This document shows positions 1-64,000 of a stretch of DNA of 64,000 nt, in pieces (the stretch's first letter is position 1; every line of letters starts with the position of its first letter). The position numbers were made by a program, and so were the translations under genes. The DNA is from an uncultured Christensenella sp. (GTDB lineage: Bacteria > Bacillota > Clostridia > Christensenellales > UBA1242). The stretch spans positions 64,295-128,294 of the forward strand of contig CATKZB010000002.1 in the NCBI GenBank assembly GCA_949841595.1. The letters run 5' to 3'. The notes beneath the pieces are model-generated. The model was not told the origin of the DNA. It ran no database searches and was given only the letters and a program-made list of their open reading frames with translations.

Positions 1-1255
1 AAAGTGCTGATTCATTAAGTCTTTTTCCATGACAAACAGGGCAAGTTTGTTCTCTCATAAACCTGCCAATTTCAAATTTTATATACTCACTTGTTGTTTC
101 GCGATATCTTCTGCGCAAATTGTTGATAATCCCTTCAAATGAGACCGTCATAAGTCTTTTTCCATGTTCATTATCAACTTCCACTTCAATCTTATCTGAG
201 CCCGTTCCATAAAGCAAAATTTTCAATTTATCTTTAGGCAATTTGTTAAGTGGCATGCTTAAATCAATGTCATATTGTTTTGACAACGCAACAAAATATG
301 CTCTTGCCATAGAGCCTTCTTCCATTCTCCAACCTGTTAAATTCAAAGCTCCCTCATTGATTGAAAGATTGGCATTCTTAAGCACCAAGCCTTCATCAAT
401 ATCAAGAGTGTAACCAAGCCCAGTGCAATGAGGACAAGCACCATAAGGGGCGTTAAAAGAAAAGAGTCTTGGAGAAATTTCTTCCAAAGTCCAGCCACAT
501 TCTGGACATGCATAATTTGTGGAAAATAATTCTCTTTTTTCATCTGTTGAAATAATCACAAGTCCATCTGCAAGTTTCAATGCCGTTTCCAAGCTTCCGG
601 TAAGTCTTGTATCTTTACCTTCTTTAATAACAATTCTGTCAATCACAACATTGATATTATGTTTCAAATTTTTGTCAAGAGTTATTGTTTCATCCAGTGT
701 GAAGATGTTGCCATCAATTTCAACACGCACATATCCACTTCTTTTTAAAGATTCCAACAATTTCTCATGTCTTCCCTTTTGACCTCTTATGGCTGGTGCA
801 AGAATTGTTATTTTTGCCCCCTCCCCAAATGCCTTGATTGCATCCACAATTTGATCTATGCTCTGTTGTTTAACTTCCCTATGGCAGTGTGGACAATATG
901 GAATCCCAACCCTTGCAAACAAAAGTCTTAAATAATCATAAATTTCAGTAACTGTTCCAACCGTTGAACGTGGATTGCGATTTGTGGTTTTTTGGTCGAT
1001 TGAAATTGCAGGCGAAAGCCCTTCAATCACTTCCACATCTGGCTTTTGAGTTTGTCCCAAAAATTGCCTAGCATAAGAGGACAAACTTTCAATATATCTT
1101 CTTTGCCCTTCAGCAAAAATTGTTCCAAAAGCAAGAGATGACTTTCCAGAACCACTGACTCCAGTGAAAACAACAAATTTATCTCTTGGAATTTCTAAAC
1201 TGACATTTTTAAGATTATTTTCTTTTGCACCTTTAATAATAATAGAATTTTTCAT
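1..1255 (-). CDS. uvrA: excinuclease ABC subunit A, N-terminal ~418 codons (gene continues past the window start)
   Basis: Hand translation from ATG 1255 downward stays open to nt 1: [43 protein letters not shown] (Walker A), then CPHC and CPEC..CPHC zinc-finger motifs. It is absent from the ORF track only because no stop lies inside the window. Confidence 0.9.
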
Positions 1256-1314
1256 CTTTCTCTCCGTATTTTCACATTAATTATACCACAAAACAACAAA
1301 AAATTAACAAGAAA

Positions 1315-1337
1315 AACAGCACTTTATTTGTGCTGTT
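1315..1337. terminator. stem-loop after the 165-aa ORF, T/A runs on both sides (bidirectional type)
   Basis: AACAGCAC - 7 nt - GTGCTGTT, 2 nt beyond the stop at 1340-1342. On the minus strand it is followed by TTTTCTTG. Confidence 0.6.
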
Positions 1338-1339
1338 TT

Positions 1340-1837
1340 TTATTTGCTTCGTCCTTTAACATCATTCTGAAAAATTTTATTTCCTTTATAAATAACCGGT
1401 TGAGTTTTCACTCTCTCTGGAACTCTCCAACCATCTTTTAATCCATAAAGCGTGGTCATTCCCCTAATTAAACTCAAATTTGGATCTAAATTTTCTTCTG
1501 GAGTCATGTTTGGCTGTTTCACAGAAAAAGCAACAACCTTTCCGAAATATTCTTCAGGGATTTGGTCAAGCACTTGTTCTGTTGTTGGTTGAAAACTCAT
1601 ATCCCAACCCACTTGACTGTGAAAAGTGTCAATAGTTGCAATCTTAACCAAACAATCAGCTTTACAAAGTGGCGTACCTTTTTTCTTTAAATTTACATAA
1701 CTTGAAATTTCTTCAGCTTTAAAATAAAACAATCCACCATTTGAAAAACTTTTGCCCATTAACTTAATTTTCGCAACAGGCTTGATATTTTTTGCAAGTT
1801 CAACAATTTCTTCTGAAGTTCTTTTCAAAATATACAT
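1340..1837 (-). CDS. hypothetical 165-aa protein inserted between uvrB and uvrA
   Basis: ORF track. AGGTGG SD lies 7 nt upstream of ATG 1837, and the ORF has its own terminator. I recognise no motif. Confidence 0.6.
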   Translation of the reverse strand: MYILKRTSEEIVELAKNIKPVAKIKLMGKSFSNGGLFYFKAEEISSYVNLKKKGTPLCKADCLVKIATIDTFHSQVGWDMSFQPTTEQVLDQIPEEYFGKVVAFSVKQPNMTPEENLDPNLSLIRGMTTLYGLKDGWRVPERVKTQPVIYKGNKIFQNDVKGRSK

Positions 1838-1845
1838 AATAAAAC

Positions 1846-1878
1846 CACCTTTTCTTCATTTTATCAAAAGAGAAGGTG
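1846..1878 (-). promoter_or_regulatory. hairpin between uvrB stop and the 165-aa ORF that includes that ORF's SD (terminator/attenuator candidate)
   Basis: Arms CACCTTTTCTT (1846-1856) and AAGAGAAGGTG (1868-1878), 10 of 11 pairs. On the minus-strand RNA the 3' arm carries AGGUGG and is followed by UUUUAUU then AUG. Confidence 0.4.
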
Positions 1879-1894
1879 ATTGTCAATAGTCAAT

Positions 1895-3865
1895 TTAATC
1901 TATTTTTTCTTTGCGATTAAGCCGTTTTTTCAAAGAATTTATCTTGTTTCTAAGTTCGATTGCTCTCTCAAAATCAAGTTGAGAGGAAGCAATTCTCATC
2001 ATTGATGTAAGCCTGTCAATTTCTTGAGGAATATCTTTTTTGGCAATTGAATTTTCAGAAACTTTTTTGCTTATATCAAGAGTGTTTTTGATTTCTTTTA
2101 TAATTGTTTTTGGAATAATGTTGTGTTTTTTATTAAATTCTTCTTGCAATTTTCGACGACGTTCTGTTTCGTCAATTGCTTTTTTCATGGATTTTGTGAT
2201 ATTGTCTGCAAACATAACCACCCTTCCATTTGCATTTCTTGCAGCACGTCCTATTGTTTGTATCAAAGCACCTTCACTTCTCAAAAAGCCTTCTTTATCT
2301 GCATCAAGAATGCAAACTAATTCCACTTCAGGCATGTCCAATCCTTCTCGCAAAAGGTTGATTCCAACAAGAATATCAAATTCTCCTTGACGCAAGCCAT
2401 TGATGATTTCCACTCTTTCCATTGTGTCAATTTCAGAGTGCAAATATTTCACTTTAAACTCTCTGTCTGCCAAATAAGTCGTAAGGCTTTCTGCCATTTT
2501 TTTAGTGAGTGTTGTCACCAAAACTCTTGCATTTCTAACAATCGCTTTTTTGCACTCTTCCATCAAAACTTCAATTTGATTTTTGATTGGCTTAATTTCA
2601 ATCTTAGGATCAAGAAGTCCAGTTGGACGTATAACTTGTTCCACAACTTGCCCAGCTTTTTCAAGTTCATAACTTGCAGGTGTTGCAGAAACATAAATCG
2701 TTTGCTTCAAACGTTTTTCAAATTCTTCAAATTTCAAAGGTCTGTTGTCTCTGGCAGCCTCAAGACGAAAACCAAAATCCACCAAAGATGTCTTTCTTGC
2801 TTTATCGCCGTTATACATTGCTCGAATTTGAGGGATTGTCATATGGCTTTCATCAATGATTGTCAGAAAATCTTTTGGGAAATAGTCAATCAATGTGTAA
2901 GGAGGTTCACCCGGTTTTCTGCCATCAAAATATCTGGAATAATTTTCAATTCCACTGCAATAACCCACTTCTTGCATCATTTCAATGTCATAGGCAACTC
3001 TTTGCCCAATTCGTTCAGCTTCAATGGGTTTGTTGTGTGCTTCAAAATTTTTAATTGCTTTCTCTCTATCTTCAGAAATTTGTGCAATAGCATTTTTCAG
3101 AGTTGTGTTTCCAACTGCATAGTGAGTGGCTGGATAAATCGCCACAAAATCCAGTTCATTTATCAAATTTCCACTGACAGACTCAAATTCATAAATTTTT
3201 TCAATTTCATCCCCAAAAAAGCAAACTCTTATCGCCATTTCGGACTGGTTTGCAGGGAAAATATCCACAATATCGCCCTTAACACGAAAAGTGGTTCTTT
3301 TGAAATCGATGTCATTTCTTGTATACTGAATGGCAATCAAATGATTGATGAGATCATCTCTGTCAACTTCTTCCCCTTGTCTCAATGCAATATGCAAATT
3401 TCTATATTCATCTGGGCTTCCCAAACCGTAAATGCAAGAAACGGATGCAACCACAATCGTGTCTCTTCTTTCCAAAAGAGAAGATGTGGCAGATGAACGC
3501 AATTTGTCTATATCTTCATTTACACTCATATCTTTTTCAATATATGTGTCAGTTGTGACGATGTAAGCTTCTGGTTGATAATAATCATAATATGAAACAA
3601 AATATTCCACCCTGTTGTTAGGAAAAAATTCACGAAATTCATTGCAAAGTTGAGCTGCCAAAGTTTTGTTGTGTGCAATCACCAAAGTTGGTTTGTTGAC
3701 TTTTTGAATGATGTTTGCCATGGTAAAGGTTTTTCCCGAACCTGTGACTCCTAAAAGCACTTGGTCTTTAAGACCATCTTCAATGCCCTCAACAAGTTTT
3801 TCAATAGCCTCTGGCTGATCACCAGCTGGCTGATATTTTGATTGTAAATTAAATATTTGTTCCAT
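1895..3865 (-). CDS. uvrB: excinuclease ABC subunit B
   Basis: GVTGSGKTF Walker A, IIDESH box, helicase motifs and C-terminal UvrB coiled-coil region. ATG 3865 ([18 protein letters not shown]) is preferred over TTG 3883. Confidence 0.95.
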
Positions 3866-3871
3866 ATGTTT

Positions 3872-3899
3872 ATTATAACACAAAATATAAAAATTGTAA
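3872..3899 (-). promoter_or_regulatory. sigma-A type promoter placed for a leaderless uvrB mRNA
   Basis: Minus strand: TTACAA (3899-3894) - 16 nt - TGtTATAAT (3880-3872) - 6 nt - ATG 3865, with no SD in between. Confidence 0.45.
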
Positions 3900-3909
3900 T
3901 AAAATCAGA

Positions 3910-4269
3910 TCAACTTTTAAATATTGCTCGCAAAATAATACCAAAAACAAAGCTGACTGTTGCCAAAAACATGCTCCTTAAAACCAACATTCCAAAAGTT
4001 CTTCTGTTGCGTTTTGTGTCCACCAAATAAGATTGACCACTTTTCTTCAGGTTCACACAATAAAAATAACCATTTTTTCCATCTGAAACCACAAAATCTA
4101 TATAATTCTCATTTGCAAGTGTAACCATGATTTCATCGATTTCTTCCACAGATAAGACATATTTTTTTGACAAAGCTTGAGTGATTTCTTGTGGCGAAAT
4201 AAGATATGTCTTCTTTCGTTGACACCTGTTGCACAAATAAGTCATAACCATCTTTTCTTTCTTTGTCAT
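3910..4269 (-). CDS. membrane-anchored winged-helix-like protein, paralog A (119 aa, C-terminal TM)
   Basis: ORF track. The N-terminal ~85 aa have an HTH-like pattern and the C-terminal hydrophobic helix is LVLRSMFLATVSFVFGIILRAIF. It aligns by eye with the divergent neighbour. Confidence 0.6.
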   Translation of the reverse strand: MTKKEKMVMTYLCNRCQRKKTYLISPQEITQALSKKYVLSVEEIDEIMVTLANENYIDFVVSDGKNGYFYCVNLKKSGQSYLVDTKRNRRTFGMLVLRSMFLATVSFVFGIILRAIFKS

Positions 4270-4361
4270 AAACGCCTTTTTCTTTATTTTTTGCCAAAAT
4301 CATGCTATTTATGCTTACACAAACAAGTATAATTCTCACACATTTTAAGCACCCTAACAAT

Positions 4362-4748
4362 ATGTTAGACACAAAATCAAAATTTGTCCTTTCCATCTTG
4401 GCAAAAGATTGTGGAAATGGCAATTATAAAATAGTTGAAGTGTCGGATATAATCCAATCACTCCCTCGTCATCTAAGAATGGACAGTGAAGCAATAAAAC
4501 ACATCCTGACACATCTGGAACGTCAAGACATCATATCAATCAAATATGACGATGACGGAGTTTATTGTTTGGCAGTGTTGCCATATGGTTTTGAGATTTT
4601 GGAATCAGAAAAACCAAAATACTTTAAGAAAGAAAAAACAAGAAATAAAAAAATCAACTATCTTTCAATTTTTCTGTGTTTCATCTCTTCTTTGCTAGGG
4701 ACAACTCTTGGAATTGTGATTTGTTATTTTCTTCTCAAACTCTTTTAA
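4362..4748 (+). CDS. membrane-anchored winged-helix-like protein, paralog B (128 aa, C-terminal TM)
   Basis: ATG 4362 (MLDTKSKFVLSILAKDC...). Same K.K.V...L...C...Y.I...I.Q.L...S.E.I..I...L......I...D..G.YC..L..G...L pattern as paralog A, with C-terminal TM LSIFLCFISSLLGTTLGIVICYFLL. Confidence 0.55.
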   Translation: MLDTKSKFVLSILAKDCGNGNYKIVEVSDIIQSLPRHLRMDSEAIKHILTHLERQDIISIKYDDDGVYCLAVLPYGFEILESEKPKYFKKEKTRNKKINYLSIFLCFISSLLGTTLGIVICYFLLKLF

Positions 4749-4761
4749 ATTTGATAGAAAA

Positions 4762-4781
4762 AAAGACCTGAATAGGTCTTT
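4762..4781. terminator. bidirectional terminator between paralog B and radC
   Basis: AAAGACCT - gaat - AGGTCTTT, flanked by an A-run and a T-run. Confidence 0.7.
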
Positions 4782-4785
4782 TTTG

Positions 4786-5520
4786 TTAATTTCTAAATGC
4801 AGTTTTCAATTGATCAATGTCACAATATGTTCTTACAAACTTACTATCTTTTTGGCTAAACACTCCATCTTCACCCAAAATGTAAGAATCAATCAAATCA
4901 ACACCACAAGTTCTGCAAATATTTTCAACCATATCAAAAGCTTCATTGTCCCCTTCTGATGGCACGGCACTTCCATATGGATGGCAGTGAGCAATCACCA
5001 GTGACGCAGGTTTTGCAGAAGTCAAAAAATTTGTTAAATCAAGAGCTGAAATCCCAACTTTTGCAGAATTATTTTTGTTTATTCTTCTCTTGTGAGTGAT
5101 TATGCTTCCGGCACTTATTGCAAGAAGCAACATGTTTTCGGTGTTTCTAAATCTCAAATTGTCTTCCACAATGTCAATTATTTCAGCTTTACAGCTCACT
5201 TTAAACTTTTTGCCCATTCTGGCAGTTGTGTAGTGATAAAACAATTCACCAAAAAGGGAAATTTTCTTTGCTGAACGCTCATTCAAACCAGGGATTTTAA
5301 CAAGTTCAGAAACATCAGCATCAACAACATGAGTGAAACTTTCAAACTCACTCAAAAGACGATGAGCAAGAGGGTTGACATCTCCTCTCGGGAAAATATA
5401 AGTCAAAAACAATTCCATAACTTGAATGTCACTCATATTGTCAACCCCTGCATTCAACGCCAAATCAACAAGGCGTTTTCTGTGACCATCATGCATTCCT
5501 TTCTCATCAGTTTTCTTCAT
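4786..5520 (-). CDS. radC: RadC-like JAB/MPN domain protein
   Basis: HRKRL N-terminus, helix-hairpin-helix region, and JAB motif HCHPYGSAVPSEGD. ATG 5520 is preceded by AGGAG. Confidence 0.8.
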   Translation of the reverse strand: MKKTDEKGMHDGHRKRLVDLALNAGVDNMSDIQVMELFLTYIFPRGDVNPLAHRLLSEFESFTHVVDADVSELVKIPGLNERSAKKISLFGELFYHYTTARMGKKFKVSCKAEIIDIVEDNLRFRNTENMLLLAISAGSIITHKRRINKNNSAKVGISALDLTNFLTSAKPASLVIAHCHPYGSAVPSEGDNEAFDMVENICRTCGVDLIDSYILGEDGVFSQKDSKFVRTYCDIDQLKTAFRN

Positions 5521-5531
5521 AAATTTATCTC

Positions 5532-8500
5532 CTAGTTTATTTGCTGCCCAGCAACAAAGTTTCCACCTGAGTTGATGTTTTCTCCACTCGTCCAAATAAC
5601 TTTTTGATAGTTTTCCACACTGCCACTACTTATCCAATAAAACCAAACCACTGATGGTATATACATTCTATCATGTTTAGAAATAACAGTTTGTTCTGAA
5701 TAATAAACTTTTTCAGTTGAAGAATAGGTAGTCTCTTTTTCGAAAGCATTGCCTACTCTTGAAATCCAGTGCTTTTTTAAAATATCATCATAGTTCATAG
5801 CTGTATAGTTGTTAAATTCATAGTATCCTTCAGCTTCTGTTCTATTATTGAAAATTTTCAAATTTCGTGCCATTCCAAATGCAATATTATTTCCATTTTG
5901 GACTCTCCAGTTACCCATAGATATTCCCTTTGAGCCTTCTCCAGTATTTAAGATGACTTTTGGTTTAAGCATCATCAATCCGTTCGGAAGCCTAACTTCC
6001 TCAAACCCATTCTCTGTTTTGTTTGCAAGCGAACCTGCTTTTCCAGATGAATAATAAGTGTTACCGACAATCCTTCCAAAACCACCAATTCCGGAATTTC
6101 CATTAAAGTTTTTAATAGTTCCCTTACTTCCATTAATAGCTAAACCAGTAACACCTGTCGAAGTTCCATTAGAGCCAGTTTGTCCAGCTCTTCCAGCTCC
6201 ACCTCCACCAAGAACAGTGTTGTTATTAAAGCATCCATTTTCACCATTGCCACCATAACCACCAACACCAGCAGTTCCAATTCTTACAATGCCTGAGAAG
6301 GCGCTATTTACTTCTATATTTCCACCATTGCCACCAACTTTAGCATCATCGCCATTATGGTTATCGGCTCTTAATTTCCCATTTGTTCCATTGGCACCGT
6401 TGCCTGCAACAATCAAATTTTTGCTTATATAACTATTTTCATTATTATCTGGGAGTTTTACTTCACCACAATCTTTAATAGTAACATTTACATCAACATT
6501 ATTGGTTGTTCCATCCAAGCCATTGATAGCAACAAAGCTCTTAATCTTATCACCTGAAACTTTAACACCAAAATCTACATATCCTGACATTTGATTATTC
6601 ACATTTCTTATATTACCGAAAAGCGAAATATTATTTATGCTTGCACTGCTTGATTTGCACAATAATGAATTTTCTCCAGATTCCTTTAAGTTTTCCATAG
6701 AAACAATTCCAACAAGGTTCAAATTTTCAATATATTTATTATTTTCACCAAACAAAGATATTCCGTTTGAATTTGAATTGCTTTGATACTTAATGACATG
6801 ATTTTCTGCTAGCAATATTTTATCGTTTGAAGAAAAATTAAATTCTTCAATATAGCAATCTCCTGACAATATCACAACATTAGCATCAAATATTTCTTCC
6901 GAACTTTCTGTGAAAACTGATTTTTCTTTTGTGATGTCTTTTGAAATTGCATATCTGTATTGAACATTGTTTTCTCCCAAGTTCAATCCATCAACAACAA
7001 ATACATCATTTTCTTTTGTTGCTGAAATCCATTCTCCCCCATTTAGACTATACTCAAAGCTATTTTCTACAAAAGTTCCACCATCAAGTTTGTCACTCAC
7101 AGAAATTGTATTGTTCGTTTCATTAAATAAAGTCATATTTTCTGAAGGAGCAACGTAAATCTCAGGATCACCAGTTTTTGTTATTTCAACAGAAAACTCT
7201 CCTATCTCATTTCTTATAAAAGTTATGTGATTTTCGTTGAAATCTCCAACAATTAAATCAATATTTAGTTTTTCAGAACCATTTTGCCAAGTAACTTCCC
7301 AAACTGTATATTTCTCTTCTCCAATTACTGCTCCTGCTTCATCTTTAATTGGAACAGTTTTTTCAACTTGTTTTTTAGAATAGTTAATTCCGTTCAATAA
7401 AGAGAAGTCAATATTTTCTTCTGCCTCAACACTGGAGTAATCATATCCTGATTCACCTTTATTCAACTTAAACATTTTGTTATTTGTAAAATCAAAAACA
7501 TATCTTATTGAATTTCCTTCAACTTCAAATTCAACACCCACTGCTCCGGTTTCATAAACTCTGTAATCAAAAGCATAATTGAATGTGTGATTTTCGTTTT
7601 TATCAACAATTCTAGATTCCATTCTTGTTGAAACATAATTTCTACCACTAATCAAATCAATTAATCTAGACAAATTTTCATTTGTTGAACTTTCTGCTAT
7701 AACTTCTTCTGTTGTTTTTGTGAAAGTATAATATTTCGAATCGTTTTCATCTGCCAATAAGTCATTACTTAACATTGACACAGCTTGCAAGTTATTACTA
7801 TCATCTCGTTGCTCTTGTAATTGAAATCTTTCATTATCATTCAAAATGTTTTTAAGATTATATGAAACAGAAATAGATTTGTCTTTAGCATTTTCTATAT
7901 TTTCAATAACTTTAACAGTCTCATCTTTCTCCAAACACCCTTGAATATAATTTACAACTGATTCACCTGTCAAAACTTTGATCTCATATCCAAAGTCTTT
8001 CAATGCTGTAATTTCAACTTTAGAAAGTTTGTAGACATAAGATACTTTCATCTCAACAAACTCAATACCAAAGAAAGTTTTTGTAACTTTTTCAATATAT
8101 TCTTCATTGCCTACATTTGCGTTTTCAAAATCTTCGCCAGTATAATTTCCTCCAGTATTAAAATCTCCTTGATTCTGCAATTCTCTTTCGATAACAAAAG
8201 ATAAATCATTTCTTCCTATGCTATCCGTTCTTGATGTTGAAATGCTTCCAGAATAACTATTCTCAGAATTTTTACGCAGATACAAATCTTGTGCACCAAC
8301 AAAACCAGCCAACCGAATTTCATCATCACCTGTCCATTCTGCATTTTGATTGATTTTTTCTTCCGTTACCCCGTCTACTTCGACCAAATCTGCCTTAACA
8401 ATATATAAATAATTAACGCCCGTATCTTCATCTTTATCAACATAAACTTTATAATTATCCAGCATATTATCTGCTGATGTCCAAGCATTTTTAGCAAAGC

Positions 8501-11500
8501 CGAAACTATAATTTGAAGAGCCAAATGCAACCTTTCCAGCTGATTCCAAAGTTGAAAGAGAAACTCTTTTTCCGTATACATCATTAGTTTCATTCTTAAC
8601 ATCTTCAAATCCACTTAACTTGTTTGAAAGAATTGTTTTTTCATAACCATTAAAAGGTATTACACTTGAAACAACATCTTCAATTTCAGCTAAATTTAAT
8701 TCTTCTGTTTTGTTAGTTTCACCAATTATGGTGCTTGTATTCTCAACAACTGTGGTCGTTGTTGTCAATGTGAATGATAATATTCCAGCTAAATCCTCTA
8801 TCGACTCTAAATCTTTATTAAATAAATAAGCACAATTATTTTCTAACTTAAAGGAATCTTCATTTGAATTTGAGAAAAATCCTAATTCCCAACTATCTAA
8901 TAAAACATCACCTACTCTTGCAGACCAGCTATATTTTATCTCTTTGTTACCTTCAGTTCTTCCATTTTTTATATCTTCAACTTGGGTAGAACTAATAAAT
9001 TCATTATTGTTATTTTTCAGTAAAATATAAACACCTTTATGTTCTTCATCAACACTTCCATCTTCTTTCTGTCCAGAATAATAGATTACATTTTGTCTTT
9101 TCAATGTAATTTCTTGTGGAGTTGTTGAATATGTAAATGTAACAGTAATATCTGCATTTTCCACCTTTTCGGCGAAATATAAATCTATAGTCGCCTCAGT
9201 TCCATTGATTTTAACACTATAATATTGAGGGTTAACTGACCTTCCACCAACTTTCACTTCTTTAACAACAATGTCATTTTTTGTAATTTTTGACACATCT
9301 ATATTATTTCCTGTTAATGAAACAGTAACTGTTGCATGATGTGGCGCATAAACAGTTTTCAACCCCTCACCAGACGGCACAATCACAACATTAATTCCAT
9401 TGACAAAAATTTTCTTTAATGTTTCTTTAGAACTATCTCTTTTCTTGTCAATCTCAGATATTTTTTCACTAATATCATCCAAAATTGAATTTGTTGTATT
9501 TTCAACAACCTGTTGTTTAGCTAAATCAAACCCAACAAGTCCAAAATAGTATCCTTCTTCATCATGCACAAGTGCATCGTAACCCACAAATTCAGTAGAT
9601 GCTGTATATGTTGATGTTCCAGAAAGTGAAAAATCCATTTCAGAATAACCAGATGTTTTCCCATTTAAGCCTGTTTGTGTATCATCACTTTCTTGGCTCA
9701 ATTTATTTCCATTTTTATTATAAATTGCACTATATCTATTATAATTTTTGTTCCAATCATTTGATTCATAAGTTGTTTGAATTTCATTTATATTCCCAGA
9801 CCCATTTGGATTTCCATATGTTCTTGTAATGGTGTCAGTCATATATATTCTTTGACTCAAGCCATAAGAATCTAATCCATTGGTTTTAATTTTGGTATCA
9901 GCATCAAATTGTCCATAGAAAGGCAATTTTTTTCCATCGTTATCGTTATCGAGAATATTCTTTCTATTCAGTGTAATTTCTTGAGTATCAACAAATTCAC
10001 CCATATTTCCATCATTTTTGATGTTTCTTATTGATGTTGAATTACTTTCAAAACTATTATTGCCCCGACCGGCATAACCAATTCCATAGGCATAAACTTG
10101 TCTGAATTTATCTTTATTATATGTGGAAGTTACTTCATAAGTAATATCAAAAGGATCGTTAGTCCATTCTTGGTGGTTATATCCATTTGAAATTATTTTA
10201 AGTTCACTTATCTCTTGCGTTATGTTGTTATCCACCACTTTATTTATTGCTTGCACTGCGCCATCATTGATACAAGAAGATACTTCCACTCCATTTCCAT
10301 AGCCAAAGATACCTCCAGCCAATGAGTAATTTGTGCTTGAATAATTCCCAGCACCCACAAAACCAGTGTTATAACTTTCTGTTATTTCAGAATTTTGAGC
10401 ATAGCCCACAACACCACCAGCAAGATAAGGAACAGATTTTGTTGTTATATAACCACTCAGCACAGCATTTGCATTGTAAGAATTTGAAACGGTAACACCT
10501 TCAGCATATCCCACAAGTCCACCAACGATGTTATCTATAGAAGGACTATCTATATCATTATTTGACTTTTTATATCGTTTAATAGACAGAAGTTTATCGT
10601 TAATTTCAATTTGCTTGTTATTTTCTGCTTTATTGATTATCATTCCACTGTTTGAAGAATAACTCAAAGAAACATTGTCAGTAGAGTTTTCTGCATTTCC
10701 TTCAGCAGTTGTTGTTTCTGGCTTAGCAGGTTTAGCTTTATGCATATAGCCTACAACGCCACCTGTTATCACTCCACTTGTGCTTGTGGTTATATTGACA
10801 ACAGCGTCAATTCCAGATGCGTTTCCAATCAATTCACCAACAACACCACCAACATTTATAATAGTATTTTTGTTGGCACTCAACTCTCCAACAACAGTGA
10901 TATTCGAGATGTTTCCAGTGACTTGTCTAGCCAACAGACCAACATTAGTAAATCCACTTTTTGCAGTCACATTAACATTTGTCAATCTTAAGTTTTCAAT
11001 GTCTCCCACAACATTATTAAACAAGCCAACTGCTTGATTTGGTTCTCCATTTTCATTTTTAATATTTCCAAAATCCAAAGTGTTTCCTTGTCCATCAAAA
11101 TAGATATTTTCATTGATATTTTCCAATACACTTGAATTCACTTCAAAGCCATATCTCAAAACAAACTTATAATTTGCTGTTCGAGTTTCTTTGTTCATTT
11201 GATACAATTTGCCAACATTAAGAACAGCCAAATACCACTCATCATTTTTGTCAGCTTTATTTGTTGAACCAGTCTTATCATTGTTTATTGTGTATGCATA
11301 AGAAATCGCAGAATACTTATACTTTCCGTCTTTATATTCAACAGATTCACCTTCAGCATTTGTAGCTTTAAGTGCTTCACGTGTGTAAGTTGTGACATTT
11401 TTCAAATACCCAAATCCATGAGTTGCATAACCATTGTTTGTGTATGGAGAGAAATACCAAGTTGAATAACCAGCTGAGTAACTTCCATTATTAGTTTTAT

Positions 11501-14500
11501 CAGCAGCATAAATTGATTTTCTTCTTTCTTTTAAGCCAGAATATTTAACCGAAACATCCACTATATCTTTACAATCAAGATCCTCTTTTTTATCTTTATT
11601 TTCTTCTGTTACAAAATTCTTAGGAACATCATATGATCCATTATAAACATTTGCAATTCTGCTAATATTTTCTGAAATAAAATGATTATTTGTTTTCTCA
11701 GAAACTGCAGATGCTGAAGAATTTGTTATATTAAATCTTCTGATTTGTGTGTTTGAATAACAATCAACAATGCTTGAATTTTCCCCTATTGCTTGAGCAA
11801 AAGTATAAACTTGATTATCTGAATAAGTTGTGATCATTCCAGACGAGTAGGTGTTTTTAATTGTTGCATTATTCTCTTTTAAGTTTGCAATTCCTGAAAC
11901 AAAACCATTTGCAGTTCCACGATAAGAAATTTCTGCATCGACATAACATTCGTCAATGAAGCCATATTCCAACATTCCAGCAATTCCACCAAGTCTCACA
12001 TCTCCAGTGTTTCCAACAGAAAGATCACCTTTCACGCCCACAGCATAGATGAAAGAGTTTCCCGTTACATTTCCGGCAACACCACCGTAACCATATCCAG
12101 AGTCCATATCAGCCATAACATCTAGATCCACAAGAAGGCTTGTTATCGCATTAAAGTTTGGAATATTTTCTTCTGATGGCTTAGTTGTAGCTGTATTAAA
12201 TTGTGTTCCCATGGAATTTACAATTGCACCAGCACGTGCCGTATAATCCGTCTTAACATCTTTTCTTGTCAAAGTGTGTCCATTGCCAACAAAAACAGTG
12301 TTTGTGAAATTGTCAGCAATAGGATTTTCTGTAGTTATATCTTCAGTAAGTGAAATCCATTTTATGTTATTGAAATTTCCAGTGATGTCAACTTTATTTT
12401 CTCCATCATCCAATGATTTGTCTGCATCTTTTGATGCCCAAGCATAAGGTTTAAGTTTATGACCTTCTGCAAAGCTGTTTAATGTCACATATTTCCCAGC
12501 ATGAGACAAGATATCTCCACCCATTGGAAGAGAAACAGATGTTTGATCTTCTCCTTTGTCAACAATTGAAGTGTAACCCAAGAAATCAGTTCGGTTTTCA
12601 TTATAACCCAAATCTTGATTGCCAGTCTGCTCTTGATAAGCTAGACAAACGCCAGAAGAATAATAGTTGCTTTCATACTTCACAGCGTCAGCATTTCTTC
12701 CGACAATTGCTCCAACTTGTCCAATGCTTTCCATTTCATTTGGAAGTCTGTTATTGAAGTTTGTCATCATAGAGACGCAGTTGTTTACATTGATGTAAGC
12801 ACCCACGCCTACAATTCCACCAAAACTATATTGGTCAAGTTTTTGATTAATATAAACTCCAGTCTTATCATCTCCCTTATATGGCAAATAATTTACAAAC
12901 ACATCTCCATAAGCAAAGCTGTTTGAAATTGAATATGCTCTTGTAGTTTCAGATGGTTCTGTTGCTCCATTAATATCAAATTCACCAACAATTCCACCGA
13001 CTGAAATTTTTCCAAGGCTATCTTTGTCGCCAAAAGATTTAAGTGCCCCACCATAAACAACATTTGAAATGTTAATGCGCTTGCTTGAGTCAGTGTAATC
13101 TTTTCTTCCAACAAATCCTATTGCACCACCAAACTTAAGCGACTTAACATCACTCAAAACGATGCCTGTGACATTGACTCCTGCCAAATTGCTAGACAAA
13201 TTTGCTGTTTGTGTATTGTCTGAAGCTTCAGAGAAGCCAGCCACTTGTCCAATAACTCCACCAAGATAAGCATTGTCACCTTTGACAGCAATATTCAAAG
13301 TGTTTTGACTGTTAGTTGCGTTAATTGCAAATGTGCCAGTTGTTTTTCCAATCATTCCACCAACTGAAACAGTTTTCATTGGTTCTGTAACAGGATTAGC
13401 TTTTGCAGTGGCAGTTGAATCTGTGCCCACTTGAACATCAATAACTCCTGAAATGTCACAAGCACCAGAAACAGAAACACCACCAGAAACACTTCCAAAC
13501 AATCCACCCAATGCATTGTCAGAACCACTGGAAATTGTGTAAGGACTTAAAGCATAACTATAACTATTTTCATCAAAGATGTTGACAATTTTTCCATCGA
13601 CTTCTTTTGTATATGAATGTTCCAAATTATTATTCTCTTCGAGTTTTCCAACTTTCAAATCTACAGAAACATTTCTCACAGAAGCACTCGAACTCAATTC
13701 ACCTGCAATTCCACCAATCTTAGCTTCTTCTGTTGAAGCCTTGGAAGCTTGATAAATTTTTCCAAAAAGTTTTTTAGCTTTTGAATTTGTTGTTGAAAAG
13801 TAAGAACTTTCCATTTTTCCGAAAACCAAGCCAGCTCTCAACTTTTTCAAAGAAGAGTTTTGTGAAATCAAAATCCCATCTTCTTTGTCAGTTTCGTTTT
13901 CTTTGAATGAGAAATCCATGCTATCAACAGAGTTGACAGCCCCAACATATCCTCCAACATTAACTTCATTGCCTTTGCTAACTCCCAAATCAATTTCAAC
14001 ATTGTTTAGTGTTGCCATTGACATAGAAATTCTTGCTGGAGTTCCACTGCCTTTCAAAATCGCACCTGCATAAAGTCCGACATTCATTGTGTTGTAATTG
14101 CTGTTCTCCTTAGATGAAAACTTGACAATGATTTTGTCAGCAGAATTATCTGTCGCCTCACGAACTAAATCGAGATTTTGCACACTGATTGATGTGTAAC
14201 CACTTTCTTGTCTGACATAACCAGCCAAGATTCCCATATACACATTTGCATTCACATTGCTTTCTGTGTAATTCAATTGCAACGAAGCGTTTTCTCTTAA
14301 AACAACATCGGTATCTATCAATGATGTTGAATATGCATATGCAGAAATTAAACCTGCAGAATGCGCCGTTTCAGCATTTCTTGTGCTTAATTTTGTGTTG
14401 AGAACAGTTTCTTTGTTGAGAACAATTTTGGTTTTTCTGAAGGTTGCAAGATTTGTGTAACTCTCAACAATTCCTTCAAAGCCATCTCTTTCTTGATTGA

Positions 14501-17500
14501 TATAGAAAGTAATTCCTTCAACTTCTGCACCTGGTTCCAAAGTGCTGAAAAGTGGTTTATTTAAAATAATTCCCACTCTGTCGCCAACAGAACCACCATT
14601 TTCTTTTTCTTGACCTATGGTAACATTTCCTTCTGTATCTGTGTACATATAATCAGCATAAGAAACAAGATGTCCTCTAAATCCTTCAATAGTTGTTTTC
14701 AACTCATCAGTTTCAGGAAAGTTTGTTAAATCAATATCAGTGTAGTTGAAATCATTTTCAGAATTATTTACTTTTCCCCTAAGCACAACTGTAAGTCCAG
14801 AATTCTTCATAGCTTTCAAAACTTCTTCTGTGTTAAAGGCGTCCCAATACAGCACATTAAGTTTTGGCAAAAGTTCAATTTCTGGGAAGAGATTGTTTTG
14901 TTCGTGACTCCAGAACTCTTCACTCCAGCCGTTTGCCAAGAAATAACTATACATTCTTGCATAAGCTGCTTCAGGCGTAGACATAGATTTGCTGCCGATG
15001 TTTTCTGCCAGCAACAATCTTGCGTTGTTCACGTCATAATAAGTTGCATTTTCTTTGTCAAAGCCAAATGGATTAAGTTTCAATGAAACGTCGCCAACCT
15101 TAACTTGATTATAACCACCAACAGTCAACGAAGATGTGTCTCCACCAACTTTTTCTGAAGTTCTAACATTGAAATAGTTGTCGTCAGAGTCAATAAGGAG
15201 TAAATCGCTTATCAATCCATTAACTTCACCGGCTTTTGAATAGATATCTCCCACAAGCATGAAATGTCTGTCACTTAAATAAGAGTTGTCATTCAAAACT
15301 GCTTTGTCGCCAGCAAGTTTTGCACCATCGTAAGTATAATAATTGGTTGCCATAACGTTTTTTAAAGCTACGGCACTCATGTTGTTTTCATTTTTTTCAA
15401 CAGCACCGACGATTCCACCAGCAACACCAATTTTTCCGTCAACATAGACATCCCCAGAGGCATAAACGTCGTTGAGCAAAATGTTTACTTTTGGCGTTTT
15501 TGTAAGGAATGTCAAATCAAATTTATCTTCACTGTAACCAGCAAGACCAATTATTCCACCCACAGCTTTTGTTTTGTCTGAGTGAGAAATAACGTTGAGT
15601 TTGTTGTAACCTATATAGATGTAACCACCACCCATATAACCAACCAAACCACCCACAAACATAGGGTCATTTGTGTTTGTTGCAAAGCCTGCATCTTGAT
15701 TTGTGTAAGAGAAGATTGATTGTTGACCTTTTTCTGTGCTTAAAGTCCCATTGTAATATGTGTTTTCAGATCTTTCAATTGCCTGTTGCAATTCGTCTGT
15801 ATAACTTGCAGAAACAGCAAAAAGTCCACCATAATTTTCTCCAATCAAACCACCTGCATAAAGATTTTTTGAAGTTATGTAAGAAGGTTTTGAAAGACTC
15901 ATGTCAGCATCAAGTTTGATGTTGGCATCATATATCAAAGTTGAATTTCCAACATAGCCAAAAAGTCCACCAGCCACTTCACCATAAATGTTCACAGCAT
16001 CAGAAACATGCACAGTGACAATGTTGTAATCACTCACTTGAAGAGTGGTTGAATATTTCACATACTCAGAATTTAAGTCGTCATAAACATCAACATAACC
16101 TGCCACAGCTCCAGCATAAGAAAGTGTTGAAATCAGAGAGCTTAATGACACTCTGTCATCTGCCACTTGTCTCAATTTGTTTCCAACTTTTTGAGAATTT
16201 GAATATATATCTTTTGAGTTTGAATAATAAGAAGAATAGATGTCAATGTCCTTTACTGTTATGTCACTCAATCGGCTTTCACCAAACAACATACCCACAA
16301 CACCACCAACAATGTTGTTTCCATGCACAGCTGTGTTGTCTGTGTTTGTTTCACTGCTTACAGGAGAAAGTGTAACTGCCAAAATTCTTGTGTCGATTGC
16401 AGTTCCTGCCAATGTTCCCACAATGTTTGCTTGTGCATTATGTACAGAATCCACAATAAAATCCAAGTTCATAATAACGGCACCATCAAGTTTGGCAAAC
16501 AAGCCATAGTTTTCCAACTGCTTACTGCTTCCCAAATTTATATTTGATATTGTGAAGCCATTTCCATCAATAAGTCCTTCAAAAGTTTTTTCTGTTGTTG
16601 TAAGTTTAACAGAGTTGTCATTTTCAGAATTTTGATCAATTTCAGACATGTCAACATTGTTTACAAATCGATAATTTCCGAATACTTTTTTATCGTTATA
16701 ATAAACTTTGTAAGATGAAATTTCGTTTGTTGTCGCTTTGCCTGTCGCCATAGCAAAATCTCTTGCATTTCTGATTATGATAGGGTTGTTTTCTCCACCA
16801 TAAGACAAGTCAACCATAGCCATATTGTCGACATTTAAAATATTTCTGTTATAGAACAAACTTGTTATTCTTCCATTTGTCACTGCATAACGGTTTGAAA
16901 GAGCAATTTGATTTGCACTCACCAAAGAGATTCCATGACTTGTCATCATCCAAATTCCATCATAAGAATCTTCAGATGACGCAAAACTGAAACCATACAA
17001 TGTGTCTTGCTTGATTTCATGGATTGCCAAAGCACCTTTTGTAACTTTACTTTGATTTGTGTCGTCAACACGAGTTTCATTATAAAAGTAAGAAACACTT
17101 ATTTCACCATAATTCAAAGAATTTGCAAAATCGTCAACACCGGAAAAATGCATTTGGTTGATATCTGTTTTCAAAATTTCACAAGCAGAGAAACACAAAG
17201 ACACTTCTGCGCCTTCTCTGTTTATATAAACAAATCCTGCCACCATAGAGCTTTTTAAAGCCTTATTTTCAATGGCAATATTCGAATAAGAATTTTTAAC
17301 AAGTTTGCTGTTTTCATAAACGAAACCAGAAACCACACCCAATGATGAGATGTTTGAAAGATTGTTATAAACTTCTTCGTCATCGTTTGAACGCATTCCT
17401 TCAACAAAACTATTTTGAATGTTGTTGGAATTTCTTAAAACAAAACCTGATGTCAGAGAAACATTTGAGTTCATTCTGTTGTAAATCTGAACATTTTTTG

Positions 17501-20500
17501 CAAATGACGCACTGATATATCCAGTCGATTCGTTTGCAATAACAAAACCAGCAACTTCAACTTGCCCATCAATGACAAATTTTCCAAGCGTTTGAGAACT
17601 AATGTAATTAACACCTGCAATATCAACAATGTGTTTGAAATCAGTTCCACCAACACGGCTGTTCATAACAGAAGAATTGTTTGTTATCACAAAACCAGCG
17701 ATTGAGCTTTCAATTCCCATTGCAGAAGTAAGTTCAATTGGGTCTGAATTAGAACCTTTTGTATATTTAACAACCAATCCATTATCACCCGATACAGTAT
17801 GTTTTTGATAACTCGAATCATAGTATGAAACCACTTCACAGTTGTAAATAACTCCATTATTTGTTATTGCAAAGCCTGCAACATTGATGTCTTTATATTG
17901 ATCAATATTTGCTGTGATTTGTCCACCATTATAAACATTCACTCTCACATTTTTAAGTGTTGTATCAGCACTCACCGTGTTAAACAAAGCCAAATTCAAT
18001 GCACTTCCTGTTGGCATTGCAAAGCTGTTTAAATGAATTGTAAAGCCGTTTCCATCCAAACTTTTAATCAAATCCGTGTCAATTGGTGTGTAATCTTCAA
18101 GCACAATGTCATTCATCAAAATGTAATCGTCTGGTTCAACAGATTTCGTTGTCAAATCAATGAATTCTTGTGCAGAAGAAATCTGAGTTGGAGTCTCTTC
18201 ATCTGACCATATCTCAACTGCAATCAAGAAATAATAATCATAAACAAATTCAATTCCTTGATATACCACTGTTGTTTGCAATTTCATTAATTGAACACCA
18301 CTGCGTTTTCCAGTTATTGTCAAACAGCCTGCATATTGACCAACCTCATGTTCATCAAAGTCGAACAAATCATTAGTAAGGAATGTCTGATAATTTTCGT
18401 TGTAGATTGCAGTCGAATTGCTTTCACTTGCAGCATACCAAAGTTGTTGTTTCAATGAAAGTTCATGATATCTTCCGTCGTTTTCATTTAATCTATAGTT
18501 GATATAATATCCAACTTCATCATCTTTGTAATTATTTTTCAATGCAAATTGATTTCTCTTTGCCATCAATTGTTCAACTGCTTCCACTTCACTTAAGTTG
18601 TTTGAATCATAAACATAATTTTCTGGATTCATTGAATAATTGAAGTTGAGAATTGAAGTTTCATTTAAATATGAATAATAAACATCATAAGTCTTTCCAT
18701 TATAAGTTCTTGTTGCGCCACTTCCTCTAACTGATGTTTCGTTGGCATTTATTGAGAAATCCACCAAGCACAATGTTGCACGGCTAACTTTAATTTCCTG
18801 AACATTATTTAAAGTTCTTTCCACAGAAGCACAAACATAGAAAATTCCACTAGATTTTCCACCATCCAATGTTGCATCAACATAAGCTGTTATGTTTGCT
18901 GTGTAAACTTTGTAATTGTTGAAAATTTCAACTGTTGCTGTCGAAAGAGAAATGTTTGCTCCGTTATTTTGCAAATAAAGTTCATAAAGATTTTGGTCAA
19001 GTGACAAAGTCACTGTGACTTCTGCAGTTTCCCCTTTTGAAAGCACATATGTTGACGACCCATTTACTTTTATGTTGGCTTCTTGCAAATAATCAACAGC
19101 CAAATTATGTGTTCCTGAAATAAGAATTTCCTCTCCATCATAATATGTCAAAGTTAATTTCAAACCACTTGTTGAAGTAAATGCACTTGAAATGTAAAGT
19201 CTGAAATAGAACACTCCTGTTCCAGTTCTATCATTTTCTGTAAGATTGACTCTGATTCCATTTTCAATCAAAGAAGTTGAAGCTGGGTTCACAAAATAAC
19301 CAAAGCTTGAATTGTAAGACAATCTTGAAAGATTTACAGTTCCAACATTTCCTGTCCCCGTTGTCGAATAAGTCAAAGTGAAGTGAGTCATTTTTGCATA
19401 AGCTGGACTAACAGTAACTGCAACAACAGCATCTGATGAAGGTGCTAATGTGTTTGTGATCTCATCCGAAGGATTGATATAAAGCACTGAATTTCTGATC
19501 TGTCTGTTTGCAACATTATAAGTTGAAATGCTTATATCTTCAACATCTTGCGTTTCAACATAAATTCCAATAATTTTTTGATATATTTGATTGCTTATTT
19601 GACTTAAAGCATTAACCGACAAAACTAAATTGTCATAATTCTTATCCAAAAGATGTTTTTGACTATCTTTAATTTTTACCAAAACATTAAAGCGATAATC
19701 TTTTTCTCCCAAAAATTTCTTTGTCCAAGAAACTTCCAAAGTAAGTTTGCTGTCAACAACAAAACTTATGTTATTTGCACCAACAACATCAAATGGCAAA
19801 TCAATTTCACCATATTTAAGTCCAAAAACAAGATCATCTTCAACATTGTCTGTTGTCATTGACACATCAAAAACAGCATATTGAGAAGGTTTAACAACCA
19901 AATTGTTTGCATTGTTAATTGCAAGAGCTGTTGCACCATTATACACTGAAACATCAAAGTTACGTGCAAACTGATTTTTGATTGCATCTGCAAAGACTTG
20001 ATTTTCAATGCTTAGAGCTGAAACAAAAGTTTCTAATTTTGTGACAGCATTGTTGTTGTGGCTGTTTTTGCCTTGAACAACAAGCGAATTGTTGCTTCTT
20101 GAAACTGCAATATAATTGTTTCCTTCAACATTTGTGTTGTCAGCCAAGTTAAATCCGATGGTATAATCATCTCTTTCCAATGCATATGGCACAACATTGT
20201 TTCCAAGGAAAACAGAGTTGTTGAAATTGTAAGTTACATTTCTTGACTTTCCAGACTGAATTAAAATAATTTGATTATCTTTCAATTCAACACCATTTAA
20301 AGTTGTGGAAAGTTTTGGCAAACGATTCAGCACAATGAAACTAAAAGTTTTGAATTCTGTAAAATTCATTTTTGAATGCACTTTAATGTCAAAAACTTCA
20401 GTTGTTTTGCTTAATATTTTTATTGAATTGGCAGAAATCGAAATTGACTTACTGTCACTTGTCAAAAGCAAGCTTCTTGCTTCTTTTGGTTGAATTCCAA

Positions 20501-23500
20501 ACAATTCTGCAACAGAGATGGTGTTCAAAGAATCCAAATTAGCTTTTTCAACAGCATCAGAAACATTTGTTTGAGTTTTATAAACAAACAAAACACCTTT
20601 ATCTTGATCTACTTTCAATGATTTAAGTGGATCAAGGTTGTCATTAACCTCAACACTTGATAAATCAACAGAAGCACTTTGGACAGTGTTTTTCAAATAC
20701 ATAAATCCAAAATTGTTTTTCACTTCAATGTTTTCTGTTTCCCAAATTGAGTTATTTAAACTTGAAATCAAATTTTGCCATTTTTGGCTTCCATTTTGAT
20801 TTGTTGAATTTGGAATATCTTCACTTCTAAGCAAATCTGCATCAGAAATTTGACCTCCAAAATAAACATCATTTACAAATGCAAATTGAGCATTTTTGAA
20901 AATTCTTGTTCGGATTTCTCCGTTCAAGTAATATGTCATATAGCAGTTTTCAAAAATTGCCAATGTGTTGTTTGTGCTTGAATTCAAAGGAGAATTTAAA
21001 TCCCCAACAAAACCAAAACTCTCAACAAATCTTGCACCATCGGCATGGCTTCCTGCAAAAACACCTTTCGCAAAGTTGCCATTTGAGATAACTGTTTCAC
21101 AATTTGAATCTTCGTTGGTCAAAGAATATGCATAAACATATGTTCTTTCAACAACACTGCTTGCACCAGTAAAACCTACGATTCCTCCAACAGTTCCACC
21201 GGCAATAATTTTGTTGCTATATTTATTTCCATCTTGAGCTGCAAAATTATAGAACTCAAAACCTGATTCTGAAATTTTTCCAAAGTTTTGTCCAACAATT
21301 CCTCCAACAAAAGACGCATGTTCTGCATTTATGGACGCACCATAAATTTTTACATTCTCAATTTGTCCATTATTTATTCCAGCCACAGCACCAACGGCTG
21401 AAGTTGCATCAGAATATATTTCACTGCTCTTATATTCGCCGTCTTTGTAATAAACATCAACAGCACAGTTTGATATTAAGCCATTGTTTGTGTTGGCAAC
21501 AAAACCTCCAGCGAGACCATTAACAGAATTTGCTTGTCCTGCAAAAATCAAGTCTTTCACAGTTCCGTTCAATTGATTGACAAAGTTTTCGCTGTTATTT
21601 TCAAATGTCAAAGCGATTGATTCATCTTTACCGAAAATCATTCCACTGAAAGTGTCATAAGCTTTCCAATTGTTGAATGTGACATTGTTCATGATTTTAT
21701 AGTATTTTGCAAAGTCAATTTGTTCCAAATCACCTTGATTATAAACTCTAATAGCTGTACCTTCGCTACTTCCATCTGCAATTGTAACTAAAATTCTTAA
21801 GATGATGTCTTTATAATAAATCTTTTCTCCGTCATTATTTAAGAAATAATTTGAAATGCTTTCACTTCCATTGATAATTTCATCAAATCTTGCATTCCAC
21901 TCGGCATTTGACAACCTAATGTAAATCGGTGTCTCAATTGTCTTTCCAAATTCGTCAACATCATATTTATACACCAAAACCTGTCTAACACCATCAACCA
22001 TTTTGATCATATCTTTTGGCAACAAATATAAATAACCATAACCTCCTTTAGATGTGTTTATGCTAAGGTTGAAAGTTTGTCCAACTTGAGAAGTTGTTAT
22101 CGACAAATCATTTGAAGATCCATCAATTGCAAAGTAAGAATAATCAAGTCCCAAATCGTTTGCTTCACTTGGCATAACAGAAGTTGAAATTGTGAAATTT
22201 CTTTCACTAGACACAGATGTCGTCAAATTGAGATAAATTTCATTATCCAAAGTCTTGTTCAGCCATTCAACACTTTCCACTCTTCTGACATTTCTGATTT
22301 CAATTTGAATTTCAGTTTCTCTTTTTATTCCATTTTCGTCCAAATATGTCACAGACAGAATATCTCTAACAGAAGTTTGAAGATTGGTAGAATTTGCTGT
22401 TATTCTGAATTTCAAAAATCTTCCTTGATTTGCAAAAGACAAATCACTTAATGTGTAAAAACTGTTTTTCAATGTTGTTCCATCTTCTGAAGCATAAACA
22501 AAATCTTCTATGGCAGACTCAAAAGTGAAATTGGTCAAGATATTTGAATATGTTGGAACTTTTTCATCCGGTCTCATTGAAATTGTCACATCAATTCTTG
22601 ATTTGTTGATGTCACTAACACTCAAAGTTTCTGTTGTGTAGAGCAATGTTGTTTGTACATTTGAAGAGAGATATCTTGTTGAATAAAAACTTTCCAAAGC
22701 AAAGAATCTTGCAACTGTGATATTTTCGTGTTGTTCATTGAATCCACCAAACAAAACACAAACATAGCCTTTGAAAGCATTGTCAGTCAATGTCAAACGA
22801 GAATCTGTAAGTCTAAACAAGCTGTTATCTAGATTTTCAAAATAACGATAATATTCTGCAATCACAGTCAAATTATTTTCAGAATAAATTTGATTTGCAA
22901 TTCTGACAGCTTCTTGAGTATCTGTTATTCCATTTGTTATTTTGATCGCAGACACAAAATTTTCAAAAGAAAGATATCTGTAAACAACCCCCGTTTCAGA
23001 AAGAGTTGCATTTTGATAATCAGTGCTTAAAGGCAAACTTGTTCCTGCTTCCATCATCAATTTTGATAAAGACAAACTTTGTCTGTTTTCATCTGAAAGG
23101 ATTAATCCATCTTTGTTTACAAAAGTTTGCAAACTAGATTCATCTTTAAATACATCTGCTGAAGATTTGTCAGAATTTTGAATGCTTACAGATTGCATAG
23201 GAGCAAAAGCTTGAATTTCATATTCTTGTGATTTCTTTCCTGTCACATGTTCAAACCAAAATTTGGTGCTATCTGAAAAATTTGCACCATTTAAAGTTAC
23301 ACTAAATTTTGCAACAACAAAGTTTTCCCCTTCAAAATTTGATGAGACAAAAGCAAGTTCAGAAAAATCAAATCTTTGGTTGTCACTTGACACAAGATTC
23401 AAACCTGATAATGTGGTCATATCCTTGATCTTAACCACAAATTCCAAATTGCGAGCAGCTGTTATATTTGAAGACATATATGTAATTTTTGGTAAATCAT

Positions 23501-25073
23501 CGTCGTCAACAGTTGAAATGCTTAAATTTTCTGCAGTTGAGATTTTGTATAAGTTTAAGTTAAGAGTTGTGACAGCATTTGCACTGCTCATTGAAACAAA
23601 ATTGATTTCAACGCCTTCCAAAGAGTCAAATCTGTTTGAACTAGAAAGATAAACATCTGTTCCACTTTGAATGCTGTCAGAAACATAAACACTCGAGCCT
23701 TGTTCACTTGGTCTAAAAACAACTTCTTGTCCACGACAATAAATTTTTAAGACATCTTCAACTCCTGACAAATTCAAGTTTCTCAAATTTGACTGATTCA
23801 AATCTACTGAAACAAAAAACATATTGTTGTCAATAGAAACATCTTCTGGTCCAACCACAGTGCTAACTTTAAAACCATTTCCAACTGCGTAGTCAGAGAA
23901 GACATCAATTTGTGCGTTGTTTAAACTGTTTTTGTTTTCGTCATACAAATCAACACGGGTTGCTGAATAGGCTGTTTTAATCAAAATTTCAACTTCATCA
24001 CTGAAAATATCATAAATGAAATCATGATAAGAAACTTTGAAATAAAAATACAAATCACCAAATTTAAGCAAATTTGCAGTGTCAAGTGATTCAATCACAA
24101 AATTGTAAGATCTTCTGTTTTCATTCTGTGAATTTGAAGTTATGTCTAAATTAAAATATTGTTCATATTCATTGCGATCAAGAAATCTTCTTGTTCCATC
24201 GCTAAGTTTTTCATAGACCTCAACATCCAAATCAATTTGGTAAGGTGTGTTAACAACAAGCACACCACTCACACTTGATCTGTTTGCATCATTTCTTTTG
24301 AGTTCAAAAACAACTTGTTTCGTTGCAGGAGTGTCATTTTGATACAACACCATATCTTCAATAGTCAAATTATTGATAGTCGAATTTTCAATAACATCAA
24401 AAGTTACTGAATCATGAATGCTTGCATTTCTTGAAAAACTTGCTCTAAGTTGAAGTTTGAACATATCAAAATTTTCATAAACATAAAGTGTTTGATTTTC
24501 AATTTTTGCTGCAAGTTGATCATTTCTCAAAAATTCTTGATTTCCAGTTTCCTCAAAAGACCAAACAACATCTCGCACATTTGCAGTGATTGGAGAGAAT
24601 TCAAAGTAATCCTCAAAACTAAGTTCTTTTGAACTTCCCTTAACAACAAACAAATCACTTCTTGCATCTTGATTGTCACCAGTTTTTTTGCTTATGCTTT
24701 CAACAACAGTCTTAACTGAAACAGAGATTATTTTGCTTTGCTTTATATCTTCAACAGCAGAAACTTTAACTTCTGCATCTCCACTTTTATTTCCAAAAAT
24801 TGTAAATGAAAAATTTCCTTCGCCTTTTTTTCTTACATCAGAATATGTAACACAATCTTCTCCTTTAAGAACTTCCACAACAATTCCAGCGTTGGAGTTT
24901 TCAAGGAAGACATCAATCTCTTTTTGTTGATAGTTTTCTTCTTGTTCATCATTCGTGAAAATAACCACTTCTTCCGTTGAAACAGAAAGTGAAATTTTCT
25001 TTTCACATGCCGACAGCAGAACCCCACCCAGAATCATAAACACACTCAAAATTCCAAGAGCAAATTTCTTCAT
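5532..25073 (-). CDS. giant surface lipoprotein, 6,513 aa, with Ig-like N-terminal domains and multiple GLUG-motif beta-helix modules
   Basis: Single uninterrupted ORF in the track. AGGAGG - 5 nt - ATG 25073. Signal peptide with lipobox LLSAC. Many GG(I/L/V)(V/I/F)G turns and recurring DGNGFTI-type module entries. No LPXTG motif and no C-terminal TM. Confidence 0.9.
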   Translation of the reverse strand: MKKFALGILSVFMILGGVLLSACEKKISLSVSTEEVVIFTNDEQEENYQQKEIDVFLENSNAGIVVEVLKGEDCVTYSDVRKKGEGNFSFTIFGNKSGDAEVKVSAVEDIKQSKIISVSVKTVVESISKKTGDNQDARSDLFVVKGSSKELSFEDYFEFSPITANVRDVVWSFEETGNQEFLRNDQLAAKIENQTLYVYENFDMFKLQLRASFSRNASIHDSVTFDVIENSTINNLTIEDMVLYQNDTPATKQVVFELKRNDANRSSVSGVLVVNTPYQIDLDVEVYEKLSDGTRRFLDRNEYEQYFNLDITSNSQNENRRSYNFVIESLDTANLLKFGDLYFYFKVSYHDFIYDIFSDEVEILIKTAYSATRVDLYDENKNSLNNAQIDVFSDYAVGNGFKVSTVVGPEDVSIDNNMFFVSVDLNQSNLRNLNLSGVEDVLKIYCRGQEVVFRPSEQGSSVYVSDSIQSGTDVYLSSSNRFDSLEGVEINFVSMSSANAVTTLNLNLYKISTAENLSISTVDDDDLPKITYMSSNITAARNLEFVVKIKDMTTLSGLNLVSSDNQRFDFSELAFVSSNFEGENFVVAKFSVTLNGANFSDSTKFWFEHVTGKKSQEYEIQAFAPMQSVSIQNSDKSSADVFKDESSLQTFVNKDGLILSDENRQSLSLSKLMMEAGTSLPLSTDYQNATLSETGVVYRYLSFENFVSAIKITNGITDTQEAVRIANQIYSENNLTVIAEYYRYFENLDNSLFRLTDSRLTLTDNAFKGYVCVLFGGFNEQHENITVARFFALESFYSTRYLSSNVQTTLLYTTETLSVSDINKSRIDVTISMRPDEKVPTYSNILTNFTFESAIEDFVYASEDGTTLKNSFYTLSDLSFANQGRFLKFRITANSTNLQTSVRDILSVTYLDENGIKRETEIQIEIRNVRRVESVEWLNKTLDNEIYLNLTTSVSSERNFTISTSVMPSEANDLGLDYSYFAIDGSSNDLSITTSQVGQTFNLSINTSKGGYGYLYLLPKDMIKMVDGVRQVLVYKYDVDEFGKTIETPIYIRLSNAEWNARFDEIINGSESISNYFLNNDGEKIYYKDIILRILVTIADGSSEGTAIRVYNQGDLEQIDFAKYYKIMNNVTFNNWKAYDTFSGMIFGKDESIALTFENNSENFVNQLNGTVKDLIFAGQANSVNGLAGGFVANTNNGLISNCAVDVYYKDGEYKSSEIYSDATSAVGAVAGINNGQIENVKIYGASINAEHASFVGGIVGQNFGKISESGFEFYNFAAQDGNKYSNKIIAGGTVGGIVGFTGASSVVERTYVYAYSLTNEDSNCETVISNGNFAKGVFAGSHADGARFVESFGFVGDLNSPLNSSTNNTLAIFENCYMTYYLNGEIRTRIFKNAQFAFVNDVYFGGQISDADLLRSEDIPNSTNQNGSQKWQNLISSLNNSIWETENIEVKNNFGFMYLKNTVQSASVDLSSVEVNDNLDPLKSLKVDQDKGVLFVYKTQTNVSDAVEKANLDSLNTISVAELFGIQPKEARSLLLTSDSKSISISANSIKILSKTTEVFDIKVHSKMNFTEFKTFSFIVLNRLPKLSTTLNGVELKDNQIILIQSGKSRNVTYNFNNSVFLGNNVVPYALERDDYTIGFNLADNTNVEGNNYIAVSRSNNSLVVQGKNSHNNNAVTKLETFVSALSIENQVFADAIKNQFARNFDVSVYNGATALAINNANNLVVKPSQYAVFDVSMTTDNVEDDLVFGLKYGEIDLPFDVVGANNISFVVDSKLTLEVSWTKKFLGEKDYRFNVLVKIKDSQKHLLDKNYDNLVLSVNALSQISNQIYQKIIGIYVETQDVEDISISTYNVANRQIRNSVLYINPSDEITNTLAPSSDAVVAVTVSPAYAKMTHFTLTYSTTGTGNVGTVNLSRLSYNSSFGYFVNPASTSLIENGIRVNLTENDRTGTGVFYFRLYISSAFTSTSGLKLTLTYYDGEEILISGTHNLAVDYLQEANIKVNGSSTYVLSKGETAEVTVTLSLDQNLYELYLQNNGANISLSTATVEIFNNYKVYTANITAYVDATLDGGKSSGIFYVCASVERTLNNVQEIKVSRATLCLVDFSINANETSVRGSGATRTYNGKTYDVYYSYLNETSILNFNYSMNPENYVYDSNNLSEVEAVEQLMAKRNQFALKNNYKDDEVGYYINYRLNENDGRYHELSLKQQLWYAASESNSTAIYNENYQTFLTNDLFDFDEHEVGQYAGCLTITGKRSGVQLMKLQTTVVYQGIEFVYDYYFLIAVEIWSDEETPTQISSAQEFIDLTTKSVEPDDYILMNDIVLEDYTPIDTDLIKSLDGNGFTIHLNSFAMPTGSALNLALFNTVSADTTLKNVRVNVYNGGQITANIDQYKDINVAGFAITNNGVIYNCEVVSYYDSSYQKHTVSGDNGLVVKYTKGSNSDPIELTSAMGIESSIAGFVITNNSSVMNSRVGGTDFKHIVDIAGVNYISSQTLGKFVIDGQVEVAGFVIANESTGYISASFAKNVQIYNRMNSNVSLTSGFVLRNSNNIQNSFVEGMRSNDDEEVYNNLSNISSLGVVSGFVYENSKLVKNSYSNIAIENKALKSSMVAGFVYINREGAEVSLCFSACEILKTDINQMHFSGVDDFANSLNYGEISVSYFYNETRVDDTNQSKVTKGALAIHEIKQDTLYGFSFASSEDSYDGIWMMTSHGISLVSANQIALSNRYAVTNGRITSLFYNRNILNVDNMAMVDLSYGGENNPIIIRNARDFAMATGKATTNEISSYKVYYNDKKVFGNYRFVNNVDMSEIDQNSENDNSVKLTTTEKTFEGLIDGNGFTISNINLGSSKQLENYGLFAKLDGAVIMNLDFIVDSVHNAQANIVGTLAGTAIDTRILAVTLSPVSSETNTDNTAVHGNNIVGGVVGMLFGESRLSDITVKDIDIYSSYYSNSKDIYSNSQKVGNKLRQVADDRVSLSSLISTLSYAGAVAGYVDVYDDLNSEYVKYSTTLQVSDYNIVTVHVSDAVNIYGEVAGGLFGYVGNSTLIYDANIKLDADMSLSKPSYITSKNLYAGGLIGENYGGLFAVSASYTDELQQAIERSENTYYNGTLSTEKGQQSIFSYTNQDAGFATNTNDPMFVGGLVGYMGGGYIYIGYNKLNVISHSDKTKAVGGIIGLAGYSEDKFDLTFLTKTPKVNILLNDVYASGDVYVDGKIGVAGGIVGAVEKNENNMSAVALKNVMATNYYTYDGAKLAGDKAVLNDNSYLSDRHFMLVGDIYSKAGEVNGLISDLLLIDSDDNYFNVRTSEKVGGDTSSLTVGGYNQVKVGDVSLKLNPFGFDKENATYYDVNNARLLLAENIGSKSMSTPEAAYARMYSYFLANGWSEEFWSHEQNNLFPEIELLPKLNVLYWDAFNTEEVLKAMKNSGLTVVLRGKVNNSENDFNYTDIDLTNFPETDELKTTIEGFRGHLVSYADYMYTDTEGNVTIGQEKENGGSVGDRVGIILNKPLFSTLEPGAEVEGITFYINQERDGFEGIVESYTNLATFRKTKIVLNKETVLNTKLSTRNAETAHSAGLISAYAYSTSLIDTDVVLRENASLQLNYTESNVNANVYMGILAGYVRQESGYTSISVQNLDLVREATDNSADKIIVKFSSKENSNYNTMNVGLYAGAILKGSGTPARISMSMATLNNVEIDLGVSKGNEVNVGGYVGAVNSVDSMDFSFKENETDKEDGILISQNSSLKKLRAGLVFGKMESSYFSTTNSKAKKLFGKIYQASKASTEEAKIGGIAGELSSSASVRNVSVDLKVGKLEENNNLEHSYTKEVDGKIVNIFDENSYSYALSPYTISSGSDNALGGLFGSVSGGVSVSGACDISGVIDVQVGTDSTATAKANPVTEPMKTVSVGGMIGKTTGTFAINATNSQNTLNIAVKGDNAYLGGVIGQVAGFSEASDNTQTANLSSNLAGVNVTGIVLSDVKSLKFGGAIGFVGRKDYTDSSKRINISNVVYGGALKSFGDKDSLGKISVGGIVGEFDINGATEPSETTRAYSISNSFAYGDVFVNYLPYKGDDKTGVYINQKLDQYSFGGIVGVGAYINVNNCVSMMTNFNNRLPNEMESIGQVGAIVGRNADAVKYESNYYSSGVCLAYQEQTGNQDLGYNENRTDFLGYTSIVDKGEDQTSVSLPMGGDILSHAGKYVTLNSFAEGHKLKPYAWASKDADKSLDDGENKVDITGNFNNIKWISLTEDITTENPIADNFTNTVFVGNGHTLTRKDVKTDYTARAGAIVNSMGTQFNTATTKPSEENIPNFNAITSLLVDLDVMADMDSGYGYGGVAGNVTGNSFIYAVGVKGDLSVGNTGDVRLGGIAGMLEYGFIDECYVDAEISYRGTANGFVSGIANLKENNATIKNTYSSGMITTYSDNQVYTFAQAIGENSSIVDCYSNTQIRRFNITNSSASAVSEKTNNHFISENISRIANVYNGSYDVPKNFVTEENKDKKEDLDCKDIVDVSVKYSGLKERRKSIYAADKTNNGSYSAGYSTWYFSPYTNNGYATHGFGYLKNVTTYTREALKATNAEGESVEYKDGKYKYSAISYAYTINNDKTGSTNKADKNDEWYLAVLNVGKLYQMNKETRTANYKFVLRYGFEVNSSVLENINENIYFDGQGNTLDFGNIKNENGEPNQAVGLFNNVVGDIENLRLTNVNVTAKSGFTNVGLLARQVTGNISNITVVGELSANKNTIINVGGVVGELIGNASGIDAVVNITTSTSGVITGGVVGYMHKAKPAKPETTTAEGNAENSTDNVSLSYSSNSGMIINKAENNKQIEINDKLLSIKRYKKSNNDIDSPSIDNIVGGLVGYAEGVTVSNSYNANAVLSGYITTKSVPYLAGGVVGYAQNSEITESYNTGFVGAGNYSSTNYSLAGGIFGYGNGVEVSSCINDGAVQAINKVVDNNITQEISELKIISNGYNHQEWTNDPFDITYEVTSTYNKDKFRQVYAYGIGYAGRGNNSFESNSTSIRNIKNDGNMGEFVDTQEITLNRKNILDNDNDGKKLPFYGQFDADTKIKTNGLDSYGLSQRIYMTDTITRTYGNPNGSGNINEIQTTYESNDWNKNYNRYSAIYNKNGNKLSQESDDTQTGLNGKTSGYSEMDFSLSGTSTYTASTEFVGYDALVHDEEGYYFGLVGFDLAKQQVVENTTNSILDDISEKISEIDKKRDSSKETLKKIFVNGINVVIVPSGEGLKTVYAPHHATVTVSLTGNNIDVSKITKNDIVVKEVKVGGRSVNPQYYSVKINGTEATIDLYFAEKVENADITVTFTYSTTPQEITLKRQNVIYYSGQKEDGSVDEEHKGVYILLKNNNNEFISSTQVEDIKNGRTEGNKEIKYSWSARVGDVLLDSWELGFFSNSNEDSFKLENNCAYLFNKDLESIEDLAGILSFTLTTTTTVVENTSTIIGETNKTEELNLAEIEDVVSSVIPFNGYEKTILSNKLSGFEDVKNETNDVYGKRVSLSTLESAGKVAFGSSNYSFGFAKNAWTSADNMLDNYKVYVDKDEDTGVNYLYIVKADLVEVDGVTEEKINQNAEWTGDDEIRLAGFVGAQDLYLRKNSENSYSGSISTSRTDSIGRNDLSFVIERELQNQGDFNTGGNYTGEDFENANVGNEEYIEKVTKTFFGIEFVEMKVSYVYKLSKVEITALKDFGYEIKVLTGESVVNYIQGCLEKDETVKVIENIENAKDKSISVSYNLKNILNDNERFQLQEQRDDSNNLQAVSMLSNDLLADENDSKYYTFTKTTEEVIAESSTNENLSRLIDLISGRNYVSTRMESRIVDKNENHTFNYAFDYRVYETGAVGVEFEVEGNSIRYVFDFTNNKMFKLNKGESGYDYSSVEAEENIDFSLLNGINYSKKQVEKTVPIKDEAGAVIGEEKYTVWEVTWQNGSEKLNIDLIVGDFNENHITFIRNEIGEFSVEITKTGDPEIYVAPSENMTLFNETNNTISVSDKLDGGTFVENSFEYSLNGGEWISATKENDVFVVDGLNLGENNVQYRYAISKDITKEKSVFTESSEEIFDANVVILSGDCYIEEFNFSSNDKILLAENHVIKYQSNSNSNGISLFGENNKYIENLNLVGIVSMENLKESGENSLLCKSSSASINNISLFGNIRNVNNQMSGYVDFGVKVSGDKIKSFVAINGLDGTTNNVDVNVTIKDCGEVKLPDNNENSYISKNLIVAGNGANGTNGKLRADNHNGDDAKVGGNGGNIEVNSAFSGIVRIGTAGVGGYGGNGENGCFNNNTVLGGGGAGRAGQTGSNGTSTGVTGLAINGSKGTIKNFNGNSGIGGFGRIVGNTYYSSGKAGSLANKTENGFEEVRLPNGLMMLKPKVILNTGEGSKGISMGNWRVQNGNNIAFGMARNLKIFNNRTEAEGYYEFNNYTAMNYDDILKKHWISRVGNAFEKETTYSSTEKVYYSEQTVISKHDRMYIPSVVWFYWISSGSVENYQKVIWTSGENINSGGNFVAGQQIN

Positions 25074-25092
25074 TGTGTCCTCCTAAAATAAT

Positions 25093-25109
25093 ATTTGCAA
25101 TATGCAAAT
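25093..25109 (-). promoter_or_regulatory. perfect 7-3-7 palindrome in the predicted 5' leader of the giant gene (operator or 5' stem-loop)
   Basis: ATTTGCA-ATA-TGCAAAT, between the predicted -10 and the SD. Confidence 0.4.
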
Positions 25110-25122
25110 TTTTATATAATAT

Positions 25123-25152
25123 ATTATAAATAAATTAATATAGCGAAGTCAA
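25123..25152 (-). promoter_or_regulatory. near-consensus sigma-A promoter of the giant gene
   Basis: Minus strand: TTGACT (25152-25147) - 18 nt - TATAAT (25128-25123), about 50 nt upstream of ATG 25073. Confidence 0.5.
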
Positions 25153-25268
25153 ATTTTGTCGAAAAAAATCACATAATTAAAAAATAATTTTTTTATTAAA
25201 AAAATATTAATAAAATTATTAAATAAAAATAATGCAAATTAAATGTTTGCATTTGTTTTCGCTATATT
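25137..25268. repeat. perfect 11-bp inverted repeat pair bracketing 110 bp
   Basis: AATATAGCGAA (25137-25147) and TTCGCTATATT (25258-25268). These are among the few G/C-containing words in an almost pure A/T region. Confidence 0.6.
25231..25253 (-). terminator. weak AT-rich stem-loop, possible spoIIID terminator
   Basis: AATGCAAA - 7 nt - TTTGCATT, followed on the minus strand by ATTTTTATTT. It lies ~175 nt beyond the spoIIID stop. Confidence 0.35.
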
Positions 25269-25424
25269 GCTGAAAGCACGATATATAGCAATATTTAAAT
25301 TTAATTAAATTATTAAATAATTATAAATATTAATAAAAAAACACAAAAAAATTAATATTTTTTGCATTTTTAAATGATTTTTTTAATATTTTTTTATTTT
25401 AATTTATTTTTAAATAATTTTTGA

Positions 25425-25673
25425 TTATTTATTTTTATATTTTATTTTCGTTGATTGTCCACCCCGAATATGTTTTTCAGCAAAATTTTTGTCCAACACA
25501 TTTTGCACTTTTGTATACAATTTTTTATCTAACTTTTTCAATCTTTTTGACAAGTCATTATGAACAGTGCTCTTGCTTAGATGAAAAATCTGTGCTGTTT
25601 TTCTGATTGTGTCACCAGTTTCAGTTATATGTTGAGCCACCTGCAAAGTTCTCTCTTTGATATAAGGTTTCAT
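25425..25673 (-). CDS. spoIIID: stage III sporulation protein D (small HTH regulator)
   Basis: MKPYIKERTLQVAQHI...KSTVHNDL...RGGQSTKIKYK resembles B. subtilis SpoIIID as I recall it. AGGAGG SD lies before ATG 25673. Confidence 0.85.
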   Translation of the reverse strand: MKPYIKERTLQVAQHITETGDTIRKTAQIFHLSKSTVHNDLSKRLKKLDKKLYTKVQNVLDKNFAEKHIRGGQSTKIKYKNK

Positions 25674-25783
25674 ATTTCCTCCTATATCACAATCTATGAG
25701 AGAATTTGTCACATTATGCAATTTTTTGTCGATTGATCATTTTTAAAAATAAAAAACACGGAAAGATTTTTCCGTGCATTTGA

Positions 25784-26014
25784 TTATTTTTGACATTCTT
25801 CAAGCAATTCAACTATCTGACCTATCGTCTTAACTTGACCTATCTTTTCATCTGGAATTGTGATTCCATATTCATCTTCCAAAGTCATAAGCATTTCAAT
25901 AACATCCAATGAATCTGCTCCAAGGTCTTCAACAATATTAGACTCTGCTGTAATCGCATCTTTAGCAACGCCAAGTTGTTCAGCAACAAGGTCTTTAACT
26001 TTATCGATAATCAT
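25784..26014 (-). CDS. acpP: acyl carrier protein
   Basis: LGADSLDVIEMLMTLEDEYGI phosphopantetheine-attachment motif, ~76 aa. GGAGG - 5 nt - ATG 26014. Confidence 0.85.
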   Translation of the reverse strand: MIIDKVKDLVAEQLGVAKDAITAESNIVEDLGADSLDVIEMLMTLEDEYGITIPDEKIGQVKTIGQIVELLEECQK

Positions 26015-26079
26015 ATCAACCTCCATGCGTTAATATTAGCATAAATCGATAAAGAAAATCAACTTATTTTAAGAACAAA

Positions 26080-26643
26080 CTATTTATTTTGCAAATCAAG
26101 ATAATTGTTAGGGTCAACTTCTAAACCATTTTTCAACAATGTAAAGTGCAAATGACTTCCATTTTTAGACTCGTTTGTAGCAGTGTCCGAAGCATTTCCA
26201 ATTGCTTGTCCTTTGGTCACTTTGTCACCTTCTTTAACTTTGACATCTTCTGCCAATGAAGAATAAACACTCACAAAACCGTCTGCATGTTCAATCTTAA
26301 CAACACTTCCATTCAAAGAATCTGTGCTTACAGATGCAATGATTCCATCTGCAACTGAAAAGACTTCGCTGTTTTCAGAAGACAAATCCACTGACAAATG
26401 AATTTCCCATCTTTTTAAACTTTCGTTAAATTGCAAATGATCATCAGCATAATCTTTAACGACAACTGCATTGTTCATTGGCAATTCAAATTTAATATTG
26501 TCCGTTGAAACTGGTTTCCCTTCATTTGATTTGACACACAAAGCGATTGTCAATGCAATAGCCAAAGAGAACACACATGCAAGACTTAACACTCCATATC
26601 TTTTGAATAGTTTTTTAAATTTACTTTCTTGTTTGATTTCCAT
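26080..26643 (-). CDS. M23/LytM peptidase with N-terminal TM (SpoIIQ-like architecture)
   Basis: N-terminal TM LSLACVFSLAIALTIALCV, HLSVD (HxxxD) and HLHF (HxH) motifs. GGAGGG SD. Confidence 0.75.
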   Translation of the reverse strand: MEIKQESKFKKLFKRYGVLSLACVFSLAIALTIALCVKSNEGKPVSTDNIKFELPMNNAVVVKDYADDHLQFNESLKRWEIHLSVDLSSENSEVFSVADGIIASVSTDSLNGSVVKIEHADGFVSVYSSLAEDVKVKEGDKVTKGQAIGNASDTATNESKNGSHLHFTLLKNGLEVDPNNYLDLQNK

Positions 26644-26767
26644 AATCCCTCCACAACCTAATCATTGACAGCTTTCACGATTTTAAACATAAAATTTTAA
26701 AAAGTTTCAGATTTTTCACTGGTTTTAAACATTTTTGAATGTAAAAACCCCAATTTTTGATAATTTT

Positions 26768-27232
26768 TTAATATCCCGTCAAAATCACAGGAAATCCTGC
26801 AACTATTTTATTTTCATCTGAAATCGCTATTTGAACATTAACTTTTTTGTTTTCCACATAAACACAATTTTGATAAAATGGAGTATATCCACAATAAATT
26901 GTCAAATTTTCAATTTTCATTTGTGTTACTTCTTGAAATTTAAGTTCTTTTTTCAAAACTTCAAAATCTTTGTTTTCAAAATAAAGTTGAACCCCTTGCG
27001 ATTTGTTAGCAAACTTTTTTAAATTCTCTTTTGCTGTGGCAAGCGAACAATAATTGAAAAATTGAGATCCACTTACAACAACTTCCACGCTTTCAGAATC
27101 AAACTTCTCATCAGAAACAAAACAAACCCTATCTATCCCCTGAAGTTCAAATAAAACATTTTTCTCTATTTTGAAAACTGCCGTCGATGCCAAACAGCAG
27201 AGAATCATAACAAAAACTATCAACTTTTTCAT
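26768..27232 (-). CDS. secreted/anchored 154-aa protein, possibly YwmB-like
   Basis: N-terminal signal-like helix. The C-terminal ...VAGFPVILTGY resembles the YwmB-family ending as I recall it. Weak call. Confidence 0.35.
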   Translation of the reverse strand: MKKLIVFVMILCCLASTAVFKIEKNVLFELQGIDRVCFVSDEKFDSESVEVVVSGSQFFNYCSLATAKENLKKFANKSQGVQLYFENKDFEVLKKELKFQEVTQMKIENLTIYCGYTPFYQNCVYVENKKVNVQIAISDENKIVAGFPVILTGY

Positions 27233-27307
27233 AAGTTAACTATTGTCACAAAAACAAAAAATTAAACTCAATAAAAAAATTGTGGTAACAACCACAACTC
27301 TTTTCTT

Positions 27308-27586
27308 CTATTTGATCAACAAATATAAAAACACTGCCCATAAAACCAACGAAACAACAAAACCTGTCCAACAAAAAACAAGGTGTAAATTAATTTTTCT
27401 GCTATCTTCACTTTTTTGCGTATTCTTTGTTTCCTCTTCCATGCTCACATCCAAACTCAGAGTTGGTTTTTCATCCTCTTTTTCTTCCAAAATAACAATG
27501 TCTTCTTTAACTTGCTTTGGTGGAAGAGGTGGCAAATTTCTGAGTTCTTTTGGTGGAGGTGGCATAAATGGTTTCTTCTGTTCCAT
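27308..27586 (-). CDS. Pro-rich, acidic, C-terminally anchored small protein
   Basis: AAAGGAG - 5 nt - ATG 27586. MEQKKPFMPPPPKELRNLPPLPPK..., with C-terminal TM VFCWTGFVVSLVLWAVFLYLLI. Confidence 0.45.
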   Translation of the reverse strand: MEQKKPFMPPPPKELRNLPPLPPKQVKEDIVILEEKEDEKPTLSLDVSMEEETKNTQKSEDSRKINLHLVFCWTGFVVSLVLWAVFLYLLIK

Positions 27587-27639
27587 TTTCACTCCTTTAA
27601 TGATTTTATCTCAAAACAACAAAAATGTCCAACATTTTG

Positions 27640-28182
27640 TCAGGACTGTTGAACATTTTTCCAAATATTTTGCACATTTTGATTGATATCAAGGGTTTCA
27701 ATCACAAAAGTTAAAATATATTTTTCTTTACTCACAAAATTTGTTTCATCAGGAATCACAAGATAATTGCAAAAAGTTATCTTATTCCCTCCCCTCAAAA
27801 CATCATCAAAATAATAGTATCCATCTTCAGCTTTTTCGAAATGTTCTGTTGTCACAAAATCAAATTCAGCTTCATTCTCTATTCCAAATGTCTTTGCTTT
27901 TACTCTGACAGCAACATCATAATTAAGATTTGATGCATTTATTTGCACAACTTGTGGAATTGCTTCACTAGGCAAATAAGACCCATCAAAAGTCATCGAA
28001 ACAACATTAGATTGATTTGGTTCAACACTTACACAAACTGTATCTCCCACAACCAAATCGGAGTTTGAATGTAAATAAGAAACAGAAAAATAATATCCAC
28101 TCAATCCCAAAATAATGGATAAAATTAATAACCCTGAAAGAATAATTACAGCAAAAAGCCAAGGAACTGTATTCTTTTTCAT
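27640..28182 (-). CDS. N-terminally anchored 180-aa hypothetical protein
   Basis: ORF track. One N-terminal TM followed by a beta-rich ectodomain. Confidence 0.5.
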   Translation of the reverse strand: MKKNTVPWLFAVIILSGLLILSIILGLSGYYFSVSYLHSNSDLVVGDTVCVSVEPNQSNVVSMTFDGSYLPSEAIPQVVQINASNLNYDVAVRVKAKTFGIENEAEFDFVTTEHFEKAEDGYYYFDDVLRGGNKITFCNYLVIPDETNFVSKEKYILTFVIETLDINQNVQNIWKNVQQS

Positions 28183-28210
28183 ATATATAGTTTAAACTAC
28201 AAACATTTTA

Positions 28211-29572
28211 TTATTCTGACAAAGCCGTCTTTTTCTGTTTTTTTCTTCTTTTGTTTCTCTCTTGCCTGAAATTATCTATTTGCATACGCCTGAAAATTTG
28301 ACTCTCTTCTTGCAAATCAAATTTCTTTTTAACCCAACGATATTTTCTGTTTCCGAAAAGTGTGTCGTATGTCAACACCCCGAGACCTTGCAATAAATAG
28401 AAATAATAAGAGCAGAATCTCCAAAGCAGCAACGCCCAAAACGTTTTTCCTCCAAGATAACCCTTAAACAGAGCAGTAAATGTAATTTCATTCATACCTG
28501 TTCCACCAGGAAGTGGAATAAAGCTTGAAGCCAAATCAATCAATGCAGTATAGACAAAAAATTCTCCAAACTTACTTCCGTCAAAGCCTTTAAAAATACA
28601 GCAAATAAAGAAAGGAATTGAAAATAACAGAACAAATCTAGCCAAATGCAAAATGAGTTGATAAATAATCGCAAACTTTGCTTTGCTATATTCTTTCATG
28701 ATGTTTTGATAGTCTTCCACAAATCTTACAACTTTGCCATAATATTTGTCATAGTCTTTTAATATGTGAAGTTTAACAAGGACTCTAAGCCCCCAAGAAA
28801 CAATCTTTGTGCCAAGTTTTCTGGAAAGAGAAAAAAACAAAATCACAACGACCATCAAAAATGAAAGTATAAACCCAATGATACTTGCAGCAGAAACCAA
28901 AGTTGTCATTCCATTGGTGAAAGAAATAATAAGACAAACAAAAGTTACAATCAGCCAAGAGACTTGCTGAAACAAAAGTTTTGCAATAGGAATAGACAAT
29001 GATGTAGAGCCTGGAACATCCCTTCCAGTGAGATAAGTGACCATAAATGCTTGACCACCACTCGAAAGTGGAGTTACAGCATCATAATATCTTAAAATTG
29101 AAAGCGATTTGTAAGAAAGTGCCCAACGAGAACGCAACGTCTTTCTGTAAATCATCCTATGCACAGAAATAACATCCACAATCATTATTCCAGCTAAAAA
29201 TACCATGGCAATAAGGAAATAAACAAGATTTATTTCTTTAAATTTGAAAGGTTCAAAATCTTCAGTTGTAAAAATGTTCCACATCAAAATGGCAGCAACT
29301 AGGACAATGTTGAAAATAAAAAACAATATGTTTTTGATTTTTTTCTTTTTATCTTTATTTTGAAACTCGTTTACTTCTTTGTTGGATTCTTCAATTTTGG
29401 CTTCAACAATCTTTTTTTCTTCTTCAGAAAGTTGTTTGCTTTCAAGTTGTTCAAGTTTCTTTGCTTTTCTTACATCAATTCTGTTTTTAACACGTGAAAA
29501 AAGATTACGCTTTTTGTTTTTTTCAGCGTCTTCAAGATTTTCTATTTCTGGAAGTTTTCTATTTTCACTCAT
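28211..29572 (-). CDS. flippase-like (UPF0104 / lysyl-PG-synthase TM-region type) membrane protein with K/E-rich N-terminal extension
   Basis: Multi-TM protein with the IPLPGGTGMNE motif typical of that family as I recall it. ATG 29572. Confidence 0.65.
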   Translation of the reverse strand: MSENRKLPEIENLEDAEKNKKRNLFSRVKNRIDVRKAKKLEQLESKQLSEEEKKIVEAKIEESNKEVNEFQNKDKKKKIKNILFFIFNIVLVAAILMWNIFTTEDFEPFKFKEINLVYFLIAMVFLAGIMIVDVISVHRMIYRKTLRSRWALSYKSLSILRYYDAVTPLSSGGQAFMVTYLTGRDVPGSTSLSIPIAKLLFQQVSWLIVTFVCLIISFTNGMTTLVSAASIIGFILSFLMVVVILFFSLSRKLGTKIVSWGLRVLVKLHILKDYDKYYGKVVRFVEDYQNIMKEYSKAKFAIIYQLILHLARFVLLFSIPFFICCIFKGFDGSKFGEFFVYTALIDLASSFIPLPGGTGMNEITFTALFKGYLGGKTFWALLLWRFCSYYFYLLQGLGVLTYDTLFGNRKYRWVKKKFDLQEESQIFRRMQIDNFRQERNKRRKKQKKTALSE

Positions 29573-29593
29573 CAACTTAATAATATCAAAAAA

Positions 29594-29626
29594 AACAAAC
29601 TCTTGTCAATTTAACAAGAGTTGTTT
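29594..29626 (-). terminator. terminator of the PrsA-like gene
   Basis: AACTCTTGT (29598-29606) - 7 nt - ACAAGAGTT (29614-29622), followed on the minus strand by a T8 run. Confidence 0.65.
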
Positions 29627-29653
29627 TTATAATTATATTATATTTGCCTTATT

Positions 29654-31453
29654 TTAATACATGTCCTTGATATTATTCTCAACACCTTCAATCTTTGTTG
29701 TCAAAGATTTTCTCAAATAATTGATGTTCATGTTTTGGAACACTGCAAAATTATCCTGTGCCAAGCTGTCGTAAATGCTGTCAAAAACAGTTTTATTTGA
29801 AAAAATGTTCAATCTTGTTGATGTCAAAACTTTTATGTTATTTTTTTGTTTTGAAGCATCAAAATTCACACCATCAACAGCAATAGGATTTTCTATCTTG
29901 CCAGCATAGAAGAAAATATAATATCCATCTTCAGCTTTAACCAACCCAGTTGTATCTCCAACTTTTGCATTTCCATCATTATATAATGCAAGTATTGCTT
30001 CTTTTGCATCATCGTTATTTGTAAATTTTTCACCAGCCAAAACTTTGTTGTCAGTTGTAACACCAAAAACAGCATTGTAATCAGCACCTTTAAGAGTGTC
30101 ATCATCGTTGTAAGAATATAAATATTTTCTGAAAGCCTCTGCTTTTTTGTAGCCTATATTTTTGTTAAGCTCAGCACTTTCGTTGTCATTATACTTAAAT
30201 TTTGTTACATCTGAATTAATCAAAGAAAGCAATTCTTTCGCTGATTTTTCACCTGTTACGCTTCCATCTTTTTCATTTCTGACAGTCACCATAACATTAT
30301 TTTCATTATACAAACCTTCAACCAAGCTTGCATATCTAGATGGAGTGATGGTTCTGTTATCAAGTTGAGTTTTCCATTTGGCAAGATCACTCTTTTGACT
30401 TTCTGAAAATTCTGCTTTAACATAACCAACATAGAAATAGTTTGAATTTCCATTTCCTTCCAAAATGTAATCAACATTTCCAACATCGCTAAGAATTGAG
30501 CTTTCATAAGAAGAACTATTGCCTTCAACAACATAAGTTGCATAGTCTGCTCTGACTTTTGCAGAGTAATTTCTCAGAACATCGTCTACAGTGATATTTG
30601 AAATATCAGCATCTTGTTGTTTTTGAGCATTGTAAATAGTTTCGTATTTTTCTACAATATAATTTTCTTTAAGAATTTCATAAACTCTGTCAATTTCAAA
30701 CAAAATACATTCTTTGTCACTTTCAAATGTTTTGTATGAATAGTTTTTCTTAACATCTGAAACATATTTGTTGAATGCGTTTTTCCAAGCTTTTGCACTT
30801 GAATCATTTGATTCTTTAAGTTCAATCAAGGTTTGATACATCATCTCTTTAAAGATATATTTGTTTTCACTTGATTTATATTCAATGTTGTAAGCAACAT
30901 CATCCTTTTTTCTTTCTTCATAAGTTGCTCTTATTGTTGTTGCTGGAGATTTTTTTCTTATAACCAAATCTTCATCCAAATAAACCTTGCTTTTATAGTC
31001 ATTGAAAACTGATTTATCAGTTTCTTCTGTGGAATTTTCATCCGAAGTTGAAACTCCTTCCAAATAGCTTTTCACATTTGAATATATCGCATTGTAAGTT
31101 TCATCATAAAGATATGTGGTTTCATTGCCCAACAACAAATCTTCTCCAAGATTTTTATAATAATTTTCAACAGCTTTAATCGTTATTCTTCTGTTAATAA
31201 CAGTTTCCAAAGTTTGTTCAACAGCTTGCTTTGTTGTGTAATTATAATTTTGAACATAATTATAACCATAACTGTTGAAAGCTGTGATTAAGTCTCTCTT
31301 GTTGATATTTTCTGTCGTTCCGTCAACATAACTTATTGTTGCAACTGTTGCCTCATAATAATTTTTGTCATTCCTGCCAACCAAAGAACAGCCTGCAAAA
31401 ACAGACACACACATAATCAACATCAAAAATAATGATACTATTTTATTTTTCAC
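29654..31453 (-). CDS. PrsA/SurA-like lipoprotein (no intact parvulin signature seen)
   Basis: GGAG - 7 nt - GTG 31453. Lipobox VFAGC. SurA-N-like N-terminus. It sits directly after mfd, as in many Clostridia. Confidence 0.5.
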   Translation of the reverse strand: MKNKIVSLFLMLIMCVSVFAGCSLVGRNDKNYYEATVATISYVDGTTENINKRDLITAFNSYGYNYVQNYNYTTKQAVEQTLETVINRRITIKAVENYYKNLGEDLLLGNETTYLYDETYNAIYSNVKSYLEGVSTSDENSTEETDKSVFNDYKSKVYLDEDLVIRKKSPATTIRATYEERKKDDVAYNIEYKSSENKYIFKEMMYQTLIELKESNDSSAKAWKNAFNKYVSDVKKNYSYKTFESDKECILFEIDRVYEILKENYIVEKYETIYNAQKQQDADISNITVDDVLRNYSAKVRADYATYVVEGNSSSYESSILSDVGNVDYILEGNGNSNYFYVGYVKAEFSESQKSDLAKWKTQLDNRTITPSRYASLVEGLYNENNVMVTVRNEKDGSVTGEKSAKELLSLINSDVTKFKYNDNESAELNKNIGYKKAEAFRKYLYSYNDDDTLKGADYNAVFGVTTDNKVLAGEKFTNNDDAKEAILALYNDGNAKVGDTTGLVKAEDGYYIFFYAGKIENPIAVDGVNFDASKQKNNIKVLTSTRLNIFSNKTVFDSIYDSLAQDNFAVFQNMNINYLRKSLTTKIEGVENNIKDMY

Positions 31454-31506
31454 CTTCAAACTCCAATGTGTTTAATTTCAAAATTGCTTTAAGCATAATT
31501 CACAAT

Positions 31507-31535
31507 ATTATAATATAATAAACAAATAATTTCAA
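31507..31535 (-). promoter_or_regulatory. sigma-A promoter of the PrsA-like gene
   Basis: Minus strand: TTGAAA (31535-31530) - 17 nt - TATAAT (31512-31507). Confidence 0.45.
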
Positions 31536-31552
31536 GCAAAATAGTCAATTTG

Positions 31553-34500
31553 TCAATCTTTTTTAAAGCCCAAAGCATTGGAAAACATTTCAATCAGCAA
31601 GTCGACTTTTTCCACAACCTTTCCTTTTGCATTAACTTTCAAGATTGGTGACTGTTCAAATTTAAGACAAGCGTCATAATATTTGCTGACATCTGATAGC
31701 CTTTTATCTATTATTTCCTCACTTTTATAAAGATAAACAGCACAGTCCACACTGTTTATTTTAATTTTTTGAACATTCAACTCGCCAGCCAAATTTTTCA
31801 AATATGCAATCTTACACAAATTTTCAACTTCAACAGGCATATCTCCATTGCTTTCAACAAGTTGTTCTTGCACTTGCCTAAACTCTTCTGCAGAAGATAT
31901 CTGACTTATTTTGTTATAGAAAACAATTCGCTCTTCTTGTGAAGAGATATAGTTCTCACTTATATATGCATCCAAAACAAGTTCCATTTTGATTTCTTTT
32001 TGATTTTGAGTTTTTGCACCAGAAAGTTCTTTCGTAACTTCTTCCAAAAGACGAACATACATGTCATAGCCCACCTTTTGCATATGTCCATGTTGTTCTT
32101 TTCCCAAAATATTGCCTGCACCACGGATTTCCAAATCTCTCATAGCAATTTTGAAGCCACTGCCAAGTTCTCTAAACTCTTTAATCGCTTCCAGCCTTTT
32201 GTAAGCATCTTCCGTCAACACTTTCCCACCATCATAGGTCAGATATGCATATGCAAGCTTGTCAGAACGCCCTATTCTTCCCCTTATTTGATAAAGCTGA
32301 CTTAGTCCAAGCATATCACAATCCACCACAAACAAAGTGTTGAGTGTTGGCAAGTCCACACCATTTTCAATCAAAGTTGTGGAAATAAATAAATTAAATT
32401 TGTCATCATAAAGATCAGCAATGACTTTTGACAATTCTTGTTCCATCATCTGTCCATGAGCAACTCCAATCTTAGCTTGTGGCAAAAGAGAAGCAACATG
32501 ACTCCTGAAATTATATATCTCGGCCACCTTGTTAAACAAAACAAGCGCCTTTCCATTTCTTGAAAGTTCTCTTGCAACCACATCCTGAAGCAGCTGATCG
32601 CTATAAGGACTGACATATGTTTGAATAGGCAATCTATCACGAGGTGGAGTCGCAATCACGCTTATATCTCTTATGCCAGAAAGTGACATATGAAGAGTCC
32701 TTGGAATTGGAGTTGCTGACAAAGTTAAAACATCAATATCAGTTTTCATTTTTTTGATTTTTTCTTTATCCTTAACACCAAATCTTTGTTCTTCATCCAA
32801 AACAAGCAGTCCCAAATCCTTAAATTTAAGGTTTTCATTCAAAATTTTGTGAGTGCCAATCAAAATATCTATTTTGCCATCAGCCAAACGTTTATAAATT
32901 TCTTTTGTTTGACTGTCTGTTTTAAAACGATTCAAAACTTCAATTCTAAGTCCAAATCCTTCCATTCGCTGTTTTGCAGAACGATAATGCTGTTCACTTA
33001 AAATTGTTGTAGGGCAAAGGAATGCAACTTGCTTTCCATTATAAACAGCTTTAAAAATTGCACGGAACGCAACTTCCGTTTTTCCGAAGCCAACGTCACC
33101 ACAAACAAGCCTGTCCATAATTTTGGAACTTTCCATATCTTTGTCAATTTCCAAAATAGCTTGTGCTTGGTCAGGAGTAAGTTCAAACTCGAAAGCATCA
33201 GCAAATTGTTTTTCAAGTTCTTCATCTCGAGAAAAAACAAAGCCTTTTTTATCTTCTCTTTCCTTGTAAATCTTTGCCAACGAAATTGCAACTTCTTTAA
33301 GGTCTTCTTTAACTTTTTGCTTAAGCCTTGTCCATTCACTTGAACCCAATCCATTTAATTTTGGAGATTCAGCACCAATGTATGCAGAAACAAGATTTGC
33401 CTGTTCTGTTGGAAGATAAAGCAGTGCACCATTTTTATATTCCAAAACAAAATAGTCTTTTTCAAAGTGAGTAAGTTTCATCCTGACAATGTCTTTACAT
33501 CTGCCAACCCCATAGAAAGAATGAACAACATAGTCTCCCACTTTTGGCAAATATGAAAAATTTTGTTTTCCATTTCTGTAAGTGGCATGCTGAGATTTAT
33601 ACATGTCGTCAGTGCCAATACCAATAACATTAAAGTCCAAAAAACTGAAAGAATAGGGAAAATAATCTCTGACAATATAGACATAGTTCCCTTCAATCAA
33701 TTGACCTTCAAATTCACGATGTGAAATTTTGTTGGTCATCAAAAATTCTTTCAAAATTTCAAAATAATTTCCAGCAAAAAGAAAGACATTCACATGCCCA
33801 TCAGCATAAATTAAGATGTCTTTTTTAAGAGACATAAAATCAGTTAAATAATTTTTTTGCCCCACTGTTTTGTTTTCAAATTTACTTTCACGTGTGTTTG
33901 AAAAAACTTTATAAAGTGTCAAATCAACATCTTCAAAATTTAAGAAAAAATCTTTGGTTGTCCAAGAAAGTTCTTCCCTACTTCTTTGCAAAATTTTGCA
34001 TTCATTTTCAATTTTCAGTGGTTCGTCAATTATAATATTTTCACTTAAATCTAAAACAGAATTTTTTCCAAATTTCAAAAAAACAGGAAAAATATCGAAT
34101 TTTTCGAGATTTTTTTGCGTTTTCATAGTGGAAAAGTCAAAATTTATAATTTTTTCGATTTCTTCATCAAAAAATTCAATTCTGTAAGGAAACTCTTGTC
34201 CACTGACAAAAACATCAACAACATCGCCTCTTATTGCAAACTGTCCGACAGTTGTGACATAGTTCACTTTTTCATATCCAAAAGAAACAAATTTTTCTGC
34301 CAGTTTTTCAATTTCAAACTCTTGCCCCACTTCGATTTCTGTTTTGTTTTTCAAAAAAGCCAAATCAAATTTTGTTGTAAGTGAAGAAGGAAGAAAAATC
34401 AACACATCCAAATTGCCATTCAAAAAAGATGTGACAGAGTCAGCAAAAGGGAAAAGATTGACATCCTTTTCATCTTCATTTTCTCTGCCGCAAGAGACGA

Positions 34501-34687
34501 TTTGGACAGATTTTCCACAATCTATCAAGCCTTTTTTCAACTTGCTTGCAGAAACAAAATCTGCACACAAATAAACCAGCTTTTCTTGTAATGCACAATA
34601 TAAAACTTTCTCCCCAATAAAAAATCCACCTAAATCATTTTGTTTAGGCAAATTTGTATTTTTCAAAAGTTCTATAAAATTTTTCAT
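31553..34687 (-). CDS. mfd: transcription-repair coupling factor
   Basis: GDVGFGKTEVA Walker A, LVLDEEQRFGV, CarD/TRCF-like RNAP-interacting region, and superfamily-2 helicase motifs. ATG 34687 overlaps the pth stop by 1 nt. Confidence 0.95.
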   Translation of the reverse strand: MKNFIELLKNTNLPKQNDLGGFFIGEKVLYCALQEKLVYLCADFVSASKLKKGLIDCGKSVQIVSCGRENEDEKDVNLFPFADSVTSFLNGNLDVLIFLPSSLTTKFDLAFLKNKTEIEVGQEFEIEKLAEKFVSFGYEKVNYVTTVGQFAIRGDVVDVFVSGQEFPYRIEFFDEEIEKIINFDFSTMKTQKNLEKFDIFPVFLKFGKNSVLDLSENIIIDEPLKIENECKILQRSREELSWTTKDFFLNFEDVDLTLYKVFSNTRESKFENKTVGQKNYLTDFMSLKKDILIYADGHVNVFLFAGNYFEILKEFLMTNKISHREFEGQLIEGNYVYIVRDYFPYSFSFLDFNVIGIGTDDMYKSQHATYRNGKQNFSYLPKVGDYVVHSFYGVGRCKDIVRMKLTHFEKDYFVLEYKNGALLYLPTEQANLVSAYIGAESPKLNGLGSSEWTRLKQKVKEDLKEVAISLAKIYKEREDKKGFVFSRDEELEKQFADAFEFELTPDQAQAILEIDKDMESSKIMDRLVCGDVGFGKTEVAFRAIFKAVYNGKQVAFLCPTTILSEQHYRSAKQRMEGFGLRIEVLNRFKTDSQTKEIYKRLADGKIDILIGTHKILNENLKFKDLGLLVLDEEQRFGVKDKEKIKKMKTDIDVLTLSATPIPRTLHMSLSGIRDISVIATPPRDRLPIQTYVSPYSDQLLQDVVARELSRNGKALVLFNKVAEIYNFRSHVASLLPQAKIGVAHGQMMEQELSKVIADLYDDKFNLFISTTLIENGVDLPTLNTLFVVDCDMLGLSQLYQIRGRIGRSDKLAYAYLTYDGGKVLTEDAYKRLEAIKEFRELGSGFKIAMRDLEIRGAGNILGKEQHGHMQKVGYDMYVRLLEEVTKELSGAKTQNQKEIKMELVLDAYISENYISSQEERIVFYNKISQISSAEEFRQVQEQLVESNGDMPVEVENLCKIAYLKNLAGELNVQKIKINSVDCAVYLYKSEEIIDKRLSDVSKYYDACLKFEQSPILKVNAKGKVVEKVDLLIEMFSNALGFKKD

Positions 34688-35190
34688 CAAGACAATCTCT
34701 CACAAATTTCTTCAACCGTTTTTTGAATTATTGGTTCAAAAACATTTTCATCATATTTTGAAAGCACATAGTCAGCAAGATCCAAAGATATATCTCTGCC
34801 AATTCCAACTTTTATTCTTTCAAAATCTTGTCCAATATAAGAAACAATGCTACGCAAACCGTTGTGAGTTCCAGCCGAACCATGTTCACGATACCTTATA
34901 TTTCCTTTCGGTAAATCTATATCATCAACTACGACAATGATTCTTGCATCTTTAAATTTTTCTTTCAAGAGAACAACACTCTCTCCACTCAAATTCATAT
35001 ATGTTTGTGGTTTAACCAGCAGAAGTTTTTCTCCATTAAAAACCCCTTCACCCACCAAAGCTTTATATTTTTGCTTGCTAAATTCAATATTAAGTTTTTT
35101 TGCCAAAGCATCAAGCACAGCAAAGCCGACATTGTGATAGGTGTTTTTATATTTCTGCTCAGGATTTCCTAGTCCAACAACAATATTCAT
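34687..35190 (-). CDS. pth: peptidyl-tRNA hydrolase
   Basis: MNIVVGLGNPEQKYKNTYHNVGF... plus GTHNGLRS. AGGAG SD. Confidence 0.95.
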   Translation of the reverse strand: MNIVVGLGNPEQKYKNTYHNVGFAVLDALAKKLNIEFSKQKYKALVGEGVFNGEKLLLVKPQTYMNLSGESVVLLKEKFKDARIIVVVDDIDLPKGNIRYREHGSAGTHNGLRSIVSYIGQDFERIKVGIGRDISLDLADYVLSKYDENVFEPIIQKTVEEICERLS

Positions 35191-35198
35191 AAAATCTC

Positions 35199-36038
35199 CT
35201 AAACCTTTTGATTTATAAGTCTGTCAAAAGGCCCAACAACCTTTCCCTTTTCAACTTTGCTTTTTTCCAAATAACTTTGACAAACAAAAGCTTCATCACA
35301 CACAATTGTGTCAAAAATGTAATTTCCACTTTCCAGAATGACATTTTTGCCAATGTAACTTTCGCCCTTTATGATGTTGTTTGGATAAATTACTGAGCCA
35401 GCTTCAATCTCCACATCAGCATCAATAAAGATTGTGTTTTCTCCAAAAAGAACAACACCATTTTCTTTGTGATAATTCAAAATTCTGCCATTGAGCACTT
35501 TAAAAGCATAAGAAACCATTTGAGAGTTGTTTATTAAAGCAAAATCTTCTTTATCAAACTCTTCCACAGTTGATGACAACATCATCTTGGCATTTTTCAA
35601 ATATTCGGCTTTAAACACAAATCCCCTTGAAAGTTTCAAGACGTTCATTCTGTTTTTCGAGAAATAATCCATTATTTCCAAGAAAGTTGATTTTTTAAGC
35701 AATGGAGTGTCGCTATAAAACACTGCAACAAAACGATATTCCTCTGCAAACTCTCTCACTGCTGAAAGAATGTCATCATCTTCCGGTTCTTCAATGACTT
35801 TTTGTTGACAGCCTGATGTTGCAAGTGCCACCCAATCAATCATCTTTTTGCCACAGACATCAAAATTTGCAGGAATTGCTCCCTTGGCTTTAACCAACAC
35901 AATCAAAGTCTCTTGTGCCACCCAATCATAATTTTCTTCTTTCTCCAAAGTCACTGGTTTGATTTCTTGGTTTAAGAAATCAAAACTAATTTGATTTTCA
36001 ATGACTTCAGTTTCCATTTCTTTTTCTAATATTTCCAT
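35199..36038 (-). CDS. GlmU-like protein lacking the nucleotide-binding G-x-G-T-R-M motif and the C-terminal acetyltransferase end
   Basis: YSDTPLL aligns with the GlmU YGDVPL motif. Left-handed beta-helix turns end at VGPFDRLI (GlmU GPFARLR). The N-terminal LAAGKGTRM equivalent reads LVKAKGAIPAN. Confidence 0.6.
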   Translation of the reverse strand: MEILEKEMETEVIENQISFDFLNQEIKPVTLEKEENYDWVAQETLIVLVKAKGAIPANFDVCGKKMIDWVALATSGCQQKVIEEPEDDDILSAVREFAEEYRFVAVFYSDTPLLKKSTFLEIMDYFSKNRMNVLKLSRGFVFKAEYLKNAKMMLSSTVEEFDKEDFALINNSQMVSYAFKVLNGRILNYHKENGVVLFGENTIFIDADVEIEAGSVIYPNNIIKGESYIGKNVILESGNYIFDTIVCDEAFVCQSYLEKSKVEKGKVVGPFDRLINQKV

Positions 36039-36157
36039 AAGTTAATTATAAATTTATAAATATTTTTTGTCAACAAAGAAAGCATTTAATCACAAAATCA
36101 CTTAAATTTCTTTTAAATTATTTTTAAAAATGTTTTCGATATGGTAAAATAAGTTTG

Positions 36158-37261
36158 ATGAAAACAAAAATAAAGAAAAACATAGCAAAATATTTTGTTT
36201 GTTATGCCCTTGTGCTTATCACTTTGGGTCTTTGTTTTTTTATGTTTCAAACGACACCAACTTTTGCAGATGAAATTTTCAGAGAACATAAAATTTCACA
36301 AGGTAATTTTTCAATGACCATGACAATAGATTCCCGAAGAAACAACACTCTTCCTCTTGATCAAAGAGTTGTGGAAACAGACTCAGGAGATATAACTTAC
36401 CTTTGTTTCAAATGGAGAGATATAAAAAGTTTACATTTTCGTTTTTCTGCAGATTTGAGTGAAGCAACAAACATATACACTGGCTATGAATTTTTGGTAA
36501 CAACAAATCAGACAGAAGATTTAAATTCTTCTTTCGGAATGGCAAACCCAAAAACACTTTATCAAGGACTGATTTTAAACAACACTTTTTCGCAATTTGA
36601 CTTCAACTATTACATTGACAAAGACACAGATATATCAGAATCAGCCACCCGTTGCAGAGGCAACGACTTTGGACTTTACAAATTTGATTTCAACTACACC
36701 TACGTTGTGGACGATATTGAAAGAAAAATTTCAATTGGTGAAATTTATGTTGCAATTTTGCCAGATGAAGTGGAAAACATAAACTCTGATAATTTACAAA
36801 TCTTATATTCAGTTTCCAGCTCCAACAAATTGATGAACATTTTCAACCTATATCTTTCAACTGACGCTTATAAATTTGTCAACCCAGAACATCTTGAATG
36901 GAGTGTGATCGGAAAAGACACCACAAACATAAATTATGTTTTATCTCAAAAATTTAAAGACGAAAATCCAAGATATGCAAACTATCGTGTTATTTGGCAA
37001 TCGCAAGAAAAAGAACAACCAATCGGCACAAGTTTTATCTTCGATTCAAACGATATTGAAGGAACATGGAACGTGTTTCTGACAATAAAAAACAAAGACG
37101 GTTCAACCAAACAAACTTTAAATGTTGCAAATCTCTCAACAATAAAACAAGAGCATAAATCTTTTTTATGGTTGATTTTGCTTATTGCTGGATGTTTGAT
37201 AGCAATTGCAGTTGTAATAACACTTATCATCTTCAAGAAAAAACGCGATAAAGTATGGTAA
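36158..37261 (+). CDS. type I membrane protein, hypothetical (signal/TM at N-terminus, TM + KKKRDK at C-terminus)
   Basis: ORF track, ATG 36158. I recognise no motif. Confidence 0.55.
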   Translation: MKTKIKKNIAKYFVCYALVLITLGLCFFMFQTTPTFADEIFREHKISQGNFSMTMTIDSRRNNTLPLDQRVVETDSGDITYLCFKWRDIKSLHFRFSADLSEATNIYTGYEFLVTTNQTEDLNSSFGMANPKTLYQGLILNNTFSQFDFNYYIDKDTDISESATRCRGNDFGLYKFDFNYTYVVDDIERKISIGEIYVAILPDEVENINSDNLQILYSVSSSNKLMNIFNLYLSTDAYKFVNPEHLEWSVIGKDTTNINYVLSQKFKDENPRYANYRVIWQSQEKEQPIGTSFIFDSNDIEGTWNVFLTIKNKDGSTKQTLNVANLSTIKQEHKSFLWLILLIAGCLIAIAVVITLIIFKKKRDKVW

Positions 37262-37296
37262 AAATAAAACAAGGATAACTTAGTCCTTGTTTTTCT

Positions 37297-37701
37297 TTAT
37301 AAAATATTGTGAAAACTTGCTCCCATAAAATGTTGAAAATTCTCAACATAGTGCTTTATTATTTCCAGAGAAGTGAAAAACTCAATTGGTTCTTCTTCAT
37401 CAATATAAGTTTTGAGTCTGACAATTTCCACACCAAGTTGTTCAATGGACTTGTGATTGACCATAAAGCATAATGCACTTTCATGTTCTCTCCAAGAATA
37501 TTCCAAATTGTCCACCAAACTTGCAACTTCGCCATTGACAATTCCACCATTTTCTTCGGCAACAGTTTCGATTTCATAACAAAATCTTTTCACTTCGTCA
37601 AGTGACAAGACTACAAGTCTATCCTCCAAAACACAAAGCCCAATCAAAACTGCCAAAATAAGAAATATTGAAACCAATTTAAACCAACCATATTTTGTCA
37701 T
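37297..37701 (-). CDS. DUF4363-like small anchored protein
   Basis: N-terminal TM plus a helical domain. It overlaps the upstream DUF421 gene by 4 nt, which is the usual pairing as I recall it. Confidence 0.5.
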   Translation of the reverse strand: MTKYGWFKLVSIFLILAVLIGLCVLEDRLVVLSLDEVKRFCYEIETVAEENGGIVNGEVASLVDNLEYSWREHESALCFMVNHKSIEQLGVEIVRLKTYIDEEEPIEFFTSLEIIKHYVENFQHFMGASFHNIL

Positions 37702-38435
37702 TCTTGCACCTGCCCAAGTGGAGAAACTTGAAGAGTTTGATATTTTTCACCAAACTTTTGCAGATAAACCATTCCATTTTTGTCTATCGTCATGATAAGC
37801 ACATCTTTAACTTTTTTGACATTGGCTTTTTGCAAAACATCTTTCACAACATTCTCATCAATTTTTGCCACATCCAAATTATCTTTAACAATCTTACCTT
37901 CATTGATGATATTGATTGGAATCACACTTTTGTCAATCTTCAATTTCATATCTTGTACTGTTACTGGAGCAAATTGACTTTTGGGCAAAACACTCATTTT
38001 TCCATTTGTCTCCATGATTGCATATTGAATTTGTTCTATACTGAAAAATCCACACCCTCTTATAGCTTCAAAAACATCGTCAACTGACAAATTCAAGTTT
38101 TTCAAAGCCTTATAGTCCAGACCCTCTGGATTGATGACAATAACTGGTTTTCCACTTAAAAAAGTGGCAAATTTATTGCTGATTGAACTTAAAAACGTAA
38201 GTATAAAATGAAGCAAAACCAAAGTCAAAAGAGGAATGATTCCGTGAAGCACAGGCACTGACACCTCTGCCATAGGGATTGTGGCAAGGTCGGCAATGAT
38301 AAGAGTAAGGACAAGTTCAAAAGGTTGCATTTGTCCCAATTGTCTTTTCCCCATAAGTCTATACAAAAACAAGACCACCAAATAGATTATGATTGCTCTA
38401 ACAACTATCGTAAACATATCTATATTATAAGTCAT
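37698..38435 (-). CDS. DUF421 (YetF-like) membrane protein
   Basis: Three N-terminal TMs (RLMGKRQLGQMQPFELVLTLIIADLA) plus a soluble C-terminal domain. Confidence 0.7.
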   Translation of the reverse strand: MTYNIDMFTIVVRAIIIYLVVLFLYRLMGKRQLGQMQPFELVLTLIIADLATIPMAEVSVPVLHGIIPLLTLVLLHFILTFLSSISNKFATFLSGKPVIVINPEGLDYKALKNLNLSVDDVFEAIRGCGFFSIEQIQYAIMETNGKMSVLPKSQFAPVTVQDMKLKIDKSVIPINIINEGKIVKDNLDVAKIDENVVKDVLQKANVKKVKDVLIMTIDKNGMVYLQKFGEKYQTLQVSPLGQVQE

Positions 38436-38477
38436 TTTAAAAATTTCTTACATATTTCAAGAATTTTTGTGAAAAAC

Positions 38478-40031
38478 TTATTTTTTCGCCAGTTTTTTCT
38501 TACGTTTAAGTCTCATTGCATTTGATTTTCCTGCAAATTTTTCTTTAAACTTAATAATATAGACAGAAAAATTAACAACATTAAACACCACACATAAAAG
38601 AACAAAAATGGCTAATCCAACAATCGAGGAGATGGCAATATTGAAAAACATAGGCATAATATAAGACAAAAGTGAACTTAAAAAAGATGTTATTGCAACT
38701 GTTGGAATGGAAAATAAAAACAGACATAACATATCTTTTTTAATCTGTATCTTTATGTTCAATTTTCTTTTAAGCATCAAAATGTTTAGCACAGACGAAA
38801 TAATTGATGACAACCCCATGCCGATGATAAGTGAATTGATTCCCACATATTTAGGCAAAATCAAGATACTCAAAAACATGAAAGCCCCACCAATAACATA
38901 ATTGATGAAAGACTTAACTTCCAATCCCACAGAATTTAAGATTGCAGAAGTAATGTTTGTCAAGCCCATTGGCACCATAATCCACGCAGAATATTGCAAA
39001 AGTTTTCCACTCAACGCGTCATTATACAAAAACAAACCAATTTTATCACCCAAAGCTACAAAAATAGGCACAATCAAAAACGAAACAAACAGTGCAAAAA
39101 CCATGGACGATTGCACTCTTTTTTGAATGTGATCATTGTCATTTTGCACCATAGCCATGGAAATATCTGGCACAAGAGCTGTTGACAAAGAACCTATTAA
39201 AGTGGACGGCAAAAAGAGAAGAGGAAAAGTCATTCCAAGAGCCACACCATACATGCTCATTGCTTGATTTGTTGTGTAACCAGCCGCTATAAGTCGTGCA
39301 GGAAGAATCAATGCCACAAGAGGTTGAGTGAAACTACTAACAACCCTGACCCCAGTTATTGGCGCTGACTGACGAATAAGCTTTTTATAAATTTTAGTAG
39401 GCTTGTTAAGTTGTCCACCATAAAAGAAATATAAAAGCACCACAAAAAATGCTGAAATAAAACATGAAAGAGTGAAAGACCAAGCAACAGTCATAGCATT
39501 CTGAAGAGCTGTCATACCTGAAGCCAAAATTAGCACACAAATCACAATTTTAACAACTTGTTCCAAAAGTTCTGACACACAGAGTCCAAAATAATTGTCA
39601 TTGCCCCACATTGCCCCACGGAAAACACTATAAATTGCTGAAAATACCAAAGAAGGCAAAAGTATAATCAAAATATTCATGCAATTTGCATCTGTAAAAA
39701 GGTTTGTAAAGAGATTTCTAAACAACAAAATCACAAGGCACAAAAAGATGCTGACAGCCAGTCCAATAAAAGCACTTGTGGTAACCAAGCTTCCAATAGC
39801 CTTTTTGTCAGAACTCACCCTGTAACTTGCCGTCATCCTTGAAATAATCAGTGTAAAGCCACTTGAAACTACGGTCAACAACACCAAAAAAACAGAAAGG
39901 GCAACTTGATACATTCCAAGAGCTTCTGCCCCGATAGTTCTGGAAAGAAAAATTCTAAACAAGAATCCAAACATCCTTGTCAAAACCGAAAAAGTGGTGA
40001 TTATAACAACATTTTTGAAAATAGATTTCAT
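38478..40031 (-). CDS. MOP-superfamily flippase (SpoVB / MurJ / YabM group)
   Basis: About 14 TMs. N-terminus TRMFGFLFRIFLSRTIGAEALGMYQVA is typical of SpoVB-like proteins. Confidence 0.8.
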   Translation of the reverse strand: MKSIFKNVVIITTFSVLTRMFGFLFRIFLSRTIGAEALGMYQVALSVFLVLLTVVSSGFTLIISRMTASYRVSSDKKAIGSLVTTSAFIGLAVSIFLCLVILLFRNLFTNLFTDANCMNILIILLPSLVFSAIYSVFRGAMWGNDNYFGLCVSELLEQVVKIVICVLILASGMTALQNAMTVAWSFTLSCFISAFFVVLLYFFYGGQLNKPTKIYKKLIRQSAPITGVRVVSSFTQPLVALILPARLIAAGYTTNQAMSMYGVALGMTFPLLFLPSTLIGSLSTALVPDISMAMVQNDNDHIQKRVQSSMVFALFVSFLIVPIFVALGDKIGLFLYNDALSGKLLQYSAWIMVPMGLTNITSAILNSVGLEVKSFINYVIGGAFMFLSILILPKYVGINSLIIGMGLSSIISSVLNILMLKRKLNIKIQIKKDMLCLFLFSIPTVAITSFLSSLLSYIMPMFFNIAISSIVGLAIFVLLCVVFNVVNFSVYIIKFKEKFAGKSNAMRLKRKKKLAKK

Positions 40032-40098
40032 ACAATTAAATTTATAAGCATTTTATAAAATATATTCCAATTTATCAAAAGTTGAGAAGGAGTTTTAT

Positions 40099-40263
40099 AT
40101 GAGTATAACAAAAATACCTTTTCCATATTACCAAGTTAAAAAAGGCGAAAACTTGAAAACTATATCGCAAAAATATGGAATAGACAGCACAAAAATCTTG
40201 CTTGACAACAATCTTTCTCCAAAACAGATAAAAGAAGGGGTTTTTATTGTTCTAAAACGCTGA
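40099..40263 (+). CDS. 54-aa single LysM domain protein (below the ORF-track size cutoff)
   Basis: GAAGGAG SD (40086-40092), ATG 40099, TGA 40261-40263. MSITKIPFPYYQVKKGENLKTISQKYGIDSTKILLDNNLSPKQIKEGVFIVLKR matches the LysM pattern Y.VkkGdtL..Ia.kYg......l...N.l.....i..G....i. Confidence 0.65.
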   Translation: MSITKIPFPYYQVKKGENLKTISQKYGIDSTKILLDNNLSPKQIKEGVFIVLKR

Positions 40264-40267
40264 AAAC

Positions 40268-41077
40268 TCACTTTCCCTTTTTGTTTTTTCTTTCTTTTTT
40301 CTTTTTTGCAATTTTTTCTCTCCCAGCTTCAATATTGTCAAAAAAGTGTTCTCTTCTTGATTTAAGTTTTGTTTGCAAAAAGTTTTCTATTCTGTCTCTA
40401 AATTTGAAAGATAAATAGAGAAGCGCCCCGACCACAACAATCAAAATTGCCCAAACAATCAGTCCCCAACCGTGATAAGGGATCAAATCTCCACTTCCCA
40501 AATAACATGTTGTGAAAATTGCAAGAGGTCTTGAAATCAAATTGGTGACAACAAAAAATGTCCAAGACATATTTGTTAACCCTGCAACCAAACACAATAT
40601 ATCATCGGGAAAAATCGGCAGAAGCATCATAATGAAGAAAGAATATTTTGCATTAGACAAAAATTTTGTCCATTTTTCGCAAGTATCTTCTCCCACCATA
40701 AAAACAACAAGTTTTCGTCCAAACTGTCTTCCAAGCCAAAATGCCAACACACTTCCAAGCATTATGCCTGCAAGACTCAACAACGAAGTCTGCAGTGGTC
40801 CATAAATCAAAACACCTGCCAGTGTTGAAATTGTGGAGGGAATCGGCAAAAATGTCACTTGCAAAAATTGCAGCAAAACAAAGGCAAACCTTCCCCAAAA
40901 TCCTAACGACAAAATCAATTCTCTCAACTTGTCAACAGAATTTATATATTCCCAAGCACCCGTCCACACCAAAACATAATATGTCAAAACAATCAATCCA
41001 GCAAGGCAAAACAACACAATCGCAGAGCGAATTATCTTTCTTTTCAGTGACATTGTTTTGTTTTTTTTGTTATCCAT
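40268..41077 (-). CDS. TVP38/TMEM64 (DedA-related) family membrane protein
   Basis: FLQVTFLPIPSTISTLAGVLIYGP core, multi-TM, basic C-terminal tail. Confidence 0.75.
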   Translation of the reverse strand: MDNKKNKTMSLKRKIIRSAIVLFCLAGLIVLTYYVLVWTGAWEYINSVDKLRELILSLGFWGRFAFVLLQFLQVTFLPIPSTISTLAGVLIYGPLQTSLLSLAGIMLGSVLAFWLGRQFGRKLVVFMVGEDTCEKWTKFLSNAKYSFFIMMLLPIFPDDILCLVAGLTNMSWTFFVVTNLISRPLAIFTTCYLGSGDLIPYHGWGLIVWAILIVVVGALLYLSFKFRDRIENFLQTKLKSRREHFFDNIEAGREKIAKKKKERKNKKGK

Positions 41078-41279
41078 ATATATATTATAGTTTGATATTC
41101 AAATTTCTTGCAGACAAGTTGAATTTCATACCAAAATTTGATATGTATTTGGTTCATAAAAGAATATCTTAAATAAAGTCATTCTTTTTTTCATTAAAAC
41201 AGAAAAATAAATTAAATAGCAAAATGAATTAATTAATTTTCTTGAATATCATAAAGTTTAATTAAATAAGATTTACCTA

Positions 41280-41308
41280 TTGCAAAAAGATATCAGATAT
41301 GATAAAAT
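41280..41308 (+). promoter_or_regulatory. strong extended -10 promoter of the orphan gene
   Basis: TTGCAA (41280-41285) - 17 nt - TGaTAAAAT (41300-41308). Confidence 0.55.
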
Positions 41309-41331
41309 ACAGAAAGAAAAAAGGAGTATAT

Positions 41332-42234
41332 ATGGGTATCATAAATTTTTTTAAAAGGAAAAAACAACCAAAATTTAAAATTGCAAACCAAAATATTGAA
41401 TTGCCAAAAACAGAAGTTGAAGATGCTAAGATTATTGATATTCTAAATCAAGAAATTTTGGATTTTTTTCCAAAAAATGGTTCTTGGTCAAGTCGTTGTT
41501 TTAACCAACCATCTAAAATAACTCCTGAATATTTGCCGTGTCATTTAAGAGATAACGGTTGGATGAGCAATCTGTTACATCAAAATTTGATAGAAAAAGG
41601 AATCTATATTTCTGTTCCTAAAATTAAAGCATTTATTGATTCATCAAAAAAATTTACAGACCTTCGTCATAATTATGAACTTGAAATCGTTAGATGGCAA
41701 ATTGAATTTATGAAAAATGGTGGAGAAAACTGGGTCATGCCAAAAGGTTTTGATGAGATCTCTTTATTGTGTAGTCCTAATGTTGATAAGATGTTTAGAG
41801 GTGGTGTTTTTGAAACTTTGTCAGCAATAGGAATGAACAAAGAAGTTATTGAAGAAGGCATTGAAAAAAACGCAGATATATGGAGAGAACAATATATGAA
41901 TTTGGCATTTAGGCATGCCTTTGAACCTTTCGGTTTTATGAGAGATCAAATTGAACCAGCAGACGAGTCTCACAAAAATCTATGGTTAACGTTGCGAAGA
42001 TATAATTATTATATAGATCATAAAGATTCTGTCGATAAATATGGGGTTGTAACTTTTGATATGCAATGTATGCAGTCGGATCATGAATACCAATCACAAT
42101 TAATTAAGACCGTAGACAAACTTAATAAAGAAAGAAAACAAGTTGTAGACCATTGGGAAAAGAATCCTATTTATGAACCTCTTTCCAATAATGAACATCA
42201 AAGTGAAAATAATACTGCACAGCATGAAAAATAA
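41332..42234 (+). CDS. orphan cytoplasmic protein, ~300 aa, no recognisable motif
   Basis: AAGGAG - 7 nt - ATG 41332 (MGIINFFKRKK...). The ORF track gives an earlier ATG at 41299 that would lie inside the promoter. Confidence 0.6.
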   Translation: MGIINFFKRKKQPKFKIANQNIELPKTEVEDAKIIDILNQEILDFFPKNGSWSSRCFNQPSKITPEYLPCHLRDNGWMSNLLHQNLIEKGIYISVPKIKAFIDSSKKFTDLRHNYELEIVRWQIEFMKNGGENWVMPKGFDEISLLCSPNVDKMFRGGVFETLSAIGMNKEVIEEGIEKNADIWREQYMNLAFRHAFEPFGFMRDQIEPADESHKNLWLTLRRYNYYIDHKDSVDKYGVVTFDMQCMQSDHEYQSQLIKTVDKLNKERKQVVDHWEKNPIYEPLSNNEHQSENNTAQHEK

Positions 42235-42462
42235 GTAATAAACTAAAAGTTTAATTTCAAAAAAAGGAGAACTTGAAATAATTTATTTTTCGTCTATTCT
42301 TTTTTGTTGAACAAATAAAAAACACATTCCCAATTAAAGTAGCTTATCTCTAAGCTTTGTTTACAAGTTCATAGTAGCATGTTTTAATAAGAAAAACTTA
42401 AAATGACACAAAAAGTATCAAATAATTTTTAAACTGTACATTGCTATTGTTTTTATATAAAA

Positions 42463-42493
42463 AAAGATATAAAAGTAATTAATATCTTTTTTT
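42463..42493. terminator. weak AT-rich bidirectional stem-loop
   Basis: AAAGATAT (42463-42470) - 11 nt - ATATCTTT (42482-42489), flanked by an A-run and a T-run. Confidence 0.4.
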
Positions 42494-42535
42494 ACTAGCA
42501 TTTTAAGAGCTTAGAATCCCTTCTTAACAATAGAG

Positions 42536-42656
42536 TCGCGCAAAATCGCCAACAAAGTGCGATTTTCGTTTGGCGCGAGTAGGCGAAAACAAGCGTCAGC
42601 GCGATGCTTTTCGTGAGAAAAACGAAAATGAGCTAACAGTGCAGTTTTCACCTACT
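42536..42656. other. GC-rich (~47%) multi-hairpin element of unknown nature (ncRNA, 3' UTR structure or repeat element)
   Basis: Hairpin 1: TCGCGC-AAAATCGC / GCGATTTT-(CGTTTG)-GCGCGA (42536-42578). Hairpin 2 outer stem: AGTAGGCGAAAAC (42578-42590) / GTTTTCACCTACT (42644-42656), 12 of 13 pairs, enclosing smaller stems. Confidence 0.5.
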
Positions 42657-42657
42657 A

Positions 42658-44235
42658 TTACGGATTATATTCACTTGGATTTGTTTTTGCAAGTTTGTTT
42701 CTCACGCTCTCTTCACTCTCTTTTGAAATTTTTTGTGGTTTTATGATCTTCACTTCACTTGCAGGAATTGTCATTCCATAAACTGGATCTTCCACACCTT
42801 CCATAACCACACCATCTTGTGCTTGATAGAAATCATGCCTTATTTCTTTTTCTTCAACAAGTTCTCCATTTTTGTAATATTGCAAATAGCCTTTGCTCTC
42901 ATAGCCTTCTCTTGGATATTTAATTCTCAAATATTCACCTTTATACAAAATTTTGTTGGAATATTCACCCTTGCTATCTGCAACAACTTTATCTCCATTA
43001 TGTGGCAAAACTTTAACAAGTTCGGCACGGCGTTTGATTGTTATTCCGTCATCAAACTTTTGCCCATAAATCTCAACTTTGATCTCACTTTCATCTGCAT
43101 AAGTTTTGATGTAGATAGGATTATCAGTATTATTTTGAAACACAAGATCCGAATAACTGCCCGAAACCATTGCATCAAAAGAAAGTGGCACATAAGAAGC
43201 TGGAAGAGAGTGATGATTTACACTCAATATGTCTATATCAGCCAAAAGCAAAGCGTTATAGAGAGTTGTAGAGGCTTGACAAACTCCACCTCCAACACCA
43301 TCAACATAAACTCCTCCAACAATTATATGAGCATTGTTATAGCCAGCTTCTTCCGTCCTTGGACCAGTTGTTTCATTAAAAGAAACTGTTTCTCCTGGTT
43401 CAACAATCATCCCGTTGAAACTCTCCAATGCTCTTTTAATGTTGTTTTTTCTACTTGCAGAACTTTTTATATAAGATGTTGAAAATTCACTTCTTTTCAC
43501 AACACTGTTTTTCAATGCTTCAACATCTATTTGGTTTTCAATTTCAATGATTGGAATTTCAATCTTGACTTTTTTGTTAACTTTCAAAGCGTTATCAATT
43601 TCTTGATATAACAAATCTCTGTTAACCAAAATTGCATTTTGACCTTCGTCTACTTTAAAAACTTCACTCTCATCTGGTTGAAAAACAAGGGAAGCTGGTT
43701 TTGCTTCTTGTTCAACCTCTTCAATAATTTCATCTATTTTTTCATCCACATTTGCAAGCACATTTGTGTAAGAAACCAAAAAATCTTTGCCTTCTTCCTT
43801 AATCTTTTTAGCTTTACTCAAATTCTGAAAAAAGTTGCCATCTTTCCCATATCTGGAAACTTGTGCAATCACAGGTTGAATTTTGTTTGAAACTTCAAAA
43901 TCATTTCCATTCAAAACCCAACTTTTGTCCTTTGAAACAAGTTCGATTTCAATCTCTTTCTTGCTGTTCAGCATGTCAGTCAAAACAACATTTTCAGCTT
44001 CAGCAATAGACATACCTCCAACATCAATGCCGTTGATTTTTGTGTTTTCATAAAATCTTTCTTTTCCAGTTATGGTGTTTTCGAAGAAAAATTGGCAACT
44101 CAACAGAAGTGTCACTGACATTGCCGACACGCCAAGAAACCATAAAATTCCCTTACCTTTTTTCTTTTTATCTTGTTTTTCAGCACTCTTATTTTGAGTT
44201 TTTGTTTCTTTGTTTTTGTTCTTTTCTTTTTTCAT
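42658..44235 (-). CDS. VanW-family protein (basic N-terminus, TM, VanW core, G5-like C-terminus)
   Basis: GGGVCQASTTLYNALLLA core. It ends with three in-frame stops, TAA TAG TAG. Confidence 0.8.
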   Translation of the reverse strand: MKKEKNKNKETKTQNKSAEKQDKKKKGKGILWFLGVSAMSVTLLLSCQFFFENTITGKERFYENTKINGIDVGGMSIAEAENVVLTDMLNSKKEIEIELVSKDKSWVLNGNDFEVSNKIQPVIAQVSRYGKDGNFFQNLSKAKKIKEEGKDFLVSYTNVLANVDEKIDEIIEEVEQEAKPASLVFQPDESEVFKVDEGQNAILVNRDLLYQEIDNALKVNKKVKIEIPIIEIENQIDVEALKNSVVKRSEFSTSYIKSSASRKNNIKRALESFNGMIVEPGETVSFNETTGPRTEEAGYNNAHIIVGGVYVDGVGGGVCQASTTLYNALLLADIDILSVNHHSLPASYVPLSFDAMVSGSYSDLVFQNNTDNPIYIKTYADESEIKVEIYGQKFDDGITIKRRAELVKVLPHNGDKVVADSKGEYSNKILYKGEYLRIKYPREGYESKGYLQYYKNGELVEEKEIRHDFYQAQDGVVMEGVEDPVYGMTIPASEVKIIKPQKISKESEESVRNKLAKTNPSEYNP

Positions 44236-44321
44236 ATTTCTATTATGTCAAATAAAAACAAAAATATTTAAATTAAAAAAACATCATAAAAATAAAAAAA
44301 TTACTAATTTTAATTAAAAAA

Positions 44322-45554
44322 TCAGTAATTTTGAAGATTTTTTTCAATTTCTTCCAACAAAACTTGTTTATCATTCAAAATTTTGCCATCAAAAACTTTG
44401 CTGAGCAGATTGTTTAAAATCCTTTCATAATTTCTTTTGTCAATCTTGCTAAAATTTTTCTTTATGTCACTTTCATCTATTTTCAAATCAGAAAGTTTGA
44501 TTGAAAGCCCATGCTCAATAATATATCTATAAAAGAAATCATATCTGTTTTGAACTCTTTTTGACTTAGACCCTAAAAGAGGATAAATATATGCCCAATT
44601 TTCAAAATACTTAAAAAAGTATTCTTTGTTTTTCATACCTTCCAAGGCATTGTAATATCCTGACAAATAAACAAACAATTTGTTTGTCATTGTCTGATTT
44701 AATCCAAATTGTTCTTTAAGCAACTTTTCTAAAAAAACTTGCAAACATTCTGGTTTTTCCGTGTCTACAATATCAATCAAAAGTCCCAAAAATCTGTCTT
44801 CAACTTTAAACACCATTTTGTATTTAAGTCTTTTAACTTTCAATCCAAAATATTGCCAAACATTCATAATGTTCAAAAGATTTAAAGCTCTTTTCAAACT
44901 GCCTTTGTTTAAGTTGTATCTTTTGTCACAATAAAGAATTTTTTCAATTTCCAAAAGTTTTCTGTTGCCTTGAATACTTTGCAAATTTGAAGAAAATTTC
45001 TTTGCTGATTTTAATGTTTGTTTGTCAATTTTAAAATCAAGTTCACCTGCAATTCTGACCATTCTCAAAATTCTTTCGCCGTCAAACTTCAAGACATCGT
45101 CAGCTGAATTGTTGCAACGAATTATCTTTTGCGTCAGATCCACAATTCCATGATGCAGATCGACAATTTCATCTTTATTGATGTTGTAATAAATTGAATT
45201 TATTGTGAAATCTCTTCTGTTGGAATCGTCCTCTATATTTTTTGTCCATTCAACATGAACTGGACTATGACTTCCACTTTCATCATAAACATCCTTTCTG
45301 AAAGCTGTGTATTCATAACTCTCCTTGTCTTTGGAAATCAAAATTGAACCACACTTCAAGTTTTTTACTTTAACAGAAAATTCTGTACCTTCAAGACGTT
45401 TTGCAACTTCATCGATATTGACACTGCTTGCCAAATCCACATCACTGTCATCGATTTTCAAAAGCTTATTTCGGACATATCCACCAACAATATACAAATT
45501 TTCCGGGAAAAATTTTGACAACTTTTTCAAATTGTTTGATATTTCAATAAACAT
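44322..45554 (-). CDS. cca: CCA-adding enzyme / poly(A) polymerase family nucleotidyltransferase
   Basis: IVGGYVRNKLL...DVDL and RRDFTINS motifs. ATG 45554 gives the usual ~24 aa before the GG motif. Confidence 0.8.
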   Translation of the reverse strand: MFIEISNNLKKLSKFFPENLYIVGGYVRNKLLKIDDSDVDLASSVNIDEVAKRLEGTEFSVKVKNLKCGSILISKDKESYEYTAFRKDVYDESGSHSPVHVEWTKNIEDDSNRRDFTINSIYYNINKDEIVDLHHGIVDLTQKIIRCNNSADDVLKFDGERILRMVRIAGELDFKIDKQTLKSAKKFSSNLQSIQGNRKLLEIEKILYCDKRYNLNKGSLKRALNLLNIMNVWQYFGLKVKRLKYKMVFKVEDRFLGLLIDIVDTEKPECLQVFLEKLLKEQFGLNQTMTNKLFVYLSGYYNALEGMKNKEYFFKYFENWAYIYPLLGSKSKRVQNRYDFFYRYIIEHGLSIKLSDLKIDESDIKKNFSKIDKRNYERILNNLLSKVFDGKILNDKQVLLEEIEKNLQNY

Positions 45555-45719
45555 ATACCCTCCAATTTGGTATAATCTATAAATATAATTTAAATTAAAT
45601 AAACCAAAAAAGTCAAATATATTTGACATTTTACACCAAATTTAATAATATATAATTGTTGAAAAAAGCAACAATATAAATATAGTTGTTAACATAAAAA
45701 TATTTAAGAAGAAGAGACA

Positions 45720-48488
45720 ATGAAAAAAATTAAAAAAACGAAAAAGAAAAAGCAAGTTTTGCAAGACATTCCAATTGTGCGTTATCAAACAGATAAGGAC
45801 CATGGTTTATCTGAAGAACAAATCAATGAAAGACTGGAACACAAACTTGTCAATGACACAAAAATAAAAACTTCAAACACCTATCTCTCCATTTTCTGCA
45901 AAAACATTTTCACGGTGTTCAACATAATTTGGGTGGCAATTGCCATTGCACTTATGTGTGTCAATGCTTGGAGCGATTTGTTGTTTTTGTTTGTCGTCAT
46001 AGCAAACACTGCAATCTCAATTTTTCAAGAAATCAAAGCTAAAAACACAGTTGAAAAACTCTCTATGGTTACAGCACCAAAAATCAAAGTTATCAGAATG
46101 GGGCTTCAACTTGAAGTGAAAGGTGAAGATTTGCTCCTTGATGACATTATTATCCTTGAAAACGGAAATCAAATTCCTGCTGACTGCATCATTATCGATG
46201 GAAAGGTTGAGGCAAACGAAAGCTTATTGACTGGAGAGTCAAATTCCATCAAGAAACAAGAAAATGACACCCTTCTTGCTGGAAGCTTTTTGGTTTCAGG
46301 TTTGTGTTATGCACGTGTGGACAAAGTTGGTAAAAACAACTACATTCAAACGGTTGCAGAAAGGACAAAGGACTTCAAACCTCAAACATCCAACCTTTTC
46401 AAGGATTTAAACAGCTTAATTAAAATCATCATTTTGATTCTTATTCCAATTGGCATTCTCACTTATTTTAAAGAAATTTTCATTGCAAATTCCAGTATAA
46501 CCGATGCCATAACTGGCACAAGTGGAGCTTTAACAGGAATGATTCCAGCAGGAATGTATCTGCTTATCACAGTTGGACTTTCAGTTGGTGTCATCAAACT
46601 TGCAAGAAAAAAGACTTTGGTCAAAAATTTGTATTCCATCGAAATGCTCGCAAGAGCAAATGTGCTTTGTCTTGACAAAACAGGCACAATAACTGATGGA
46701 ACAATGAATGTCATTGAAGTTGCCCCTCAGAATGGAACAAGTTTATCTCAAATTGAAAAAACAATCAAACAAGTTCTGGCAAATCAACAAACAACAAATG
46801 CAACAAGCGTAGCACTGTTGGAACGTTTTGGAAAAGACATTCATGCAGATGCAAAAGAAGTTATCGAATTTTCTTCTCAAAGGAAATACAGTGCCACCAC
46901 CCTTAAAAATGGAAAAACCTATTATATCGGAGCTGTTGGATTTATTAAATGTGCTGTGACTGCTGCACAAAAAAATCTTATGAACAGCTACATGGAAAAA
47001 GGCTATCGCGTGATTTCCTTTGTGGAAGATGCTCATGCATATTCAGAAAAAACTGCAGGCAAAAACGGAAAGCTCCTCGCATTCTTTATTTTGGAAGACC
47101 ATATCAGAAAAGATGCCGTTGAAACCATTGCTTGGTTTAAAGAAAACAATGTTGACATCAAAATAATTTCTGGAGATGATGCACTCACAGTTTCCAAAAT
47201 TGCCAAAAGAGTGGGAGTTGAAAACAGCGACAAATTTATTTCACTTGAAAACATGAGTTTGCAAGAAGTTGCTCAAATTGCCAACAAATTCACTGTTTTT
47301 GGACGTGTTACACCCGAACAAAAACACACAATCATAAAAACATTAAAAACACAAGGAAATGTTGTTGCAATGACTGGCGATGGAGTAAACGACACCCTTG
47401 CTCTTAAAGAAGCCAATTGCTCAATTGCCATGGCAGATGGAAGTGAAGTTGCCAGAAACATCTCTCACTTAGTGCTTATGGAAAGCAATTTCTCAGCTCT
47501 TCCTTCAATTGTAAGAGAAGGGCGTCAAATTGTGAATAATGTTCAACATTCATCAGTGCTCTATTTGATGAAAACAATTTTCACAATCATGCTGTGCGTG
47601 ACAACTTTGGTTTTAAGAATTTCCTATCCTTTCACGCCAAAACAACTGCTTCTTCTTGAAATGTTTATCATTGGTGTACCTTCGTTTATTTTGACCTTCC
47701 AGCCAAACAACGAACTTATTCGTGGAAATTTCATCCCTCAGGTCTTGAAAAAAACTATCCCTTGTGCCCTTTTGATGTTTATAAACTTGTTGATTGTGCT
47801 TATTTTAAATGAAAACACTTCAACTTTGACACAAACAGAATATGCAACACTCACAACTTTACTTTTGACTTTTGTAAGTTACATCAACTTGCTGTGGGTA
47901 TGTTGGCCACTCAATTGGCTCCGTGGCGCATGTGTTGCAATCTCTGCAACATTAATCATATCTTGCATTGTAGGTCTCGGAAAATTTTTCTTAATAACCG
48001 ATTTCACTTTCCCAGTTATGGTGACTTTGGCAACATTATTGTTATGTTCAATCTTGGTGGTTGTAGGTTTCTATTATCTTAAAGATTGGTATGGAACTCG
48101 AAGACAAGCAAAAGTTTCAGCAGTCTCTGAAAATTCTGCCACTGAAACACCTGCAGAACCTAAACCAGAAAAAGACAGTTGGTGGCAAAAAATAGTCACA
48201 AAGTTCACAAGAGACGATTCAAATCCTTCCGACTACACAGCATATGAATCTGTGACTGTTCAATCAGTTGACAATTCACAAAAAGAGCAACAAAAACCTA
48301 TTGAAAAGAAAAAGTCATCTACCAAAAAGTCGACTTCAGCTTCAACAAAAAAATCACCAACAGCAAAGAAAACTGATGCAAAACCTAAAGCAAATCGACA
48401 AACCAAGCAAAGTGAAACCAAAAAGTCAACTGCAAGCAAAAAAACAGCAACAACATCAACTGGTCAAAAGAAAATAAACAAAAAATAA
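45720..48488 (+). CDS. cation-transporting P-type ATPase with ~130-aa non-membrane C-terminal tail
   Basis: TGES, DKTGTIT and TGDGVNDTLALKEA motifs, 10 predicted TMs, and a K/S/T-rich tail. Confidence 0.9.
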   Translation: MKKIKKTKKKKQVLQDIPIVRYQTDKDHGLSEEQINERLEHKLVNDTKIKTSNTYLSIFCKNIFTVFNIIWVAIAIALMCVNAWSDLLFLFVVIANTAISIFQEIKAKNTVEKLSMVTAPKIKVIRMGLQLEVKGEDLLLDDIIILENGNQIPADCIIIDGKVEANESLLTGESNSIKKQENDTLLAGSFLVSGLCYARVDKVGKNNYIQTVAERTKDFKPQTSNLFKDLNSLIKIIILILIPIGILTYFKEIFIANSSITDAITGTSGALTGMIPAGMYLLITVGLSVGVIKLARKKTLVKNLYSIEMLARANVLCLDKTGTITDGTMNVIEVAPQNGTSLSQIEKTIKQVLANQQTTNATSVALLERFGKDIHADAKEVIEFSSQRKYSATTLKNGKTYYIGAVGFIKCAVTAAQKNLMNSYMEKGYRVISFVEDAHAYSEKTAGKNGKLLAFFILEDHIRKDAVETIAWFKENNVDIKIISGDDALTVSKIAKRVGVENSDKFISLENMSLQEVAQIANKFTVFGRVTPEQKHTIIKTLKTQGNVVAMTGDGVNDTLALKEANCSIAMADGSEVARNISHLVLMESNFSALPSIVREGRQIVNNVQHSSVLYLMKTIFTIMLCVTTLVLRISYPFTPKQLLLLEMFIIGVPSFILTFQPNNELIRGNFIPQVLKKTIPCALLMFINLLIVLILNENTSTLTQTEYATLTTLLLTFVSYINLLWVCWPLNWLRGACVAISATLIISCIVGLGKFFLITDFTFPVMVTLATLLLCSILVVVGFYYLKDWYGTRRQAKVSAVSENSATETPAEPKPEKDSWWQKIVTKFTRDDSNPSDYTAYESVTVQSVDNSQKEQQKPIEKKKSSTKKSTSASTKKSPTAKKTDAKPKANRQTKQSETKKSTASKKTATTSTGQKKINKK

Positions 48489-48512
48489 AACAAGCAAATT
48501 TGCTTGTTTTAT
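48489..48512 (+). terminator. terminator of the ATPase gene
   Basis: AACAAGCAAA / TTTGCTTGTT palindrome followed by TTATTATTTTTT. Confidence 0.6.
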
Positions 48513-48530
48513 TATTTTTTCAATAAAGTA

Positions 48531-48558
48531 TTGACAAACTCCCCCCCCGTGCTACAAT
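48531..48558 (+). promoter_or_regulatory. consensus extended -10 promoter with a C8 homopolymer in the spacer
   Basis: TTGACA (48531-48536) - 16 nt (aact CCCCCCCC gtgc) - TACAAT (48553-48558), with TG at 48550-48551. Confidence 0.6.
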
Positions 48559-48588
48559 CAGGTATCAAACAAAAAAGGAGAAAAAATT

Positions 48589-49560
48589 ATGGCAAGCGAA
48601 CTTTATTTGAATGCATACATACCAAGTGCTGGTGAATATGATATTTATTTCAACAAATTCATAGCTTTTATGGGAGCAAAGCTTTCAGAAAAAGCAAAAA
48701 AGAATGGTACATATTCGGATGATACCTATGATGCTGGCAATTATTTCTTAAGAACTGCCCTCGCGTGGTCTTCTGATAAAGTCTTTTATGGATGCTATAA
48801 TGGGGCTCGTGATTGGAGTTTTTCAGACCGTAAGGGCGCCGGCCTGCGTGTCGCTTTTCAACTAATTTACAATCCAGAAAATAGCCTTGTTAAAGGTTGC
48901 CAGACAAAAACTCAAACATCTTTAGTTTATGACAATGGCAAACCTGAGTATACTGGAAATGGAGAAAGAAAAGAGGTCACAAGCAAAGCACCAATAGTTA
49001 TGTTTGGTGGAAAAGAATGCATCTGGCTCAACAAAGAAGAGTGTGAAAGTGGAAAAGACAAAACTATGAAGCTTTGGACACTTGAACTTGTTGATTGTGC
49101 AAAACCTTATTACATTGATGGTAAGGAAGAACCAAATAATGATTTTGGAAAAGCAAAAGCATTGCTTGAACAATGTGAATCAGCGTTGGTTGAAGGATGT
49201 ACAAAAGAAGAACTTGACATGCTTGTCACAGTGAAGATGAGCAAAGAAGACAACTATGAAAAAGTTGAACCAATTCTTGAAAAAGCAAAAGCAAATGAAG
49301 AAAAAACAGTTGAAGGATTGTTTGAAGCACTTTTAAACAATGAAATTGACGAAGAAACTTTGAGAAAAGGCTTGAAAGAAATTTCAAAAACAGAAAGAGA
49401 AAAAGAAGGAGCTTCTAAAGAAACAGCAAAAGCTTTGGAAACAAAGATTGCCAGAGAGGCAAAACAATTTAATAAAAAACTTGCAGAAAGAGAAAAAGTT
49501 GGTTCAGCATTTGACTCAGTTGACAAATCGATTGATGATTTGAAATTGGGAGGAAAATAA
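48589..49560 (+). CDS. hypothetical 323-aa protein: globular N-terminal half and K/E-rich coiled-coil-like C-terminal half
   Basis: GGAG - 8 nt - ATG 48589. Contains a local GC-rich codon patch (48801-48858, ...RKGAGLRVAFQL). Confidence 0.65.
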   Translation: MASELYLNAYIPSAGEYDIYFNKFIAFMGAKLSEKAKKNGTYSDDTYDAGNYFLRTALAWSSDKVFYGCYNGARDWSFSDRKGAGLRVAFQLIYNPENSLVKGCQTKTQTSLVYDNGKPEYTGNGERKEVTSKAPIVMFGGKECIWLNKEECESGKDKTMKLWTLELVDCAKPYYIDGKEEPNNDFGKAKALLEQCESALVEGCTKEELDMLVTVKMSKEDNYEKVEPILEKAKANEEKTVEGLFEALLNNEIDEETLRKGLKEISKTEREKEGASKETAKALETKIAREAKQFNKKLAEREKVGSAFDSVDKSIDDLKLGGK

Positions 49561-49562
49561 GC

Positions 49563-49670
49563 ATGGACAAAACACAAAAAGCTTTTGACGAGTTGGATGC
49601 AAAGATTGATGCTTATTGCGACTCTTTAAAATCAAACAAACTCTTTCAAGCAAACAAAAACAGAAAATAA
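49563..49670 (+). CDS. 35-aa ORF directly after the 323-aa gene
   Basis: GGGAGG (49548-49553) - 9 nt - ATG 49563. MDKTQKAFDELDAKIDAYCDSLKSNKLFQANKNRK, with TAA at 49668-49670 followed at once by a terminator. Confidence 0.4.
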   Translation: MDKTQKAFDELDAKIDAYCDSLKSNKLFQANKNRK

Positions 49671-49673
49671 GAA

Positions 49674-49698
49674 AAGACAGATTCTTCTGTCTTTTTTT
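49674..49698. terminator. bidirectional terminator shared with recD2
   Basis: AAGACAGA - ttct - TCTGTCTT followed by a T-run. Confidence 0.7.
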
Positions 49699-51934
49699 AT
49701 TCAAACATTGTTCTCACTTTTTCATCTGCTGTTTTAAGCAGGCTTTTTAGAAGTGTGAAACGCGTTGCCGTATATTTGTTTGAAACCATACGTTTAAGAT
49801 ATTGTTTTTCGCCCACAATAACCACCATTTTTTTCGCACGAGTGACTGCTGTATAAATCAGATTTCTCGTGAGAATTATGCTTGGACCTGCTATTGCAGG
49901 AATGATGATTGTGTCAAATTCAGACCCCTGACTTTTGTGAATTGTGATGGCATAAGAAAGTGACAAATCCATCAAATCTGGTCGTGTGTAAAGGCAAATT
50001 CTTCCGTCTTCAAATTCAACAATAACTTCACTGGTCTGTGGATCAATTGTTGAGATTATGCCAATATCGCCGTTGAAAACACCCTGCCCTGTTTCATCTG
50101 CAAAAAGTCCATGTTTTTTCCATTCTAGGTCATAGTTATTCGACATCTGCATAACTTTGTCACCTTCTCTGAAAATGGTGTGACCATATTCCACTTGTCT
50201 TTTGTTTGAAGCCGGTGGATTGATTTTTTCTTGCAAAACTTTGTTTAAATTTTCAATTCCACAAACACCTGCCTTAAGTGGTGCAAGCACCTGTATTGTC
50301 TGTGGGTCAACTTTCAAAAACTTAGGCAATCTTGTGGTAACCAAATCCAAAATGGTGTTTTTGATAATTTCAGGATCGTTTTTGCTCTCAAAAAAGAAAT
50401 CCATGCTGGTGTTGTCGATAAGTGGCATTTTTCCTTCGTTGATAAGGTGAGCGTTTGTGATAATCAAACTTTTTTCATCCTGTCTGAAGATTTTTGTAAG
50501 CATACAGAATTTCACAACACCACTTTGCAAAACATCTGCCAAAACATTTCCAGCCCCCACACTTGGCAACTGGTCTTTGTCTCCCACCAAAATCAATTTG
50601 CAATCTCTTGGCATTGCTTTTAAAAGTGAACACATCAATGCTGCATCCACCATTGAAACTTCATCCACAATCACGGCATCTGTTTTAAGTGGATTTGATT
50701 CGTTATGCACAAAAAAACTTTGCTCTGACTGAATTGCATTCACTTCCAAAAGTCTGTGTATTGTTTTTGCTTCTCTGCCTGTGCTGTCGCTCATACGCTT
50801 TGCTGCACGCCCCGTTGGTGCAACCAAAGAAACATTCTTCTGCTGAGCAGACAAAATCTCCAAAATGCACTTTATGATTGTGGTTTTCCCCGTTCCTGGG
50901 CCACCAGTTATAACAAAAACACCATTATTTATTGCTCCTGTAATGGCATTTTTTTGCTCTTCATGAAAAACAATATTATTTCTCTGCTCAAAGTTTTCAA
51001 TTTCTTGTGTAACATCAAACTCTTCCAACTTTTGACAATTTGCCAACCACACCAACTTTTGTGCAATAGAATTTTCATAATAATAATATTTTGAAAGCAT
51101 AACGATTTCAGTGTTTTCCACCCAAGTGGTCACTGCTGTTCTATCCAAAGTCAAACTGTCAAAAGCTTCTTTAAATCTTTTGTCATTTTCTTCGAGAGAA
51201 AGTTCCAAAGCAGAAGCTGCTTGCTCCAAAAGCATAATTTTAGGAAGATAAGTGTTGCCATTTTTTTCACAAGAGGTTTTCAAAACATAAATAAGCCCTG
51301 CTCGGATTCTGAACATAGAATCTTTTGGAATTCCTGAGTTCTGAGCAATCCTGTCTGCTGACAAAAATCCAATTCCGTCTATATCTTCCACCAACTTATA
51401 CGGATTGTTTTTGACAATCTCAGTCGTTTTTTCTCTGTAAACATTATATATCTTCAACGCCATATTTGTTGAAATATTAAAATTTTGCAAAAACATAATG
51501 GTGTTTTGCACTTCTCTATGCTCTTTAAACGAAAATCCAATCTCAACAGCCTTCTTTTCGCTGATTCCAGAAATCTGTGCAAGTTTTTGTGGTGCATATT
51601 CCAAAATATCCAAAGTTTCTTTGCCAAAATGCTCAACAATTTTTTTTGCCGTGATTGGTCCAACACCTTTAATTAAACCACTTCCCAAATATCTTTCAAT
51701 CCCAGCCAAATTTTTTGGCATAGAAATCTCATAGGTGTCAAAAACATATTGCACCCCATATTTGGTCTTTTCAAACTTGCCTTCCAAACTGACAAGAGCT
51801 CCAACCTGTATATCAATAAATTTTCCAACAACAGTCACCACAGAGTCGTCTTTTTCCAGTCTTGCAACCGTGTAACCATTCTCATCATTGCGATAAACTA
51901 TGTCTTCAATTGTTCCTGTTAATGCCATAGTCAT
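49697..51934 (-). CDS. recD2: RecD2-type SF1 5'-3' DNA helicase
   Basis: GGPGTGKTT Walker A, SF1 motifs, N-terminal OB/HhH-like region (TGTIEDIVYRNDENGYTVARLE). Confidence 0.9.
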   Translation of the reverse strand: MTMALTGTIEDIVYRNDENGYTVARLEKDDSVVTVVGKFIDIQVGALVSLEGKFEKTKYGVQYVFDTYEISMPKNLAGIERYLGSGLIKGVGPITAKKIVEHFGKETLDILEYAPQKLAQISGISEKKAVEIGFSFKEHREVQNTIMFLQNFNISTNMALKIYNVYREKTTEIVKNNPYKLVEDIDGIGFLSADRIAQNSGIPKDSMFRIRAGLIYVLKTSCEKNGNTYLPKIMLLEQAASALELSLEENDKRFKEAFDSLTLDRTAVTTWVENTEIVMLSKYYYYENSIAQKLVWLANCQKLEEFDVTQEIENFEQRNNIVFHEEQKNAITGAINNGVFVITGGPGTGKTTIIKCILEILSAQQKNVSLVAPTGRAAKRMSDSTGREAKTIHRLLEVNAIQSEQSFFVHNESNPLKTDAVIVDEVSMVDAALMCSLLKAMPRDCKLILVGDKDQLPSVGAGNVLADVLQSGVVKFCMLTKIFRQDEKSLIITNAHLINEGKMPLIDNTSMDFFFESKNDPEIIKNTILDLVTTRLPKFLKVDPQTIQVLAPLKAGVCGIENLNKVLQEKINPPASNKRQVEYGHTIFREGDKVMQMSNNYDLEWKKHGLFADETGQGVFNGDIGIISTIDPQTSEVIVEFEDGRICLYTRPDLMDLSLSYAITIHKSQGSEFDTIIIPAIAGPSIILTRNLIYTAVTRAKKMVVIVGEKQYLKRMVSNKYTATRFTLLKSLLKTADEKVRTMFE

Positions 51935-51972
51935 ATTTTAATAACTTTTTATTTAAAAAGCAAGTAAAACAG

Positions 51973-52001
51973 TTGCAAAAAAAAATCACATTTTATATAA
52001 T
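51973..52001 (+). promoter_or_regulatory. consensus promoter placed for a leaderless marR-cysS transcript
   Basis: TTGCAA (51973-51978) - 17 nt - TATAAT (51996-52001) - 7 nt - ATG 52009, with no SD. Confidence 0.55.
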
Positions 52002-52008
52002 TGTAAAT

Positions 52009-52392
52009 ATGAAAAATATAGACAAATTGCTTGAAATTGAAGCTCTAACTGAAAATCTTACAAAACATTTGGCAAAAAACAACTTGCTGAAAATCAAAGT
52101 TTTGTATTTTATCTCTCAATACGAGAATTTGTCTGTAAGCATGATTATTGATAAACTTGGTCTAAAAAAATCCAACTTTGCACTTATGACAAAAGATTTG
52201 GAAAACGAGGGACTTGTTGTTTCCAAACAAGGAGAAATCGACAAGCGCTGTCGCATGCTGTTTTTGACGGAAAAGGGAAAAGACGAACTTTCTTGTTTCA
52301 TGCAGACTCTCAATAGTTTCTTTCCAGAATCAAACAGCGAAATTGAACACGCTTTAGAAACTCTTTCCATATATCTTAACAAAAAGATTTAA
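52009..52392 (+). CDS. MarR-family winged-helix regulator
   Basis: Size and a pattern of the form ...LSVSMIIDKLGLKKSNFALMTKDLENEGLVVSKQGEIDKRCRMLFLTEKG. Confidence 0.75.
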   Translation: MKNIDKLLEIEALTENLTKHLAKNNLLKIKVLYFISQYENLSVSMIIDKLGLKKSNFALMTKDLENEGLVVSKQGEIDKRCRMLFLTEKGKDELSCFMQTLNSFFPESNSEIEHALETLSIYLNKKI

Positions 52393-52407
52393 AGTTTGGA
52401 GGAAAAA

Positions 52408-53769
52408 ATGGTTAAATTTTATAATTCTCTCACTCGGGCAAAAGAAGAAGTCCCTTCTCATGAAGGCAATGTTGTCAAAATGTATTCTTGTGGTCCAACG
52501 GTTTATTATTACCCTCACATAGGAAATTTCAGAGCTTACCTTTTTATGGATAACATCAGAAGAGTTTTGAAATATAATGGCTACAAACTTGACGGCGTTA
52601 TGAACATCACTGATGTTGGACATTTGACTTCAGATGCTGATGAAGGTGAAGATAAAATGCTTGTTGCAAGCCAAAGGGAACATAAATCTCCTTGGGAAAT
52701 CGCAAAATATTACACTGATGTTTTTATGAATGACGCAAAGGCACTCAACATAGACTTGCCGGAACATATTGTCCCTGCAACTAGTGTCATTGAAGATATG
52801 ATTAAATTCGTTGAAAAACTGATTGAAAATGGCTATGCTTATGAAACCAGCAAAGGCATTTATTTTGACATTGCAAAGTTTAAGGATTATGGCAAGCTTT
52901 CTGGCATGAACATAAACGAAAAACTGGCTGGTGCAAGAATTGATGTTGATGAAGAAAAACACTCCCCTTATGATTTTGTGCTTTGGGTGAAAGCTCCAAA
53001 AGAACATATCATGCAATGGCAAAGCCCTTGGGGAATGGGATATCCTGGTTGGCACATAGAGTGTTCTGTTATCGGAGACAAATTCCTTGGAGAAACTATT
53101 GATATACACACTGGTGGAGTTGACCACAAGCCTGTGCATCATGAAAACGAAATTGCACAAAGCAATTGTCATTATGGGCATCAAGTTGTCAAGATGTGGA
53201 TGCATTTGGAATTTTTGCAAGTCGATGGTGGAAAAATGAGCAAAAGTCTTGGAAACATCTACACACTCAAAGACTTGGCAGAAAAAGGTTATTCAGCTGA
53301 AGACTTCAGATACTTCTATTTTATGGCACACTATTCAAAGCAACAAAATTTCACTTTTGATGCTATTGAAATGGCAAAAAACACTCTTAAAAGCATAAAG
53401 AACTTGACAAAAGAGCATAAAAATGGCACGGCTGTTGTTGACACAATAAGTTACGAAAAAGAGTTTTTAGATTGCATAAATGATGATTTAAACATGCCAA
53501 AAGCCATTGCTTGCGTGCTTAGAATGCTGAAAGAAGAGAGAAGTAAAGATGTTTATCAAACGATGATGCAATTTAATCAAGTCTTGGGACTAAACCTTGA
53601 AGAAATTGAAGATGATATTCCCGAAGAAATCAAAACTCTTTGTGAAAAACGCTGGCAAGCAAAGAAAAACAAAGATTTTGCAACAGCTGATTCTTTAAGA
53701 CAAGAGATTTCAAATTTAGGCTTTGAAGTGAAAGACACACGAGAAGGTTACAACATTATAAAAAAATAA
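52408..53769 (+). CDS. cysS: cysteine--tRNA ligase
   Basis: CGPTVYYYPHIGN (HIGH) and KMSKS motifs. GGAGG SD before ATG 52408. Confidence 0.95.
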   Translation: MVKFYNSLTRAKEEVPSHEGNVVKMYSCGPTVYYYPHIGNFRAYLFMDNIRRVLKYNGYKLDGVMNITDVGHLTSDADEGEDKMLVASQREHKSPWEIAKYYTDVFMNDAKALNIDLPEHIVPATSVIEDMIKFVEKLIENGYAYETSKGIYFDIAKFKDYGKLSGMNINEKLAGARIDVDEEKHSPYDFVLWVKAPKEHIMQWQSPWGMGYPGWHIECSVIGDKFLGETIDIHTGGVDHKPVHHENEIAQSNCHYGHQVVKMWMHLEFLQVDGGKMSKSLGNIYTLKDLAEKGYSAEDFRYFYFMAHYSKQQNFTFDAIEMAKNTLKSIKNLTKEHKNGTAVVDTISYEKEFLDCINDDLNMPKAIACVLRMLKEERSKDVYQTMMQFNQVLGLNLEEIEDDIPEEIKTLCEKRWQAKKNKDFATADSLRQEISNLGFEVKDTREGYNIIKK

Positions 53770-53785
53770 AAAATATTAAAACATC

Positions 53786-53815
53786 GAAAAAGTGCAAAAA
53801 TTTATGCACTTTTTC
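53786..53815 (+). terminator. cysS terminator
   Basis: GAAAAAGTGCA - 8 nt - TGCACTTTTTC followed by a T-run. Confidence 0.7.
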
Positions 53816-53906
53816 TTATTTTTTTATAATTATATGCAAAATTTATTTCAAAAAAAATTAAAACTAGTGTATACTAAAAAAGAAATTATAAACAAGGATT
53901 TTCATC

Positions 53907-55583
53907 ATGAAGGAATACATAAGGATTTTTAAAGACTGGAGAAAGATGGCACGACCAAACAAATGGCTTTGGTTTTTCGCCTTCTTCTTTGTGGCACTTG
54001 CAAGAACTACAGTGTTGATTGCACCTATTTTTGCAGCAAAAGTGACATTAAGCATAACCAATGGTGACTATAAATCGACAATTTTGTTTTTGATTTTGGT
54101 TTTTGGCATTTTGTTTTTAAGAAAGTTGTTATGGCATTTTAACTATTTGGTGTATGCAAAACTTATAAAATCTTCTTACAACAGAATTAACAATGAATTC
54201 GTTGAAAAAAGCTTAAAAGCAAAATCTGCCAATTTCAAATCAGTTTCAAAAGAACAACTTTTAAATATTGTCCATTCTGATGTCTTCACTGTGGCTGATT
54301 TTGCAGACAAACTTGCAACTGCTGGAGCAAGAGGTCTGATGACAATAGTATCTATTATTGTCATATTCACTGTGAATGTCTACGCTGGTGTTATCGTTTT
54401 TGTGGCTGACATTCTAGACTTTTTGCTACTCAACTGGATGAACACAAAACGTCAGAAATATGTAAAGCTTATCAGAGAATCTCATGACAATCAATATGAA
54501 AAGTTTAGTGAAATTATTGATAAAAGAGAAACTATCAAAGACCTTGGTCTTAAAAAGAAAGTTAAAAGAGAATATAATGACATTCTTGACACTTACATAA
54601 AAAGACTACATAAGCGTACAGTTTGGGATTCATGGAAATCAAGTGGATATGAAGTGTTTTTCAGATTTTTAATTCTTATAGCAACAATTATCTGTGTTTT
54701 TCTTGTATCAAGCAACAACTTGACTTTGGAAGTTTATTTCGTAATTATTTCTTATGTAACAGATGGCATCACCGACACTAAAGATCTTTATGGCATCATC
54801 ACAGACTTCAAAAACACAAGTGTTTCCATGGTCCGTGTAAAAACCGTTTTGGATTTCGTTGAAAGAGATGAAGTTGCAATCGGAAAAAACAATTTGAAAG
54901 ATATTTTTGGAAGTATTTGTTTTAATAATGTAAGTTACAAAAAAGACGATGAAGGAAATCCAACTTTGAAAAACTTTGACGTACTTTTCAAAGAAAATGA
55001 AACCTGCTTACTTTTAGGCTCGCGCAGTTGTGGAAAAAGAACAGTTTTCAATTTGCTGAGAAGAGCAATCGTCCCAGAAAAAGGAAAAATCCTTATGGAC
55101 GGCGTTGACTTATATGATTTCAGCAATGAAAGTTATCGCGACAATTTCAGTTATGTTACCACTCACCCAGTTTTCTTTAAAGGAAGTATCATCAAAAACT
55201 TGACTATAAACGAGAAAAACAAAAATGTTGTCTATCAAATTTGCAAAGAACTTGGAATTTATCGCTATATAGTTTCTCTTCCAAAAAAATTCAATTCAGA
55301 CATTTCAAGTTTGCCTTTTGACAAACTTTATATGTTGGGACTTGCCCGTGCAATCCTGACAGGAAGTGAAGTTTTGGTGATTTATGAATTCCCTGAAACG
55401 TTGACAGAAAGTGAAAAAGACAATGTTAAAGCAATTTTAAGAAGAATGCATGGAACAAGAACAATTCTCATATTCTCAGCAAAAGATTATTGTCAAGATG
55501 TTTCCGACAAAATCATTTCAATTGAAAAAGGTGAAATAAAGTCGATAAATTTCAATGAAATACCAAAAGACATCATAATTTGA
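53907..55583 (+). CDS. ABC exporter-like fused TMD-NBD protein with degenerate ATPase motifs
   Basis: Six-TM exporter-type N-terminal half. The NBD-like half has Walker A GSRSCGKRT, no LSGGQ signature, and Walker B VLVIYEF. Confidence 0.75.
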   Translation: MKEYIRIFKDWRKMARPNKWLWFFAFFFVALARTTVLIAPIFAAKVTLSITNGDYKSTILFLILVFGILFLRKLLWHFNYLVYAKLIKSSYNRINNEFVEKSLKAKSANFKSVSKEQLLNIVHSDVFTVADFADKLATAGARGLMTIVSIIVIFTVNVYAGVIVFVADILDFLLLNWMNTKRQKYVKLIRESHDNQYEKFSEIIDKRETIKDLGLKKKVKREYNDILDTYIKRLHKRTVWDSWKSSGYEVFFRFLILIATIICVFLVSSNNLTLEVYFVIISYVTDGITDTKDLYGIITDFKNTSVSMVRVKTVLDFVERDEVAIGKNNLKDIFGSICFNNVSYKKDDEGNPTLKNFDVLFKENETCLLLGSRSCGKRTVFNLLRRAIVPEKGKILMDGVDLYDFSNESYRDNFSYVTTHPVFFKGSIIKNLTINEKNKNVVYQICKELGIYRYIVSLPKKFNSDISSLPFDKLYMLGLARAILTGSEVLVIYEFPETLTESEKDNVKAILRRMHGTRTILIFSAKDYCQDVSDKIISIEKGEIKSINFNEIPKDIII

Positions 55584-55589
55584 TGTCTT

Positions 55590-56387
55590 TTATTTTTGCT
55601 TTAATTTGTTTCTTGCAATTGCACAAACATAAACATTTTTAACTTTCTTTTCAAGAAGTCCAGAACAATAATTTATAGTTGCACAAGTTGTGATGATATC
55701 ATCCACAATCAAAACAGAATGAGCCTTTTTTAATTTTGTAGGTAAAAGTGAATACATTCCCTTCATGTTTTCTTGCCTTTCTTTAAAACTAGATTTTTTC
55801 TGAGCTTTTGAATCTCTTTCTTTTTTAAAAAGACATAAAACAGGCAAATTTAAAATTTTTCCGATTTCAAAAGCCAAAAGTTCTGATTGATCAAAAGTTC
55901 TTTTCTTTTTCTTCTTTTCAGTCAAAGGTACATAAGTGATAACATCTATATTCAATTTTTCCTTTTGAATTTCTTTAGCAATCAGATTTGCAAAAACTTT
56001 TGCTTTATATCTTTGGTTTGAATCTTTATAAGAAAGGATTGCACTCCTGACTTTTCCATCATAGATCAAAGGGCAAACAGCTTTCTTAAAAAATCGTTTA
56101 TTCTTTTGGCAACTATCACATACAACGGCTTCATTTTCAATTGGCTCTGCACATATCAAACACTTGTTCTTGTCATTAAAAACAATCTCTTTTTCACAGA
56201 TTTCACAATAAGGTTTTTCATCAAAATTTGGTATATCATTACCACAAAATATACACTTTATATCTTCTGGAAAAAGTATATCACAACAAAACTTGCTTAA
56301 CTTTTTGATTGTTTTTATGATAAAATTTGGCTTTTTAGACTTATTATCTTCTGTTTTCAAAATAATTCCTTTGTTTAAGATTATCAT
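55590..56387 (-). CDS. comFC: ComF family protein (ComFC-type, zinc finger + PRTase fold)
   Basis: CIFCGN..CEIC and CLIC..CDSC pairs. C-terminal motif VLIVDDIITTCATI. Confidence 0.8.
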   Translation of the reverse strand: MIILNKGIILKTEDNKSKKPNFIIKTIKKLSKFCCDILFPEDIKCIFCGNDIPNFDEKPYCEICEKEIVFNDKNKCLICAEPIENEAVVCDSCQKNKRFFKKAVCPLIYDGKVRSAILSYKDSNQRYKAKVFANLIAKEIQKEKLNIDVITYVPLTEKKKKKRTFDQSELLAFEIGKILNLPVLCLFKKERDSKAQKKSSFKERQENMKGMYSLLPTKLKKAHSVLIVDDIITTCATINYCSGLLEKKVKNVYVCAIARNKLKQK

Positions 56388-56455
56388 TTTGCATTCACAA
56401 AGTCAAATCCAAACTGGCTTTTTTAGATTTTATCAGATAAATTTCAACAAAATGC

Positions 56456-56485
56456 TTGACAACAAACTTTGTTTTATATTATACT
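56456..56485 (+). promoter_or_regulatory. tRNA-Glu promoter
   Basis: TTGACA (56456-56461) - 18 nt - TATACT (56480-56485), ~22 nt upstream of the tRNA 5' end. Confidence 0.45.
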
Positions 56486-56506
56486 TACATAGCATTAAGC
56501 ATTTGT

Positions 56507-56581
56507 GGCCCCGTGGTCAAGTGGTTAAGACACCGCCCTTTCACGGCGGTATCATGGGTTCGAATCCCGTCGGGGTCACCA
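56507..56581 (+). tRNA. tRNA-Glu (anticodon UUC), CCA encoded
   Basis: GGCCCCG acceptor stem pairs with CGGGGTC. The anticodon stem CCGCC/GGCGG encloses loop CTTTCAC. GGTTCGAATCC T-arm. Ends in CCA at 56579-56581. Confidence 0.9.
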
Positions 56582-56613
56582 CATCATTTTAAATGATGAC
56601 CTTACACCCAAAT

Positions 56614-56642
56614 AAAAGACTTTCCAAATCGGAAAGTCTTTT
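56614..56642. terminator. bidirectional terminator (tRNA-Glu and the lipoprotein gene)
   Basis: AAAAGACTTTCC - aaatc - GGAAAGTCTTTT, a 12-bp stem with T/A runs on both sides. Confidence 0.75.
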
Positions 56643-57159
56643 ATTTTTCTATCTTTGTCACACTTCCATCTTTTTGCATAAATTTTGTTCCAGTAACAAG
56701 AACGATTTTATATTCTTGCTTCTTTGCTCCTTCTTCCCAAGTTATGCAAAACTTGATCTCTTCATCTTCTTTTGAAACAAGTGGATAGATGTTGAAGAAT
56801 CTTTGCTTTTGCCCATTTATAATTTCCAAAAAGTCACCCGAAGAATAATTAACTCCATTCATTTCCAAAGTCGCATTAGAGACGTCTAGTTCCACATCTG
56901 GAGCAACAACCTTAAGTCCAATTCTGCACCCTTCACTCAAATTTTTCTCTTCATTAGCACTCGAATATTGAACGACCTCTTCTTCTCCACCAACATAAAT
57001 GGTTTTTAAATTTTTGTCATAAACAAAACTCAAACTTCCACCCGTGCGAGCATCATCTCTTGTTATCTTTGCTGGTGGTAAATCTCTGCCACCACATCCT
57101 GCAGACAAAAAAACTGTAAACAAACAAATAAAAACAACAAATACTTTAAACTTTTTCAT
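56641..57159 (-). CDS. small lipoprotein, hypothetical
   Basis: ATG 57159 gives MKKFKVFVVFICLFTVFLSAGCGG (lipobox LSAGC). Confidence 0.55.
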   Translation of the reverse strand: MKKFKVFVVFICLFTVFLSAGCGGRDLPPAKITRDDARTGGSLSFVYDKNLKTIYVGGEEEVVQYSSANEEKNLSEGCRIGLKVVAPDVELDVSNATLEMNGVNYSSGDFLEIINGQKQRFFNIYPLVSKEDEEIKFCITWEEGAKKQEYKIVLVTGTKFMQKDGSVTKIEK

Positions 57160-57204
57160 AGAAATATTTTGTTTCAATAAATCAAAATTATTCTATATAT
57201 AAGT

Positions 57205-58710
57205 TTAAACTACATTTTGATTGTTTTTATCAACCTTTTGCTCTTTAACATCACTTGCTTGTTCATTTGCTTTGATCTGAACTTTCAACACATCAGAACG
57301 CTTAATGTTGTATTTTGAAAAAATTATAATTGCCAGTGTAAGAGCTATGGCACTGCCAAAAAACACTATTTTACCAAGCCCACTTTGCACAGAAAGTGCT
57401 TGCACTGGTTGTGAAGAGTCAAACTTAACCAAATCTAAAAGCACTCCTATAAAAAGCAATGCTATTGAATTTGAAAAGTTGTAAGTAAAGGTGTAATATC
57501 CCGTATATCTTCCTGCATTATTGACTCCAGTTTTATATTGTTCCATAGTCACCACATCTGCATACATGGAGTGTGGCAAAGAATATAGTGCCCCAGAACC
57601 AATGCCACATATAAACAGACATGGCATAACAAACCAGAAGATATAGTCGCTTGTGCAGTACAACCTAAACAAAAAAGTTATGCTTGTAAGAGCAATGCCA
57701 AACAAAATGACTGACAGTGCAAAGATCAGAGTTTGCTTTTTGTCGTACTTTTTGACTATGTTGACCCACAAGAGTTGCGAAACAATTGCACCTCCAAACA
57801 AACAAATCATCAAAACTGAAATTTGCGTGCTGGAAAAATGGTAACAGAATGTGAACAGATGCATGCCCACAGATGTGATGAACACTGTTGCTATCAAAGA
57901 AACAGAATAACCCAACATCACAATTCTGAAATCGCTTTTTTTGAAAGTTTCAATATAACCTGCCATAATCTTAGACAAACTGTGATTTTTTTGATGTTTT
58001 TCATCTTTATTTTCATTTTTGTCCGATTTATCCGATGGTTCTTCCAACTTTTCATGATAATTTGGCATGGATCTTACACGTTTTATTGTTCCTATAATAG
58101 TTATAAGCCCACAAACAAGAGCAAGGGCAGAATTGACTGCAGCAATGCTTATATAACCTTGTTTGTTAAACTGCCCTTGCGTTGCACCAGAAGGCATAAA
58201 GATATACATCAAAATGCTTGGCAAAATCAAACCTAAAATATAAAACACAGTCTTAAAACCTTGCATTTTTGTTTGGTCGTTATAATCTGGAGCAATGTCA
58301 ATGCAAAGCGCAGAATATGGAGTTGCAAAAAAAGTGTTGAAGGTTTCTTGTAAGATGAGAAAAATAAACAACCAAGCAATCATTCCTACGTTACTTACTG
58401 TGCCTGGACAACACCACAAAATTATGTTGTTTATGGCAAGTGCAAAACTTGCAAACAGCATATGACCAAGTCGTCTGCCAAAAAACTTGTTTTTTGTTCT
58501 ATCTGATAAATAACCAATCATAGGATCTGAAAGCCCATCCCATAATGAGGTTATGGCAATGGTTATTCCCATAACAATCCCCGGAAGTCCCAACACGCTT
58601 GTCCCAAAAAACATAATAAAGCTTGAGACAGTTTGTCCCATAGATCCATATCCCAAATTTCCAATTCCATAACAAAGTTTGGTTTTAAAATCTAATTTGT
58701 TTTTCTTCAC
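57205..58710 (-). CDS. MFS transporter of the glycoside-pentoside-hexuronide (MFS_2) type
   Basis: 12 TMs, N-terminal KLCYGIGNLGYG..., and a charged central loop. Confidence 0.8.
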   Translation of the reverse strand: MKKNKLDFKTKLCYGIGNLGYGSMGQTVSSFIMFFGTSVLGLPGIVMGITIAITSLWDGLSDPMIGYLSDRTKNKFFGRRLGHMLFASFALAINNIILWCCPGTVSNVGMIAWLFIFLILQETFNTFFATPYSALCIDIAPDYNDQTKMQGFKTVFYILGLILPSILMYIFMPSGATQGQFNKQGYISIAAVNSALALVCGLITIIGTIKRVRSMPNYHEKLEEPSDKSDKNENKDEKHQKNHSLSKIMAGYIETFKKSDFRIVMLGYSVSLIATVFITSVGMHLFTFCYHFSSTQISVLMICLFGGAIVSQLLWVNIVKKYDKKQTLIFALSVILFGIALTSITFLFRLYCTSDYIFWFVMPCLFICGIGSGALYSLPHSMYADVVTMEQYKTGVNNAGRYTGYYTFTYNFSNSIALLFIGVLLDLVKFDSSQPVQALSVQSGLGKIVFFGSAIALTLAIIIFSKYNIKRSDVLKVQIKANEQASDVKEQKVDKNNQNVV

Positions 58711-58763
58711 CTAATATTTATATGAGTGCAAGTCCAATAACAAAACCAAAAATTACAAAAAAA

Positions 58764-58783
58764 GAAGAAGCTTAAACTTCTTC
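58764..58783 (-). terminator. terminator overlapping the end of the CYTH-like gene
   Basis: GAAGAAG - 6 nt - CTTCTTC. The loop contains the stop codon, and T7 follows on the minus strand. Confidence 0.6.
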
Positions 58784-59560
58784 TTGATTTGTTTTTTTCT
58801 TTTTATCTTTCTTATTTTTCTTTTTGTCAAATTCCTCTTTTGTTTCTTCATTCGACTTTGTTGGAACACGAGGTTTAACAGCAACTTGAGAAATTTCAAA
58901 TCGGTTTCGATCAAGTGGAATAAGTTCTTTGCAATATCTATCTACAACTTCCAAAATATGCTTTCTTTCTTTTTCATAATTAGGGTCAAGTTCAAAATAA
59001 AGAGAAAAATTTCTTACCTTAGCTTTTTTTCCAGAACGTGCATCTTTGACATTTATCGTTTCAAAAGACATTTCCACTTCATAGCCTGTTCCACTGACAA
59101 TTTTGTATCTATTTCCAGAAATTTGCATTCTGATATAAGGTGTGCAATGTTTAACCACATCCACCAAGTTGATTGTGAACAAATTGTTGAAAATCTTGTT
59201 TATTGCATCTGCAATTTGTTCAGGAAAGTCCGTTGGAAGATCTTTAGGTTCACATTCTCCCAAAAAAGATTTTTTTTCACGATTTTCAGCATTGCTGATA
59301 TCGCTTATTCTGACAAGAGAATAGTAAGTTCTTTTAGGATTATTCATCTTTCTCAAAATAAGTCCAGAACCTGTGAAAAGAAATCTGTCCGTGTCAAAAA
59401 CAGTTTCAACTTCTTTGATTTTTTCTTCAAACAAAATAGTGAAAAAACCAAGATTTCTTGACAATTTCTGCAAAATAAATCTTTCGTTGTCAATAAGAAT
59501 GTCATAATTCAATCTTAAAGAACCATACTTTCTGGGTTTACCTTTGTCTCCAAGAAACAT
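58772..59560 (-). CDS. possible CYTH-like (triphosphate tunnel) domain protein with poly-Lys tail
   Basis: AAGGAG - 5 nt - ATG 59560. ETVFDTDRFLFTGSGLILRK and EVEMSFETINV...FSLYFEL resemble CYTH strands, but the N-terminal ExExK motif is not evident. Confidence 0.4.
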   Translation of the reverse strand: MFLGDKGKPRKYGSLRLNYDILIDNERFILQKLSRNLGFFTILFEEKIKEVETVFDTDRFLFTGSGLILRKMNNPKRTYYSLVRISDISNAENREKKSFLGECEPKDLPTDFPEQIADAINKIFNNLFTINLVDVVKHCTPYIRMQISGNRYKIVSGTGYEVEMSFETINVKDARSGKKAKVRNFSLYFELDPNYEKERKHILEVVDRYCKELIPLDRNRFEISQVAVKPRVPTKSNEETKEEFDKKKNKKDKKKKTNQEEV

Positions 59561-59663
59561 AACCACTCCTTTTATAGATATATTCTAAACAAAAAACAAA
59601 AAAAATGCAAATGTTTAAAGAGATTAATATTGGGAATATTCTTCTTTAGATAAGGAGATAAAA

Positions 59664-60260
59664 ATGAATTTTAATGAAAGTGTAACAAAAACAAACCTTG
59701 CTCGATCTTTTGCAGCTGAATGTCAAGCAGGAGCAAGATATCAATTTATGTCAAAAATGGCATTGCAAAATCAAATGCAGTTTCTTTCCGACACCATGAA
59801 AACTTTGGCTAAAAATGAAATGGCTCATGCAAAAGTTTTTTATGACTATATCTTAGAAAAAAGCGATGGAAGTGTAAGAAACATACCAATTGAAGCAGGT
59901 TTCCCATTTGAAGAACCTGACCTTAAAAGCAGTTTGTTGGAAGAAAGCCGAACTGAACTTTCAGAAGCCAACAACATCTATCCAAGTTTTGCACGAATCG
60001 CAAGAGACGAAGGCTTTTTAGACATTGCAAAATCTTTTGAAATGATTGCAAAGGTGGAAGAAACCCATGCAAACATTTTGAAATATCTTGGAAATCTCTA
60101 TAAATCAAACAAATTGTATAGAAGAGAAAATCCAACAGAATGGAAATGCTCATCATGTGGACATGTTGACATAGCAAAGGAAGGCTTCAAAACTTGTCCA
60201 CTTTGTCACCTGCCACAAGGATATATCATAATAGATTTAGAAAAAGAACTTCACGAATAA
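59664..60260 (+). CDS. rbr: rubrerythrin
   Basis: Ferritin-like diiron half (ECQAGARY, NEMAHAKVF, EETHANIL) plus C-terminal rubredoxin CSSCG...CPLC. Confidence 0.9.
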   Translation: MNFNESVTKTNLARSFAAECQAGARYQFMSKMALQNQMQFLSDTMKTLAKNEMAHAKVFYDYILEKSDGSVRNIPIEAGFPFEEPDLKSSLLEESRTELSEANNIYPSFARIARDEGFLDIAKSFEMIAKVEETHANILKYLGNLYKSNKLYRRENPTEWKCSSCGHVDIAKEGFKTCPLCHLPQGYIIIDLEKELHE

Positions 60261-60268
60261 TGAAGTTC
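60246..60268 (+). terminator. rbr terminator
   Basis: GAACTTCA - 7 nt - TGAAGTTC followed by T7. It overlaps the stop codon. Confidence 0.65.
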
Positions 60269-60281
60269 TTTTTTTCAAAGA

Positions 60282-60309
60282 AAAATCCAGTAAGTTTTTA
60301 CTGGATTTT
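60282..60309 (-). terminator. HU gene terminator
   Basis: AAAATCCAGTA - 6 nt - TACTGGATTTT. Confidence 0.6.
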
Positions 60310-60324
60310 TAATAAAGATAGCTA

Positions 60325-60600
60325 TTAAGCATTGAAAACAGCTTTAAAGCTTTTGCCAAACTTAAATTTAGGCACTTTGCAAGCAGCAACTTTAACAGGT
60401 TTCTTTGTCAAAGGGTTGATTTTTGTTGTAGCTGCTTTTGAAGCAAGTTCAAAAGAACCAAAACCTGGTATTTGAATTTTTTCTCCGTTTTTAAGAACGC
60501 TTACGATTGTGTCAACAACTGCGTCAAAAACAATTCCAGCATCCTTTTGTGTACAATTTGCCTTTTCAGCAACTGCTTTAATGAATTCACCTTTATTCAT
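60325..60600 (-). CDS. hup: HU family DNA-binding protein
   Basis: 91 aa, MNKGEFIKAVAEK...IQIPGFGSFE...P.TKKPVKV...KFK.GK. Confidence 0.9.
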   Translation of the reverse strand: MNKGEFIKAVAEKANCTQKDAGIVFDAVVDTIVSVLKNGEKIQIPGFGSFELASKAATTKINPLTKKPVKVAACKVPKFKFGKSFKAVFNA

Positions 60601-60689
60601 AAAACTATCTCCTTTAGATATAAATATTTTGCAAATTATTTGCTGTTATTATATTACCATAAATTTGAATTTTTACCAAACAAAATCGA

Positions 60690-61577
60690 CTATCTGGCGA
60701 AAAATTTTTCAACTTCACTGAAGTAAAATTTAATAACTTCCCATATTCTGTTGACAAAATTGTGGTTATAGATTATAAACTCAGCCCTTCCAACCACAAA
60801 GTTTTTGTCAAAGAATCCATTTTCTCTGCTGTCCGTGCTATGTCCACGGTTGTCGCCCATGCAAAACACCTTGCCTTCAGGCACTTTCACATAAATAAGA
60901 CCCGAGTTTGACACAAAATAATCTAATTCAACATCTGTTTTTCCATAACCATCTAAAAAAGTCAAATAAAAATTCTCTTCGTAATTATTTGTGAAGACCT
61001 GCCCTTCAACTTCAACTGAAATATCAACCGAAACCTCTCTATTATCAAACCAATCTTGATAACTATAAATATTATAGCCGTTTTCACCTCTATTTTCAAC
61101 AAGTTTCGCATCGTCATCCAAGAATTCTTCGATATTTTCTCCATTTGCAATTCGATAGAAATAAAAGCATTCCTCGCCACTTTCAGTTTTGCCTTTTGCG
61201 ATAGTGATGTAATCTCCTTCAACTGCCATAAGTCTTTTTATCACACTATCTGAATTTGGTCTTTCCACCACAACAATATCAAAAGCTTTAGGTTTAGTGA
61301 GAGTGTCAACATAAACAGCGTCATATGACGTTTTTCTTGAAACTGCAATTTCATTCGGTTTGATTTGGCTGTTTAAAGTTGACATCATTGAAGGTCCATA
61401 AACGGCATAAAATTTGTGTGTTGTGACAAACACAGTATACCAAGCAAAAAAGATAACAAAAAACAATAGCACAATATACAATGTTATGTGCGTGATGAAA
61501 TAAAGTGTAAGATTTTTTGTTTCATCTTTCACTTTTTTGTTGCTATATTGAATGAAATCGTCACTAAATTTACCCAA
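60690..61577 (-). CDS. lepB: signal peptidase I
   Basis: N-terminal TM, GPSMMSTL Ser box, KRLMAVEGD, GDNRGHSTDSR. Confidence 0.85.
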   Translation of the reverse strand: MGKFSDDFIQYSNKKVKDETKNLTLYFITHITLYIVLLFFVIFFAWYTVFVTTHKFYAVYGPSMMSTLNSQIKPNEIAVSRKTSYDAVYVDTLTKPKAFDIVVVERPNSDSVIKRLMAVEGDYITIAKGKTESGEECFYFYRIANGENIEEFLDDDAKLVENRGENGYNIYSYQDWFDNREVSVDISVEVEGQVFTNNYEENFYLTFLDGYGKTDVELDYFVSNSGLIYVKVPEGKVFCMGDNRGHSTDSRENGFFDKNFVVGRAEFIIYNHNFVNRIWEVIKFYFSEVEKFFAR

Positions 61578-61589
61578 AAGTTACCTCTT

Positions 61590-62168
61590 TTAATCATCTT
61601 TTCTCATTGAAAAGTGGCAGCCACAATAGTTTTGCCTGTAAAGTCCAAATTCTTTAGATAAGCTTATGCTTCTTAAGTATCCGTCTTTTTTCTTAAAACT
61701 TTCTGGCAAAAACTCAATTTGATATTTTAAAGAAATCTCTTCTCCAACTTTGTTGATTATGTTGGTGTTTTTGTGAGGGCTCACAGAAAGCGTGGTTGCA
61801 AAAATTTCAAAGCCATTATCTTTTGCATATTTTGCAGTGCAGTCAAGTCGAAAACAAAAACATTTTTCACATCTTGCTCCACCTTCACGCTCATTTTCAA
61901 GCCCTTCCACATATTTCAACCAACCTTCATTGTCATAATCAAAATCTACAAACGGAACTTCAAAATTTTGGCAAACTTTTTGTTGCTCGGTTTTTCTTTT
62001 TTCATATTCTTCTTTTGGCTCGATGTTTGGATTGAAATAAAAAACTGTCAAATCAAAATTCTCTTTCAATCTTTCAATAACAACCGTCGAACATGGTCCA
62101 CAACACGAATGCAACAACATTTTCTTTTTCATAAGTTTTATTTTACTTACTTTCTCATTTTTTGTCAA
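61590..62168 (-). CDS. queH: epoxyqueuosine reductase QueH (DUF208)
   Basis: LLHSCCGPCS, CEKCFCFRL and NYCGC cysteine motifs. Confidence 0.8.
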   Translation of the reverse strand: MTKNEKVSKIKLMKKKMLLHSCCGPCSTVVIERLKENFDLTVFYFNPNIEPKEEYEKRKTEQQKVCQNFEVPFVDFDYDNEGWLKYVEGLENEREGGARCEKCFCFRLDCTAKYAKDNGFEIFATTLSVSPHKNTNIINKVGEEISLKYQIEFLPESFKKKDGYLRSISLSKEFGLYRQNYCGCHFSMRKDD

Positions 62169-62179
62169 GTGTTGAAAGC

Positions 62180-62524
62180 CTATAGTGCATTGGCAAAACT
62201 TTTAACGGCATACATCATCATTTCATTTATGATTTGAGACTTTATCCTATATATCAAAATTTTTCCTTCTCTTCGATATTCCACCATATCTTGATCTTTA
62301 AGAGTTTTAAGTTGATGTGAGATTGTCGTCTGATTGATGTTCAAAATTTTTGACAAATCATTCACACACAAATCTTTGATTGAAAGAGCCGACAAAATCT
62401 TTATTCTGGTTTGATCAGAAAAGTTTTGAAAATAGTTTGCCAATTTGTTTGTGCAATCTTCATCTGGAAGAAGCTCCATCATTTCATATTTATTTCTTTC
62501 AGAAATCAACAACAATTTGTTCAT
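62180..62524 (-). CDS. ArsR/SmtB family regulator
   Basis: FSDQTRIKILSAL...DLCVNDLSKILNINQTTISHQLKTLK. Only one Cys sits in the usual CVC position. Confidence 0.8.
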   Translation of the reverse strand: MNKLLLISERNKYEMMELLPDEDCTNKLANYFQNFSDQTRIKILSALSIKDLCVNDLSKILNINQTTISHQLKTLKDQDMVEYRREGKILIYRIKSQIINEMMMYAVKSFANAL

Positions 62525-62717
62525 TATTCACCCCTTATATGTAACACATTAATTTTTTTTGTCATACAAATTATTAGCAAGAAATCTCTTCAAATCAATG
62601 CTTTTAACAAGCTTTCAAGAGACATTTTCATTTTGCCAAACCAAAGAAAAAAAGTCAAAAGGATATATGCTTCCTTTTGCACTTATTTTAAAATATTTTG
62701 TTGAAAAGGAGGGAATT

Positions 62718-62894
62718 ATGTCACAAGATATTTTATGGGTGTTTTTGCTTTCAGTCTTAAGTTCGGCAAACGATACAAACCTTGCAACAAACACAAACAT
62801 TTTGCTGTTGCTTTTGCTTGGGCTTTCAAATGACAACAATAATAACAACATAAACACCTGCCAATGTCGTAGATGTTTGGGGAATTTATTTTAA
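62718..62894 (+). CDS. 58-aa hydrophobic/Asn-rich peptide with C-terminal CQCRRC
   Basis: AAGGAGGG - 5 nt - ATG 62718. MSQDILWVFLLSVLSSANDTNLATNTNILLLLLLGLSNDNNNNNINTCQCRRCLGNLF. Confidence 0.4.
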   Translation: MSQDILWVFLLSVLSSANDTNLATNTNILLLLLLGLSNDNNNNNINTCQCRRCLGNLF

Positions 62895-63079
62895 TAATAA
62901 TTAATTTAAAATAAAAATCACAAACATTTTATCAATCGTAATTTACTGACAGAAAAACATTTTCAAGTATTTTTATAAAAATATTTAATAAAACAAAATT
63001 CCAAATAAAATAAAAAAATATTAATTAAAAAATTTTATATTTTTTTGTCAAATCGTTTGGAATTTTTTTTTATATATGA

Positions 63080-63122
63080 TATTATTTTTTTGTAAACGAA
63101 AAAAGACAAGAATAATATTCTT
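63080..63122 (+). promoter_or_regulatory. extended -10 element plus 15-bp perfect palindrome in the leader of the 2-TM gene
   Basis: TGaTATTAT (63077-63085), then AAGAATA-A-TATTCTT (63108-63122), extendable to AAGA..TCTT (63103-63127). Confidence 0.35.
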
Positions 63123-63162
63123 ATCTTTTGAGAAACTAAATTTAAAAATGGAGGAAAAACAA

Positions 63163-63537
63163 ATGAACTTTTTGAATTCAATGTTAAACTTTGGTTGGGG
63201 TTCAGTTATTGATCAACTTCAAGGAACTGGATTTGAATCTTGGTTGCCAACATTATTAAGCACATTAAGTACAGTTCTTTGGGTGTTGTTGGCACTTGTT
63301 GGTGCTGCAGGTGGTATTTATGCACTTTACATCGGAATCAAAATGGCAAGAGCTGAATCTGCTGAACAAAGAGACGAAAACAAAAAACGTTTAATCAATA
63401 TTGTTGTTTCAATCGTTGTCGTTATCGTTTTGATCTTGTTCTTCAACTTGTTCTTACCTGAAATTTTAAATGCATTCGGTGTGTTTAAAGATCATACAAC
63501 TGAAAAATCAGTCGTTAATTTGCTCCTTCATATGTAA
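63163..63537 (+). CDS. 124-aa two-TM protein with VirB2/TrbC-pilin-like topology
   Basis: GGAGG SD, ATG 63163. TM1 (LSTVLWVLLALVGAAGGIYALYIGI), charged loop KMARAESAEQRDENKKR, TM2 (LINIVVSIVVVIVLILFF). Confidence 0.5.
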   Translation: MNFLNSMLNFGWGSVIDQLQGTGFESWLPTLLSTLSTVLWVLLALVGAAGGIYALYIGIKMARAESAEQRDENKKRLINIVVSIVVVIVLILFFNLFLPEILNAFGVFKDHTTEKSVVNLLLHM

Positions 63538-63546
63538 TATAAAAAC

Positions 63547-63576
63547 AAAAGGCATCTATCAAAAGATGTCTTTTTT
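63547..63576 (+). terminator. terminator of the 2-TM gene
   Basis: GGCATCT - 6 nt - AGATGTC (one G-U pair) followed by T6. Confidence 0.55.
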
Positions 63577-63591
63577 GTTGACTTTAAAGAA

Positions 63592-63615
63592 AAAACATCT
63601 CATGTGAGATGTTTT
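63592..63615 (-). terminator. prfA terminator
   Basis: AAAACATCTCA - tg - TGAGATGTTTT, directly after the prfA stop (63618-63620). Confidence 0.6.
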
Positions 63616-63617
63616 AT

Positions 63618-64000
63618 TTAAGCATTAGCAAGCATTTCGGTGCGCTCTTTGATTATCATAGCATCAATAAATTGATCCAAGTCACCATTCAAAACACTTT
63701 CCAAATCATAAGAAGAAAGATTTGTTCTGTGATCTGTCACCCTGCCTTGTGGATAATTGTAAGTTCTTATTCTTTCATTTCTATTTCCACGGCCGACTTG
63801 GCTCTTTCTGTCTTCACGATATTCTTTATCTCTCTGCTCTTGATAATAATCATAGAGTTTTGCTTTCAAAATGTTCATTGCTTTTTCTTTGTTTTTAAGT
63901 TGAGAACGTTCGTCTTGACATGTCACCACAATATTTAGTGGAAGATATGTAATTCGAATTGCTGTTTCAACCTTGTTGACATTTTGTCCACCAGCACCAC
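63618..64000 (-). CDS. prfA: peptide chain release factor 1, C-terminal part (gene continues past the window end)
   Basis: The frame is open to nt 64000: [33 protein letters not shown] (GGQ motif) and [16 protein letters not shown] (RF1-type). Confidence 0.9.

Follow-up and report, generated by a model that had tools for sequence, protein, structure and literature searches.

What is a single reading frame of 6,513 codons doing in the genome of an uncultured gut bacterium? In the 64-kb stretch of DNA analysed here (the window), the ORF call and direct reading of the sequence gave one intact frame with an ATG start on the reverse strand, which alone occupies 30.5% of the window. The closest named relative is Ca. 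Caccovivens, GTDB genus UBA11517, family UBA1242 of the Christensenellales. To judge by the labels of its orthologs, the window probably belongs to this family, and the lineage appears to be genome-reduced. Members of UBA1242 are widespread in human and animal guts and have never been cultured. Their genomes measure 0.67-1.6 Mb, most of them less than 1 Mb, so that the giant gene would make up approximately 1.2-2.6% of the genome. Amino-acid, nucleotide and lipid synthesis are missing from these genomes, as are standard transporters, and a life as obligate symbionts or parasites is predicted for the bacteria, although sporulation genes have unexpectedly been retained (PMC12306168). Recently, UBA1242 was also tied negatively to chicken growth (PMC13155120).

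Integrity of the giant gene

A preliminary description of this DNA had reported one uninterrupted frame filling about 30% of the window, preceded by AGGAGG and 5 nt before the ATG, and both statements were confirmed on the sequence (Table 1). The giant gene is real and intact and is not an assembly artefact, because 34 species-level MAGs have a complete syntenic ortholog. Independent contigs of the same species agreed with the window at 99.9-100% identity, both in the flanks and in the last 276 aa of the giant protein. All of these contigs break at position 6363 or at 25199-25241 and reach at most 830 nt into the gene, and intactness within the species was compared at the two gene ends only. 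An assembly chimera or a decaying pseudogene, to which these breaks and the split of the ortholog into two ORFs in the related contig L008 might point, is effectively refuted by intact ORFs of matching length (5,807-6,727 aa) in the 34 independent species, by more than 100 full-length database representatives, by the lack of internal DNA repeats able to collapse, and by the conservation of lipobox and start signals.

Self-BLAST of the giant protein gave zero internal matches and Tandem Repeats Finder detected zero repeats in the gene. DNA repeats were limited to stretches of about 30 nt coding for GGVVG turns. Recent tandem duplication, which the preliminary description had already discounted as the origin of the modules described below, was rejected on these grounds.

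Table 1. Features of the giant gene, its product and its neighbourhood, listed in the direction of transcription; aa numbers refer to the precursor.
Feature	Position in window	Strand	Remarks
spoIIID, ACP, M23 peptidase (SpoIIQ-like), spoIIT	25425..27232	-	Conserved upstream neighbours; genomic context only
Sigma-A-type promoter TTGACT-18-TATAAT	25123..25152	-	11/12 consensus matches; ~50 nt upstream of ATG
5'-UTR hairpin AUUUGCA-UAU-UGCAAAU	25093..25109 (approximate)	-	Just upstream of Shine-Dalgarno; suggestive
Shine-Dalgarno AGGAGG	25079..25084	-	5 nt (ACACA) ahead of ATG; GGAGG kept in orthologs
Giant gene	5532..25073	-	6,513-aa precursor; mature 6,491 aa, 714 kDa, pI 4.65
Predicted lipoprotein signal peptide MKKFALGILSVFMILGGVLLSAC	25005..25073	-	Lipobox L-S-A-C, Cys23; read from sequence
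N-terminal region, aa 24-1083	21825..25004	-	No Pfam family; weak Big_2 hints
Beta-helix module M1, aa 1084-1460	20694..21824	-	hhalign to M2 E 1.5e-13, to M6 6.6e-13
Inter-module region L1, aa 1461-2289	18207..20693	-	No known domain
Beta-helix module M2, aa 2290-2757	16803..18206	-	Best conserved part of giant protein
Beta-helix module M3, aa 2758-3300	15174..16802	-	Second conserved core module
Beta-helix module M4, aa 3446-4110	12744..14738	-	hhalign E 5e-8 to 1e-8 vs M3, M6
Beta-helix module M5, aa 4263-4583	11325..12287	-	hhalign to M2 E 3e-8; ortholog GLUG matches
Beta-helix module M6, aa 4584-5000	10074..11324	-	Ortholog profile matches 6xja_P; window tile GLUG 17.1 bits
Hypervariable distal region L6, aa 5001-6052	6918..10073	-	No recognisable domain in any ortholog
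Probable module M7, aa 6053-6350	6024..6917	-	hhalign to M6 E 4.5e-5
C-terminal tail domain, aa 6351-6513	5535..6023	-	Ends in KVIWTSGENINSGGNF
radC	4786..5520	-	244-aa gene call; start ~11 nt past giant stop codon
Hairpin terminator	4759-4784		Downstream of radC

Promoter and gene neighbourhood

A promoter with at least 11 of 12 consensus matches was present in 26 of the 33 ortholog upstream regions, compared to 1.9% of shuffles. Hairpins of differing arm sequence were found at the equivalent 5'-UTR position in orthologs, and RNAalifold run on a MAFFT alignment of the ortholog 5' UTRs returned no consensus structure because differing loop lengths shift the 5' arms. The syntenic order is spoIIT-M23-ACP-spoIIID, the giant gene and then radC-uvrB. 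In 26 loci radC was located downstream, and it is probably co-transcribed with the giant gene. A subset of orthologs is flanked by radC but not by the spo genes.

Predicted lipid anchor

By its lipobox signal, the giant protein is predicted to be a lipoprotein of the Lgt/Lsp type. The window protein reads LLSAC at this site, in agreement with the pattern [LVI][ASTVI][GAS]C; the lipobox was also seen in orthologs, and Cys23 was invariant in 35 of 35 sequences, which corroborates the lipoprotein signal of the preliminary description. Neither the gene for Lgt nor that for LspA lies within the 64-kb window. The N-terminal lipid is the sole visible anchor, as had been proposed. The giant protein contains no LPXTG-type motif and no second hydrophobic segment, including a C-terminal TM (maximum Kyte-Doolittle value 1.43 outside the signal peptide, 19-aa windows, cut-off 1.6), and Pfam detected no SLH, CWB2 or choline-binding domains in it. 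Anchoring by sortase, SLH or CWB2 was rejected accordingly.

Modular architecture

The six module entry peptides of the preliminary description were all located, 7-14 nt from where it had placed them, at aa 1142, 2339, 2835, 3463, 4262 and 4659. The runs of GG(I/L/V)(V/I/F)G turns that it reported were borne out by 21 occurrences of GG[ILVFM][ILVFMA]G against 0.34 expected (maximum 3 in 500 shuffles), all of them within M1 or M3-M6. In M2 the turns are AGF(V/A) in place of GGxxG, and M4 is a long module with a divergent entry. Plain self-BLAST and tile phmmer lacked the sensitivity to delimit the modules, for which ortholog-based hhalign was needed. The resulting profile-profile self dot-plot, a check suggested at the outset, displayed exactly six modules at the anticipated entry points, homologous to each other at E 1.5e-13 to about 1e-5, in keeping with the earlier count of at least six divergent modules. 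A seventh signal at aa ~6053 (E 4.5e-5), which becomes borderline once the 1,378 comparisons are corrected for, suggests that there is probably one more module, M7, near the C-terminus.

The N-terminal region probably consists of tandem beta-sandwich or Ig-like domains that would form a wall-proximal stalk. The preliminary description had called the first ~1,000 aa Ig-like, and this was not confirmed: Big_2 matched weakly in 2 of 35 orthologs (E 1.3e-3) and Big_12 in one, the consensus of the first N-terminal domain displays a Big_2-like G.A.I.V...I.V.V pattern, and the N-terminal profile had no meaningful match among PDB sequences. Neither did the L1 and C-terminal profiles. PDB profile matches to Ika designed proteins (E 0.02) and the ADAM17 propeptide (E 0.04) were regarded as chance. 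Per-ortholog Pfam scans of the N-terminus, distal region and C-terminus gave scattered single matches only, and no Pfam domain was found in L6 of 30 orthologs.

M7 carries a glycine-rich block at aa ~6190-6330, GNGANGTNG...GGNGGNIEV...GIVRIGTAGVGGYGGNGENG...GGGGAGRAG, and other members of the family have this motif too. For aa 6040-6513, AF2 reached a pLDDT of 44.7 with the Gly-rich part unresolved, and Foldseek gave no significant match with this low-confidence model. A polyglycine-II sandwich is known as the adhesin tip of phage S16 gp38, and by analogy the glycine-rich tip is put forward, as an idea, as a candidate for the same structure.

Relationship to the IgA1-protease beta-helix

Pfam GLUG (PF07581) scored 9.1 and 17.1 bits (E 0.007) on the window protein, below the gathering cutoff of 20.5, and the GLUG assignment therefore rests on the orthologs. 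In the M5-M6 tile 27 of 35 orthologs matched GLUG (E<=1, best E 7.4e-12) and six matched Peptidase_M26_N (best E 1.5e-6); in the M1 tile, GLUG was matched by 12 of 31 (E<=0.01, best E 9.2e-9). Searched against PDB, the M5-M6 ortholog profile found the NTD beta-helix of an IgA1 protease, chain residues 96-349 of 6xja_P, at E 1.1e-18, followed by 7uvl_P (E 3e-18) and 7uvk_A (E 3.5e-12). AlphaFold2 modelled aa 2300-3400 (M2-M3) as a beta-solenoid whose helix cores reach pLDDT 80-95, as the beta-helix architecture originally proposed would have it. Foldseek placed this predicted model among right-handed parallel beta-helices, with 6xja, 7uvl, 7jgj, 6xjb, 7uvk and a phage 'putative IgA1 protease' all at probability 1.00. 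Other neighbours were Ag43, the hemopexin-binding protein HxuA, tailspikes, pectate lyases and a PL6 alginate lyase (E 7e-4). These results support the interpretation, first made from the letters of the sequence, that the modules are beta-helices of the GLUG/IgA-protease-like type, and add homology to the IgA1-protease NTD.

The M26 IgA1 metalloproteases (S. pneumoniae ZmpA/IgA1P, 6xja/6xjb/7jgj; Gemella, 7uvk/7uvl; GLUG PF07581 and Peptidase_M26_N PF05342) thus share the module type, namely an entry segment (..DG.G..I.nL...LF..) followed by GGlvG-type rungs in a right-handed parallel beta-helix. They have a single beta-helix combined with a zinc-protease domain, G5 domains and an LPXTG anchor, whereas the giant protein lacks a protease domain, carries about seven helices, is predicted to be anchored by its N-terminal lipid and is 3-5 times larger. 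HExxH was absent from the window protein and all 34 orthologs, no His is conserved, and no Pfam match to the catalytic domain Peptidase_M26_C was obtained in the window protein or the ortholog tiles; identity as an M26 IgA1 metalloprotease was rejected for the lack of HExxH and Peptidase_M26_C. The GLUG/IgA-protease beta-helix can be a repeated building block, here of a proposed fibre, beyond an accessory domain of proteases.

A clade-specific family with a conserved core

Judged by sequence comparison, the giant protein is a member of a very large, syntenic and clade-specific family whose presumed outer third is hypervariable. The search of related genomes for syntenic orthologs, which had been suggested initially, returned the 34 complete ones mentioned above, and throughout the clade the gene is found once per genome and in synteny. 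An exhaustive HMM search retrieved 770 family representatives at E<=1e-30, of which the best 150 were mostly 5,500-7,700 aa long. A word-indexed protein search gave 9 core matches and 1 C-terminal match, which is misleading compared to the hundreds found by genome scan and exhaustive HMM search. Family members whose source names were checked had no name or were 'hypothetical', and Pfam gave no significant family on the window protein and had none recorded for nine indexed homologs. The gene is also frequently fragmented in short-read assemblies. For these reasons routine annotation overlooks the family almost entirely. The giant gene is usable as a family-wide marker.

Conservation was highest at aa 2290-3300 (M2-M3) and collapsed across the C-terminal 1,500 aa. 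Identity was 35-55% in the core compared to 7-17% in the distal third, closest orthologs included, and 17.3% of the M2 columns were at least 90% conserved compared to 0.1% conserved columns in L6. The 270 conserved columns of the 35 sequences comprised 123 Gly and 26 Asn, which are structural residues, and Gly, Asn and aromatics predominated. Invariant D, E and R residues in M2 and M3 were D2322, D2340, E2413, E2558, D2995, D3049, E3100, R3115 and D3208. Of 35 orthologs, 8 ended in the C-terminal KVIWTSGENINSGGNF motif, as did 19 of 120 representatives, this extreme C-terminal motif being conserved inside a subclade. By phmmer the C-terminus was detectable in one of ~150 full-length representatives and in one 374-aa fragment. 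No adhesive, lectin or CBM domain was recognised anywhere in the giant protein by Pfam, PDB profile or ortholog scans.

Proposed role as an attachment fibre

The reading that best accommodates these features, and one that we regard as moderately probable, is that of a clade-specific giant surface lipoprotein acting as an attachment fibre whose tip varies. It may be depicted as follows: Export would proceed through Sec, and a lipid on Cys23 would keep the protein on the outer face of the membrane. The polypeptide would form a long, mostly rigid fibre in which about seven right-handed parallel beta-helix modules alternate with beta-rich spacers, reaching roughly 150-200 nm at most when fully extended, and would extend through and past the cell wall. 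The stalk, above all its M2-M3 core, would be kept conserved and the distal 1,500 aa including the glycine-rich tip would evolve fast. Produced constitutively from the strong vegetative promoter, the fibre would use its variable outer end to touch partner cells, the mucus of the host or some other surface, and it is most likely the main attachment fibre of these Clostridia.

In favour of attachment, the IgA1-protease beta-helix is a precedent for protein binding, and the giant protein carries no enzyme signature. The IgA1 protease uses its N-terminal beta-helix domain to bind the Fab of IgA1, its protein substrate (PMC7695701). Against attachment speak the lack of any recognisable adhesive, lectin or CBM domain in the scans above and the fact that the middle (M2-M3) and not the tip is best conserved, which could indicate a conserved enzymatic or self-assembly role instead. 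Fibrillar adhesins (Ag43 and other autotransporters, HxuA/FHA-type TpsA, pneumococcal PfbA, giant Gram-positive adhesins such as Ebh) likewise combine a beta-helix or beta-sandwich stalk with a variable distal contact part, and Ag43 and HxuA were among the Foldseek neighbours of the predicted M2-M3 model. The giant protein differs from them in its use of Sec and a lipobox in a monoderm rather than type V secretion, sortase or a C-terminal TM, and has neither sequence similarity to them past the generic fold nor a known adhesive domain.

Alternative roles

A very abundant surface coat or S-layer-like shield, whose variable outer part evades phages, antibodies and predators, was considered as an unlikely alternative. 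A near-consensus promoter, a strong Shine-Dalgarno and a 5'-UTR hairpin are typical of S-layer genes, and all three are found here, together with an acidic product (pI 4.65), a single copy syntenic throughout the clade and hypervariable regions that are presumably exposed. Known lattice-forming S-layer proteins do not, however, resemble an elongated 714-kDa protein of many beta-helix modules on a single lipid anchor, the SLH and CWB2 domains are missing in the Pfam scans, and high expression is read solely from sequence signals.

Nor is it probable that the protein is a surface-tethered enzyme, in which a glycan depolymerase or lyase, most plausibly M2-M3, would cut mucus, dietary polymers or a partner envelope. 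Such a role would suit a host lineage that is without transporters and biosynthesis and must obtain metabolites from others. The invariant D, E and R residues lie in M2 and M3, which are conserved more than any other module, and the top structural neighbours include the PL6 alginate lyase, phage tailspikes and pectate lyases. P22/HK620 tailspikes, PL6 alginate lyases and pectate-lyase-fold enzymes have the right-handed parallel beta-helix in common with the predicted giant model, but the resemblance is generic, with 6-12% identity, low TM scores and no catalytic motif or family-level match. No Pfam, NCBIfam or PDB-sequence match to catalytic families of glycoside hydrolases, lyases or proteases was obtained, and the M26 catalytic domain and HExxH are both lacking. 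Furthermore, the specific sequence homology is to the non-catalytic IgA1-protease beta-helix, and the conserved columns are mostly Gly, Asn and aromatics.

A role in sporulation, for instance as a fibre of the spore surface or exosporium, is very unlikely. The giant gene lies directly downstream of spoIIID in many genomes, near spoIIQ-like and spoIIT genes, and UBA1242 has unexpectedly retained sporulation genes. The spoIIQ-spoIIID cluster is, however, widely conserved in Firmicutes irrespective of the giant gene, and a subset of orthologs keeps radC adjacent with the spo genes elsewhere. The spore-surface fibre, one of the guesses of the preliminary description, is disfavoured because the conserved promoter is of the sigma-A type (-35 TTGACA / -10 TATAAT) and not of the sigma-E, -K, -F or -G type, and because the Sec/lipobox signal directs the protein to the cytoplasmic membrane of the producing cell. 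A delivery system resembling polymorphic toxins or contact-dependent inhibition, with a beta-helical filament bearing a variable C-terminal toxin, would agree with the filamentous fold and the highly variable C-terminus and is yet hardly credible, as the variable part spans ~1,500 aa and not a ~200-aa cassette, Pfam found no toxin domain in the window protein or orthologs, the extreme C-terminal motif is conserved in a subclade, and no immunity-like gene follows the giant gene because the conserved radC begins 11 nt past its stop.

Giant surface proteins and possible partner contact

Very large, unannotated and beta-rich proteins also occupy a notable share of the small genomes of other partner-dependent lineages, as in the Omnitrophota giants and the large surface proteins of DPANN/CPR (bioRxiv 10.1101/2023.11.21.568195). 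In Omnitrophota the giants exceed 10,000-85,000 aa and combine numerous TM segments with SecA-like domains, dockerin domains and antiparallel beta-helices; the giant protein described here differs from them in phylum and architecture and shares no homology with them. The survey of the Omnitrophota giants makes no mention of this family, of GLUG or of lipoprotein anchors (bioRxiv 10.1101/2023.11.21.568195). An extension of the attachment-fibre reading, which is possible although rather doubtful, is that the giant protein is the principal cell-to-cell attachment organelle of a genome-reduced, partner-dependent Firmicutes lineage, probably UBA1242, M2-M3 providing a shared function in assembly or envelope contact and the distal 1,500 aa setting partner or surface specificity. 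Equally tentatively, and by analogy, this organelle might correspond, in a Gram-positive lineage, to the giant surface proteins that CPR, DPANN and Omnitrophota episymbionts have.

If the window belongs to UBA1242, approximately 2% of the genome is spent on a conserved and apparently strongly expressed 714-kDa protein with a fast-evolving end, which makes the giant protein the obvious candidate for the contact apparatus. If the cell-to-cell organelle reading is true, the protein would be the determinant of symbiosis specificity and a handle for finding the partners of these bacteria and for cultivating them. The conserved core could serve for antibodies and FISH-like capture, and the variable tips for tests of specificity.

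The giant gene and the modules of its product

The preliminary description had proposed one uninterrupted reading frame, and the window does hold a single ORF of 6,513 codons with the start context AGGAGG-ACACA-ATG. The N-terminus MKKFALGILSVFMILGGVLLSAC is, as proposed there, a textbook lipoprotein signal, and the mature protein comprises 6,491 aa (714 kDa, pI 4.65). LPXTG-like motifs were absent across the protein and zero hydrophobic segments were detected beyond the signal peptide, in agreement with the reported lack of LPXTG and of a C-terminal transmembrane segment. No tandem repeats were found in the gene, and repeats at the DNA level were only stretches of about 30 nt coding for GGVVG turns.

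Turns of the type GG(I/L/V)(V/I/F)G numbered 21 against 0.34 expected (maximum of 3 in 500 shuffles) and were confined to five of the modules. The six entry peptides quoted earlier were all found, 7-14 nt from where they had been placed. The window protein had no significant match in Pfam, NCBIfam or PDB sequences, and its self-comparison was almost blank pairwise, as expected from the earlier view that the modules are not recent duplicates. Modules were defined by hhalign, all-against-all, between 240-aa profile tiles of a full-length alignment of 35 ortholog sequences. Six homologous modules, M1 to M6, were recovered with entries at the positions first read (inter-module E-values from 1.5e-13 to about 1e-5), so that the estimate of at least six holds. 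A seventh entry matched M6 at E 4.5e-5 and M2 at 1e-4 and shared the entry pattern ..ILL.E.H.I......G.SLFG....I.NL.LVG. After correction for 1,378 comparisons the profile evidence for M7 as a seventh beta-helix module is suggestive rather than certain; of the seven beta-helix modules, six are thus certain. The modules cover about 3,090 residues. In the remaining approximately 3,400 residues, Pfam scans and profile searches against the PDB revealed no recognisable family.

Positions of the giant gene, the regions of its product and neighbouring features
Feature	Window position (strand)	Protein residues (aa)	Basis or remark
Giant gene	5532-25073 (-)		
N-terminal region		N-terminal 1,060	no recognisable family
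M1		1084-1460	hhalign of ortholog tiles
L1, between M1 and M2		1461-2289	no recognisable family
M2		2290-2757	hhalign of ortholog tiles
M3		2758-3300	hhalign of ortholog tiles
M4		3446-4110	hhalign of ortholog tiles
M5		4263-4583	hhalign of ortholog tiles
M6		4584-5000	hhalign of ortholog tiles
Short linkers			no recognisable family
L6, between M6 and M7		5001-6052	no recognisable family
Seventh entry (M7)		~6053-6155	hhalign, suggestive
C-terminal tail			no recognisable family
Final motif	5535-5582 (-)	6498-6513	subclade-restricted
Hairpin	25093-25109 (-)		directly 5' of Shine-Dalgarno
Sigma-A promoter	25123-25152 (-)		near consensus
Ends of same-species contigs	6363 or 25199-25241		
Sporulation cluster	25425-27232 (-)		compact
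Pfam-less ORF	27640-28182 (-)		180-601 aa range
Pfam-less ORF	29654-31459 (-)		180-601 aa range
Pfam-less ORF	36155-37261 (+)		180-601 aa range
Pfam-less ORF	41299-42234 (+)		180-601 aa range
Pfam-less ORF	48589-49560 (+)		180-601 aa range

Relationship to IgA1 proteases

An AlphaFold2 model of aa 2300-3400, made from ten input sequences, had a mean pLDDT of 66.5, with tile residues 1-420 and 530-930 at 80-95. Both of these blocks consist of short periodic beta-solenoid strands, which bears out the beta-helix prediction for this stretch. Foldseek searches of the PDB with the model returned right-handed parallel beta-helices, including PL6 alginate lyase and the HK620 and P22 tailspikes, as well as Ag43 and hemopexin-binding protein, and the IgA1 metalloproteases of S. 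pneumoniae and Gemella at probability 1.00. A viral structure library gave a like result that included a phage 'putative IgA1 protease'.

The assignment to the GLUG family (PF07581) fails as a direct match, the window protein scoring 9.1 and 17.1 bits where 20.5 are required, and stands through the homology of the orthologs. GLUG was matched by 27 of 35 orthologs in the M5-M6 tile (best E 7e-12) and by 12 of 31 in the M1 tile; six orthologs matched Peptidase_M26_N (PF05342) in the M5-M6 tile (best E 1.5e-6). The M5-M6 ortholog profile aligned with the S. pneumoniae IgA1-protease chain 6xja_P at E 1.1e-18, exactly over the N-terminal beta-helix. Because of these ortholog matches, the 6xja_P profile match and the fold match, the reading as a GLUG/IgA-protease-like beta-helix is correct. 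In the IgA1 protease this N-terminal helix is non-catalytic, binds the substrate Fab and gates the active site (PMC7695701), and the modules are homologous to this ligand-binding helix; unlike the IgA1 proteases, the giant protein is without any protease domain.

A column was counted as conserved if at least 90% of the 35 sequences agreed. The alignment contained no conserved histidine anywhere, and HExxH was absent from every ortholog. The 270 conserved columns comprised 123 Gly, 26 Asn and a remainder mostly aromatic or aliphatic, a makeup that matches what structural beta-solenoid constraints would be expected to produce. M2 and M3 hold some Asp, Glu and Arg residues that are invariant; these may form a site, which would favour a tethered glycanase; such an enzyme is nevertheless unlikely, given the lack of a catalytic signature and the dominance of Gly/Asn and aromatic or aliphatic residues among the conserved columns.

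Orthologs, synteny and family size

Scanning one genome per GTDB species with a profile of aa 2300-3400 yielded 153 relatives, of which the 80 best loci were retained. Syntenic orthologs were indeed present: a complete ortholog lay within the fetched DNA in 34 of the best 80 loci, each a single ORF of 5,807-6,727 aa starting with a lipobox signal peptide. The conserved order is spoIIT, a SpoIIQ-like M23 peptidase, acyl carrier protein (ACP) and spoIIID upstream, and radC, a small divergent ORF and uvrB downstream; the small ACP gene between the M23 peptidase and spoIIID was conserved in 35 loci. An exhaustive HMM search was run over 1.84 billion cluster representatives and produced 8,216 matches at E<=1e-3, of which 770 reached E<=1e-30. 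Nearly all of the best 150 measured 5,500-7,700 aa and had their conserved core near residues 2,000-3,300. The giant gene is intact, conserved and syntenic. With intact syntenic orthologs and a large family of near-constant length, the 34 complete orthologs and hundreds of database representatives rule out for practical purposes a chimeric assembly or a pseudogene in decay, and the chance of such an artefact is negligible.

For the species of the window, the comparison covered the ends: independent contigs were 99.9-100% identical over both flanks of the giant gene and over its last 276 codons. These contigs (loci L001-L006 and L089-L093) all stop at one of two places (Table), and same-species short-read assemblies, including GCA_948504575.1, ERR3199641 and SRR32965978, end at the gene borders or 830 nt inside. 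Low coverage, strain variation or AT-rich flanks could cause these breaks. Fragmentation in short-read assemblies hides the family from protein databases; an indexed protein search returned nine fragments only, probably owing to contig breaks and the word-index filter. On the syntenic contig L008 (3675-15469) the ortholog appears as two ORF calls (2,109 and 1,822 aa) overlapping by 4 nt, either from a sequencing-error frameshift or as a true split. Scaffold L007 carries large ORFs in series (2,239, 1,363, 1,027 and >2,740 aa), of which one matches GLUG faintly; they could be pieces of one ortholog or several paralogs. Giant orthologs also occur in L032 (CAVCJG010000003.1) and L073 (CALURS010000002.1), which are labelled Eggerthellaceae and Candidatus Gastranaerophilales, respectively. 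The former label probably reflects a mistake in binning or naming, since L032 shows full Clostridia-type synteny (spoIIID, ACP, M23, spoIIT, radC).

Host and genomic neighbourhood

The window is ordinary chromosome of about 33% GC, with uvrB, radC, mfd, pth, cysS, recD2, a MurJ-like flippase, signal peptidase I and sporulation genes. MAGs from the guts of animals and humans are the source of the ortholog loci. Locus L009, among the closest orthologs (61% core-tile identity), is labelled Ca. Caccovivens sp.; Caccovivens corresponds to GTDB genus UBA11517, family UBA1242, order Christensenellales (PMC8035907). From the ortholog labels and the shared synteny we infer that the window belongs to UBA1242. 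Genomes of this family measure 0.67-1.6 Mb, mostly below 1 Mb, and are without amino-acid, nucleotide and lipid biosynthesis, part of glycolysis, ATP synthase and standard transporters; they unexpectedly retain sporulation genes, and an obligately symbiotic or parasitic way of life is predicted for their bearers (PMC12306168). On this size scale the giant gene would make up 1.2-2.6% of the genome. The compact cluster of spoIIT, the SpoIIQ-like M23 peptidase, acyl carrier protein and spoIIID is borne by a genome that is probably smaller than 1 Mb. Further Pfam-less ORFs of 180-601 aa are present; the 180-aa one, which adjoins spoIIT, carries a hydrophobic segment at its N-terminus and shows conservation across 18 ortholog loci.

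Expression signals

A near-consensus sigma-A promoter, TTGAC[A/T]-17/18-TATAAT, lies 80-117 nt 5' of the start codon across the orthologs. Of 33 orthologs, 26 agreed with the consensus at 11 or more of 12 positions, a level that 1.9% of shuffled sequences reached, and this strong promoter is conserved across orthologs whose proteins share only 21-47% identity. The GGAGG Shine-Dalgarno is conserved as well. Directly 5' of it, most members of two clades carry a hairpin, found at the same site in loci L010, L011, L021, L075, L043-L046, L053, L055, L056 and L086. Its arms vary yet stay complementary (TTTGCA/TGCAAA, TCTGCA/TGCAGA, ATCTGC/GCAGAT, GTTTAATATTTG/CAGATATTAAAC, TTAATTTCC/GGAAATTTTA), and the region folded with z < -1.5 relative to shuffles in 18 of 32 orthologs. 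RNAalifold found no consensus fold on the MAFFT alignment of orthologs because the hairpin loops differ in length. The hairpin may be an mRNA-stabilising or regulatory element of the 19.5-kb transcript. The start of radC follows about 11 nt past the giant-gene stop, with a terminator hairpin after radC. Read together, the promoter, Shine-Dalgarno, hairpin and radC arrangement argue for strong vegetative expression; a spore fibre is very improbable, as these signals would speak against a sporulation-specific gene.

A conservation gradient along the protein

In the 35-sequence alignment, mean identity to the window protein was 20-35% over the N-terminal 2,200 aa, 35-55% over aa 2300-3200, 16-31% over aa 3300-5000 and 7-17% over aa 5000-6513, which delimits a conserved core and a hypervariable distal third. 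The share of conserved columns was 17.3% in M2, 11.4% in M3 and 0.1-0.2% in L6 and M7. Even the closest orthologs had 47-62% identity in the N-terminal and core tiles versus 19-30% in the distal tiles. The C-terminus was recognised by phmmer in one of about 150 full-length representatives and in one 374-aa fragment. Near the C-termini of the family a signature rich in glycine recurs, NL.IAGDG..G.NG ... GG.GG.I.V...F.GI.RAG.AG.GGYGGNG.NG ... GN.GIGGFG, and 72 of 120 full-length representatives have their glycine-richest 60-aa stretch among the final 500 aa. The AlphaFold2 model of this tip (aa 6040-6513) was of low confidence, with pLDDT 44.7, and had no significant Foldseek match. The final motif KVIWTSGE.INSGG.F (8 of 35 orthologs, 19 of 120 representatives) is restricted to the subclade of the window and the other subclades end in unrelated sequences, which suggests that whole tip domains may have been exchanged or replaced over the evolution of the family.

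Novelty and proposed function

The GLUG/IgA1-protease beta-helix block, the type of lipid anchor and giant fibrous surface proteins in general are already known. As far as our searches show, the family itself is new: the source names of the members examined were absent or 'hypothetical protein', and the family is in neither a survey of giant genes (bioRxiv 10.1101/2023.11.21.568195) nor the UBA1242 paper (PMC12306168). To the same extent, the combination of seven GLUG/IgA1-protease-type helices in one lipoprotein without a protease domain is new, as are the strict synteny and near-constant length across the whole clade and the weight of the gene in an apparently minimal genome.

The giant protein would form a membrane-anchored fibre reaching past the cell wall, whose fast-evolving outer end would be used for contact. 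A protective coat is rather improbable as its role, and a polymorphic toxin scarcely credible. An attachment fibre is the reading that we favour by a little over even chances. Such contact would most plausibly serve to attach the cell to a partner or to material of the host, in a lineage that must obtain metabolites from others; more tentatively, the giant protein may be the specificity-determining organelle of an episymbiotic lifestyle.
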